From: Chiloscyllium plagiosum
Taxonomy: Eukaryota
Direction: 5' to 3'
DNA: 64,000 nucleotides
NCBI RefSeq assembly: GCF_004010195.1
Contig: NC_057749.1
Location: forward strand, 5,597,634-5,661,633
Positions 1 to 64,000 of this stretch are shown piece by piece; the stretch's first letter is position 1; each line of letters opens with the position of its first letter. Below the pieces are notes generated by a model that was not told where the DNA came from, made no database searches, and was given only the letters and a program-made list of their open reading frames with translations. The position numbers and the translations under genes are program-made.

Positions 1-1100
1 TGGGGAGTGGTGCCGGTGTAATTACGGAAGATCAACTGCTCTACGTAGCCAACAAAGAGACAGGCATATCTGGGGCCCATACATGTGCCCATGGCTACCC
101 CTTTGGTCTGGAGGAAGTGGGAGGATTCAAAGGAGAAATTGTTAAGGGCGAGGACCAGTTCGGTCAAACGAATTAGAGTGTCGGTGGAAGGGTACTGTTG
201 GGGACGTCTGGAGAGGGAAAAAAACGGAGGGCTTGGAGGCCCTGGTCATGGTGGATGGAGGTGTAGAGGGATTGGATATCCATGGTGAAGATGAGGTGTT
301 GGTGGCCGGGGAAACGGAAGTCTTGGAGGAGGTGGAGGGCGTAGGTGGTGTCTCGAACGTCTGTGGGGAGTTCCTGGACTAGGGGGGAATAGGACAGTGT
401 TGAGGTAGGTAGAGATGAGTTCAGTGGGACAGGAGCATGCTGAGACAATGGGTTGGCCAGGCTTGTGGCTCTTGGGCAGGAGGTAGAACCGGGCAGTGCG
501 GGGTTCCCGGACTATGAAGTTGGAAGCTGTGGGTGGGAGATCTCCTGAGGTGATAAGGTTCTGTATGGTCTGGGAAATGATGGTTTGGTGATGGGGGGTG
601 GGGTCATGGTCGAGGGGGCAGTAGGAAGAGGTGTCCTCGAGTTGACATTTGGCTTCAGCAGTGTAGAGGTCAGTGCGCCAGACTACCACTGCACCCCCTT
701 TATCCGCTGGCTTGATGGTGAGGTTGGGACTGGAGCAGAGGGATTGGAGGGCTGCCCCTTGTGAGGGTGAGAGGTTGGAGTGGGGGAGAGAGGTAGACAG
801 GTTGAGGCGGTTAATGTCCCGGCGGCAGTTGGAAATGAGGTCGAGAGCAGGTAATAGGTCAGCGCAGGGTGTCCAGGTGGATGCAGTGTGTTGGAGGTGG
901 GCGAAGGGGTCCTCGGAAGTTGGGCGGGAGTCCTAATTGTGAAAGTAAGCTCGGAGGCGGAGGCGATGGAAGAATTGTTCGACGTCATGGCGTGTATTAA
1001 ATTCATTGATGCGTGGACGGAGGGGGATGAAGGTCAGTCCTTTGCTGAGGACTGATCGTTCGTCCTCAGTGAGGGGGAGGGGATGGTGAAAACTCGGCAG
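1..1100 (-). mobile_element. Penelope-like element RT fragment (frameshifted)
   Basis: Translated pieces ARFYLLPK, PIVSACSCPTELIS and FTMDIQSLYTSI are typical of PLE reverse transcriptase; broken frames. Confidence 0.8.
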
Positions 1101-3760
1101 GGCTGGGAGCTGGTGTGGGTGCAGAGCTGGGAGTGGGAGCGGAACCTGTAACTGGAGTGGGTGTGATGGTGGGAGGAATGGGGGTGGAGTAGTTGGGATC
1201 TGGTGTGGGTGTAGTCATTGTTTTTACCTCCTAGATTGTAAGTTGTTTATATTTATTACAAAAGAACCTTAAGTCCTTCATGAAAGAAACAAAGCAGACA
1301 GCAGCAAAAGGAAAACGCACATTATGCTAGATGAAAATTAGTTCAGTGTCAGGGTGCAAAAAAAAAAGTAGGAGAAGCTTGAAGGCAAAGACAACTTTAG
1401 AAAGAGTAAACATGTGGACAGAAAACCTATTCAGGCTCACAGATAGTGACACATTGTCAAACTTTGGGAAAAGCCCAGGTGATCACGTTGGAATAGGACT
1501 CAATTACTGGTAAGTCTGTGTCTCAAGAAGTGACCTTCAAAATGAAAGCTGGTGCATAGGACGTGCACAAAAGAAGCCATACAGCTTCTTCAGTCTGATC
1601 CACATTTCAATACAATCACGGCTGACTTTCTACCTCAACTCCTTGTTCCCAGCTACTCCCCATATACCTCAGTTTCCTGACAGATCAAAGATCCATCCAT
1701 CACATTTAGTCAGCAATGGATGACCCACTGCTTTCTGGGTTTGGGAATTCTGAAGGTTTATACATGTCTCAGTGAGGAAATTTATCACCTCAGTCCTAAG
1801 TGACTGATTCCTTATCCTGAGACTATGCCCACTTCCCTACAAGCAGTCCAAACAGTTACAGCACAAAAACCCAAAATATAAATATTAAAACTAAACTGCA
1901 GTAAAATGGTTGACTCTTAGCTGCCCTTTGGAATGGCCTAGGGAGCTACTCAGTTCAAGGACAATTAGGGATAAGCAAAATTGCTGGCTCTGCCAGTGAT
2001 GCACACATCCCACAAAAGAATAAAACAAATAACTTCAATGAGACAACTGAACAAGTTATTTAAAAAATATTTGAGCTAAATGTAACAGTTCACAATTTTA
2101 CTGCAAGCTTACGAGGTGTTTATTTGCATCTGAAATTGCACAAAGCACTGTTCAACTCTGGAATTGGAGTTGTTGACTTTTCCTCTGCTAAATTATTCAT
2201 TTTACAAATACAGATTCATAAAATGTTTTCAAATTTAAATAAAGACTGAAAATCTTAGCCAATAAACAAAGTGCAGCTTCTGCCAAAGTTACTTTATCAA
2301 TCCACTGCAAAGGTAGACAGATTTTACTGAATTCTATACACAATGGATTATTAACAACTGTCTATGCAGAAAGTTCCAACACCACCTCTCTTGCATTTTG
2401 CAATTCTCACCATATGATCTGCATTCAACAGCTTTAAAGCGGATTTTTTTTTTAAATTGCAAAAGGCAAAGGGAATCTTTGAGGTGTTTTTAGCTTTACA
2501 CCCATCTTGGAAACATTACCTTTTATTGTGCAGTCGTATCAGTTTTCATTAGTGATTATGCTGAAATGAATACGTACAAAACAATGCTTCTTCAAGCAAC
2601 CTACTTTATGTTTAAAAAACACCTTCAGTTAATAAGCTGACTGCAAACTTCGCCAAATACTTTATCCATTCAGTTGCGGAGGTGTATTTTTAAATCTAAA
2701 ATATCAAAATATATGACACCACAGCCATGCAAGTTCTTTTCTATGTTGTTTGTGCAATTTTAGAAAAGTCCAATATCAAAGATAAGTGCCTCTACATCTC
2801 AGAATTAAACACAGCAATAACGGCTTAATCCCAGACTTCAAGATTCAGAGTTTGAGGATTGCAGAATTGGTAAGACACTCAAGTGCATAAAAGTCACCAA
2901 AATATCAGAATATGATTTAGCGGACTTTCTGACATACCTCCCATTGCTGAGTGATTTGCTTGCTGGATAACTAGCACTGAATTTTCTTTTCCAGAAATTT
3001 CATACATAAAAAAATGAAAAGGGTAAGGGTGATCCAAAAATCAAGAACTCAAATGCAATGACGTGATTTAAGGTCGGGTTTGAGGTGATGTTACTTAAGA
3101 ATTCAAAATTAGGCATAATAAAGGACATCACAAGTAGCATCTTTACGTGAGGAATAAGTACGTTTTTTTTAAAAAAAGTTCATTCATGAAGTGTGGGCAT
3201 TGCAGGCTTACCCATCCTTAGCTGCCCTTGAGATGATGGTGGTAAGCTACTTTCTTGAACCTCTGCGGTCCATTTAGAGTCAGAGAGATGTACAGCATGG
3301 AAACAGACCCAATCTAGTCCCATCTGCCAGCACCCAGCTCCTCACAATGCAGTTGGGGTGGGGGGGGGGGGGGGGGGGGGNNNNNNNNNNNNNNNNNNTC
3401 AGGACTTCACCCAGCAACAATGAAGGAACACAAACATTTAAGTCAGGACGGTGAGTGGCTAGGACAGCAGCTGATGTACCCTTTACCCTTATTCTCCCAA
3501 ATCATAGTGTCAGGAGTTTAGAGGCACTGTTTATAAAAGTTCAGGGTTGAGTAAATCGAACAGACAGATTTGTCTTTGACAGTATCAAGTTTCTTGAGTC
3601 AGGCAAATAGGGAGTATTTCGTTGCATTGCTGACTTTGTGTCTTTTATATGGTGCACAGGCTTTGGGGAGTCTGGTGGTGAGTTACTCACTGCAGGATTT
3701 CTCATCTGTGACCTGCTCTTGAACCAATATTATTTATAAGGCTGGTCAAGTTCAGTTCTG

Positions 3761-4098
3761 ATTAGATTAGATTAGATTACAGTGTGGAAACAAGCCCTTC
3801 GGCCCAACAAGTCCACACCGACCCGCCGAAGCGAAACCCACCCATACCCCTACATTTACCCCTTACCTAACACTACGGGCAATTTAGTATGGCCAATTCA
3901 CCTGACCCTGCACATCTTTGGACTTTGGGAGGAAACCGGAGCACCCGGAGGAAACCCACGCAGACACGGGGAAAACGTGCAAACTCCACACAGTCAGTCG
4001 CCTGAGGCGGGAATTGAACCCGGGTCTCTGGCACTGTGAGGCAGCAGTGCTAACCGCTGTGAGGCAGCAGTGCTAACCACTGTGCCACCGTGCCGCCC
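3761..4098 (-). mobile_element. tRNA-derived V-SINE (HE1-like)
   Basis: A/B-box head GGCACAGTGGTTAGC...GGGTTCAATTCCCG, V-domain TGTGTGGAGTTTGCAC, (TAATC)n tail. Confidence 0.85.
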
Positions 4099-4512
4099 GA
4101 AACACGGTGGTAACACGCAGGATACTCAGTGATGGTAATACCATTTGTGCTGATACTATAGCTCGAAGGTGCACTTTGTCTTGGTTTTTTCAAATGAAAA
4201 GAGGTTGAGTTAGAGGTGGAAAATGGTCTGTTTCAAGCCAATAAAGTAAACAGCTTGTGAAGGCTTGGGATTTTCTTTTAAGTTTCCTAATAGAATTAAG
4301 TTATTCCAATTCTTCCTTGTTCTGTTTGTATTTTTGCTATAGGGTAAGAACAGGTTTTGTTTTAAAAAGGAAAGCTAGATTGCAAAAACAAAACAAACAG
4401 AAGTCCATGTTAAGAAAATTAATCTTGCCTGCAGCATGGATACGTGCACTGGCCTGTTGGATCCAATGACCTATAAAACCCACGTAAGTTGGATAACTGA
4501 TCACAGGGAAAG

Positions 4513-6537
4513 AAATAGAACATCGAAAAATACATCGCAGTACAGGCCCTTTGGCCCTGGATGTTGCGCCGATCCAAGCCCACCTAACCTACACTAGCCC
4601 ACTATCCTCCATATGCCTATCCAATGCCCGTTTAAATGCCCATAAAGAGGGAGAGTCCACCAATGCTACTGGCAGGGCATTCCATGAACACTCAACTCGC
4701 TGAGTAAAGAATCTACCCCTAACATCTGTCCTATACCTACCACCCCTTAATTTAAAGCCATGCCCCCTTGTAATAGCTGACTCCATACGTGGAAAAAGGT
4801 TCTCATGGTCAACCCCATCTAAACCCCTGATCATCTTGTACACCTCTATCAAGTCACCCCTAAACCTTCTTTTCTCCAAAGAAAACAGCCCCAAATGCCT
4901 CAGCCTTTCCTCATACGATCTTCCTACCATACCAGGCAACATCCTGGTAAACCTCCTCTGCACCCGTTCCACCACATCCTTCCTATAGTATGGCGATGGC
5001 GACCAAAACTGCACACAATACTCCAGATGCAGCCGCACCAGAGTCTTATACAACTGCATCATGACCCCAGGACTCCGGAACACAACCCCCCTACCAATAA
5101 AAGCCAGTACGCCATATGCCTTCCACACCGCACTATTTACCTGGGTGGCAACTTTAAAAGATCTGTGTACATGGACACCAAGATCCCTCTGCTCATCCAC
5201 ACTACCAAGTATCCGACCATTAGCCCAGTACCCCATCTTTTTGTTACTCTTACAAAGTGAATCACCTCACACTTAGCTACATCGGCGATCTTAACAGCTG
5301 TGCGTGTTGTAAGGAGCACTTGAAACAGTCCCAGTCACCTGTTCGCCTTCTAGCTTTTTCTCCTGAGGTTTTTCACCACTATCCAGTCTCCAGATCGTGC
5401 AACTTCCCCTCTGCAGATTGGGGTAGTGTTGCTTTCACTTGATTCGATGCTTGACACAAAAGTGTAGAGAGTTTTACACAGTAACNNNNNNNNNNNNNNN
5501 NNNNNNNNNNNNNNNNNNNNNNNNNNNNNNNNNNNNNNNNNNNNNNNNNNNNNNNNNNNNNNNNNNNNNNNNNNNNNNNNNNNNNNNNNNNNNNNNNNNN
5601 NNNNNNNNNNNNNNNNNNNNNNNNNNNNNNNNNNNNNNNNNNNNNNNNNNNNNNNNNNNNNNNNNNNNNNNNNNNNNNNNNNNNNNNNNNNNNNNNNNNN
5701 NNNNNNNNNNNNNNNNNGAGGACATAAAAATCAAGGCTAATGGCTCTGCAATCTCCTCCCTTGCTTCCCGGAGAATCCTAGGATAAATGCCATCAGGGGA
5801 CTTATCTATTTTCACCCTTTCCAGAATTTCCAACACCTCTTCCCTACGTACCTCAAAGCCATCCATTCTAATTAATTGTGACTCAATATTCACATCGGCA
5901 ATAATATCCTGTTCCTGAGTGAATACTGACGAAAAGTATTCATTCAGTGTCTCCCCAATCTCTTCAGCATCGACACACGCAACTTCCCACTACTATCCTT
6001 GACTGGACCTATTCCTACCCTAGTCATTCTTTTATTCCTGACATACCTATAGAAAGCCTTAGGGTTTTCCCTAATCCTACCAAGGACTTTTCATGTCCCC
6101 TCCTTGCTGCTCTTAGCTCTCTCTTCAGATCCTTCCTGGCTACCTTATAACTCTCAATCGCTCTAATTGAACCTTCACGCCTCATCTTTACATAGGCCAC
6201 CCTCTTCCATTTAACAAGAGATTCAATTTCCTTATAAAACCATGGCTCCCTCACATGACCCTTTCCTCCCTGCCTGACAGGTACATACTTTTCAAGGACA
6301 CTCAATAGTTGCTCCTTGAACAAGCTCCACATATCAATTGTATCCATGCCTTGAAGCCTACTTTTCCAAGCCACGCATCCTAGGTCGTGCCTCACCGCAT
6401 CATAACTTCCCTGCCCCCAGCTATAACTCTTGCCCTGCAGTGCACACTTATCCCTCTCCATCACTAGAGTAAAAGTCACCAAATTGTGGTCACTGTCCCC
6501 AAAGTGCTCACCTACCTCCAATTCTAACACCTGGCCT
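4513..6537 (-). mobile_element. CR1 LINE fragments (3' end with RT C-terminus; EN/tether fragment), spanning a gap
   Basis: [18 protein letters not shown] and EHFGDSDHN motifs. Confidence 0.85.
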
Positions 6538-8546
6538 GAATGGATAGATGTTGTCAGCTGCAACCGAAAGAGATTGCTACAAGTACAAAATTCAAATGAG
6601 AGAGTGACATAAGCAATAAAACATACTTGGAACCTAACAACTTGAATCAACCTTAAGTAACTTTGCAAAACAGACAGCAATTACTGAAGTTCAGCTGTGA
6701 TGTTCATCAGATGTTTCCAGACACATCTTAAGGCAAAGCAATATAATACTAACTCAAGGAAAAGAACAAGCAATATCAATCCTGACCATATCTTCACATC
6801 TTCCAGAACTGAAACTCACTAGTTTCTTCAGCACTTGTGGGGTAGCCATGGCTCTGGTGGTAGCACTTTCACATTAGTTAGAAGGTTGTGGATTCAAGTT
6901 ATACTCCAGGACTGGAGTATAAAAACCATGACCAGAACAGCAGCACAATACTGAGCAATAGGTGATTTTACCTTTTGAGGAGATGAGACATTCAAAGTCC
7001 CATCTGGCTGTAAGCTCTAAGAGCTCCGTTGGCACTATTTTCAAAAGCAAAGCAGCATGATGCTCTGCGCCATATAACGATTCCCCCATATTCCTCAAAC
7101 AGCAGCTCAAAAACAAACCCTGATCATTGTGTTGCTGCTTGCTCTTCACAAACTGGCTGCCGTGTTTCCAACACTTCATAGTGATTGGTTTTCAAAAGTA
7201 CTACATCAGCTTTAAAGCACTTTGAGATACCTGGTGGCTGTGAACAGCACCGTGTGAATGCAAGTCATTCTCTCAGACAAATAATCACACACATGACAGG
7301 GAGAGATGGCTTTCCATCAAAAATAAACAGTCCTGTAGAACTCAGCAGGTCTGGCAGCATCAGAGGAACGAGAGCGAGAGTTCAATTCCGTCTAACCAGT
7401 CATGAAGAACATGATCCCAAACTAAACCAGTCCCACCTGCCTGCTCCTGGCCCATATCCCTCCAAATGTTAAAGTTATTAAAAGAACTAACTCCAGCATA
7501 TACTACATAGCACGTGAATATAAATGTTCAAGGACATAAGAAATACCAGCAGTAGGAAGTCATTTAGTCCTTCCAGCCTATATTACCATTCAACAATTTT
7601 TGCTGATCTTTAACCTCAACGCCATTTTCCTGTATTGTACTATACTGCTTACTTCCCTTGTGATGAAAGTTGTGCAAAATATTATGATTTTTGGAACTTG
7701 CTTTAGAAAGAGAGGTATACAGATAGATAGATTAGTGCTGTGTAGGAAAAATCAGAAAGTCATTCTGGAACCAATACTTAAATACATCAATTCCAAGACG
7801 ACAAGTAACTGCCATGAAGGGCAGAGTTTTACCAGAACCAGCTCGGAGGAAAATTAAAAATTTGAGAAAGGAGTATAATTTATTTTAACTCTATAACAGC
7901 TAGTGTTGTGAAACACTAGACACTGCTTCTGCAGAACAAATTAAAATATCTTTGTGATAGCTGAGACTACATATTTGGGAATAAACTATGCTAGTAGCTG
8001 GAGAGTCAGATACTTACAGATGGCTAACAACAGGATGTGGTCAGTGCGTCTGTAATTAGACACTGCCACATTGGATATAATTATAGAGCAGGTAGTCGGG
8101 TTTGAGCGCTCTTGGGAGTCTGCGACGAAGACAGACTCCGATCACCTTGAAAACAAAAAGTTATTCGAATGCTCATCAGTTAATAAAATATTAATAATAA
8201 ATCTATTTGAAAACGGCAGCAAGTCTAAATTAAAAAAACTTGTTGTAGAACAAATGACGTGTCGGAGTCAAACAGAACTTTGTCTTGTAAGCTAAATAGC
8301 TCTCTGTTGCAACATTAACCAACAAATAGCATCCACTTACATAGATGGAGCCAATGCTGCAGTACTCTGGTGAAAGAGATCAAAATTGACTATCATGTGC
8401 ATATGATCCACCTGACAGTGCTGGGACTAACAGCTTTAACTCGGTCATATCCAGTAGTTCATTTCTAAATTGCCCAAAGGATCCAAATTAACAGGATTAA
8501 AGTGGTTGGAGAAATCAAACCAGAACTCTCACAAATAGGTCCTTAC

Positions 8547-8626
8547 CTCTGTCACAAGTTATATTAGGATGCCACCAGTGCTGTTTCTTTCCCCTCTTTT
8601 CTTATCAGCCTCCAACTTCTTTTGTC
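8547..8626 (-). other. Candidate 5' UTR exon of the CpG-island gene
   Basis: ttgcag acceptor and AG|GTAAGG donor; stops in all three frames. Confidence 0.4.
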
Positions 8627-11503
8627 CTGCAATTTTTAAAAGCACAAAAGAAAAGGTTTTAAATTCTAGCCCAGCGTGGATGCTGTTCAAGGATGTTTGT
8701 GTACATAATTAATGGTTTTCAAAACTAAGTGCTGCAATTTCCATAATAATAATTAGAGCCAACACCAGCTCCGCCACAGAAAGCTAGCCAATCCACAAGG
8801 ATACACTCTAAAGGCCTCAATTGTGCAGTAAGCCAAAATATTAAACAGTACAAGAAATGGTTTCTTTGAACAAAACAGGTGTTTGCTTCCATTGTACTAA
8901 AATGACTGCAGTGAGCAGAATCACTCCCTGCTGGTGACATTGCCATGACAAAACGAAAAGCAAAATTCACTTCAACACAATAGCAATCGAACCAAATTTA
9001 TGTACAATAAACAAAACCATTGCTAAGTGCAACACTTTCTCCTATCTCTCACTGTTAACAAAAACTCAATTGTTAAAAATAGTATTATTAGACTCATTGT
9101 GAGCAACACCATGGGTTAGCTAATCAAGAAAACAGAGCATCCATTAAGTAACAAATACTAGATCAACAAAATGTTACACTGGGTTAGAATTGCAATGTCA
9201 GCCATTTATAGATATGGCTATTTTAGTATTAACATGTAGTCAAAGTATGAATTGCAGTAATAAACAAGTTATCCTTCCCATCTTTGAATCAAAGATGATC
9301 TGATCTTGCTTTACAAATTTATGAATTGCGAGCAGCAGTACGCCACTTGTCCTTCAATATTGTTAATAAGGTCATGGCTGATCAGATTTTAGGACAGCAT
9401 TAACTCCCCAGTTAGCCTTAAGATGATGGTGGTGAGTTGCATTCTTAGGTACATCCACAGTACTGTTGGAGAAGTAGCTCCAGGATTTTCAAACAGTGAC
9501 AACAAAGGAACAACAAAACTGATCCAAGTGAGGATGGTGTGTGGCTTGGAGGAGAACTTGCAGCTGGCGGTGTTCCCAAGAATCTATTGCCCTCATCCTT
9601 CCAGGCAAATACCACAGATTTGGAGAGTGCTGTCAAGCGAGAGGCCACAGTGCATGGATAGTGGAGGGACCTAACAGTTTAAGGTGTCAGAGGAGATGCT
9701 AATTAAGTGGCTGCTTAGTCCTGGATTGCGTGACACTTGTGTTGAATATTGTCGCATCTGCATTCATCCTGGTAAGCTGAAAAGAGGCACTCACTTCCGA
9801 TTAGATTCCAAAAGGAAGTGAGGAATTTCAGGATATGTGGTCTCGTTTTAGTGATAAAAACATGAACACATTTTCTTCCAGGTCATGGGCAACCTAGAAA
9901 ACGGAGGAACAGGAATTGGCCATTTAGCTACCATTAGATCATGGCCAATCTCAGACTTAACTTCATTTACCGGTTTTAGAACCAAATAGCTAGAAAGAAC
10001 AAAGAAACAACCTAATTTTTAAATCTGGCTAATTAATTGTTCAGACCTTTGCAGACAAACATGCAGAACTTATTTAAAGTGTTTCCTCATGTTCACTTCT
10101 GAAAGATCTAGATTTGCAAATTAAAACTATTCCTCATCCCTTAACCAGTCTTTAATTAGCAAAGTAGTTTCTCCCAATCTATTCTGTCCAATTCTAGAGA
10201 ACTTTAATCAAATCACTCTCTGACCTTCTAAACTCCAGGTGTACTCCAGTTTTAGGCTAATCTGTGAGATTGTGTTGTACATAAAGAATGGAGAATGTTT
10301 AGGGCTGTTGTAGTGTCTCTATCTCTGAGCAAGAAAGCTTGAAGTGCTATCTGTTCCAGACTTTGTCATAACATGTCTGAAATGACTGAATAAAGATAAT
10401 CCACATTCCTTGTTTGATTGCTTCTTTGTACCTCAACTTTTGCAACCTAGGTTGCATCTCAATTTATCTATAAACGCAGTCCCAAAGGCCAATATGTCCT
10501 CAGGTGTCAGTCAAAAATTGCACACAGTACTCTGGTGTAATCTAACTGGTGCTGCGTGTAGCTGAAACAATCTGTACCAGCTTGGATTCTATCACTCTAG
10601 CATTTTGAGTTTTTTTTATTCTATGAAAATAATTAAACATTACAGCAGGGCGGGCAGTCAGCCTGTTGCATTGACAGGCTTTCCGCAAAAGCAATTCCAC
10701 TGAAACTACATCGTCACCCTTTTCTCCCCAAGTCTGCAAATCTTTCTTCAGATAATGACTCAATTACTTTCTGAATCAAGACCACACTTTCAGGTGATAC
10801 ATCCCAGATCTTAACCACACATTATGTAGAACTGTTTTACCTCGTATCACCATTGCTTCTTTTGCAAATCACTAAAAATCAGTGTCCTCTGCTCCATGAT
10901 CTGTCTACTAGTACAAACAGTTTCTCTCTTGATTCTGATTTTGAATACCTGGCAAATCTCCTCCCAACCTCTTCCTCTCCAAGGAGGACAACCTTAACTT
11001 CTCCCATCTGTCTCCAACTCAAGTTTTGTTATAGTCCTAGACCAAACTATGAAATTGATGTTACAATTTGACTAGAAGGGACCATTAACAGGATTCCAAG
11101 GTTTTGAACAAAAAAAAACTATACCATACAACATTAGAACAATGTATAACTTACATTCTAAACTCAAAATTAGCATATGGTAAATATGGTTAAGAAACTG
11201 TGATGGAACAACTGCAGCTCACACCAAAAAGATACGCAATGAAAACAAAGCCCAGGGATCACTCAGCAAATTCCCTCAAATATTAATGACATGGGTCACT
11301 GTATCTTATTAAAACTTCACAAGAGATTGTAAATTTTTCACTTCAACCAAGTTGGCCTCAAAACTTACTGAGTCACAAACTGACTCAATGCCTACTAACA
11401 TTCTAACTGATCACTCTTCCTTCCTTCCTGGGTCTATGTTCCCCCAGACACCAAAAAAATATACTCCAACACTTAACTGGTACAACTCCAACTTTTCACT
11501 TAC

Positions 11504-11595
11504 AGCAATCTTCACCAAGTTAGAGCTACTCCTGAGCATGTATCCTTCTGCTCCTGCACCTCCTTCTGAATTTACTTCATCCTCCTCATTGCTTG
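11504..11595 (-). other. Candidate 5' UTR or early exon of the CpG-island gene
   Basis: ttattttggtag acceptor, GTAAGT donor, purine-rich body; no recognisable protein. Confidence 0.35.
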
Positions 11596-12596
11596 CTACC
11601 AAAATAAATCATTTCAAAACTTGTCTGCATTTATTTTCATCTGCGAACTCACTTGGCTTGTATCGTTTGCAATGTGCATTTATTTTAATCAACCGGTTCG
11701 GATATGGTACAAACACATACAGCTCTTCTTTTACTTCACAGCAAGCTTAACATCAATTTTAAAAGTGGCATTTTTGAAGTTATTAAGTCTTGAAGTTATT
11801 AAATTCAGTTTGTAAACTCATCTTGTCAAATCCTCACAAGCAAACAGATTACTTAAAAAGGTGAACAACTGCAGACAGTCAGATGCTCTGGCACAAGTCA
11901 CAATATGTTTCATGGAGATACATGTATAATCTAGCAAGTTAATGGTTGTTGTACAAGGTACCAATGAGACCATGTCTTGAAAACTATGCTTTGGAGGGTG
12001 GTTTCCTAAGTACCCACGTGGGTTGTCAATAGCTAATCATATGAAGACAAACTGGATAGGGTGCAGTTGTTTCCACTGATGTTTAGAAGAGGGGTTATGT
12101 GATTGAAGTGTAAATGATTCTGAATGATCTTCACAAAATGGCATAGAAAGGAGATTTCTTCTTGTGGGACTGTCCAGAATTAGGTGATTTTTTAAAAAAT
12201 GAAGGGGTCACCCTTTCAAAAGCATAGATGAGGAGAGGTTTTGTTTCAAATCTCACAACGTCGTGCACTTTTGGACCTCTGTCTTAGAAGGCAGTGAAGG
12301 TGTGGTCATTGAGTATTTTTATGACTATTGGATCAATTTTTGATAGGCAAGGGAATAAAGATCTATCAGGGTAGATAAAAACATGAAACTCAAGCGAGAA
12401 TAGCCATGAGTGTAATTGTAGGGTAAAGCAGTCTTAAGGGGCCCAACAGATGACTTATGTTCTATTTCATACATTCACAAACCAGTTAACAAAAGTAAAA
12501 CACAGATGCTGAAAATACTGATCAGGTTAGGCAGCCTCTGCAGAGAGAAAACAATCACAAATTTCCAGTTAAAATGTCCCTCACTAGTTGACAAAT

Positions 12597-12775
12597 GCAG
12601 CACTGGAAAAGCACAGTCAGGTAGCACCTGAGCAGCAGGAGAATCGACGCTTTTAGCATAAGTTCTTCATCATTCCTGATGACTGTTAATTCTCCTGCTC
12701 CTTGGATGCTGCAGGACTGGCTGTGCTTTTCCAGCACCACACTTTTTGACTCTGATCTGCAGTCCTCACTCTACC
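12597..12775. mobile_element. Palindromic Penelope-type short element, degenerate
   Basis: CTGGAAAAGCACAG...CTGTGCTTTTCCAG inverted arms around decayed CTGATGA/GAAA motifs. Confidence 0.7.
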
Positions 12776-13526
12776 AAAGCAGCTTCACCTAAAATGTTTC
12801 CAGCAATTTGATTTTTATTGAGACGAAAATCCCTCAAGTAATTAGTTTGCAACAACTGGGGAGAGAAAAAAAAAACACAGACAATAAGCTAGGAGCAAAT
12901 TCCAGAGCACTGGTGCAAATTATATAATGCAACATGAAGGCAAAAAAGGTTCATCAGTAACCAGCCACCATATTGGCATACACTCCCAAATAAATACAGG
13001 TATGTCCATACACAAGAACAGGAGTCAGCCATTCAGTCCCCCTGCATCTGTTCCACCATTTAAGGAGATCATGGGCGACTTGTGGCTTAATTCCATTTGT
13101 CTGCCTTTGGCTAATATCCCCTAATACCATTTTTTTTTGTTAAATCAAGCTTAGGTAACATACACAATATGGCAAGTAGATTTAATTCCAACAGCAGAGC
13201 CTGCATAATCACTTGGGAAAAAATGCATAAGGTGAAACACATCTAATTGCAAACGATGCACGAGATTTTCCCTGCTTAGAAAACGGCAGCGGGTTTTATT
13301 CCAAATAAATCTGCGGTGACAGTCACCTCAAAGACGCGATGTCAATATGATTTGCACTTTTATTAATGCAAGGTCGCCGCCGCCGTGCAATACATCTGGC
13401 CTGAGCTGGATGGTGCATTTGCCCTCTGTGTCAATGCCTGCCCTCTGCACCCGTGCTGCACAGACCCAGCTCCCCTGCTGCAACGCCAGGCCTAGCCTGA
13501 CCTGACCGAGCCTGTCCTGCCCTTAC

Positions 13527-13770
13527 CGTTCCAGTGGCTGACACTGCCAGGGGGACAGCCCGCGGGTGGAATCGGAGGTTCAGCTTGCTGGTTTCATTCT
13601 AGTCTCTATATTCACCCTCTCTCCCTCTCACACATACCCCCCCACCACCACCACCCCGGGTGTCCAGGTTAACCGTCGAGACGGCTTCCCTTTTTAATCT
13701 CTCTCTCTCTCTCCCCCGGAGACGCTTCCTTCGCCTTCACTTCACGGGAGCCGCCTCTCGCGAGCAGGCA
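13527..13770 (-). other. Probable first (non-coding) exon of an unidentified minus-strand gene
   Basis: Lies in a CpG island; strong donor CG|GTAAGG at 13526; contains only short ORFs (e.g. ATG AAA CCA GCA AGC TGA); start position approximate. Confidence 0.55.
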
Positions 13771-13784
13771 TTCTGAACCCGCCC

Positions 13785-14930
13785 CTTCGCCGCCTGCCAT
13801 TCAAACCCGGTCTCCCGTGGCAGCGCCCAGCCGCCCCGCTCCAGTTGGTCGCCGCCCCTGCCATTCAAACCCGGTCTCCCGTGGCAGCACCCAGCAGCCC
13901 CGCTCTAGTTGGTCGCCGCCCCTGCCAATCAAAGCGGTCCCGCCTCACGGCCATGCGCGCAGTCCAGTGGCTGCCGCCCCTGCCACTCAAAGCGGTCTCC
14001 CCCCCCCCGTGGTAACGCCCCGCTCCCGCCTTACCGGCATGCGCGCAGTCCAGTGGCTGCCGCCCCTGCCACTCAAAGCGGTCTCCCGTGGTAACGCCCC
14101 GCCCACTCGCGCCTCACCGCCAGGCGCGCAGTTCAGTGGCTGCCGCCCCTGTCACTCAAACCGGTCTCCCAGCGGCGGCGCCCTGCCCCCCTCGCCGCCA
14201 GCCGCTCGCTCCAGTTGGCCGCGAGCTCCAGGCAGTCTCCCGTGGTAACGCTCCACCCCCACACCGCCAAGCGCTCGGTCCAGTGGCTGCTGCCCCTGTC
14301 GCTCAAAGCAGTCTCCCGTAGTAACACCCCACCGTACCCCCGGCATTGTCTTGCGACCAGTCCAGTGGCTGCCGCCCCTGTCACTCAAACCGGTCTACCG
14401 TGGTAACGCACCGGCCCCTCATCGCCAGCCGCGCACTCCAATGGCTGCGCCCCCTGTCACTCAAACTGGTCGCCCGGCCGCTCCTGTCAGTCATATGCTT
14501 TGGCAACGCCCCGCTCCCTCCCACCTGGCGTAAGCCCCAACCGCTGATTCCGCTGTCACTCAAATCGGTATCCCGTGGCAATGTCCCGCCCCCTCACACC
14601 AGTGGTTGCTGCCCTTGTCACTCAAACCGGTCTCGTGCGGCAGTGCCCGACCCCGCGACACCAGCCGATCTCTCTAGTGGCTGCTGCCGCTGTCACTCAA
14701 ATCAATCCCACGCGGCAATTCGCCGCCCCCTCGACCAGCAGCTCAGCCCAGTGGCTGTTTAGACCGTCATTCAGATGGATCTCCCGTGGCAACGCTCCGT
14801 GCCACTGGCGCAAAGCTGTCCCCATGAGCAACGCCCCGGCCCCTCACCAACAGGGGCTCGCCCCATTGGCTGCTGCCCCTGTCACTCCAAACGGTCTCCA
14901 ATAGCAACGCCCCGCCTACTGTCAATCAGG
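13785..14930. repeat. GC-rich minisatellite, about 15 degenerate 60-85 bp units
   Basis: Recurring core CCAGTGGCTGCCGCCCCTGTCACTCAAACCGGTCTCCCGTGGTAACGCCCC. Confidence 0.9.
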
Positions 14931-16065
14931 GATGCTCAATGGGACAAGTCTCTGCCAAAGCCTCCCATTGAAAGGAACCCCTGGATTGTCCTCAAATGTG
15001 GCCCAGAGAGGGCAAAGCAACAGGAGGATAGTGCCAACCTCATAATTAACAATAATTATCCACCTGCCCTCCCTCAGGGGTGGCGATGGAATGATGGAAA
15101 TGTCAAGGGCTCTCATGCCGCAGAGGTAGCCTCCCTGCCTCTGAGGCAGGAGGTCTGGGTTCACGTCTAACCTGTTCCAGAGGTGCGTAATAATATCTCT
15201 GAACAGGGTGATAAAAATAGCTGGAGCTGTTTCTTAATGGCTCATGTGGCACAGCGGTAGTGTCCACATCTCTGAGCCAGGAGGTCCAGGTTCAAGTCCC
15301 ACCTGCTCCAGAAAGGTTTAATAGCGTCCCTGAGTAGGGAAATAACCATGATGCTAATGTCAGAATTAAGTAATCCAAGGTCTCAAGCTAATACCCGAGT
15401 TCAAATCCTACTTTGTAACTCAGAGATATTAGATATTATCTAATTGTCCTATTCAGCGTCATTAGTACACACCTCTGGAGCAATTCAAATTCTATTAATA
15501 ACATAAGGAGTTGAAAGCTCGTCTTTCAATTAGTTTGTGATAAAATCTGCTGTGTTGGGGCTCCAGTGGTGCAGGGTAGTGACCCAGGAGGCTCACCTTG
15601 ACGTCCCACCTGCACCAGAAGTGTGTCATAAAGTTTTTAACAGCATCAAACAAGGCCTTTTGGCCCATCGATCAACGTTGATCATCAAACATCCGTCTGC
15701 TATAATCCCATTCACCAGCAGAAACATTTCTGAAGGGATTGTGCGTATTTCATGTCATAGAGAGTCATAGTCGTAGAGATGTACAGCATGGAAGCAAACC
15801 CCTTGGCTCAACTCGTCCATGCCAACGAGTTATTGAAAGTGGTAGGAATTGTGTACTTGGACTTTAGTAAAGCAGTTGACAAGATACCACATGGTAGACT
15901 AATTAGTAAAGTTGGGTCACATGAGATTCAGAGTGAGCTTGCCAACTGGATACATAATTGGATTAATGGCAGGAGACAGAGAGCAATGGCAAACCCTGAA
16001 GGATCCATTTCAGTGCTGTATAACTCTATGACTTTACAGCTTCCCTTCTTTGGATCATAAAACTG

Positions 16066-17223
16066 GTTATGGACCAGGCCAGACCACTTAAAACATTTCA
16101 AGAAAGTAGCCCAGACCCTAACTTTGCTAGCTGTTTTAAGCAGGTGTAACATGAATATTCCAGGAGTGATGCACCTGATCAAACCATTTAATTTTAAACA
16201 AGACAGAGTTTATTTACAAGATTACTGAATGAAACACAAACAAAAGAGAACAGAATAGAGAATAAAGAGGTAAAAACAATGACTGCAGATGCTGGAAACC
16301 AGATTTTGGATTAGTGGTGCTGGAAGAGCACAGCAGTTCAGGCAGCATCCAAGGAGCAGCGAAATCGACGATCTTCTGAATTTTTTTCTCTGTCTAATTT
16401 TTTTTTGCGGGGAGAAAATGAGGACCGCAGATGCTGGAGATCAGAGCTGAAAATGTGTTGATGGAAAAGCGCAGCAGGTCAGGCAGCATCTAAGGAGCAG
16501 GAGAATCAACGTTTCGGGCTTGAGCCCTTCTTCAGGAATCTTCTTCAGGAAGATTCTTCAGGAATTTTTCAGGAATCTTCAGGAATTTTCAGGAATCTTC
16601 TTCAGGAAAATTCTTCAGGAATTTTTTTTGCACCGAGGTGTAAAGTGTGTGATCATTTTATGTATAGTATATTTTACTTTTTAACTAGTAGCATATCGAA
16701 ATCGACGATTTCGAAGCTCCTTGGATGCTGCCTGAACTGCTGTGCTCTTCCAGCACCACTAATCCAGAATATAGAATAACTTAACCTATCCGAAAACCCA
16801 ACAGACTGTCGCAATTTAATGATGCCGTTTCAATTACTTGCAACAATCCCCCATGAACACCCCTTGGCACAAGACGTAAAATCCAACACAGGTCTTACAG
16901 GACAGATGTCAGAGAGAGGGAGGATCAGCATGGACCTGCTTCTTTGGGTCCTGCAGCTTCACAACAGACTGACCGCTTTCAGTGAACAGCCAGACCAAAA
17001 CCAAACCAGAGATAAGCTGAGCTTGGAGAACTGGCCACTCCCCTTTCATTGTACAGTGTTTTTTTTTAAACTGGAAAGCCCTTTGCCTAAGGAAGTATCT
17101 GTTAACCATAATCAAAATGGCCCTAAAACCCACCTAAGCCAGACCTTCTGGAATCGCTGCTTTTATGACCTCTCTGAAAAAAAATGCCAAGGATGGCATA
17201 ACCTTGTTTAAGGGACAGCATCA
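16066..17223 (-). mobile_element. Solo-LTR-like element interrupted by a nested insertion
   Basis: Reverse complement shares both ends and internal blocks with 24156-24727. Confidence 0.55.
16266..16764. mobile_element. Palindromic Penelope-type element with a captured internal segment
   Basis: TSD CAGAATA(G/T)AGAATAA at 16251-16265 and 16765-16779; inverted arms. Confidence 0.75.
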
Positions 17224-18607
17224 TCTCTAACTGAAATGGAAGCCAAATTAGGGTTATACAGCTGAAATATCAGGAGATCTCCACAACTTGGCGAATTCAA
17301 CTGATGCACGTTTTTAATTGTGTAAGACAATGTTGCTTTTCAAAGCAGTGGGATCTCTACTTTGAAACCGAGTGGCACCAAGAGCCTTTGAATGAAGGAA
17401 TGATTGTTTGATGAAAGCCCTTAGATCAGTTAAACTTCAGTTTGCAACAAATCTTTAAGTGCAGGGCAACCAGACACTTCAGAGCCTATGAATGGAATGT
17501 ACCTCTCTCTCTTGCACCTCCCCATCCCCCTTTCAGTGTGAGTGAAGTAAGAAAACTGAAAAAAACAATTCTAGCAAGAAATGACCTATCACTGGATTGT
17601 CTACTGACGTAAAGATTGACTATTACTTTACAAACAACATCACATCATCATTGCTGAAATCAAAATAAACTGAGAGAGGCAATTTAAACTATCCTCATGG
17701 TTTTGACAACTGATCTTCGGAATTTTTTTCTCTGTCTAATTTTTTTTGCGGGGAGAAAGTGAGGTCTGCAGATGCTGGAGATCAGAGCTGAAAATGTGTT
17801 GCTGGAAAAGCGCAGCAGGTCAGGCAGCATCCNNNNNNNNNNNNNNNNNNNNNNNNNNNNNNNNNNNNNNNNNNNNNNNNNNNNNNNNNNNNNNNNNNNN
17901 NNNNNNNNNNNNNNNNNNNNNNNNNNNNNNNNNNNNNNNNNNNNNNNNNNNNNNNNNNNNNNNNNNNNNNNNNNNNNNNNNNNNNNNNNNNNNNNNNNNN
18001 NNNNNNNNNNNNNNNNNNNNNNNNNNNNNNNNNNNNNNNNNNNNNNNNNNNNNNNNNNNNNNNNNNNNNNNNNNNNNNNNNNNNNNNNNNNNNNNNNNNN
18101 NNNNNNNNNNNNNNNNNNNNNNNNNNNNNNNNNNNNNNNNNNNNNNNNNNNNNNNNNNNNNNNNNNNNNNNNNNNNNNNNNNNNNNNNNNNNNNNNNNNN
18201 NNNNNNNNNNNNNNNNNNNNNNNNNNNNNNNNNNNNNNNNNNNNNNNNNNNNNNNNNNNNNNNNNNNNNNNNNNNNNNNNNNNNNNNNNNNNNNNNNNNN
18301 NNNNNNNNNNNNNNNNNNNNNNNNNNNNNNNNNNNNNNNNNNNNNNNNNNNNNNNNNNNNNNNNNNNNNNNNNNNNNNNNNNNNNNNNNNNNNNNNNNNN
18401 NNNNNNNNNNNNNNNNNNNNNNNNNNNNNNNNNNNNNNNNNNNNNNNNNNNNNNNNNNNNNNNNNNNNNNNNNNNNNNNNNNNNNNNNNNNNNNNNNNNN
18501 NNNNNNNNNNNNNNNNNNNNNNNNNNNNNNNNNNNNNNNNNNNNNNNNNNNNNNNNNNNNNNNNNNNNNNNNNNNNNNNNNNNNNNNNNNNNNNNNNNNN
18601 NNNNNNN

Positions 18608-19262
18608 TTATAGCTCAAACCCTCCAACCCTCGCAACATCCTTGTAAATCTTTTCTGAAACCTTTTGAGTTTTACAACATCCTTCCTATAATAGGGAGAC
18701 CAGAGTTGAATGTAATATTCCAAAAGTGGCCTCACCAATTCCAGTACAGCTGCAACATGACACCCCAATCCCTATACTCAATGCTCTGACCAATAAAGGC
18801 AAATATACGAAATGCCTTCTGCACTATCCTGCCTACCTGTGATTCCACCTTCAAGGAACTATGAACTTGAACTCCAAGGTCTTTTTGTTCAACAACACTC
18901 CCTAGGATCTTCTCATTAAGCTCAGCCCTGATTTGCCTTTCCACAATGCAACACCTCACGTACATTTAAATTAACTCCATCGACACAGCTGACCAATGTT
19001 CCGTTGTACTCTGAGATAATCTTCTTCACTGTCCACTACACCATCTATTTTGGTATCATCTGCAAACTTACCAACCATAAGTCTGATATTCACATCCAAA
19101 TCATTCATATAAATGACCAAAAGCAGTGGATCCACCTCCAATCCTTGAGGCACGCCGGCCTCCAGTTTGCAAAACAACTCTGCACCACCACTCTCTGTCT
19201 TTAACCTTCAAGCCAATTTTGCATCCACATGACTAGTTCCCACTGGATTCCATGTGGTCCAA
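18608..19262 (-). mobile_element. CR1 LINE RT fragment
   Basis: GVPQG, KFADDTK and LEYYIQLWSP motifs. Confidence 0.85.
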
Positions 19263-20504
19263 TCTTGTATTTTGCCAGATGTTTGAAAATCTTTAAATAT
19301 ATGTTACACATACTTTGGTTTACTCTATTTTAGTTTTATTTCTTTTATTTGCATTGTTGTGAAAACCCAGATTTGCAGTATTGTGAGCTTGTGTTTCAAT
19401 GACATTGTTAAACCAAAACAAAACTATGATTTATCAAGCAGAATTTCAGTCTGAGGTTTGACATGTCCATCAATAGCATCAGCTGAATCATAATACTGCC
19501 TTAATACTTGTGTCAAACTGACAGTTTTTTTTGTCTATTTAATTGAGAATGAGTACATATGTATTTGGATTTTTAAGGGCGTATAGTTAAGTCATGTAGT
19601 AGTAGATTAGAAATCATTTCTCTTCTTTGTTATCTGTTGGAATTGAATACAAATTTATTGTCATGTGTGCTTTTACATGAAAAATACAGTGAAAAGTTTA
19701 TGTCACCCAACCACAGCACGTACAATGAGAGAAGTCATACATAATAATAAAGAAAAGTAAAATTGAGAAAAAGTTTATCACAGTTCCGTTAATGGTTCCT
19801 AGGATTGGGGAAAGTTGATTTAGAAATGATGGAATACCTTGAGGATGCAGCCGGATGAGACCATCATTCTGGAAGAAGACCACCGCTCCTGGAATACTGC
19901 CTGGAAGCCTCCACCAAAGAAAATCACCATGCCTGGCCAAGACCATCACTTCTGGATGAGAATTGCCTGTCAGAAAGCTGGACACTGAAGACAAAGAAGA
20001 CCTCCACATAGGGACAAGACCTCCATGCCAGAACAAGACCACCATACTGGGCCGAGGTCACCTTTCTCCTCCATCATGTGCCTAGGCCTAGTGGCGGATC
20101 TGGAGCATCTGCCACTAGGCCTAGCCTGTGACTCCAAGCCATGGCGAGTCAACCTTAGACATGCTAGAAGACCCTGGGCTGAGGTGCAGCCATGTCCGGC
20201 TTGGCCTGGCATTGCCATAGGCTTAAGTTAACTAGTGAATCTGACTGGCAGTCACGTGAATCTCTTGCTGCCTGAGCAGGGACTAACATCTGAGGGCTCG
20301 CACCAAAACTGGGAGATGTGACTCATAGACTAGTCAGACAATAGCCAAACATTGCCATACTAACTGAATGATAATTTAGAGACAAATCCTTTTAATAGTT
20401 AATTCTGATACAATAATTCAACTTATTTTCTGTTAATGACAAATTATGAAATGAATTGCTTTTAGTCTAAACAGGAGTCAGATGACCAAATGGATAACTT
20501 TGCT

Positions 20505-21083
20505 GGTGAATCGTGACTTTGGTGGTGAATAGGTGACATTGGCAGTGAATAGGGACTTTAGCATTGAATGGGAAACTTTGGTGGTGAATGGATGACTTTG
20601 GCAGTGACGGGGTGACTTTGGCAGTGAATCGGTGACTTTGGCATTGAATGGGAAACCTTGGTGGTGAATGGGTGATTTAGTGGTGAATGGGTGATTTAGT
20701 GGTGAATGGGTGATTTAGTGGTGAATGGGTGTCTTTGGCAGTGAATGGGTGACTTTGGCATTGAATGTGTAACTTTGGTGGTAATTAGGTGACTTTGATG
20801 GTGAATAAGTGACTTTGGCATTGAATGAGAAACTTTCACGGTGAATGGGTGACTTTGGTGGTGAATGGGTGACTGGCGGTGAATGGGTGACTTTGGCGGT
20901 GAATGGCTGACTTTGGTGTTGATTGGGTGACTTTGGTGATGAATAGGTGACATTGGCAGCGAATGGTGACTTCGGCAGTGTATGGGTATCTTTGGCGGTG
21001 AATGGGTGACGTTGGTGATGAATAGGTGACTTTGGCATTGAATGGGAAACTTTGGCGGTGATTGGGTGACTTTGGCAGTGAAT
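20505..21083. repeat. Minisatellite, ~20 bp unit GGTGACTTTGGTGGTGAATG
   Basis: Directly visible tandem array. Confidence 0.92.
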
Positions 21084-21585
21084 TCTATTGCGATTTTACA
21101 ATGGCTTGTATTAATAAAAGTGCAAATTTTAAAAACATAAAATCTATAGAATCAAAATTAAAATCTCTGCATTTAACTGTAATAAAAATCCCTGTTCTGA
21201 TTTAACTGCACAAGTAGCAGTTGAAGGAAAGGAAAAGTCTCCAAAATTGATTCCATAATTCTTATTACCAATGTGCAACAAATTTCCTCACAGTGTTTTG
21301 AAATTTCTAATTGATGCCCAGCTATACAGTGTTGTTGGGGCTCTGCTCATTTTCTTTAATCTCTCTCTGAGTCTCTCTCTCACTCTTTCTAGAGATATTA
21401 CGATGAGCAAAGGAGAAAGAGAATTCACAGAAAAAAAACCTCAAAACTTCCAGTGTTAAAAAGGGAGACGGGCTTGAGCATTTACTTTGATGTAATAGCA
21501 AACCACAACCACATGGTGGCAGAAAGAAACCATTATTGTGACCAGTTAATTCTTCAATTGGTCCAAAGTTTCTCCTGAAGATAAT

Positions 21586-21978
21586 TTGAAGATGCCAGTG
21601 TTATACTAGGGTGTATAAAGTTAAAAATCACACAACACCAGGTTATAGTCCAACAGGTTTAATTGGAAGCATTAGCTTTCGGAGCGCCGCTCCTTCATCA
21701 GGTGATTGTGGAGGACACAATTGTAGGGCAGAATTTATAGCAAAAGTTTACAGTGTGATGTAACTGAAATTATACATTGAAAAAGACCTTGATTGTCTGT
21801 TGAGTATTTCATCTGTTCGAATATCATGACAGTTTTACCTCTTTCATGTGTAAATCACAAAACCTTTTCTAACACCAACATATTGTCTAGCTAACACCAA
21901 TTGTTACAGTTAACCTGAGAATGCAACTTTTAAAAAAAAACCTGTTGGACTATAACCTGGTGTTGCGTGATTTTTAAC
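21586..21978. mobile_element. Penelope-type short element, family 2, with inverted ends and hammerhead motif
   Basis: TSD TCTCCTGA(A/T)GATAAT at 21571-21585 and 21979-21993; inverted repeats at 21618-21660 and 21938-21979. Confidence 0.75.
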
Positions 21979-22203
21979 TCTCCTGATGATAATGGCAAAG
22001 TTTTACTGGAACATGGGGTCCACTCCGTCATTAGAGAGAGATGACTAATGGTGGTTTAACCTGACGATCATAATGCTTTGGGTGAGGTGACAGACTGAGA
22101 ATTAGAGTCCTTCATGATCTCTTGAAGGGACAGTGGGTCTGTTTCCCTGTAACTGAGCATGTCCTAAATCATGGATTTATGAAGGGGGCTGGTTAGTTCA
22201 GTT

Positions 22204-22326
22204 CATCATTCCTGATGAAGGGCTTTTGCCCAAAATGTCAACTCACCTTCTCCTCGGGTGCTGCCTGACCTGCTGTGCTTTTCCAACCTCACACTCCCCA
22301 TTCTGATCTCCAGTCCTCATTTTGTC
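22204..22326 (+). mobile_element. Penelope-type short element, family 1
   Basis: Exact 15 bp TSD CTGGTTAGTTCAGTT at 22189-22203 and 22327-22341; CTGATGAAGGGCTTTTGCCC motif. Confidence 0.8.
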
Positions 22327-22780
22327 CTGGTTAGTTCAGTTGGCTATCGTCCAGTCAGAGCAACACTGGCAGCTTGGGTTCAATCCTCCGTTTCCAATGA
22401 GGTTGACTTTGGAAATGACCTCTGGGACTAAAGGCAAGGTCAAACCATCGCTGACCAAAAGGATCTTAGAAAGAACCACCGCGGATATGAAACTTTAACT
22501 TTGCTTCTCTTACCACGAATGATGCCGGGTTTCTCCAGCATTTTCTGCTTTTATTTCAGATCTGCAATATTTTGCTTTGTTGTAACGGTGACGGAACTGG
22601 GAGACCTACCATAGATTAAAACTGGAGGAGTATAGATTGGCTATAGGTCTTGAAGAAGTTGCAGAGATGTGGAAGGGAATGAGGCCATTCATGGATTTGA
22701 AAAGAAAGATGAGAACTTTTAAACCAAAAACAGGAGCCAATGTAGGTCAACCAGCATAGAAATAATGGATGTACAGGAGA

Positions 22781-22996
22781 TGGTACTGGAGTAACTCCGC
22801 AGAAGCCGGTATCCCATTACCAAGTCACCCTTTATTTACACGTGCATTGTATGTGACACTGACCCAGCCAGCTCCTAGTGTGAGCAGAAACCCTGACACT
22901 CCTGTTTATATCTGTCAGCCAGGGCTCCCTGAATGGACCAAATTAACAGCCCCAACTCATATTCAATGAGCTGGCTGACATCATTCCAATCACTAC
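22781..22996 (-). mobile_element. Short solo-LTR-like element
   Basis: Minus strand has TATAAA then AATAAA within ~210 bp and LTR-like ends. Confidence 0.4.
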
Positions 22997-23265
22997 GGGT
23001 TCAAGCACCCGAATGGAAGAGATGTATTCTGTACAACTCTGGAGAATTCTTCATAAATATGCTTAACGTATCGGCATGATGCAATAAAATACTTCTGTTA
23101 TATAAGTGCCTCGTTTGCTTTGACGCACCAGTGGTCCTATGTTTCTGCAGTGTAGTGTGAAGACAAACAGAGGTTTACATATCTCAGTCCAGATTGGAAC
23201 CTAACTTTACACTAATTAATGGGAAACTGCAAACAGTAAAAATGTAAAAAGCTTTTAATGCGAGA

Positions 23266-23339
23266 ACTTCTACAGTGTAGTGGTAATCACATTCGTCCAA
23301 TATGCAAAAACATCTACTGTTTGTAACTGGGCAGGAACA
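23266..23339 (+). pseudogene. Decayed tRNA-Val pseudogene
   Basis: Aligns end to end with vertebrate tRNA-Val (AGTGTAGTGGTAATCACATTCG...GGGCAGGAACA); B box and stems mutated. Confidence 0.6.
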
Positions 23340-23614
23340 TTAGACTCACTTGTGGTCGCTCCTCTACCATCGATAATTAGACAGGTCCCCAGACTCAGCA
23401 CAGAATAAAGAGATGATTGGTGGCCAGGTACTCAAGGCAGATGGTGGCTGCGGGACTGTCTGAAAATAAGACCTTTATGGATGGCCCTTCAAGCATAACT
23501 GGAATATTAAAGTTAGAAGGTGGCTAAGGCATGGGTGAGGCTTTCAGATGGGCTGAGACAGAAATGGTAATGCATGATATTACATTAGTGGGAGCAGGCA
23601 CTATAGACTATAAC

Positions 23615-24066
23615 ATCATGTGCCCAGTTCACCCAGTTACAGGAAGGATATTATTAAGCTGGAGAGGGTTCAGAAGAGATTTACCAGGATGTTGCCAAGT
23701 ATGGAAGGTTTGAGTTATAAAGAAAGGCTGGATAGGCTGGGGCTTTTTTCACTGGAGGGTAGGAGATTTCTTTTCCCTCAGATGGGAGATTTCGAGACAA
23801 CTGGGCACATTTTTAAGGTGAAAGGAAAGAGATTTGAAAAAGACATGAGGGGCAAAAGTTTTATACAGAGGGTGGTTTGCGAGTGGAATGAACTTCCTGA
23901 GGATGTGGGTACAGTTACAACATTTAACAGGCACTTAGGTAAGTTCATGAATAGGAAAGGTTTGGAGGGATGTGGGCCAGGAGCAGGAAGTTGGGACGAA
24001 TTTAGCTTGGGATTCCCTTCGGCATGGATTGGTTGGATCGAAGGGTCTGCTTGTGCTCTATGACTC
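23615..24066 (+). mobile_element. CR1 LINE 3' end
   Basis: LERVQKRFTRMLP; CTATGACTCTAT tail. Confidence 0.85.
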
Positions 24067-24155
24067 TATACATTGTCAGTTAGATGGGATTGTGAGCGGA
24101 CTGTGATGAAAGAGGTGTGTTGCATCGAAGGTGAGGGAATGTAATTTGTTTACGT

Positions 24156-24727
24156 GACGATGTTGCTCCTTTAACAAGGTTATGCTGTCCTTGGTTTCTT
24201 TCAAGAGGAGTGATAAAACAGCAGAAGTTCTGATTTGTCTGGGATTAGGGACTTTGCTAATGGATAACAGGTACTGCTTAAGGCAGTAATCAGGGAAAAG
24301 GCTTCTAGGTCTTTTTAAAAACACTTGGACAATGAAAGGGGAGTGGCCAGTTCTCCCAGCTTTGGGTTTTTGTCTGGTTTGGTTTGCTTTGCGCAAGCAG
24401 CCTGTTGGAAGCTGCTGGAAAGGTTCCCTGATTCAACCAATGTCTCTGCCTAATTCCTTCTACCATCTTTCTACCATGTCTCCTGCAAGAGTTCCTTTGT
24501 TTGGGGGGGATAGAGTGTCAGTTGGGTTTTCACGTAGACATTATTCTAAATTCTGTTTTCTTTTGCTTGTTTTATTCAGTGGTATGTAAATAAATTGTTT
24601 TACTTGGAGCCAACTGGTGTAAGCAGCTGCATCAATCCTGGACTATCCACCTTACACCTGCTTAAAACAAGTCGAAATGTTAGGGTCTGGGCCACCTTCT
24701 TGAGGGGGTCTGGCCTGGTCCATAACA
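24156..24727 (+). mobile_element. Solo-LTR-like element
   Basis: TG...CATAACA ends, AATAAA near 24588; related to 16066-17223. Confidence 0.55.
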
Positions 24728-24797
24728 AGTATTCCTGAAGTGGAGACATGTTTTATTGAGCACAAGACAAGAACCGATTAAGCAACAAGTCTCCCAT

Positions 24798-25103
24798 TGC
24801 AGCACGGTGGCTCAGTGGTTAGCACTGTTGTCACACAGAACCAGAGTCCCGGGTTCGATTTCAACCTCGGGTATGTGTGGAATTTGCATATCCTCCCCGT
24901 GTCTGCATGGGTTTCCTCCGGGTGCTCCAGTTTCCTCCCACAATCCAAAGATGTGCACGTTAAGTGAATTGGCCGTGCTTAAATTGTCAATTAGATGCAT
25001 TTGTCAGAGGGAAAAGGGATCTGGATGGGTTACTCTTCAGATGGTCGGTGTGGACCTGTTGGGCCGAAGGGCCTGTTTCCACATTGCAGGGAATCTAATC
25101 TAA
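24798..25103 (+). mobile_element. V-SINE (HE1-like)
   Basis: tRNA head and AATCT tail. Confidence 0.8.
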
Positions 25104-27042
25104 TACTTGAGTTCTATACTACCAGGCGAGTGTTCGGAATGGAGGTTGTGATGGAATGAGCCATCCAGAAAAGCTTTAGTCTTGCCAAAGTTTAACCAGA
25201 TCTGGCTCTCAGTCAACAGTAGACCAGTCCTCCTCCTGAGCGCATGGCCTCCCAAAGTCTAGAACCTTCTATTCGTCAAGGTGCGACTTTGAATGTGACC
25301 CAAACTTGCCTGTCTCAGACCATCAGGGGAATTGCTTTGATAATGATCGATAGTGGATACCTGGTCATTGCACACCACATTCTCCCATCAAATCGTCGCG
25401 TTTGTAAAATTTTCCGAATTGTAGAATAACTGAGAAATTCAACTCAAACGAGCTTTTCACTGCTCGGGCCCGACCTTCAGTTTATATCGTCCTTCCACCA
25501 TTTCCAAGTCAGGATAGTGTGTCACTTGGTTGGGGGTGGGGTGGAATTTGCAAGTGGTTGGTGTGCCCATGCGTCTGCTTCCCTTGCTCTTCCAGAAGGC
25601 AGAGGTCATGGGTTTGGAAGTTGCTATCAAAGGAACCTTGGCGAATGGCTGCAATGCATCTTGGGATGCTACACAGTGCTGCTACTATGCTTCAGAGTGG
25701 CAGGAGTGAATGCTTAAGGTGGGGAATGGGGTGTCGCTTGAGTAGGTTTCTCTGTTTCAGATGGTGTTAAACTTTATTTGAATACAACTGGCAATTCATA
25801 ATCACTGTCTGCATTTAAAAATTACATATTATTCAACAATAATTTGTCTTAAACAACATCAGTAAAATAGCAAATTGGAAGCACTGCCAGATTATTTTAA
25901 TTATGAAACTTTAAACTAAGAATAGAGTTCATATTACCTTTTTTTGATTTAGTTTTTGTTAGGATCATATTACTGTAAACTTATCCTACCTTTGAAAAGA
26001 TAATTGACACATGAAGCACATACTTTTCAATTTCTATCTGGTATATAGCGGAGGTTGACCCCCTTTTTTGAGAACTAAAACTGAAACAGCCAAAGAGGAG
26101 CACCTCGCTGTATAATCTGTCGGAGTGTGAAAGGTGGCGTAACCTGCTTTTCAGCAACTTCCAGTGGTTAAACAAACTAAATTCCTGACACTCAGTTTAA
26201 AATCAACAGGTAACAATTTATTTATCTAACTCTAACAGTATACAAAGTAACTAAACTATTAACAAACCAAATAAACCCGTTCTAACTACTAACTATTCCT
26301 GAATAAAGCAAGAATCTAATGCTATGCTGTTCCAATAAAAACAAATTCCACTCATATTAAAAAAAATAGAAATTAGTCTCTCAAAATTACAGCCAGGTCA
26401 CTTGTCTTCCAGAATGTTCTGCGCCTTCTCCATTTATTCTTCTGTCAGGAATATTAACTAGTTGTGCCGTCGGTACTGTTGTTATTTAGATGATGTTTTC
26501 TCTAAGACATCGATGAGACTGTGAGAGCCAGTGATTCTCTCTCTCTCTCTCTCTTGAGGGCCATTAGCTCTGGCAGATGGCAGCTAACTCTGGGATCCTT
26601 GTCCAACTTACTCCTTCCTTTATACCCGTGATGACATATCAGTATTTCTTACAACAGGATTGGTCCTATATTGTCAAAACCATCAGACTTAAATTTAACA
26701 GATTTTTGGTAACTAAGTACCTTGTTTGAATCGATTGCCTAAATTCAAAAGCCTGTTGTCTTGGTAAAAACTACTGCTTGGCCTTTTGATATAAATGTTT
26801 CAGTTCAGGCTCTCTGTGTACTTGCAAACTTTAAAGCTACTGCTCATATACATCCATTTTAAATCTCTAAGCATAGAAAAAGCACATGATCTTTTAAAAG
26901 GACCACGCAATACTTTCCCCCTTTTAAAAACACCAAATTCTAACTTCCTGCCTCCCAATCTTCAAGTACTCTACCCAACTTTGCAACATTTCTGCCACTT
27001 CCTGTCGAAAATACAACTGCTGCCTCTTCAGTGTTTGTTTTG

Positions 27043-27720
27043 AATCATAGAGATGGTACAGCAGGGAAACAGACCCTTCAGTCCAACCCATCCAGGTCTA
27101 CCAGATATCCTAAACTAATCTAGTCCCATTTTCCAGCGCTTGGCCCATAACGCTTCCCATTCATTTACTCATCCACGTGTTTTTAAATGTTGTAATTGTA
27201 CCAGCCTCCACCACTTCCCCTGGCAGCTCATTCCACACACGTACCACCCTCTGCATGAAAAAGTTTCTCCTTAGGTCTCTTTTATATCTTTCTCCTCTTA
27301 ATCCTAAACCTATGCCTCCAGTTCTGCCCCGACCCCAGGGAAAAGACTTTGTCTATTTATCCTATCCATGTCCCTTGTGATATTATAAACCTCAGCCTCT
27401 GAAACTGCAGGGAAAACAGCCCCAGCCTATTCAACCTCTCCCTATAGCTCAAGCCCTCCAAAGTCCTTGTAATTTTTTTCTGAACCCTTTCAAGTTTCAC
27501 AACATCCTTCCAAGAGGAGGGGAATCAGAATTGCACACAATGCTCCAAAGGTGTCCTGTACAGCCGCAACATGACCTCCCAACTCCTATACTCAATGCTC
27601 TGACCAAAAAAAAAGCATACCAAATGTCTTCTTCACTATCCTATCTACCCAGCACTCCACTTTCAAGCAACTATGAACCTACAATCCAAGGTCTCTTTGT
27701 TCAGCAACACTCCCCCGACC
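27043..27720 (-). mobile_element. CR1 LINE 3' end
   Basis: Homologous to the other CR1 3' ends in the window. Confidence 0.8.
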
Positions 27721-28319
27721 ATAATGTAAAAACTGAAAGTTACTTCCTTCCGTCGTTGCTTGCTTAAGTTTCGAGTTAATGGTCCATTTGAGGGAGAACA
27801 CAGCTTTGATACAAAACCAGAACATATCCCTCAGGACGACTCTAAACTGAAATGACCAATTCATTCCAGTTCGTTTGGCCTTAAGGAATTTTACCAAAGG
27901 ATTGAGCAAACTTGATGAAATGACTGGGACATGAACTCAATGGACAATTTGTCTCTCATGCAACAGAGTTAAAGAGTGGGATATGGACGTTGTAACGTGA
28001 AGGAGAATAGCACTAAGCTGTCCAGATTAATTTGTGCTAATAGATCAGAGACAAATAGGTTGCATTTAAGTCCAGACCTTGTGTAGCAACTTGAGGTAAT
28101 TTAAAAAACACTCTTTCATGGGATATGGGCATCACTAGCAGGGCCAGCACCTTTTCCCAGTTATCCTCAAACTGAATAGCTTGCTCTGCCCTTTCAGAGG
28201 GCAGTAAGAGTCCTATTGCAGTGGGTCTGGATCATATGTAGGTCAGACCAGGTAAAGACAACAGATTTCCTTCCCTAACTGAGATCAGAGAACCAGATGG
28301 CTTTTTCTGGACAATCAAA

Positions 28320-28750
28320 ACCATAAGAAACAAGACCAGGAATTTGGCCCCTCGAGCCTGCTCCTACATTCAATGGGATCATGGCTAATCCGATATTCCT
28401 CACATCCACTTTCCTGCCTTTTCCCCACAACCATTAATTCCTGACTGACCAAGAACTTTCCTCAGCCTTAAATATACACAAGGGCTCAGCCCCCACAGTT
28501 TTCAAGGAGTTCCAAAGACTCTCAAACCTCTAAGAGAAGAAAAAACCCCTCATCTCAGTCTTAAATTGGCATATCTTCATTATGAGACTATGCCTTCTGG
28601 TCCTAGACTCTCCCATGAGGGGAAACATCCTCTCAGCATTTACCCTGTCAAGTCCCTTCAGAATCTGAAATGTTTCAATGAGATCACCTCTCATTCTTCT
28701 AAACTCCAGTGAGCAGAGTTCCAACCTGTTTAATCTTTGCTCATAAGATC
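28320..28750 (-). mobile_element. CR1-type LINE 3' end, second subfamily
   Basis: SLEFRRMRGDLIETFQILKG. Confidence 0.75.
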
Positions 28751-29286
28751 ATTTAGTGCACAGTAGCTTCATGGTCTTGAGACTAGCTTTCAGTTCCAGT
28801 ATTTTTATTCATTTCAACATAAATCCAATGTCAGTCGTGGCAGGATTCGAACCCATGTTCCGAAAGCACAAATGTTGACCACTATCACAGTGATATTGCC
28901 ATCATCAGGCTTCAGGTCAGAAGACATCCCTTCCTTTATGCAACCCACTGGCTGATTAATATTAATAATTATTAAAAACATGAATAACCATATGATGGGT
29001 TCAGATAATACACCTTCAGCAAAACCTGGATCATTAGATACAATGTTTTGTCACAAATCTTTACAATTGAAAAATTAACTTGCCGGAGAATCAAATCAGA
29101 TTTACAGATTATGCAACAAGGTTAGACACAAAGATAAATAACAAGTATCCTTAGATGTGCATCTAATGTGAGAGAAAGAGTCAAACATTTTCATCATTCA
29201 AAAAAAATATTCCTTCATTCCAAGTAAGTTGTACAAAACTGATCAGTTTGAATCGTGGGGAGGTTGCTCCCTGATTGACGGCGAGG

Positions 29287-29409
29287 TTAGAAGTTTTCGT
29301 AGTGGTGGCTAAATTGGATCTTATGTCGCTTGTTCATGTCCTTGCAAGCTTTTTCTACATTTGTGGTCATACCAGGAGGTCCACAACTGAAGACCCCAAT
29401 CTTCATAAC
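29287..29409 (-). CDS. DUOX: DUOX terminal coding exon ([40 protein letters not shown])
   Basis: AG acceptor; VFSCGP motif; NOX-family C-terminal ENF followed by TAA. Confidence 0.97.
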
Positions 29410-29435
29410 CTGGTCAAATGAACAAGAGATTGTTT

Positions 29436-29558
29436 GAGTCAACAAGTGTGGTGCTGGAAAAGCACAGCCGGTCAGGTAGCATCTGAGGAGCAGGAGAGTC
29501 AACGTTTCATCAGGAATGTGGGGGATCCCCAAGGAGGCTGCAGTCCTCACTTTCTCCG
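29436..29558. mobile_element. Penelope-type short element beside the last DUOX acceptor
   Basis: TSD AAGAGATT(G/A)TTT at 29424-29435 and 29559-29570. Confidence 0.75.
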
Positions 29559-29769
29559 AAGAGATTATTTAACTCCAGTTCGGACTTCATACCTCTTTCA
29601 CTAAGCCTGAACAATTACATAAAGATTGACATTCTTTGTCTCAATGGATTTTTTTTCCTGTGACGTTTTGTCCCTGTTTTATGCACAGGATCGAGTATTC
29701 GTCTGAACTTTACTTTTTTGATTCCACAAGCTCCAAAATATACTATACAAGAGCATTTCTGAGGAACCA

Positions 29770-30230
29770 GATGCTGCCAAAGCGTTTCATCTTGCACTCA
29801 TCAGGACAGATGCAAGAATACCAAATTTCAAAGAGAGCAACAATTTATACTGCATGAGAAAAAGGTGCTGAGTTGTTGGCAAGTGAGCTCTGATTGGGCC
29901 AGGTGTTGCTATGGAGAATACAATAGGAAATATTGTTTTCATTCTAAATAACTGTGCAACATAAATTGTAGTCGAGAGTGTGATACTGGAAAAGCACAGC
30001 AAGTCAGGCAGCATCCGAGGAGCAGGAGCAGGAGCTTATGCCCAAAACATCGATTCTCCTGCTCCTCTGATGCTGCCTGTCCTGCTGTGCTTTTCCAGTT
30101 ACACACTCTTGACTCAGATCTCCAGCATCTGCAGTCCTCACTTTCTCCCAACATAAATTGTTACTTCCTTTGAAATTTGGTATTCTTGCATCGGTCCTGG
30201 TGTGTGCAAGACCAAAAGCTTTGATAGTTT
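29770..30230. mobile_element. Inverted-arm element (family 4) with nested palindromic family-1 insertion at 29970-30148
   Basis: GCAAGAATACCAAATTTCAAA / TTTGAAATTTGGTATTCTTGC arms; inner TSD CAACATAAATTGT at 29957-29969 and 30149-30161. Confidence 0.7.
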
Positions 30231-31083
30231 CACTTTCTTATGGTCAGGTAACTATTTATATACCTCACATACTTCTGCTTCTTGCTGCATTTTCATTTCC
30301 ATTGGGAGGCAAATATAGAAATGCTCAGGGAGAATAATTCATGTTGCTAGTGTGTTGGGTTCTTAGTATTATCCCGGCCCCTGAAGCTGGGATGGAGAAA
30401 GCAGACACATAATTTTGATTTTTCCTGATGCTAATTGAGAGATAAATGTTGGCCAGAATATATGTATTGGAAAAACTGCTCCAGCATGTTTAACATCCAC
30501 CTGGGCAGAGACATAGGGCCTCAGTTAATACCTCGTTAGAAAGATACCACCGATAGTGCAGTACTCCCTCAGTAAAACACAGGAATAGCAGCCTTGACTT
30601 TGATGCTCCAGTCTTGGAATGAGATTCAACACTGAGCGTCCTGACCCAGACACAAGAGTTTGACCTCTTGAGTCACAGCTGACACTCTCAATGACATGCA
30701 AGGCCACAAAAAAGAGTTGGCAATTCCTGAGGCACTGGTCATATCTTCTCAATTTGGAAGCGTATCTAAGACTGGGACAAACCTATAAGGACAGATAAGA
30801 ACTTCCTTCTCAAGACTGTCACCGCCGCCCCAGCCATCAATTGCCAAAGGCATGATGTTCCTCACAACGAAGATCTAACGGTGTGAAATACAGTGGGTTC
30901 TGATATATCGTGTGGCCTCAAATTAGAAGAAAGTCATGCCATTTAAGCAATCGGTAAGTAAAATTCGCGTTTTGCAAATAGCGGTCTAAATTCTTCAATC
31001 ACATTAAAGCCAATTCGCGTTGCAGAAACACGCGTTACAACAGAACCGACTGCACAATGTCGAACCCTTACACCAGTACTCAC

Positions 31084-31212
31084 GTCTGGGTGCACCTCCA
31101 TCAGTGAATGGAAGAAAGGGACAAATTGGGGACGTCCAAAGTGGGTGATGGAGCGAAGTCCAGTGAACAAGCTGCGGTTTGACACCTTCTGGAAGTGACG
31201 TTCGCAAATGTA
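31084..31212 (-). CDS. DUOX: DUOX exon ([43 protein letters not shown])
   Basis: 129 nt; [17 protein letters not shown] motif. Confidence 0.97.
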
Positions 31213-31519
31213 CTAAAGCAAGAAACACAGAACATTTCATTTGTGAGGTCAGGAAGACAGCCCAATGGCCTTGATATTCCAGTCAGTGGCAATGTTGGGT
31301 GCCACTGTTCATGAACGTCTGATCTAATAATAACAACATTACACATCTCTCCAGGGATCTTCTGATCCCAACTGATGCAACATCTCCTGAGCAAGTCCAG
31401 TGAGTGGAGTCGAGTCAGGGGAAGGAGAGGACATTTCTCCCACTGCCTTTATGACAGTAGCTACTTTATTCAGACATGTTTTTAAAGGTCCCAGTCTTTG
31501 AATGAATGAGTGTGGCTGA

Positions 31520-32293
31520 GTAGGTTATCTCAGATGATAAAGGCATCTTGATCAATTGGGCCAATGGGTGAGGTGCGGCCGACGGACATAAATTCAGATA
31601 AATGTAAGGTGTTGCATTTTGGTAAGGCAAACCAGGACAGAGCTTACACACTTAATGGTAGGGTCCTGGGGAGTGTTGTCGAACAGAGACCTAGGAGTAC
31701 ACAGGTATCATAGGTAGACAGGGTGGTAAAGAAGGTGTTTAGCATGCTTTTCTTCATGATGCAGACCATTAAGTATAGGTGTTGGGACGTCATGTTGCAG
31801 TTGTACAGGAGATTGGTGAGGCCTCTTTTGGAGTACTGTGTACAGTTCTAGTTGCCCTCCTACAGAGTGCAGGAAAGATCTAACAGGATATTACTGGGAC
31901 TGGAGGCCTTGAGTTATAAGGAGAGGCTGAATAGGCTGGGATCTTTTTCACTGGAGTGTGGGAGGTTTAAGGGTGACCAAATAGAGATTTACAAAATCAT
32001 GTGGGGTATGATAAGGTGACTACCAAAGGTCTTTTCCCTAGGGTTGACAAGTTCAAAACTGGAGGGCATAATTTTAACCTTCTCCACAGAGAAGGTGTGG
32101 AATGAACTACCAGAGGAAGTGGTAGATGCAGGTACAGTTACAACATTGAAAAGATATTTGGACAGGTACATGAACAAGAAAGGTTTAGAGGGAGATGGGC
32201 CAAACGGAAGCAAATGGGATTAGTTTAGTTTGGGAAATTTGGTTGGCATGGACTGATTGGACTGAAGGATCTGTTTCCATGCTGGATGACTCT
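31520..32293 (+). mobile_element. CR1 LINE 3' part
   Basis: Decayed RT C-terminus and CR1 3' UTR. Confidence 0.8.
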
Positions 32294-33010
32294 ATTAATC
32301 TATGTGTGAATGTGTGAGTGGACGAGTGGGTGGATTAGTGAACAGGTAGCTGGCTGGTTTGGCAGCTCGATAGGTGAGTGGGTAGTCAGGTAACCTGGGT
32401 GGGAGAGAAGTGTCAATGGCTTTAGTTGGGGGTTAGCTGGAGGGGTGGGAAGTCAGAATGGCTCGGGTGTAATCAGGTAGAAGGTGAATGGGTTGGAAGG
32501 GTACTCGGGTCTGGTTGGGGGTGGTCAAGGAGGGGTGTTGTTAGGTGAACGGGTGAGGGGCTGTGTCAGTTCTGGGGTTACCATAAACCTGTGAACATTT
32601 CCAGGATAAATCACATGTCTCTGGTCTGTCCCTTCGCCCTGAGTTCAAGGTCAGTGTCACTTTTGCAGGGTCACAATCCAGCCTGTCAGAAGTTTAAATA
32701 TCCCATGGCGTTCCCAGGTATGTCAAAGCACCAGGACAACCAGAGGGTCCTGATCGGGGCCAGGGATAGAGATGACAGACCGCTTTGCTGTTCCTGGAAC
32801 AGACCTCCAAAGACCACAGACTTGCACGCCAACCCAGCAGCACCCGCCCTGGACCAGATTCTAGGTGACCTACTTCTTAGGCCCAGAACTGTCCTACACC
32901 CTGGTCTCATCCCTCACGGTTTGAAGATGAGAGAACAAGAGCCAATAAGTCACTGGTTAACTCAGTGCTGACTAGGCCTTGTACAAATCAGGGCTCCAGT
33001 TTATGCTTAC

Positions 33011-33166
33011 GAGCATGGTGGTCCTCAAGTCAAATTTCTCCGCCAGCTGAGTGATGTAGATGTGGACGGTCACCAGGGAATTTTTGTCAGCCTCTTCAAC
33101 TTCACGGATGATATCCTCCAGCCACTCAAACTGCTTCTGTGTCCGAGTCACCCAGATGAAGTAAAT
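33011..33166 (-). CDS. DUOX: DUOX exon ([25 protein letters not shown]...[18 protein letters not shown])
   Basis: 156 nt; AG/GT; near-identical to DUOX. Confidence 0.97.
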
Positions 33167-33449
33167 CTGTCAACGTGGAGTTTTAAAGAGGAATTAGAGC
33201 AAAGCAAAACATGGAAACGTGGGAAATAGGATCCAAAGTAGGCCCCTCGGCCCCTTGAGCCTCCGCCATGCAACATGATCATGGCTGATCATCCAACCCG
33301 GTCCCCAGTTCCCATTTTCTCCCCACACCCTTTGACCCCTTTAGCGCTAAGAACTGCATCTAAATCCTGTACCTAATTGTCCCCATTAGTAGCAATTCAT
33401 TCTCCCAGGCTGATCATTATCCACTCCTTTGTCTGTCGAACTGTTCTAG

Positions 33450-33990
33450 GAGTCATAGAGTCATAGAGATGTACAGCATGGAAACAGACCCTTCAGTCCA
33501 ACTCGTCCATGTCGACCAGCTATCCCAACCCAATCTCGTCCCACCTGCCAGCACCCTCCAAACCCTTCCTATTCATATACCCATCCAGATACCTTTTAAA
33601 TGTTGCAATTGTACCAGCCTCCACCACTTCCTCTGGCAGCCCATACCACACAGGCACCACCCTCTGCATGAAAATGTTGCCGCTTCGGTCTCTTTTATAT
33701 CTTTCCCCTCTCACCCTAAACCAATGCCCTCAAGTTCTGGACTCCCCGGCCCAGGGAAAAGACCTTGTCTATTTACCCTATCCATGCCTCTCATGATTTT
33801 ATAAACCTTGATAAGGTCACCCCTCAGCCTCCGACGCTCCAGGGAAAACAGCCATAGCCTATTTAACCTCTCCCTTTTGCTCAAATCCTCCAACCCTGGC
33901 AACATCCTTGTAAATCTTTTCTGAACACTTTCAAATTTCACAACACCTTTCCGATAGGAAGGAGACCAGAATTGCACGCAATATTCCAAC
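33450..33990 (-). mobile_element. CR1 LINE 3' end
   Basis: [13 protein letters not shown]; (GAGTCATA)n tail on the plus strand. Confidence 0.85.
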
Positions 33991-34734
33991 TCCTTTGTCT
34001 GTCTGACTGTTCTTCTCTCTCTTTAGGCTCTTTCCCCACCCATTGTTTGCTTCTTACCTCTCACCCCACCATACCTTCTGTATAAAAAAAAGCTTCCTAG
34101 CTACCATCAGTTCTGACAAAGGGTCACTGGACCCGAAACGTTAACCATGATTTCTCTCCACAGATGCTGCCAGACCTGCTGAGCTTTTCCAGCAGTTTCT
34201 GCTTGGTGGTTCCGATTTCCAGCAACACAGCTCTTTAGAGTTTTTGTATCTAATTCCTTCTTGAAAACATTCAAAGCTTTGGCCTCGATCACTTTCTGTG
34301 GCAGGGAATGGCCCAGGCTCACCACTCTCTGGGTGAAGAAACACTTCTTAATTTCTCCCGACGGGGATCCATGCAATGTATAAATGTGGGAAACACGGTA
34401 TTAGCAAAGTAACCACAAGTGAAGGGAAGCTTAATCAGGACCCTAAAGTCCTGGATATTTAATGCTGTTGCAACTACATGCTCTATACCAGGTTCTGAGC
34501 TTCTGGTTGCTACCAGGATGTCTCTCCTGCTAACAGGAAATGACATGGAGTTATTTCACGGGCAGTGATCGAGCTTTCTCTGGGGAAGACAGATATATAT
34601 TTGAAAAGAAGGAATTGCAAGGCTGTGGGAAAGGGGGGGCTGGGATTCAGACAGAGGGGAGTTTCAGCCCTTTGCTTTGCAGAAGTGGAATCTTTGGCCA
34701 CCCTGTGGGACACAAGATGAAGAAAGATAAATGT

Positions 34735-35198
34735 CCTGGGATGTGCAGGTTAGGTGGATTAGGCAGGCTAAGTTGCCCCATAGTGTCTCGGGATGAGTAG
34801 GTTGTGTAATTTGGTCAGGCTAAATTGTCCCATAGTGTCCCAGGATTTGCAGGTTAGTTGGATTGGGCAGACTGAATTGTCCCGTAGTGTCCCTGGATTT
34901 GCAGGTTATGTAGATTGGATATGCTAAAATGCCCTGTAGTGTCTAGGGATGTGCAAATTATGTAGATTGGACAGGCTAAATTGCCCCATAGTGTTCTGGG
35001 ATTTACAGGTTAAGTGGATTGGGCAGGTTAACTTGCCCTTAATGTCATGGGATGGTGTAGGTTAGGTGGATTGGCCATGGTAAATATGTGATTACGGGGA
35101 TAATGTAGTGGGCTGGATCTGAGTGAGATGCTCTTCAGAGGGTCAGTGCAGACTCAATGGGCTGAATGGCCTCTTTCTGCCTTGTAGAATTCTATGAT
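34735..35198 (+). repeat. Tandem ~52 bp repeat derived from a V-SINE internal segment, followed by a SINE/CR1-type tail
   Basis: About 7 copies of GATGTGCAGGTTAGGTGGATTGG...AAATTGCCCCATAGTGTC. Confidence 0.8.
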
Positions 35199-35864
35199 CC
35201 TAAGCGCAGGTTTCAAAACCAATATGAGATCTTGTATAAAGCCTCCTCAGGTTATTAAATGAGAAAGCAGTGTAAAGATCACAGTTTTGCATCATGTTCC
35301 AGGAAAGGTGTTCCCTTTTATTATCACCATATGATTACAGCCTGGCAGATTGGAATGCGCTGTAAATTTTTAGATTAAGAAAAGCGACATTGAATGGTCA
35401 GCAGGTGGGCAAGATTAGTGTTCTGCAGATATCATACCATCAAGTGCCTGAGGAACTATTTGCATGAATCTTTTAATTAAAACTAAAATTAGTCACTGCT
35501 CTTCAAAATACTTTCCAGATAAATAATGGGATAGAACATTCAGTCATATATCACGGAAGTAGTGAAATATTGCAAACAATATGAAGAAATTATAAAATGT
35601 ATTCCTTCCTTGTTTTCTGAAAGCACGCATAATATGATACATGCATGAGGAATATGTGAACCAAATCAGATTAACTCTGGATTTCAAAAAAAACAAAGAC
35701 AGCATTGTGATTTGGTGTCCCTCATGATTATAAGAACACTATCCTTGTCTTATGTTCTTTGAGTGTACTGTTGGTGTGGGACTGAGCCAAAGGTCAGAAC
35801 ACCAATTCATGGTCTGTGACAAGGTTAGCTGATCTCTTCATTTCGTTTCCTCTTTCTCCAGCCA

Positions 35865-36720
35865 ACCACTAATTGCCCTAAGTTTGCTGATGACACCACC
35901 ATAGTTGGTCAAATCTTAGATGGCGACGAAACAGATTACAGACAGGAGGTGGAAGACCTGGAAAAATAGTGCACTGAGAACAATCTAGTTCCAATGCTGG
36001 CAAAACCAAGGAATTCATTACTGACTTCCGACGGGATGTTACTCATGCCCCCTTACACATTAACAGCACAGACGTAGAATGAGTGGAGAGTGTCAAGCTC
36101 CTGGGAGTGGTCATCCACAACAAGCTTTTTTGGACTCTTCATGTGGACGCACTGGTTACAAAGGCTCAACAATGTCTCTTCTTCCTCAGGCAGCTGAGGA
36201 AATTGGGCATGACAGCGAATACCCTTGCTAACTTTTATAGGTGTGCCATCGAGAGCATTCTGTCTGGATGTATCAATACCTGGTATGACAACTGTACCAT
36301 TCAAGATCGGAGACGGTTACAGAGACTGGTGAACTCGGCCCGGACAATCACAAAGGCCAACCTCCCAACTATAGACTCCATCTACCAGGCCCGCTGTCAA
36401 GGAAAGGCCACCAGCATTCTCAAAGATCCATCCCATCCTGGCAATGTTTTTCTACAACCTCTACCATCGGGGAGAAGGTACAGAAGTCTGAACCCGCGCC
36501 AGCTGATTTCGAAACAGTTTCTACCCTACTGTTGTTAGAATACTGAATGGACTCTCAAACTCTTAACATTCGCCTGTACCTGTGTTTTTGTTTTTGCTGC
36601 TGTTTACCTATTATTTACTTATTTATGCTACTTAACTCTGTGATCTGCCTGTATTGCTTGCAAGATTAAGCTTTTCACTGTGCCTCGGTACATATGTGAC
36701 AATAAATTCAATTCAATTCA
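35865..36720 (+). mobile_element. Rex1/Babar-like LINE 3' part
   Basis: KFADDTTIVG, KAQQCLFFLRQLRK, IESILSGCI and LPSGRRYRS motifs; AATAAA(TTCAA)n tail. Confidence 0.75.
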
Positions 36721-37331
36721 GTAATAAGCCACATTCTTAAACATAACTGCATGGGCTTCTGAGTAGTTGACTGTATTAGTATGGGCCTGGAGTCACATGT
36801 AGGTCAGCGCAGGCACAGATGGCATAGTTCCCTCCCTAAAGGACATTGGTGAATTTGGCGTTATTTCACAACAGTCCAGAAGTTTCCTGATCGCCATTCC
36901 TCCCTTTATATAATTGAGAATTTAAATATCCACGGTAGGGTAGTTTGTGCCTCTGGATTGCTATTCTGGCAACATAACTACAATGTCATTCGACTACAAA
37001 AACTGACCTCAGTGCGTTTGGAATGAAGGAAGGCAAAGGAGCAAGCATTTCACCACTTAACCTGCTCCTGAGAGCTGTCCGTGTTTCTAATCTTGGGTGT
37101 CTTGCATAAATGTGCAACAGGCTGTGATTGTTATGGCCTTTCTGCTCACTTAGTGGTTGGCACACTCTCTCTCATCAGGCATACACATGATTACTAATTG
37201 CCAGTCAAATGGATCAGTGGATCGATAAGAGGCAGTGAAGGAGAGGAATCTGGCATAGGGATGCCCGCTGCTCTTATTCAAAGGCTGCGTCACGTTTAAA
37301 AATGGATCAGGACACATTTAGGCCAGTTTAC

Positions 37332-37490
37332 CTTCTTACATAATATTTTGCTGTTGGTTGTTGACTTGAAGACAAGGTCTTTGAGGATAGATGCAAACGG
37401 AGTTACACCAATCCCTCCTCCTACCAGAACAGACACCTCGAACTTGTTCCATTCTTGGTGACCCTCACCAAAAGGTCCATCCAGATAGAT
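37332..37490 (-). CDS. DUOX: DUOX exon, NADPH-binding domain ([43 protein letters not shown])
   Basis: 159 nt; AG/GT; DGPFG and GGGIGVTPF motifs. Confidence 0.97.
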
Positions 37491-40161
37491 CTAAGGGGAG
37501 TAAAAGTCTGTGTCAGGTTTGGTCTTAGATACAGCATTATAGTTAAACTCACACTATGAATGCCCTTGGTATGACCAAAAATTTGGATGTCTGTATTAAT
37601 GTCTGTTTATGTGGCTCAATTCAAATTTTGTTCTGTATCATGTCTGTGAAATATTTAATTTTGCTACATTAAAGGTGCCATATAAATGTGCTGCGGAAAA
37701 TAATTTGCAATGAATTGGAATTTGTGTTTTCCTTCTGTACATCATGGGCAAAACTCTTGCCATTTTCCAGAAGAAATACAATCATAATAGCTGCAGTGAG
37801 ATATCCAGTTGCATCATGACACATCTCTCTTCGCTGATATTCCCCACTTACCCTTGCTATAGAATTGCTGAACTGCTGGGTTTTCAGGAATGCATTTGTA
37901 ACGCCACAATGTACTGCGAACACAAGAACTCTTTCCCCATCCCTCTCCTGCACCATGGCAAAGCCAAGCACTCCTGAAACCGTCCAGAGCTGCTGTCGCT
38001 TAAATCCCATTGTTAATACAAATGATTAAATTGTCTGCCCTATATTCAGGTTATCATACCCTTTCCATTTCACATGGCAATTTTAATTCACATGGTGCTA
38101 GCACAGAACCTTCTTTTAGGTATTTCTAAGGCAACCCATTCAGAGTTGATGGGACAGGTGGGAGCAGGTGGCACTTGAACCTGGGCCTCTTAGTCCAGAG
38201 ATAGGGACACTACCACTGCACCGCAAGAGCCCCCAGGACTTTCTGTTAGATATTTTCTAATTAGAGATGTTATTAGACATCTCTGGAGCAGGTGGGACTT
38301 GAACACAGGCCTCTTAGCCTCGAGGTAGCCTCGAGCTATCACAAAAGGCCCCAGAACTTTCTTTTGTTCCTCCACAGAAATGGGTGTAACCTGCAAGGTC
38401 CCCATTCATTGCCTACTCATAACGGCCCTGGAGAAGGTAAAGGCGAGTGATCTTCTTGATCGTTTGCGGTTTATTTGGGAGAGGTATTTGCGGAGTACCA
38501 TCACAGATCACAGAGGGATTTCTGGGATTTTGACCCAGTGACAATAAAGGAATGGCGATATTGTTCCATGGCAGAGCAGAGGGTGGTTTCAAAGGAAACT
38601 TCCAGGGGGGTGATGTTTCCTTGTACCTGCTTCCCTTGCCCCTCTACGTGGTTGAGATCGTGGGTTTGGAGGGTGCTACTGAAGCAGACTTGCTGAGTTC
38701 CTGCAGTGCATCTTGTAGATTGTACACCCTGCTGTGATGTCATGGAGACAATGAATGTTTGAGGAGGTGGATGGGGTGCTGTTCCAATTTGCTATTTTGT
38801 CCCAGATGATGTCAAGGTCCTTGAGTGATGTTGATGTTTCAGACAAGCAAGTGAATAATATTCCATCACATTCTTTTGTGATTTTGATTGAGGTATAGAT
38901 ATTGGTGATGACAACTGGAGAGATCACTCCTGCTATTCTTTGAAAAGGTGCCATGAGATCCTCCACATTTATCTAAGAAGGTAGATGGAGTCTCTGCTCA
39001 ACAGACCTTGTGAGAAACAGCATCTCTGACTGTGCAGCACCCCCTCAGAGTAACAGCCTTGATTTTTACATCAAGTCCTGAGCTTGAATGGAACATAGAA
39101 TCTTGTCACTCAGAGGTTACTAACTGAGGTACAGCTGATAGCTAAGACCACAAACAATGACAAGACCACAACTGTGTTATTAGCTGGACAGTAATGAATA
39201 GTTTCCACACTACTTTTAGGTATAACCTGGTGGATTTAATAAAGAGAGGAACAAAACATTTTTTTATTTTGTCTTGGAAGGTCTCTATCCCATTGAAAAT
39301 ATCTCATTCATGGCACCATGGGTTACTGCGGATGACCCATCAGCTTATTCACATTTACGAGTTGTCTGTAAACACATGCTGAAACTTCCATCACTTGTTA
39401 ATCGTGGGTGATTAATGTGCCAAGTTGGAGGACAAAAGGTTGTACTAGGATTTCGTGACTGCTGGAGCTGAAAATAAACTTAGTTATGCTTGAAATGACT
39501 GACGTTCCACAAAGTTGTCAGAGAGATGCTGAATGAGATTTTTTTAATGTTCACTCATGACTTGGTGATACTGGTTGGACCAGTATTTATGGCCTACCCC
39601 TAGTTGCCCTTAAGAAGATGGTGAGAAACTGCATGCTTGAACTGCTGCAGTCCATATGCTGTAGGTATACCCACAATGCCTCAAGGGAGGGAATTCCAGG
39701 ATTTTGACCCAGTGACAAACAAGGAATACATACATTTCCAAGTCAGGCTGGTGAGTGACTTAGAAGGGAACTTGCAGGTGGTGGCGCTCCTTGTATCAAC
39801 TGAATTTATCCTTCTCGATGGGAATGGTAGTGGGTTTGGAAGGTAATATCTGAGGGCTTTGGTGAATTTCTGCAGTAGATAGTACTCGCTGCTGTTACTG
39901 TGCGTTGGTGGTGGAGGGAGTAAATGTTTGTGGATGCAATGCCAATAAAGCCAGCTGCTTTGTCCTGGATGATATCAAACCTCTAAGTGTTGCTGGTACT
40001 GAACCCATCCAGGCAAATGGGGGGTATTCTGTCTTACTCCTGACCTGAGTCTTGTAAATCGTGGGCAGGCTTTGGAACATCAGGAGTTGAGTTGCTCTGA
40101 CCTGCTTTTGTAGCCCCTATGGTGTTGTAAATGGATCAAATCTACTTGTAAGTGGAACCAG

Positions 40162-40474
40162 TTTAGATTAGATTCCCCACAGTGTGGAAACAGGCCATTT
40201 GGCCCAATAGGTCCACACCGACCCTCTGAAGAGTAACCCAACAAAATCCATTTCCCTACCCTATATTTACCACTGACTAATGCACCTAGCACTATGGGCA
40301 ATTTAGCATAGCCAATTCACCTGACCTACACAGCTTTCGATTGTGGGAGGAAACACACGCAGACATGGGGAGAGTGTGCAAACTCCACACAGACAGTCGC
40401 CCGTGGATGGAATTGAACCCAGGTCCCTGGTGCTGTGAAGCAGCAGTGCTAACCTCTGAGTCACCGTGCTGCCC
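40162..40474 (-). mobile_element. V-SINE (HE1-like)
   Basis: Same family as 3761-4098. Confidence 0.8.
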
Positions 40475-40707
40475 CTAGAGCCACTGCTTATATATGACTA
40501 CTGCTTCAAGTTATGTCACTAGACTTGATAATCCACTAAGTAATAATTGTATCACTATATAATTACAAGATAAAACAATATTTGACGGAGTATAGAGAGA
40601 AAGTAAGGAAGTGAGAGTCAAAGAGCCAGTACATGCATCTTGGGTCAAGTAACCTCCTCCTGTGCTGTCATGTCATGTATAGGAGGGAAGGAGCATCTAA
40701 CAAACAT

Positions 40708-40918
40708 GGGTGACTCAGTGGCTCAGTGGCTAGCTCTGCTGCCTCACAGTGCTAGGGACATGGGTCCAATTCCAACATTGGGCACCTGTCTGTGTGGAGA
40801 TTGCACATTCTCCCCGTGTCTGCGTGGGTTTCCTCCGGGTGCTCTGATTTCCTCCCACAGTCCTAAGATGTGCAGGTTAGGTGGATTGGCCATGCTAAAT
40901 TGATCATAGTCTCCAGGG
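40708..40918 (+). mobile_element. V-SINE, 3'-truncated
   Basis: tRNA head plus V-domain. Confidence 0.75.
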
Positions 40919-41770
40919 ATTGTGTCACTTCATTATGAGCCAATGGCTAACAGACAGCCAGTGTAGAGAGGATACTTTCAAAGTGGCAACAACTCTTTAT
41001 AGAGAGAGATAATGTGATTCTCAGAGTGGTGTTGTCTGGCAGTCTAGGTGGCAAGATTTGTAGTGGAGATACTCAGGGTCTAGTCCTGCTATAAATGTCC
41101 TAAGACGGACAAAGGACGGTCAAAGAAATAACTTGTTTTGGACATTGCCCATCATGTCCTCAGGATGTTGCAAAGCATTTGGCAGCAAATTAATTAGCAA
41201 CATTCTGGGGACACTTGGAACATGGAGAAGGTGGAAGCAAATGGCCAGTTTCAGAATGAGATCCACAAGAAGAATCCTGAGGGTAAGCTGGATGAAGAAA
41301 GGCTGAACGAAGTTCATGATAATTCTGAAATAATACTGAAAGGTGACAGTGCGGGAGGATTGAGCCTAATCATCATCAGGTGGATTAAAAGAGAGACAGT
41401 GAAGGAACACAAGAATGGGGGTAGACCTTTCACCCCCTCAAACCTGTCCCTTCATTCAGTGAGATCATGACTAATCTGTGACCTAATTCCATATACCTGC
41501 CATATCCCTGAATAACTTTGCTTAACAAAAATCTATCTATCTCAGATTTATCCTCTAATCCAATATGTGCTGCAGTTTGTGGAATAGAGTTGCAAGCATT
41601 TATCATCCTTTGTGTGTAGAAGTGTTTCCCTAAGGAAGTGACATCAAAGACAACAAGAAGTCATCCATTGTTGCAATGATGCCACTCAGCTTGGCACACA
41701 GAAACAATGACAATTACATTCCAAATAAAATTACATTTATTGCTGATAGAAATCTCTACATTCTCCCTAC

Positions 41771-42003
41771 CTTGGGGTATCTACCGAGAAGCGATATATT
41801 TTCTGGAGAGTAGGTTTCCCGTAATCGAATTGTCCATGGTCCTACTGCCCTGATGTGAAGGCTGAGGGTGTCTTCGTGCGGAGCTGAAGTCAGAGTGAAA
41901 GGATGGTACTCATTCGTTCCCAAAGCAAGGCTTGCTATACGTACCCACTGACCGGATTTATATTCAAAATCTCTCGGGCGTTTAAATTCAAGATTAGTAA
42001 CCC
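41771..42003 (-). CDS. DUOX: DUOX exon, FAD-binding domain ([46 protein letters not shown])
   Basis: 233 nt; [13 protein letters not shown] and HIRAVGPWT motifs. Confidence 0.97.
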
Positions 42004-42039
42004 CTACAAAGAAAAATGCAACAGGTTATTTGCCAGAGT

Positions 42040-42772
42040 CGTTTGGTAAGGCAAACCACAGCAGGACTGACACAGTTAATGGTAGGACCCTGGAAAGTGC
42101 TGTCGAACAGACCAACCTCAGGATGCAAGTACATATTCCTTGAAAGTGGTGTCACGTAGATAGGGTGATGCAGAAGGCATTTGGCATACTTGCTTCATCG
42201 GTCAGAGTATTGCGTACAGGATTTGGGGCATCATGTTATAGCTGTATTGATAAAGTCATATTTAGAGTACTGTGTACAATTCTGGTCACCCAGCTACATA
42301 TTATTAAACTGGAAAAGATGTAAAAAAGATTTATAAGGATGTTACCAGACCAGACGGATTGAATTATAAGAAGAGGCTGGATAGGCTGAGACTTCTCTCC
42401 CTACAGTGTACGAGGCTGAGAGGTGATCTTATAGAGGTTTATAAAGTCATGAGGGTCATAGATAAAGTGAATAAGTCTTTTCCCCAGGGTAGGGGAGTCC
42501 AAACCTAGAGGGCATGAGTTGAGGTGAGAGGGAAAAGATTTAAAAGGGACCGGAGGCAACTTTTTCACACAGAAGGTGGTGCATATATGGAACGAGCTGG
42601 TAGAGGCAGGTAAATTTACAACATTTAAAAGACATTTGGACATGTATATGGATAGGAAAAGTTCAGACGGATATGGGCCAAATGCAGGCACATGGCACTA
42701 GTTCGGTGTAGGGAACCTGGTCAGCACAGATGAGTTGGACTGAAGAGCCTTCTTCTCTGTTGTATGACTCCA
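42040..42772 (+). mobile_element. CR1 LINE 3' part
   Basis: Decayed RT C-terminus and 3' UTR. Confidence 0.8.
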
Positions 42773-42925
42773 TGAAAGGCCACATCGTTTTGGTGTTGAT
42801 AGCAACAGGCTTTTGTGGTCAATGAAACACCTGATGTAAATGGAATTCCGATGTCCCAGACCAGTGCCCGAATTGGCAAACCCACATTCAGAGACTTCAC
42901 AAGCTGGTGGGAATGGCACATTTAC

Positions 42926-43149
42926 ATGGGAAGTGCTGTTGTTTGGGGAATGGGAAGAAGTGCTGTTAGGGGAATGGGAAGTGCTGCTGTTTGGGGAATG
43001 GGAAGTGGTGATGTTTGGGGTATGGGGAGTGGTGATGTTTGGGGAATGGGAAGTAGTGATGTTTGGGGAATGGGAAGTCTTCCTGTTTGGGGAATGGGGA
43101 GTGCTGCTGGTTGGGGAATGGGAAGTGGTGATGTTTTGGGAATGGGAAT
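42926..43149. repeat. G-rich minisatellite, 24 bp unit GGGAATGGGAAGTGGTGATGTTTG
   Basis: About 9 tandem copies. Confidence 0.92.
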
Positions 43150-44107
43150 TTCTTTGGAGTTTGCTACAGGTCACAGGGAGTTTCAGTCCAGGTTCAACAG
43201 TGTCTCTGCTGGACCACATTGCCTTTGAGCCATTAGGGCTGGGTTTCACTACGGCTTTGGGCCTCACCCATCCCCATTTGTGGTCTTGTGCTCAAACTCG
43301 CTGAGAGTGAGAACACTTGACAATAATCCGAGAACTGGCTGCCTCGAGCTTGCTGCATAATGACGGGCCGTTCTCAACCCTAATGCCTCCTCTAGCTCTG
43401 ACCCTCCAGCTGCCTCAAATACATGTAAATATGGTCTGGTTCAAGTAAGAGATGACTTTGGTTTGTTTGGATAGAGTCAAACTCCAATGTTTGCTTGTTT
43501 CCTTGATATGCCTCTGAACGGAACCAAGTAGCATTTGTTACTGTCTATGTCTGTAAAGGATGTGAATTAAGTGTACTTTGACATTAATAAAAAGCTTCCT
43601 CTAGCTCTGAAACCTTGGCAGCCCCACCAGACAGCATGGGGGTCTCAAAATGGAGGTTGACTCAGAGAAAACTAGTTACTGGTTCACATCTTGGTGGAAC
43701 TAAACAGTCATCGGCCTGAAGTGTCAAGTCTGTTTCTTTCTCCACAGGTGCTGCAGTTCCTGTTCTTTTTTCCTCTTTAGAATTCATTCACAGGTGAGGG
43801 TGTTGCTGGTCAGTGCCAGCATTTATTACCCATCCCTAAAGACCCAGAGGGCAGTCAAGAGTCAACTAAAAGCAACCCCAAAGAATTGAAGATACTGAGA
43901 ATCAGCAACAAGAACAGAAAATGCTGGGAAAACTCAGAAGATCTGGCAGCGTCTGTGGAAGCAAATCAGAGCTAACATTTCAGATCCAGTGACCGTTCCT
44001 CAGAACTGATTATAGATAGGTCTGAGAGTCAAGCACATTGCAGTGAGGCTGGAGTCACATGTAGGCCAGACCAGGTAAGGTGGGCCATTTCATGGAGTTT
44101 TTTCCAT

Positions 44108-44332
44108 TGATTTCCTACAGTGTGGAAACAGGCCCCATGACCCAATACGTCCACACCAACCCTCTGAAGAGGAATCCACCCAGATCCATTCCCCTACATT
44201 ACGCACCCAATCAACACATCCTCAAACACTATGGACAATTTAGCATGACCAATCCATCTAACCTGCACATCCTTGGAATTGAACCTAGGTCCCTGGCGCT
44301 GGGAGGCAGCAATGCTAACCACCGGGCCACCG
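44108..44332 (-). mobile_element. V-SINE with internal deletion
   Basis: Head and tail match the family. Confidence 0.7.
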
Positions 44333-44722
44333 TTTCCCTCCCTGAAGGACCCGATCATGGCCATCCCGAAGTCACTGCCCCACATGGATCTCTGAGGGTT
44401 GCACAACTGGAAAGAAAATCAGAGGGAACGCTACTTATAAGCCGTCGGCAACTTGGGATTGCCTGGCACGCTGCCTGCAGGACTTAGCACTGTCAGGTAC
44501 AAAAGAGGAAATACTGGGCCCAGGGTTTGAACCCACAGTCTTCCGACTCGAGCTGAGCTGTGATGACACGTGCAATTGATTCCTCTAGCTCTGAGGCCTT
44601 GGTAGCACCACCAGACAGAGTGGGGCCTCAGAGACTGGAGGCATCAAATGGAGGTAAAGAAAGCCTGTAATATGTGACACGTGGGATTGCTTCATAATAT
44701 TGTATTCAATTGGAAGCCCTAC

Positions 44723-44876
44723 CTGATGGCAGAAGCTCGGCTTTGACGACTGGAATCTCGATCTTCTTCCTGCTGTAGCTTACGAACTTGTCTCCAACAA
44801 AGAAGAGGGTGGGGATGATAAAATACACATGGAATCTTTGCGGCTGAAGGAGAGCAGCACTGCCGTGTAAAAGGAT
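44723..44876 (-). CDS. DUOX: DUOX exon ([51 protein letters not shown])
   Basis: 154 nt; AG/GT; HGS and KAELLPS motifs. Confidence 0.96.
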
Positions 44877-47086
44877 CTGTTTCAAAAAGATGCAGATGTG
44901 TCTATTTCTAGAGTTGATTTTACTCCTTTGATCCTATTTATGTTTTCACATTTCTGGCCAGCACTCTATTTTGTCTCTTCCCACCAATGTCACTTTCTCT
45001 CTCACTCATTGTCTCCACATAATCACATACTTTCTCTCCTTAGATTGATGGAGCAATGAAGATCTGAGTTTTGACTTATCGTTTCTCATAAGCTTTATGT
45101 ACATCATTTTCCCCCTTCTCGCATTGTAGTTGAGAAATATTAAACATTCTTTCCCCCGACCTCGAATCTCTGAAATGCCTTACTGTGTTCCTCTTGCAAC
45201 CAACAGACTGTAAAGAGCCCAAGCCCAATATCTGCAATGCACGACTTCTTGATTTACCACTCATTGCTCCTAATCTTTCCAAACTTGACTATGCAAAGTA
45301 GCAGACGGTCTAATTTATGAAGACTAAAAGACTTCTGCAACAATATGGCTGCCAATTTGATTGGAGTCAATTATGGCTGATGACATGTTTTAACAGGAGA
45401 TTGCTATCCAATCTAGATAAATTCCCCCAACAATGTCTTTGCTGCATTCTCTGGTTAGATCATCAAACAAATTCTAATGTCCTTCTTGAAGCCAGCTCCA
45501 TAAACATTCAGGTAAAACCTCAAGTAAAATCAACTAAGATGAACTTGACACTGTGACGGATGGATAAAAAGTGTCTACCCCACCATGTTCTGCTTTCTCA
45601 ACTCTCAAATGGTCAAGGAATTTGTTGCAAAGTCACTCTGAAGGTCTCCTTGAAGTCTGGCAACATTTATGTTATTGACTGAGGGTTCCAATTGCCCGTA
45701 GGACAACAATAGTCTTTGAGTCTACTGGTGCGATGGGTAGGGGCCCTGCTTCTGTGTCCTGGGTTTGAGTTCCACACGAGAATTTGATGGCTCGGAAAAC
45801 CAGATTCACAACAAAGCCAAAAGGTGTTGAATGTCAGTCTGCTAATACTTACAACCTATCAGTGACAGGTGGGGAGTGCAGGAGCAATTCCTGCACAGCC
45901 TTGTGCTGGAAAGGAAGTCGAAGCCCCTACTGTCATTATCCACAGCTCCAGACCACGTAAAAGTGTACATTCCCACAGCAACTCTGGCTCCATGGATGAA
46001 CTCCAACACTTTAACCGTGTCTCTGTGACGTGTGAATATGATCTGGGGTGTCTCAACCACATTATGGACCGAAAAATTATCTCTGTAAATGTTATGGGCA
46101 GCCAACTCTTAAAATACCTGCTCGCCATTCTGTGAAAAATATTACACACTCTTTCCACTGTGTAATATATTTCTCATGCTCACATTCATTTTCATTTGGC
46201 ACTGTTAATGTCCTTCACACCTGTTGTTTAGATTATTCTGCAATTATGGACTGATTCCTTAGATACTGCAAACAAGGTGATGTAATTAAATGTCAGAGGG
46301 GTCCTGTTCTTAGTGATCCTTAGTGCCAGGGCAGCTATAAATAAACCATTAGACCATGAACTTTTGACTGCAGCTTCACTAAGTACTTGTACTGTTGCCT
46401 GCAATTCTGGCAAGTTCTTGGTCGACTGAGTCACCCCTTTTGTTTGTTTCCAGCTCACAAACCATGGCTTGAAAATGAATACCAGTCACACTGAAATATG
46501 AGTAATTTAATTGCCACTAATTAATACCAATACAATAGACGACACATATTAGTAGGAGCTGAGAAGGTGAACGGGAAGCAAATTTCTAAACTCTATGGAT
46601 TTTTGTCACATGCATGCACATTAACTATTGTCTGGTAAAGAACAAACTTAGCCACATGACTGGAAAGAGGATGGGCAGATGTTACTGGTTGGTAAAATCT
46701 TAGAAGGGGAGTTAGCTTCCTATTACAAGAAGAGTCTCAGGGCAATTTTTACAGAATGGTAAAACAAGACTCCACAAGAGACCTGGGAGGTGCTTAAAGA
46801 CATATTTTATTGATCCATAAAATATAGGAAAGTTGTAGGTTTAATCAGAAGTCTACATTAATTATTCGTGCTTGAAGCAATGCAGTGGGTGTCAATAGCC
46901 ATGGGGTCTGGAGAACATTGCTCAAAGTTCCTCCCCTTGCAAAAAGGATCACTGCTTAGAGTCATAGAGTCATAGAGATGTACAGCACAGAAACAGACCC
47001 TTCAGTCCAACCCGTCCATGCCGACCAGATATCGCAACCCGATCTAGTCCCACCTGCCAGCACCCGGCCCATATCCCTCCAAACCC

Positions 47087-47201
47087 GAAACGTCGATTTC
47101 GCTGCACCTTGGATGCTGCCTGAACTGCTGTGCTCTTCCAGCACCACTAATCCAGAATCTGGTTTCCAGCATCTGCAGTCATTGTTTTTACCTTGTTTTT
47201 T
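47087..47201 (+). mobile_element. Penelope-type short element nested in CR1
   Basis: Exact 13 bp TSD TCCCTCCAAACCC at 47074-47086 and 47202-47214. Confidence 0.8.
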
Positions 47202-48561
47202 TCCCTCCAAACCCTTCCTATTCATATACCCATTCAAATGCCTTTTAAATGTTGCAATTGTACCAGCCTCCACTACATCCTCTGGCAGCTCATTCTATAC
47301 ATGTACCATCCTCTGTGTGAAAAAGCTGCCCCGTAGGTCTCTTTTATATCTTTCCCCTCTCACCCTAAATCTATGTCCTCTAGTTCTGGACTCCCCCAAC
47401 CCCAGGGAAAAGACTTTGTCTATTTATCCTATCCATGCGCCTTATAATTTCTTAAACCTCTATAAGGTCACCCCTCAGCCTCCGACGCTCCAGGGAAAAC
47501 AGCCCCAGCCTGCTCAGCCTCTCCCCATAGCTCAAATCCTCCAACCCTGGCAACATCCTTGTAAATCTTTTCTTAACCGTTTCAAGTTTCACAACATCGT
47601 TCCGATAGGAAGGAGACCAGAATTGCACGCAATATTCCAACAGTGGCCTAACCAATGTCCTGTACAGCTGCAACATGGCCTTCCAACTCCTGTACTCAAT
47701 CCTCTGACCAATAAAGGAAAGCATACCAAACGCCTTCTTCACCCTCCTATCTACCGGCGACTCCACTTTCAAGGAGCTATGAACCTGTACTCCAAGGTCT
47801 CCATCTGGTCAAGATCCTGTTGTAATCTGAGGTAACCTTCTTAACTGTCCACTACACCTCCAATTTTGGTGTCATTTGCAAACTTACTAACTGTACCTCT
47901 TATGCTCGCATCCAAATCATTTATGTAAATGACAAAAGTAGAGGACCCAGCACCGATCTTTGTGGCACTGCACTGGTCACAGGCATCCAGTCTGAAAAAC
48001 AACCCCCCACCATCACCCTCTGTCTTCTACTTTTGAGCCAGTCCTGTATCCAAATGGCTCGTTCTTCCTTTATTCCGTGAGATCTAACCTTGCTAATCAG
48101 TCTCCCATGGGGAACCTTGTCGAACACCTTACTGAAGTCAATATCGTTCACATCTGCCGCTCTGCCCTCATCAATCTTCTTTGTTACTTCTTCAAAAAAC
48201 TCAATCAAATTTATGAGATATGATTTCCCATACACAGAGCCATGTTGACTATTCCTAATCAGTCCTTGCCTTTCCAAATACATATACATCCTGTCCCTTA
48301 GGATTCCCTCCAATAACTTGCCCAAGATGAACTTGTAAGGCGATCTCAGCTATCTGTAAGAACAATAGGGTGATTATGGTTGGGGATTTTAACTTTCCGA
48401 ACATAGACTGGGACTGCCATTGTGTTAAGGGTTTAGATGGAGAGGAATTTGTTAAGTGCGTACAAGACAATTTTCTGATTCACTATGTGGATGTAACTAC
48501 TAGAGAAGGTGCAAAACTTGACCTACTCTTGGGAAATAAGGCAGGGCAGGTGACTGAGGTG

Positions 48562-48766
48562 AAAATGTGTTGCTGGAAAAGCGCAGCAGGTCAGGCAGCA
48601 TCCAAGGAGCAGGAGAATCGATGTTTCGGGCATTAGCCCTTCTTCAAAAGGGTTCATGCCCAAAACGTTGATTCTCCTGCTCCTTGGATGCTGCCTGACC
48701 TGCTGCGCTTTTCCAGCAACACATTTTCAGCTCTGATCTCCAGCATCTGCAGTCCTCACTTTCTCC
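48562..48766. mobile_element. Palindromic Penelope-type element nested in CR1 ORF2
   Basis: TSD CAG(G/A)TGACTGAGGTG at 48547-48561 and 48767-48781; near-perfect inverted arms. Confidence 0.82.
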
Positions 48767-51040
48767 CAGATGACTGAGGTGTCAATGGGGGAGCACTTTG
48801 GGGCCAGTGACCATAATTCTATTCATTTTAAAATAGTGATGGATAAGGATAGACCAGATCAAAAAGTTGAAGTTCTAAATTGGAGAAAGGCCAATTTTGA
48901 CGGTATCAGGCAAGAACTTTCAAAAGCTGATTGGAGGCAGATATTTGCAGGTAAAGGGACAGCTGGAAAATGGGAAGCCTTCAGAAATGAGATAACGACA
49001 ATGCAGAGAAACTATATTCCTGTTAGGGTGAAAGGAAAGGCTGGTAGGTATAGGGAATGCTGGATAACTAAAGACATTGAGGGTTTGGTTAAGAAAAAGA
49101 AGGAAGCCTATGTCAGGTATAGACAGGATAGATCGAGTGAATCCTTAGAAGAGTATAAAGGCAGAAGGAGTATACCTAAGAGGGAAATCAGGAGGGCAAA
49201 AAGGGAACATGAAATAGATTTGGCAAATAGAGTTAAGGAGAATCCAAAGGGATTTTACAAATACATTCAGGACAAAAGGGTAACTGGGGCGAGAATAGGG
49301 CCCCTCAAAGATCTGCAAGGTAGCCTTTGTGTTGAGCCACAGAAAATGGGGGAGATACTAAACGAGTATTTTACATCAGTATTTACTGTGGAAACGGATA
49401 TGGAAGATGTAGAAAGTAGCGAAACAGATGGTGGAACCTTGCAAAATGTCCATATTACAGAGGAGGAAGTGCTGGATATCTTGAAATGCATAAAGGTGAA
49501 TAAATCCCCAGAACCTGATCAGGTGTACCCTAGAACTCTGTGGGAAGCTAGAGGAGTGATTGCTGGGCCTCTTTCTGAGATATTTGTATCATCAATAGTC
49601 ACAGGTGAGGTGCCGGAAGACTGGACGTTGTTTAATGTGATGCCACTGTTTAAGAAGGGCGGTAAGGACAAGCCAGGGAACTATAGACCAGTGAGCCTTG
49701 TTGTGCATGGGTTCTTTAAAGCCTAAAATAGTGGATTAGGATATCTATCTCTCTGCCCTCGAAGAGCTTTGTCGAGCAAACAATATGCAGTTTATTGTAG
49801 AACTGCAACCACTTACAGTTGGCATGAATATGACCCTCATTATTTCAGAGATTCACAGCACACTAGCTCTGGTCTGTTTCCTACAAACTCCTTCTTTACA
49901 CTGACTGAGTCCCTCAGGGAGTGCTGCTTACTGTACTCAATCAAGTCGAGTGATTTATGAACATCTGACTTACAAATGCCTGTAGTTATGAATATGATCC
50001 CATAAAAAGGGTGTAATTTCAAAGACCTGTCATATGAACATTTCTTTCATTTAACGTAATCCTGCACTGTGTTCCAACTTGCGTACAAATGAACTAGCAA
50101 TCAAACTCCAGAATGGAACCCAGGGACTGCCTGTATTAAGCCTTTTTGACGCATACACAATGCTGCTTGGGCAGATGTCAGTTAAGAATAAAAGGTTGAA
50201 TGCTTCCCATCCATCATCACTGCAAATAGCTGACTACTATTTTCCTGAAGGGCCCACACATCAAAACTAGCCACTGTGCTGAGGAACAAGGTAACGTCCA
50301 TAGGTGGAACCATGTCTCAGAGAAGGGAAAGGAGAATAGAAAGTAGGCAGGAAAAGAAAAAAAAATCATAAAGTTGCAGAGGAGAGCTGCTTAAGATAAA
50401 TAAATATTGAATCAAATTCAATGACAGTACATTTTAAAGATTGGAAAATGAGGATAGGCTTTCCCACTGACAGTGGGCACATTTATCCGCTCATGATGTG
50501 AATCAAAAATGTAAGCATTGTTCCTGTAATTTTGAAATTGTTTTGGTTAGCCATTATCAAAATGCAGAAGACACAATTAAGGTCATATTTTTATTGATCC
50601 TTAAAAGCCCTGAGGCAGTGGGTGCTTGGCAGCCTTTCTTGCGATTGTTTTGTTAACTAATTGGCGTGCCAGACCACTTTAGAGGAAATTCAAGGTTACA
50701 TAGTGTTATATGGCTCGAGAATGAACCACAGGCTAGTTTGAGCAGAGGTAGCAGATCTGCTTCCCTGAGGATATGAATGAATCAGTTGGTTTCTATTACT
50801 CACACTTTGGATGCTTGCATGATCTACTTTTGATACCAAGTTGCAAACGAAAAACATTTATGAACTTGCCCCAGCCTCAGGGTGGCTCACTCAGTACCAC
50901 AGTCATTCCATTACTACGCCACATTCGTAAATGGGCATTCAACAAATCTCACATTCAAACTAACCTAACCTTTGATTCCAATGTGATTTTTCACTAGGAC
51001 CTGTAGACACTCTTGTGAAGTTCTAAAGATATCTCCTTAC

Positions 51041-51168
51041 CAAGACATATATCGCTATGTAGAGATGGTGGGACACCCAGAACGCTCTGAAGCTAATGCG
51101 CCGAAAATGATGCAGGGCAAAGACGTGCAGAATTGAGAAGAAAAAGAGGAGAAGCACTCCAGTCATCC
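51041..51168 (-). CDS. DUOX: DUOX exon ([43 protein letters not shown])
   Basis: 128 nt; AG/GT; FW.SHHLY heme-ligand motif. Confidence 0.96.
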
Positions 51169-52109
51169 CTGAAAAACAATATAAATATCATGACCGCCTA
51201 TTAAGGTTCTGACTGATGGATTACTCCTCAATAATGCATGACTCAGCACTTCTGACAGAGACTATTAATTTCTTGTAAGTCTACCGTAATCCAGGAGAAA
51301 CAATGGCAAACACTAGGTTGAGCAAAGGGCCGGGAGATGAATATTAACCCAACCTAACAGCTCAGATTTCCTTTCCTTTTCCCATGGTCACAAATTCAAT
51401 GACTTTCAGGCAGTTACAACTTAAATTTCCAGATGGTGGAGTCTGCAGTTCCAGGTAACCCATTGCAATGCTCGTCGTTGTTAAATTAGCAGCTGCTCTC
51501 AGAGGAGATAGGGGGTTGACAGGAATGAGGATTGGAGTTGTTACCGCCATGCAGTTTATGTACAGGAGGTTTTGTGGCGCAGCAGCTGAGAATCAGTGTC
51601 GCTGAGTCAGATGCTTTGTATTTGAGTCCCATTCAAGGGCTTGGGGATCAAGGAAGGTGGATTCATAATGCAGCCAAACAGGCTGCAAATCCTTCCAACA
51701 CACGCCAATGGCAAGACATTCTGGTAAGCCATATAATTGAAATAACATCAGAATTGCTGCCATCATTATCTATAATTCCCAACTATTAATGAGCAAGGAA
51801 CCATAGCAACTCAGACACCCTGAGAGATCGACAGCATACTATAAATCTAAGTGCTGTGCTGAGCTTTAGCTGATTTCTTTTTTATTCTTTCATGGGATGT
51901 GGGTATTACTGATCGGGCTAGCATTTGTTGTCCATTCTTAATTGCATTGAATGAGTTAGATCAACCATAGTTGCACTGAATGGCAGAGCAGGCTTGTAGC
52001 ACAGAATGACCTATCCTTAGTTCATTCTTCGTACAATTGGCCTTTTCAGAGGGGATTTAAGAACCAACCACATTGGCTTGGACCTGGAGCCTGATAGGCC
52101 AGACCATGT

Positions 52110-52542
52110 AAGGAGGTGCCAGTGTTGGATTGGGAAGGACAAAGTTAAAAATCACACCACAGTAGGTTATAGTCCAATAGGTTTATTTGGAAGCACTCGC
52201 ACTCACACCTGATGAAGGAGCAGCGCTCTGAAAGATTATGCTTTCAAATAAACCTGTCGGACCATAACCTGGCATGATGTGATTTTTAACTTTACCTGAG
52301 ATAATTAAAATTCACATAGCACCCTGGAAAAGGAGTGGAGGTGCCGGTGTTGGACTGGGGTGGACAAGGTCAGAAATCATATGACACCAGATTATAGTCC
52401 AACAGGTTTATTTGAAATCACAAGCTTTTGTAGTGTTGCTCCTTCATCAGGTTCAGCTAATGGAGTAATAGTGCTCTGAGAGTTTTTAATTTCAAATAAA
52501 CCTGTTAAATCAAAACCTAGTGACGTGTGACCCCTGAACTTG
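52110..52542. mobile_element. Two adjacent palindromic family-2 elements
   Basis: Arms related to 21586-21978; CTGATGAAGGAGCAGCGCTCTGAAAG at 52209. Confidence 0.7.
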
Positions 52543-52793
52543 GGAGAGGAAGAAAATCATCCTGGGTTTGCAGATCAGATTACTTTGAATGCTAAGTCTA
52601 TATTTGTGGACAAGGAATGGCACACTTGGTTCTAATGATCCTCACAGTCAACACTTTTTATCTAAGGAAGATCACTTGGATGATAACCAGTTAACACAAC
52701 AGTAGACATTACATGGTATCACAAGCTTACTGTTTGTGCACAAATTTTCCTTTAGAGAAGTAATTCACCCCCTTGGTGAGGGGATGCAAGTAC

Positions 52794-52843
52794 CTGTAAT
52801 ATTTTGAAAGAACCACCAGTAAAACTTCAAGGGAATTTCAGAC
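52794..52843 (-). CDS. DUOX: DUOX exon (SEIPLKFYWWFFQNIT)
   Basis: 50 nt; AG/GT; KFYWWFFQ motif; phases match both neighbours. Confidence 0.95.
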
Positions 52844-52894
52844 CTACAGGAGAAAAGAGACATCATCAGTTATGAAATGCAGTAAGGGGTTGGA

Positions 52895-53360
52895 GGGGGT
52901 GCAGAGGAGGCTCTCTAGAGTGATTCCGGAGTTGAAAGAGTTGGCTTATGAGGAGAAATTGAGTAGATTGGGACTGTTCTCGTTGGAATTTTGAAGAATG
53001 GGAGGGAGCATCTTATAGAAACATATACAATTATGAAGGGAAAAGATAAGACAGAAGCAGGGAGATTGTTTCCACTGGTAGAGGGCATAGCCTCAAAATA
53101 AGGGGGGAGCAGATTAAGGACTGAGTTGAGGAGGCACTTCTTCACCCAAAGGGTTGTGAATTCCCCTCCAGTGAAGCAGTTGAGGTTACCTCATTGATGT
53201 TTTTAAAGCAAAGATAGATGGAGTTTTGAACAGTGAAGGAATTAAGGGTTATGGTGAGCGGGCGGGTAAGTGGAGCTGAGTCTGGGGAAAGATCGGCCAA
53301 GATCTTATTGAATGGCGGAGCATGCTCAAGGGGCCAGATGGCCTACTCCTGCTCCCAGCT
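52895..53360 (+). mobile_element. CR1-type LINE 3' end
   Basis: Decayed RT C-terminus and 3' UTR. Confidence 0.75.
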
Positions 53361-54075
53361 CTTAAATACCTGGCCTTTTAGCCTTTCAGGTTTTTAACTA
53401 CAGGTTTGACTTTGTTTCTCTGACAGCTATGGACCGGGACTTTACCAGATGAAAGAATTTGATGGATCCAGAAAGATCAAGTATATTCAATGCTCATCTA
53501 CTTCAAAAGTGGAGATCTCACCTTGACTTGAATCAATCAATCGCATGAATGACTGATTTTTCGATTGGATACCAAAAACAGAATTTAAATGGTAACAAAA
53601 AAGTAATATGAATAAGGATCACTGTCGAGCTACTATAGGGAAACCTGGTAGTATTGTGGGTGTTGGAATATAGAGCACTTTGGGATACAGATCACTTCAG
53701 GATATAAAGAACTTCGAGATATAGAGAACTTCAAATAATATTGATCTTGTTAATGTTGATCTTGCTACTTGCCCCCTCTTGTGCAGCCATAACCTTGTAT
53801 ACCTTGCTCTGTCTAAGCACCTTATGATCTATAAGTCCTTGTTCGCTATGATCTGCTTGCGCTGCTCACAAAACAAAGCTTTTCTCTGTACTTAGGTACA
53901 TGTGCCTACAATAAATCAAATCAAATTAGCATGCATCAGGGAATTAAAGGTGATGAGCGAGTCAGCAGGGAAGTGAGGTTGAGACCGAAATCTGATTGGC
54001 CATGCTTTTGCTGAGCGGTGCAACAGGCTTGATTTCCAATGTTCAAAATTCTTTCTGATTAAGAACTTAGCTTAC

Positions 54076-54175
54076 CCATCATCGTAGAGTGCCTCAGGAA
54101 ATAGGCAGGCTAGTACGCTGAGTGGGTTGGCTGAGAAAGTGTAGATATTGACTGCGTGAGCCGCACTGTGGAGCA
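54076..54175 (-). CDS. DUOX: DUOX exon ([34 protein letters not shown])
   Basis: 100 nt; AG/GT; LHSxxH and LACxFP motifs. Confidence 0.96.
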
Positions 54176-54914
54176 CTACAAATAAAAAAAAGCCAACTAA
54201 ATATGTTGTGTAATTAGCTGCGAGCAATATCCCAGTTCTACAATGGGTAATCAATACTGCAGAGTGTGCAGTGGGTTAGAGATCTACCTCTTGTTATATT
54301 CAAATATAACACAAGTGGATGGGACTGAAGCTTCCACCGTGTTACAGTTATTGTTAAGCAGGGAACTCATCAATTTACCAGGACTGCATATATTACAGAA
54401 ACTATTATTGATTCCTGATTGTAACTTACTCAAAATATAATTACGAGGCCAATGCTAAATTGGCCCTGCCACAGCTCAAAGTTATAAAACAATTCAACAT
54501 CACAGTCAATGATGTGCTTTTTGACATGTAATGTAGGAAACATGGCAGCAACTTTGTGCAGAGCATGCTCACAGAAATAGCTCATCTGTTTCCTTTTAGG
54601 GTATTATCCAAAACACCAGGGATAAATTCACCTGTGCCAATGGATCATTTACATGCACCCTTGGAGGCACAGAGAGCCTCAGTTTAATTTTTGTTTGGAA
54701 AGCGAGCATCTCCCTCCAATCATGCAGTACTGCAGAGGAGGGGCTTTTTGAGATCTGGAGGATTTGATCCCAGAACCTTGTGACTCAGAGGCGAGAGCAC
54801 TACCCTCCTCCCCCTGACACTGAGCCATGATTGACGTGGTTCCTTGAAAGCTCAAGGTCAGAGTCAGCGGAATCTCCGTTCACCACTACGCACGCGTATT
54901 GTCATACTCAGTAC

Positions 54915-55145
54915 CTGAGAAAAAGGCAGCAGCCATCGCAACCCAACGATGGAAATCCACGGCTGAATCAAAGGGAATGTAGTGATTCAGGAACGTTTCA
55001 CGTAGGACCGTGATGAGGTTCCGGCACATGGTGAGAAGGATGTACGAGTACATGAAGGAGACTGCGGCTGCCGACCCACGGGCAATTATGAGACCAACTC
55101 TTGTGGTCTGGGGCACTCCCGAATGTTCTCTCAGCACCGCATAGT
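54915..55145 (-). CDS. DUOX: DUOX exon (YAVLREHSG...[49 protein letters not shown])
   Basis: 231 nt; AG/GT; near-identical to DUOX TM region including the heme-ligand His in DFHRW. Confidence 0.97.
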
Positions 55146-55964
55146 CTGAAGGGAAAGGGAGCATTCATCAACATATCACAAACATGCCTTCTTGAACCAT
55201 TGCCACTCTGGGGTAAGGTAGTATACCCACAGTGCTGTTAGGAAGAGAGTTTCAGGATTGGAGCCCAGCAGCATTGCAGGAGTGGAGATATAGTTACAAG
55301 TCAGGATGGATATGACTTTGAAGTACAACTTTTCACACCTATCTTAGCAACAGTTCAATACATTGAAAATATTCTGCCTGTTCACATAACTGTGAATGTA
55401 ACTACTCGATTTAAGTGATATCCTTAGCAACTCGGTAAAGCCTGACCAGACTGTGGGGTTGCTCTGTCATTTGAGAGGCAACTGGTAATGGTTTAACTTA
55501 AGGTCACCACGCCTCAGGCGAGGGGAAAGTTTGAAAAGGTGAAACCTTCACGTTAACTGAAGCTGGTGTGGGAATTGAATCTGCACTGATGGTATCACTG
55601 TTCATTACAAACCAACTGTCCAGCTCCGAGCAACCACTCCATTTGTGAATCACTGTCTCATTTAAATTTGCAATGAGGAGAGGCAACCTTATTGAAACAT
55701 ATAAGATTCTTAAGGGATTTGACAGGGTCGATGTTTCCCCATGTCACTGAGTCTAGGACCAGAGGGCACAGTTTCACAATAAGGGGTTGCAGAGTTGAGT
55801 AGAAATTTCTTCTGTCAGAGAAAAAGTGAATCTGTGGAGCTCTTTGCCACAGAGGTTTGGTCAATAATTATATTCATGGTTGAGATAGATTTTTAATCAG
55901 TAAGGGAATTAAAAGCTATGGGGAAAAGGCAGAAAAGTGGAGCTGGTGATTACCAGGTCAGTCC

Positions 55965-56669
55965 TAGAGTCATAGAGATGTACAGCACAGAAACAGACCT
56001 TTCGGTCCAACTCATCCATGCCGACCAGGTCTGAAATTAATCTGGTCCAATTTGCCAGCATTTGGCCCATATCCCTCTAAACCCTTCCTATTCATGTACC
56101 TATCCAGATGCCTTTTAAATGTTGTAATTGTACCAGCCTCCACCAGTTCCTCTGGCAGCTCATTCCACACACACACGACCCTCTGCGTGAAAAAGTTGCC
56201 CTTTAAGTCCCTTTTAAATCTTTCCTCTCTCACCTAGTTCTGGACTCCCCCAACCCAGGGAAAAGACTTTGTCTATTCAGATCAGACTTTGTCTATTCAA
56301 AGCCCTTCATCAGGCTTTTGCCCGAAACGTCCATTTTCCTGTTCCTCGGATGCTGCCTGATCTGTTGTGCTTTTCCAGCACCACTCTGATCTAAACTCCA
56401 GCATCTGCAGTCCTCACTTTTGCCATTTTGTCTAATCACCCTATTCATGCTTCTGATGATTTTATAAACCTCTATAAGGTCACCCCTCAGCCTCCGATGC
56501 TCCAGGGAAAACAGCCCCAGCCTATTCAGCCTCTCCCTATACACAAACCCTCCAAACATAATAACAAAGCGTTTCTGAACCCTTTAAAGTTTCACAACGT
56601 CCTTCCTATAGGAGGGAGACCAGAATTACATATTCGAAAGTAGCCTAACCAATGTCCTGTACGGCCGCA
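55965..56669 (-). mobile_element. 5'-truncated CR1 with a nested Penelope-type element (~56300-56425)
   Basis: CR1 tail and RRLRGDLIEVYKI; insert flanked by TTTGTCTA(T/A)TCA. Confidence 0.8.
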
Positions 56670-57739
56670 TATAGTTTTAAAAAGCAGATAGGTGTGAAAA
56701 GTTGTACCTCAAAGTCATATCCATCCTGACTTGTAACTATATCTCCACCCCTGCAATGCTGCCGGGCTCCAATCCTGAAACTCTCTTCCTAACAGCACTG
56801 TGGTTATAGCAAAATTTGATCAGATCATGTGGGGAATGCCACATTCAGTTCCAGCTATCGCAACTCAGAAAATAAGTATTTGTCTTGGAGAAGATGTAGC
56901 ATTGATACATCAGAGTGATACCCAAGATTTTGCCTCTCTTCACTTGAGGCAATAGAATATTAGAGAGTGATTTTTGTTTCTTCATTCAAGGGATGTGAGC
57001 ATCACTGGCAATGGCAGCATTCATTGTCCAATCTAATTGTGCAGATGACAGTTAGGAGTGAACCACATTGCTATCTGGAGTCACGTGTAGGCCAGACCAA
57101 ATAAGGATGGCATATTTCCTTCCCTAAAGGACATTAGTGAACCAGATTGTTTTTCCAATGGTTTTGTGGTCATCATTAGAGCCTTATTTCCAGATTATTA
57201 TTGAATTCAAAAGTCTACCATCTGCCATGACAGGATTCAAACCCAGGTCCCCAGATCATTAACTGGCTCGCTGGATTAACAGTGAAGCAGTTACACCACT
57301 TGGAGATCACAACCCCAATTTAATTGAGGATTTAAAACCGTCAAATCATTTGATAAGCATAATTACTCTTCATTTGGTAGTTAACCACTTCATCTCACAG
57401 AAGTATACAAAACAAAAGGGATGTAAGCTTAAAATTAGAATTGGGTCATTCAGGGTTAAAACAAGGAATCATTTATTCACCTAAGGGGTGTGGAAGTCTT
57501 AAATTTTCTCTTGGAAAAGGTTAATGAGGCTGCGGTCAGGGTGAGAGGGTAAAATAGAAATTGCAAAATTGAGATTTTGTTTGTAACCCAGGTGGCAAAT
57601 ATATGAAGCTACGTCACAGATAAGTCATAATCTAACAAAGCAGTTAAAAAAGGCCCAAAAAAAGCCTCCTCTTGCTCCCATGGTAACATGGTCTGTTAAT
57701 TGTAAATGGTTGGTTACGCAAATATAACATGGTACTTAC

Positions 57740-57918
57740 AATAGGCACGTTCAACAAAGACACCCGCAGTAATTCCAAAGAAGATGATTACACAAAAAAT
57801 TTGACGTTGATGATTTTGAATATATTGTCTATATTCATGGTATTTCTGGTAAAATTTATTTTTGGTATACTTTTCCCGTTTTGGTTCTGCAAAGACTTTA
57901 CTCATGGCTTGAGAAGAT
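57740..57918 (-). CDS. DUOX: DUOX exon (pre-TM segment and first NOX-core TM; SSQAMSKVFAEPKREKY...ITAGVFVERAY)
   Basis: AG/GT boundaries; 179 nt; resembles human DUOX ...ENYRRHIVCV...VFADRAY. Confidence 0.92.
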
Positions 57919-58564
57919 CTTGAAACACAAACAGAATAGAATAGAAAGAATTACATTTATAAAGCATCTTTCATGCTGTTGGTATGCCTCAAGGACTTTA
58001 AAGACAATGATGCACATTTGAAATGTCTTCACTATCCAATGTAGGAAAAGCAGTTGACAATTTCTGCACAGTAAGTTCCCATAAACAGGAATGAGATAAT
58101 GACAAAATAATCTGAGTTTTAGCAATTTTTGTGAAGGAATAAATATTGGCCAGGGCAGAGATGAACAATGCTAATATTTTTCAAAATTGCACCAAAAGCC
58201 AGGAGGCCTTAGTTTAATGTCCTCTGAGAAGCAGCATTTATTGTATCTTGCAAGATAACCTCTTCTATCAAGAAAAAACAACCTCTAAAATCAACATCTC
58301 TAAAGAAAGTTTTCTTTTCTAAAGCTGTGTAGACAATAAATGAAAACAATTCCTTGATTTTTTTTTACTTGCTAGGATGCTATCCCTGCTGATAGCTCAG
58401 ATATATGATTTTATTTGCTACTGAGGTAAATCAAAAGATGCTCCAAATTTCACAGAGCAATCGTCAAAAAGAGAATTGTTTTTACATTTTGTTAGAAAAG
58501 CAGGAAGGTTATCCAATAGCGTTTGGAGCGCTGAATGTTTCTTTGACTTTAAAGTGAGGTGCAA

Positions 58565-59413
58565 CGAGACCTGGATGTCATGGTGGAATAGTCACCGAAG
58601 GTTGGCATGCAGATGCAGCAGGCAATGAGGAAAGCTAATGGCATGCTCTCCTTTGTATGGTGTGGACTTGAGTATTGGAGTAAAGGCTGTCTTGTTGCAG
58701 TTATACAGGGCCTTAGTGAGGCCACACCTTGAGTATTGTGTGCAGTTTTGGTCGCCTTTTCTGAGAAAGGATATTCTTGTTTTTGATGGAGTCCAGAGAA
58801 AAATCACCTGACTGACTCCGAGAAAGCAGGACTGATATAGCCTTGTTGCAGTTATACAGGGCCTTAGTGAGGCCACACCTTGAGTATTGTGTGCAGTTTT
58901 GGTCGCCTTTTCTGAGGAAGGATATTCTTGTTTTTGATGGAGTCCAGAGAAAAATCACCTGACTGACTCCGAGAAAGCAGGACTGATATATGAGGAAAGA
59001 TTGGATTGACAGAGCTTGTATAGACTGGAATATAGAAGAATGGGGGGGCGGGGGGGAGATCTCATAGAAACATATAAAATTCTGATGGGACTGGGCAGGC
59101 TAGATGTGGGAAGAATGTTCCTGATGTTGAGGAAATCCAGAACTAGGGGTTGCAGTGTAAGAATAAGGGGTAGGCCATTCAGACTGAGATGAGGAAGAAT
59201 TTCTTCATTCAGACAGTTTGTAATATACTCTCCCACAGGAAGCTGTTGGAGCCAGGTTGTTCGATATATTCAAGAGGGGAGCTGGACACGGCCCTGAAGA
59301 GATCAAGAGGTATGGGGAGAGGGCAGGAGTGAGATACTGAGATCAGCATGATCTTATTGAATGCAAGCTCGAAGGGCCGAATGGCCTGTACTTATTTTCT
59401 ATGTTTCTATGTT
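58565..59413 (+). mobile_element. CR1-type LINE 3' part with an internal 151 bp tandem duplication
   Basis: [16 protein letters not shown] segment occurs twice; (TATGTTTC)n tail. Confidence 0.82.
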
Positions 59414-59542
59414 TATTCTTCCCCCCACCCCGATTGAAATTTAGCAAAGATTTGCTCCTGATATAAAAGCAACTTGTGACTTAAACTGATTGAATAATCC
59501 TGCGGCTGTGATACTTAGCTAATATTGTATTTCATTTCTTAC

Positions 59543-59641
59543 TTCTTGCCAAATCGTTTCCGCAAATCCAGGACAAAATGATCCGGGCTCAAGGTTTCAG
59601 CTGGACTGGTTTCTTGTTGGTTTTCTGTGCCCTTTGACCCT
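59543..59641 (-). CDS. DUOX: DUOX internal exon (linker after EF-hands; GSKGTENQQETSPAETLSPDHFVLDLRKRFGKK)
   Basis: ttttcag acceptor and GTAAGA donor; 99 nt; ends in KRFGKK as the corresponding human DUOX exon does; phase joins the next exon. Confidence 0.85.
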
Positions 59642-60140
59642 CTGAAAAATGTCAAAGTGATGGCTTGTGAGGCTTGAAAGAAAATTTACCGAAGTCCCAT
59701 GTGAAAACAACTTCCCTAGCTGTTGTCTAAATGAGGTTTACCAGGTTTACACAAGAAAATACTGACGTGAATCAAAAACACCTTTAAGAAACAGGAACAA
59801 CAAATACCGGTTTATTGTAGCAACAACCACCTTTGCAAAACATCCGAAAACACTTCCTATCTAATCAATTAAGTATAATTGCTGTGACACAGGAATACAG
59901 GCATGCTGAATTGTGCTAAGCAAGATCCCATAAAATGCATTAGTTGTGTCAAACAATTAGCTCATGTAGTGTGCTGTGTTTGTTGAAATCAGTGGTGGGC
60001 AGTACACATGCTGACTCCCTTCTTTGCTTTGAATAGTATTATTGCTTGAATTGCCAAATGAGGCTGCACTGATGTGTTATCTCTAAACCAGCACCTCTAA
60101 CAGTGCAGCACTCCCTCAGTATTGCACTGATGGATCAGAC

Positions 60141-60239
60141 CTTCCTGATGAAGGGCTTTTGCCCGAAACGTCGATTTTGCCTGTCTTCGGATGCTGCCTG
60201 AATTGCTGTGCTCTTCCAGCACCACTGATCCAGAATCTG
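60141..60239 (+). ncRNA. Penelope-type element fragment with an intact minimal hammerhead ribozyme core
   Basis: CTGATGA-A-GGGC-TTTT-GCCC-GAAA-CG-TC at 60145-60172. Confidence 0.6.
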
Positions 60240-60426
60240 TTCAACTCACAACCTATTGCTTCCAAAGCAAGGAGGCTACTAAGTCTTGATTAGACATGTT
60301 CTGATTTACTAAAGTACTGTTGTCTAGTGAACACCTCTCTGACACAGGAATCATATGACACCTTCCTACCATATGTAACACATTTTGGAAAATAACCTAA
60401 CAATATTATAAATAACAACAAATTTG

Positions 60427-60713
60427 GGGTCAGCACAGTGGTTAGCACTGCTGCCTCATAGCACCAGCGACCTGGGTTCGATTCCGGCCTCGGGCAACTC
60501 TCTGTGTGGAGTTTGCACGTTCTCCCTGCGTCTGCGTGGGTTTCCTCCTACAGTCCAAAGCTATGCAGATCAGGTGAATTGGCCATGCAAAGTTGCCCCA
60601 TAGTGTTAGATGCATTAGTCAGGAGGAAATGGGTCTGGTTGGGTAACTCTTTGGAGAGTTGGTGTGGACTTGTTGGGCTGAAGGGCCTGTTTCCACAATG
60701 TAGGGAATCTAAT
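60427..60713 (+). mobile_element. V-SINE (HE1-like)
   Basis: tRNA head, V-domain, AATCT tail. Confidence 0.8.
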
Positions 60714-62035
60714 TAAGACATTGTGGAGACAATCAAAGATATTTAAATAATTATCTTTTAATCCTGAGGCTCAGCCAGATAAGGAACACCTGTGGCTTTA
60801 TTTTACTGATAGTCCTCTCTTTCACAAACTCATGCTCACAAGTAGATTGGATGCCCAACACATTTGATGTGAACTGATTTATTATTGCCACATGTATTGA
60901 AAAGTTCTGTTTTGTGTGCAGCACAGGCAGACCAGACCATACAAAGTACATCAGGGTAACCGAACAGAGCGAAGAACACAATGTCTGGCTGCAGAGGAGG
61001 TGCACAAACAGCAAGATCAACACTAAATTTAAAATCTGAGATACGGCATGCTCAGAGTGAAATATAGAACACATCAAATCTCAGAGCCTGATGGCAAGGA
61101 TTAAACCTGGAACATCTGAATCTTACAAATACCTGTGTATATTTTAGTAATTTAACCAACATAGTTAAACTGATAAACTTAGTTGGATGTCATTATGAAG
61201 TTAAAAGAATGTTTAGTTTGGCAAAGTTTCATGACATTCTTTTAAAGTCTAGGTGTGGGAGTACAAACAAAACATTTTTTTTGTTGAAGATTTCTGTCCT
61301 CCTATTCTGAAAGGCTTCTTAATTCTGCATGACCTCCTTCAGCAAGGAAGATGGATGTATCCTGGGAGAAATCAGTTTTTTGATAGTGTCTGCTGACAGT
61401 GAACAGGAGGTGTGGCAATAGTTAAGCGGGATGAATGCCAAGTTAGGTGAAGCACATTGCCCATCTCTTGGCACATTGAGATACGCCATATAATGTTAAT
61501 GGTTGAAGAATTAAGCAACAAGCCTTGCAAATCCTGAAGTTGCACAGAGAAGAGATCACAAATAAAAAAAAGTTCTTTTTCTTTAAACTGATCAGTTACA
61601 ATGAATAAAATCCATGTATCTAACCAAATGTTCAGGTCTTTGCAGTTCGAAACTTTCCTCTGATCAGAGGCAGATTGCCAGATAACGCGAAGTGGAAAAT
61701 GGACTCTGGACATGTTTTGTCACGAGTTCTTTTGTTTACATGAGTGATAGCTTTTCCATCAGGCTAGGGAAAACTCAATTAATCTGTCTCCTCCCTCAGC
61801 CATGAGAAGGTAACAAATGTGCTGGGCACATCTCAGGTTAACTTAAGAAATGTGAGACGATACTCGTTTCAGCAGGGCCTCAGTAGAAAGCTGAGATATG
61901 GCGTGAGTCCTACTGTGATCACAAGGCCTGTACCACTTGAGATAAACAGTCTGTGGGAAATAATTACTTTAGGAAAGTGGAGGCTGTTCCATTGGGAAAA
62001 CATGGAAAGAGAAGCTTCATATTGGTTGGGATTTG

Positions 62036-62305
62036 GGGCGGCATGGTGGCTCAGTGGTTAGCACTGCTGCCTCATAGTCCCAGGTTCGATTCCAGTCTTG
62101 GGTGACCGTCTGTGTGGAGTTTGCACATTCTCCCCGTGTCTGCGTGGGTTTCCTCCCACAGTCCAAAGATGTGCAGGTCAGGTAAATTGCCCATAGTGTT
62201 AGGTGCATTAGTCAGAGGGAAATTGGTCTGGGTGGGTTAGTCTTTGGAGGGTCGGTGTGGACTGGTTTGGCTGAAGGGCCTATTTCCACACTGTACGGAA
62301 TCTAA
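62036..62305 (+). mobile_element. V-SINE (HE1-like)
   Basis: Same family. Confidence 0.8.
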
Positions 62306-62619
62306 TTTTTCTGTGCCTGTTTTCCATTATCAGAATGGTGTGAGCACCCCTCCGCCCCCAGTCTGATTTAGTTCTGGTAGCTCAGTCCAGCAGCCAATCC
62401 TCCAGATAAGAACACATTTAATTTAAAAGGATTTAAAATTTGTGCGGTATTGGGAAATTAAAAAGGCTACTTATAATGGACAATGGTCAGACAATTGTCA
62501 TGTCTTGCATGAAACTTTGGAACGGGACTTAAAACATAAATCATGAAACCCAGACCTAGTAAAGTGACCTCTTGAATATATTAGCATGCAGCTACTCATT
62601 TGTCTGATTGTATCACTTT

Positions 62620-62900
62620 TAGATTAGATTACTTACAGTGTGGAAACAGGCCCTTCGGCCCAACAAGTCCACACCAACCCGCCACCCACCCAGACCCATT
62701 CCCCTGCCCCTAACACTACAGGCAATTTAGCATGGTCAATTCACCTAACCTGCACATTTTTGGACTGTGGGAGGAAACCAGAGCACCCGGAGGAAACCCA
62801 CACAGACACGGGGAGAATGTGCAAACTCCACACAGTCAGTCGCCTGAGGCGGGAATTGAACTCGGGTCTCTGGCACTGTGAGGCAGCAGTGTGCCACCAT
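62620..62900 (-). mobile_element. V-SINE (HE1-like)
   Basis: Same family, opposite orientation. Confidence 0.8.
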
Positions 62901-63536
62901 GAAGTGATAAATTCACAATCAGCAGTTAAATGGTGTTTTTCAGTGAATTAGTTTGGCCAAGCTGCATGTCTGTGAATACACAACTAATGAGTCATGCTAT
63001 CTGGAATAACAAAATGAAAGAACTGGAAATCTGAAACAAAAACAGCAATAGCTGAGAAAGTCAGCACTTTCTATAGAAACACACTCAACATTTTGGATCT
63101 AGGGACCTTTCTTTAGAATGGTTTGAAGCAAAGTCAGTGGACTCAAGATGCTGACTGTTCCTGTCTCAACAGATGCTGCCAGACCTGCTGAGTTTCTCTG
63201 GCTATTTCTGCTTCATACTTGGTTGTGTCTGAAAAAAACACCTGTATTCCATGGAGTTGCTAATCCCAGAATGGATTTCATTAAAGTGAAATTCACTTTC
63301 CAACCTGATGATGCTGTTCAGCCAGAATCTCTCTCATTGTAACACCGTCATATGTTACTGCAGGATTCATGAACACAGGATGTAGGATTATTGCAACAGT
63401 GAAGCATGGACAGTCAAAAGTGGAGGGGATTGGGATAATTCATTGGCAAGGGTGTGATTTGTGTTTAACCAGAAGGATAGGACCATGCAAAGTAATGAGA
63501 AGCAGGATTGCCTATCTGCAGACATGGACACCCATT

Positions 63537-63920
63537 GTGACCTTTTAGAGGTTTACAAAATCATGAGGGGCATGGATTAGGTAAATAGGCAAAGTCTTTT
63601 CCCTGGGGTCGGGGAGTCCAAAACTAGAGGGCATGGGTTTAGGGTGAGAGGGGAACAATATAAAAGAGACCTATGGGGCAAGTTTTTCACGCAGAGGGTG
63701 GTACGTGTATGGAATGAGCTGCCAAAGGACGTGGTGGAGACTGGTACAATTGCAAGATTTAAGAGGCTTTTGGATGGGTATATGAATAGGAAGGGTTTGG
63801 AGGGATATGGGCCGGGTGCTGGCAGGTGGGACTAGATTGGGTTGGGATTTCTGGTCGGTGTGGATGGGTTGGACTGAAGGGTCTGTTTCCATGCTGTACA
63901 TCTCTATGACTTTATGACTA
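63537..63920 (+). mobile_element. 5'-truncated CR1 LINE 3' end
   Basis: FFTQRVVRVWNELP; CTATGACT-type tail. Confidence 0.85.
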
Positions 63921-64000
63921 TAAGCAGTGACCCTTTTTGCAAGGGGAGGAACTCTGAGCAATGTTCTCCAGACCCCATGGCTATTGACACCCACTGCATT

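Follow-up and report, generated by a model that had tools for sequence, protein, structure and literature searches.

Very short retroposons opening with a predicted minimal hammerhead motif of Penelope type in the shark Chiloscyllium plagiosum

Do short repeats dispersed in the genome of Chiloscyllium plagiosum carry a ribozyme motif, and what kind of element are they? We examined one window of 64,000 nucleotides (the whole stretch analyzed here, from contig NC_057749.1), for which an earlier note had claimed at least four families of otherwise dissimilar short elements with a minimal hammerhead architecture. All of the strings that it cited were present at their claimed coordinates and strands. 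The claim held for families F1 to F3, in which boxes, stem II, and palindrome are all present, and failed for F4, which has no stem II. F1 to F3 open with what is, by its boxes and predicted pairing, the minimal hammerhead motif known from Penelope-like elements (PLEs). The units appear to be a very abundant shark case of an already known kind of PLE-hammerhead element, with self-cleavage only predicted.

The hammerhead core in F1, F2, and F3

The three families share the CUGANGA box, one unpaired A, a stem II of 4 to 5 bp that opens with a G-C pair, the GAAA box, a palindrome, and U-H. Structural parsing of 13 sequences (10 copies from the window and 3 from metagenomes) placed the unpaired extra A in all 13 and a G-C pair at 10.1-11.1 in 11, the two exceptions being decayed copies. 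Positions 15.2-16.2 were palindromic, with departures of the CpG decay type. As had been claimed, helix III is reduced to a palindrome before U-H, ACGU in F1, F3, and the metagenome PLE and AGCU in F2. Across families, G-C and A-U both occur at pair 3 of stem II, pair 4 can be C-G, U-A, or G-C, and 15.2-16.2 can be either C-G or G-C, while the loop sequences vary freely. The stems covary between families while the loops drift, which agrees with the claim that stems differ with pairing mostly kept. Helix I was described as 3 to 4 bp, but parsing gave 2 bp in F1 and 3 bp in F3, and F2 has 2 bp after a mismatched 1.1-2.1; in the metagenome PLE copies, it has 3 to 6 bp. The families are also less dissimilar than had been thought. 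Although F1 and F2 had no BLAST match with each other in a self-comparison of the window, F1 and F3 have the 3' half of the element in common and are for that reason not independent. There are three families, two of them related. The unit RNAs are not unusually stable (z, -1.74 to +0.63).

By itself, the loose two-box pattern is not above chance: CTGANGA-N8-24-GAAA matched nine times, compared with 4.18 ± 2.02 expected, and nine matches were reached in 3 of 100 shuffles. The strict motif is enriched over chance. With a descriptor that combined both boxes, 0 to 1 extra nt, a stem II of ≥4 bp, helix III as a palindrome, and U-H, three intact motifs were found in the window (60145 plus, 16535 minus, and 21701 minus), while simulated sequences held a mean of 0.063 (order 1) or 0.097 (order 3), and none of the 300 in either set had two or more matches. 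When the first box was permuted in 180 ways on the real window, the true box gave three matches and every other box at most one. The earlier note had also asked for a scan with hammerhead models, and here the Rfam hammerhead families gave no match, whether at the gathering score, with an E value of ≤10 on the entire window, or when 81-base pieces were scanned. A metagenome relative with the same core and a 6-bp helix I (L001) was likewise missed by these models; the null result therefore mainly shows that the motif is non-canonical.

F4 (29775 to 29808, minus strand) was rejected as a hammerhead; we regard its match to the two boxes as due to chance. It is without stem II, and its sole paralogue, which lies in an inverted copy of the flanking sequence (30141 to 30241), differs at both boxes.

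Copies, ends, and insertion sites

The units are discrete retroposons of ∼90 to 135 nt whose 5' end lies 3 nt upstream of the core. Copies of F1, F3, and F2 formed 24 merged intervals, covering 2,249 of the 62,975 non-N bases, or 3.6% of the window. The copies listed earlier are real, except that of F4, but the list was incomplete.

Two F1 copies have an intact motif. One (60142 to 60262, plus; core, 60145 to 60172) defines the 5' boundary of the family at 60142; the other (16370 to 16538, minus; core, 16508 to 16535) has a body ending at 16409, followed by a 39-nt tail (16408 to 16370). The same tail, here 38 nt (17749 to 17712), ends a minus-strand copy interrupted by an assembly gap (17712 to 17832) with a different downstream flank; the tail of 38 to 39 nt is optional, carried by these two copies. 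A microsatellite-like expansion of a 10- to 13-nt unit occupies 16528 to 16624, upstream of the copy at 16370 to 16538. Other F1 copies are decayed in the motif (22204 to 22326, plus; G12>A and CpG>TG), have a deletion of the stem II hairpin (29444 to 29516, minus), or begin with 16 nt that are the reverse complement of the motif start (56304 to 56420, plus). 5' truncation also occurs, and 5' ends inside the unit vary among copies. The truncated copies of F1 subfamily B begin near the predicted cut site (16268 to 16370, minus), carry a 9-nt inverted 5' extension (16697 to 16770, plus), or are cut within the motif and lie in another repeat (47087 to 47201, plus).

F3 is represented by a plus-strand copy at 34096 to 34205, with first box CTGACAA (A at position 8), a 5-bp stem II, and a 3-bp helix I, and by a minus-strand copy at 43912 to 44020, in which the first box is intact and stem II and helix III show decay of the CpG type. 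Two further copies are F3-like and decayed (63121 to 63213, plus; 7341 to 7414, minus, the latter a weak match). F2 has one copy with an intact motif (21587 to 21706, minus; core, 21673 to 21701) and a 3' fragment (21934 to 21979, plus), besides two inverted pairs.

Head-to-head inverted 5' copies were found at 12.6, 29.9, 48.6, and 52.1 to 52.5 kb. The F1 pairs span 12603 to 12762 (stem II hairpin lost in the plus arm), 29970 to 30148, and 48562 to 48770, the last in a LINE endonuclease region. In the first F2 pair (52112 to 52294), the minus arm (52112 to 52196) is truncated just past the predicted cut site and the plus arm (52206 to 52294) has a near-intact motif; in the second (52336 to 52520), a minus arm (52336 to 52453) meets a decayed plus arm (52454 to 52520).

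Target-site duplications (TSDs) mark the carriers as real retroposons. Four insertions are flanked by direct repeats, of 13 bp for the copy at 47087 (47074 to 47086 and 47202 to 47214), 11 bp for the pair at 48562 (48551 to 48561 and 48771 to 48781), 15 bp for the copy at 22204 (22189 to 22203 and 22327 to 22341), and 13 bp for the pair at 29970 (29957 to 29969 and 30149 to 30161). For two of the four, contigs from public runs contain the empty site (joints 47073>47202 and 48550>48771). The 3' limit at 48766 and the 5' limit at 60142 are also sharp across many public contigs. The two are joined tail to head (48766>60142) in 47 contigs from DNA run X1 and in two from run X23, where letters may intervene at the joint. 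Within the window, there was neither a same-strand pair of intact motifs nor a tandem array of units.

Duplications of 11 to 15 bp are also compatible with an AP-endonuclease LINE, shark genomes are described as dominated by CR1 LINEs in the part of PMC8455134 covered, and several LINE fragments lie within the window. The units might on these grounds be LINE-dependent SINEs or CR1/L2-type LINE 3' tails with a fortuitous hammerhead-like motif, but we find this very improbable. The F 3' ends have no poly(A) or microsatellite; within the window, the single CR1-like 3' terminus (∼36.7 kb) has an (ATTCA)n tail and no similarity to the F tails; ARAGORN found no tRNA gene and no tRNA-like head in the whole window. 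Moreover, families without relation to one another share the motif, as does a true PLE elsewhere (see below), and inverted 5' copies and an optional tail are hallmarks described for PLEs (PMC8557442, in the part covered).

Relation to Penelope-like elements

The suggestion of a reverse transcriptase (RT) at 1 to 1100 proved correct in that the left edge of the window holds a PLE open reading frame (ORF) fragment (3 to 1216, minus), with the N-terminal region and part of the RT, running off the edge. In a tblastn search with seven PLE proteins, the window matched only at 3 to 1154 on the minus strand; GIY-YIG was found in 13 of 120 among the listed relatives of the fragment. We recognized no motif upstream of this fragment and no similarity between it and the F tails. 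The earlier note's proposal of ribozyme-bearing retroelements possibly mobilized by such an RT stands as far as retroposons with TSDs are concerned, but no shark copy in the window adjoins a PLE ORF.

The same core does sit inside a true PLE elsewhere. The exact 27-nt core pattern was found at nine metagenome loci. At two of these (L004 and L007), the core lies 677 nt past the stop of a GIY-YIG ORF, on the same strand and 100 nt before the end of the insertion, and the ORF aligns to a PLE protein (E value, 7e-44). At another locus (L008), the boundary of a short copy lies 4 nt upstream of the core, and the arrangement at L006 is head-to-head. The tails of F1 and of the metagenome PLE are only marginally similar, to a degree reached by 8 of 500 shuffles. 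The units are very probably derived from PLEs and presumably mobilized by PLE enzymes.

The likeness to PLE minimal hammerheads pointed out in the earlier note extends to the published architecture, as given in the main-text portion covered of Cervera and de la Peña (2014; PMC4209133), in which cartilaginous fishes do not appear. Shared features, among them those singled out in that paper as non-random hallmarks, are the CUGANGA and GAAA boxes, the extra A, G10.1-C11.1, the absence of helix III with a palindromic 15.2-16.2 through which two copies can pair, a genome that holds several families with compensatory changes, copies that mostly stand alone, and opposite-strand pairs 100 to 700 bp apart. 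The shark units differ in having a stem II of 4 to 5 bp, compared with 6 to 8 bp, and a helix I of 2 to 3 bp, compared with 4 to 5 bp, although a Drosophila virilis variant with a 2-bp helix I is a published exception. The PLE motifs lie in the pLTR or 3' region of an element with RT and GIY-YIG, whereas no shark copy in the window is so placed.

In the Poseidon PLE of Anolis carolinensis (PAc), the hammerhead lies ∼100 nt before the start sites of reverse transcription and hence near the 3' end of insertions, and there is an optional tail of 30 to 40 bp (PMC11167929, in the part covered); the shark units resemble PAc in both respects. The PAc motif overlaps the start of the ORF; in contrast, the ATG in the F1 and F2 boxes meets a stop after 17 and 8 codons, respectively (by eye), and the F3 copies have no ATG in the box.

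Neither a promoter nor a tRNA-like part was found in the F units. The hammerheads of the schistosome elements Sm-alpha and Sj-alpha are canonical type I with a helix III. These elements resemble the shark units as short non-autonomous hammerhead retroposons but have a promoter before the ribozyme according to a figure legend of the review (PMC6765202, in the part covered). Animal non-LTR retrozymes are likewise non-coding, have a type I hammerhead, and are thought to be PLE dependent (PMC7229834; bioRxiv 10.64898/2026.07.22.740005); in the single chondrichthyan sampled, they were reported with an average consensus of 363 bp (bioRxiv 10.64898/2026.07.22.740005). Retrozymes are by definition arranged in tandem, every unit having its own hammerhead, whereas the shark units are 90 to 135 nt and dispersed or head-to-head, with tandems seen only as joints in public contigs.

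Proposed propagation and predicted cleavage

Our preferred explanation, to which we assign a probability of about 0.65, is that F1, F3, and F2 are very short PLE-type hammerhead retroposons moved by PLE enzymes in trans. The template RNA would begin 3 nt upstream of the core and be copied by a PLE RT/GIY-YIG enzyme acting in trans, and its insertion would create the TSDs of 11 to 15 bp. It would give rise to copies truncated at the 5' end, often to snap-back inverted 5' copies, and now and then to head-to-tail arrays; a tail of ∼38 nt would be optional. Where a transcript holds two units, the palindromic ACGU or AGCU could pair between them and build helix III, which would allow cleavage after GUC/GUU (F1 and F3) or CUA (F2).

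The variable 5' ends inside the unit could also belong to insertions of ordinary PLEs (∼3 kb at full length) that were extremely truncated at the 5' end and dead on arrival, with no self-propagating short lineage, and 4 of the 9 metagenome loci (L002, L004, L005, and L007) do continue upstream into the PLE 3' UTR. We nevertheless consider such an origin unlikely. In the window, the 14 F1 rows and the F2 copies all stop at most 3 nt upstream of the core, and the letters before 60142 have no consensus among the 116 contigs of run X23 that diverge there (agreement, 0.36). Furthermore, F1 subfamilies A and B and F3 have the same 5' limit, which fits units that founded their own lineages. The short units probably propagate as a non-autonomous lineage.

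Whether the motif is catalytic in the animal is a separate matter. Judged from its sequence, it may self-cleave in vivo, at what we would put somewhat short of even odds. Alternatively, it could be kept as a signal for the PLE enzyme, structural or protein-binding, or be a passenger, with no self-cleavage in vivo. Helix I is weak, and because the motif lies at the extreme 5' end of the unit, the predicted cleavage would part the ribozyme from the reverse-transcribed tail, with no evident benefit to the unit. In the parts of the sources covered, metazoan minimal hammerheads are reported with low activity in vitro (PMC4209133), PAc elements with a mutated hammerhead were still able to insert in vitro and no RNA-seq read had its start or end at the cut site (PMC11167929), and Naiad PLEs thrive without hammerheads, which the authors suggest may merely parasitize PLEs (PMC8557442). 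On the other hand, the catalytic core, H at position 17, and the palindromic helix III are precisely the parts conserved between families, against a background of covarying stems and drifting loops, and a mere hairpin signal would have no need of the CUGANGA and GAAA boxes. The PAc hammerhead did cleave, moreover, and its C3 and G8 mutants behaved as expected (PMC11167929, in the part covered). We hold a non-cleaving role to be a tenable alternative without favoring it.

A bolder proposal, which we offer tentatively and think rather unlikely as a whole, is that the RNA of 90- to 135-nt "mini-Penelope" units, hyper-abundant in sharks, begins exactly 3 to 4 nt before the core. The hammerhead would then mark or create the 5' end of a minimal template holding all that a PLE enzyme needs, and it would have a role other than cutting tandem transcripts to unit length, for example in end definition, dimerization, or snap-back priming. 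Mini-Penelope units, not full-length PLEs, would make up most of the PLE-derived DNA in elasmobranch genomes. The same 5' limit, 3 to 4 nt before the core, recurs in the unrelated PLE family of the metagenome contigs.

A common hammerhead-like plan in short repeats

An earlier note had read at least four families of short repeats in the window as hammerhead-bearing, non-autonomous retroelements, and this was right in kind for three of them: F1, F2, and F3 are hammerhead-bearing, non-coding retroposons of the type of Penelope-like elements (PLEs). All of the sequence strings quoted for the four families were found at the positions and on the strands claimed for them. We parsed ten copies in the window by coordinates and counted stem pairs by script on those coordinates, because a MAFFT alignment of the motifs displaced F2 by one column. 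In this parse, F1, F2, and F3 follow a common plan: 3 nt precede the box CUGANGA, after which come a single unpaired A, a stem II beginning with a G-C pair (4 bp in F1 and 5 bp in F2 and F3) around a free loop of 3 to 4 nt, and then GAAA. The two letters after GAAA give a self-complementary ACGU (F1 and F3) or AGCU (F2), which is followed by a U and then by a letter other than G.

That the stems differ between families while pairing is kept was borne out by the same parse as compensated changes between lineages. Stem II has G-C or A-U at pair 3 and C-G, U-A, or G-C at pair 4; the 15.2-16.2 pair is C-G or G-C, and the loops drift. The changes in decayed copies are mostly of the CpG type.

The fourth family (positions 29775 to 29808, minus strand) was dropped as a chance match, as both boxes are present and nothing pairs between them. 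Its sole relative in the window (30141 to 30241), which duplicates the same flank in inverted orientation, differs at both boxes. A U3-A8 variant of the core was also sought, and all of its matches were unstructured.

The two boxes at the right distance are not by themselves above chance (9 matches to this loose pattern versus 4.18 ± 2.02 expected). A strict descriptor was defined as both boxes with 0 to 1 extra nt, a stem II of at least 4 bp, a palindromic helix III, and U followed by a non-G letter. This descriptor finds three intact motifs in the window, split over two families: F1 at 60145 to 60172 (plus) and 16508 to 16535 (minus) and F2 at 21673 to 21701 (minus). Simulated sequences gave means of 0.063 and 0.097 motifs, with two or more motifs in 0 of 300 simulations under each model. 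When the first box was permuted on the real window (n = 180), the true box alone gave three motifs and the runners-up gave one. Comparing the window with itself by BLAST gave no match between F1 and F2, and F3 shares the 3' half of the element with F1; thus, there are two or three lineages rather than four.

Unit boundaries and insertions

The motif sits in a compact unit. A 19-mer of the F1 body occurs 16 times at up to 3 mismatches, versus 0.01 expected, and a 14-row alignment together with self-BLAST defines an F1 unit of ∼130 nt with a start 3 nt before the core and a fixed 3' terminus. No row of this alignment reaches past the start, and several are truncated inside the unit. F2 has the same plan, with a unit of ∼90 to 125 nt. 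Together, F1, F2, and F3 occupy 24 intervals, or 2,249 of the 62,975 non-N bases (3.6% of the window).

Public contigs from the same and related organisms mark the same boundaries. At the F1 3' end at 48766, 1,643 contigs of a DNA run (X1) continue into unlike sequence beyond, and at the F1 5' end at 60142, 116 contigs of another run (X23) diverge before that point. Empty-site contigs bridge from 47073 to 47202 with 13 shared letters and from 48550 to 48771 with 11 shared letters. Target-site duplications of 13 bp (47074 to 47086 and 47202 to 47214) and 11 bp (48551 to 48561 and 48771 to 48781) lie at these two sites, and further duplications measure 15 bp (22189 to 22203 and 22327 to 22341) and 13 bp (29957 to 29969 and 30149 to 30161). 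No poly(A) or microsatellite tail and no tRNA-like head was found on the F units. Within the window there was no tandem array or same-strand pair of intact motifs, which counts against a working ribozyme. Tail-to-head joints do occur among the public contigs of X1 (47 contigs) and X23 (2 contigs), where letters may intervene between the two sides.

Head-to-head inverted pairs are formed by F1 at 12603 to 12762, 29970 to 30148, and 48562 to 48770 and by F2 at 52112 to 52294 and 52336 to 52520. Three more F1 copies carry inverted 5' extensions of 5 to 16 nt, the shortest of which could be due to chance. Further, two F1 copies with different downstream flanks have in common a 38- to 39-nt extension past the usual 3' end. 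Inverted pairs, 5' truncation, and an extra tail are traits listed for PLEs: PMC8557442 gives, as typical, a high rate of 5' truncation, an inverted 5'-truncated copy adjoining the 5' end, a tail of 30 to 40 bp, and hammerheads near the 3' end.

Two local features adjoin these copies. About 70 nt of flank next to the F1 pair at 29970 to 30148 is present as an inverted duplicate (29778 to 29848, minus, and 30153 to 30223, plus), and the palindrome therefore extends past the element; the duplicate, which contains the rejected fourth family, is located upstream of the left copy of the target site, at a distance of 110 nt. Directly upstream of the intact minus-strand F1 motif, a 10- to 13-nt tandem expansion spans 16528 to 16624; its unit runs into the opening bases of the motif and is similar to the last part of the 39-nt tail.

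Penelope-like elements and the ribozyme question

PLE minimal hammerheads are massively spread in many animal genomes. According to Cervera and de la Pena (PMC4209133), all PLEs have minimal hammerheads in their flanking repeats, and solitary ones occur by the thousands in fishes, coelacanth, frog, and reptiles; they are found in opposite-strand pairs and have low in vitro activity, as dimers only. The hallmarks named there are those of F1, F2, and F3. In an anole PLE, as described in PMC11167929, the hammerhead lies at the pLTR-ORF junction and reverse transcription begins 111 to 118 nt into the ORF, which places the hammerhead ∼100 nt from the 3' end of the insertion. A 2026 preprint (bioRxiv 10.64898/2026.07.22.740005) describes non-LTR retrozymes in its one sampled chondrichthyan and derives them from PLE pLTRs.

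The F1 core also lies behind a PLE gene elsewhere. A scan of metagenome contigs that required an exact match to the F1 core and left the loop free returned nine loci (L001 to L009). They belong to another repeat family that has this core in common with F1; its helix I measures 6 bp in L001 and 3 bp in the other eight copies, which are nearly identical. L007 and L004 each have an ORF that encodes a GIY-YIG domain, and the motif follows the stop of this ORF at a distance of 677 nt, in the same orientation. The two ORFs share 99% identity, and in an alignment with a PLE protein, the ORF covers that protein's C-terminal 325 residues (29% identity; E = 7e-44). The metagenome insertions end 100 nt after the core start, or ∼60 nt later in three loci; these two alternative 3' ends (L003, L004, and L009 versus L005 to L008) are farther apart than the 30- to 40-bp tail described for PLEs is long. 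In the short copy L008, sequence of an unrelated flank starts 4 nt ahead of the core, and L006 is a head-to-head copy; two contigs begin at the same point as the L008 boundary. Thus, the F1 motif belongs to a true PLE elsewhere, and the short form exists there too.

The shark F1 tail resembles that of the metagenome PLE only marginally (score of 33 versus 22 ± 4.3, with 8 of 500 shuffles reaching 33), and the other three comparisons were not significant. The F2 core pattern had no match in the genome-contig and viral-contig collections, the F1 core pattern had none in the viral-contig collection, and no phage record matched the L007 ORF in tblastn. Downstream of its PLE copy, L007 carries an ORF with a Myb/SANT-like DNA-binding domain (4184 to 4495, minus).

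The reverse transcriptase at positions 1 to 1100, cited as an example of a possible type of mobilizer, is a PLE fragment by homology (3 to 1216, minus), and no F copy adjoins this fragment or any other PLE ORF in the window. Its closest relatives are two shark proteins (81% identity); relatives carry RVT_1 and two other Pfam families, with GIY-YIG in 13 of 120 among the matches listed. Pfam gave no match for the fragment itself, whose relatives were found by the homology search. In tblastn of seven PLE proteins, 3 to 1154 was the only match in the window, and no motif was recognized upstream of the ORF (1217 to 1400, minus). The F units may be tied to a particular shark PLE.

Judged from sequence, the shark F motifs may be catalytically active, and several observations weigh against this. 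Helix I, claimed to be 3 to 4 bp, is 3 bp in F3, as claimed, but is only 2 bp in F1 and has a mismatched first pair in F2. The proposed check with covariance models came out negative, with no Rfam hammerhead match in any search mode; these models also miss the L001 copy and thus do not cover this class. When five single units were folded, the stem II hairpin was part of the minimum-energy structure of four and of the centroid structure of the other one. There was neither a hammerhead fold nor unusual stability, as would be expected if two copies were needed to form helix III. Lunse et al. are said to have reported in 2016 that PLE hammerheads cleave as dimers. Because the motif is at the extreme 5' end of the unit, cleavage would sever the ribozyme from the copied part. 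No reads of a raw single-cell RNA run (X22) mapped to the window, a result that says nothing about expression, strand, or cut sites.

With these repeats, a known class gains cartilaginous-fish members that are abundant and whose unit is unusually short and sharply bounded; they reveal no new kind of ribozyme or element. In the available portions of the literature on hammerhead ribozymes and sharks, the supplementary tables of PMC4209133 and of the preprint aside, we found no description of these families. The window shows that very short units running from a ribozyme core to a fixed 3' terminus exist in a sharklike genome in at least two lineages that are unrelated in sequence. With clean target-site duplications and empty sites, they offer a compact natural substrate for asking whether the motif cleaves and how small an RNA can be and still be mobilized by a PLE enzyme. 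For annotation, it is important to note that these abundant shark repeats are probably PLE derived rather than LINE tails.

Neighboring genes and repeats

Exons of a host gene of the NOX/ferric-reductase type lie at 41759 to 42025 and 54889 to 55164, both on the minus strand (FAD_binding_8, E = 1e-13; Ferric_reduct weak at 18.6 bits, below the cutoff). A 5,411-nt contig of a true RNA run (X15) matches 54915 to 55145 only, with 0 differences, and the repeats therefore sit in introns of an expressed gene; RNA contigs of this sort cannot show RNA ends. The F1 pair at 48562 to 48770 splits a LINE ORF (48331 to 49726, plus) within its endonuclease region; this ORF comprises an AP-endonuclease part and the beginning of a reverse transcriptase. 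On the opposite strand is an RVT_1 piece (47924 to 48349).

A very abundant repeat at 46958 to 47835, and in at least 10 other places, has a sharp start near 46958 to 46965 and the highest depth among the public contigs; two of its copies hold F1 insertions. Junctions of the F1 3' end with the start of this repeat (34 to 36 contigs) and with the F2 3' end (38 contigs) are frequent in public contigs. The end of a CR1-like LINE ORF (36083 to 36725, plus; Pfam match to ALKBH8_N) is followed by a 3' UTR closing with (ATTCA)n. Minisatellite arrays are located at 20489 to 21083 (period, 20 nt), 13788 to 14476 (64 to 86 nt), 34730 to 35085 (52 nt), and 42926 to 43148 (24 nt).
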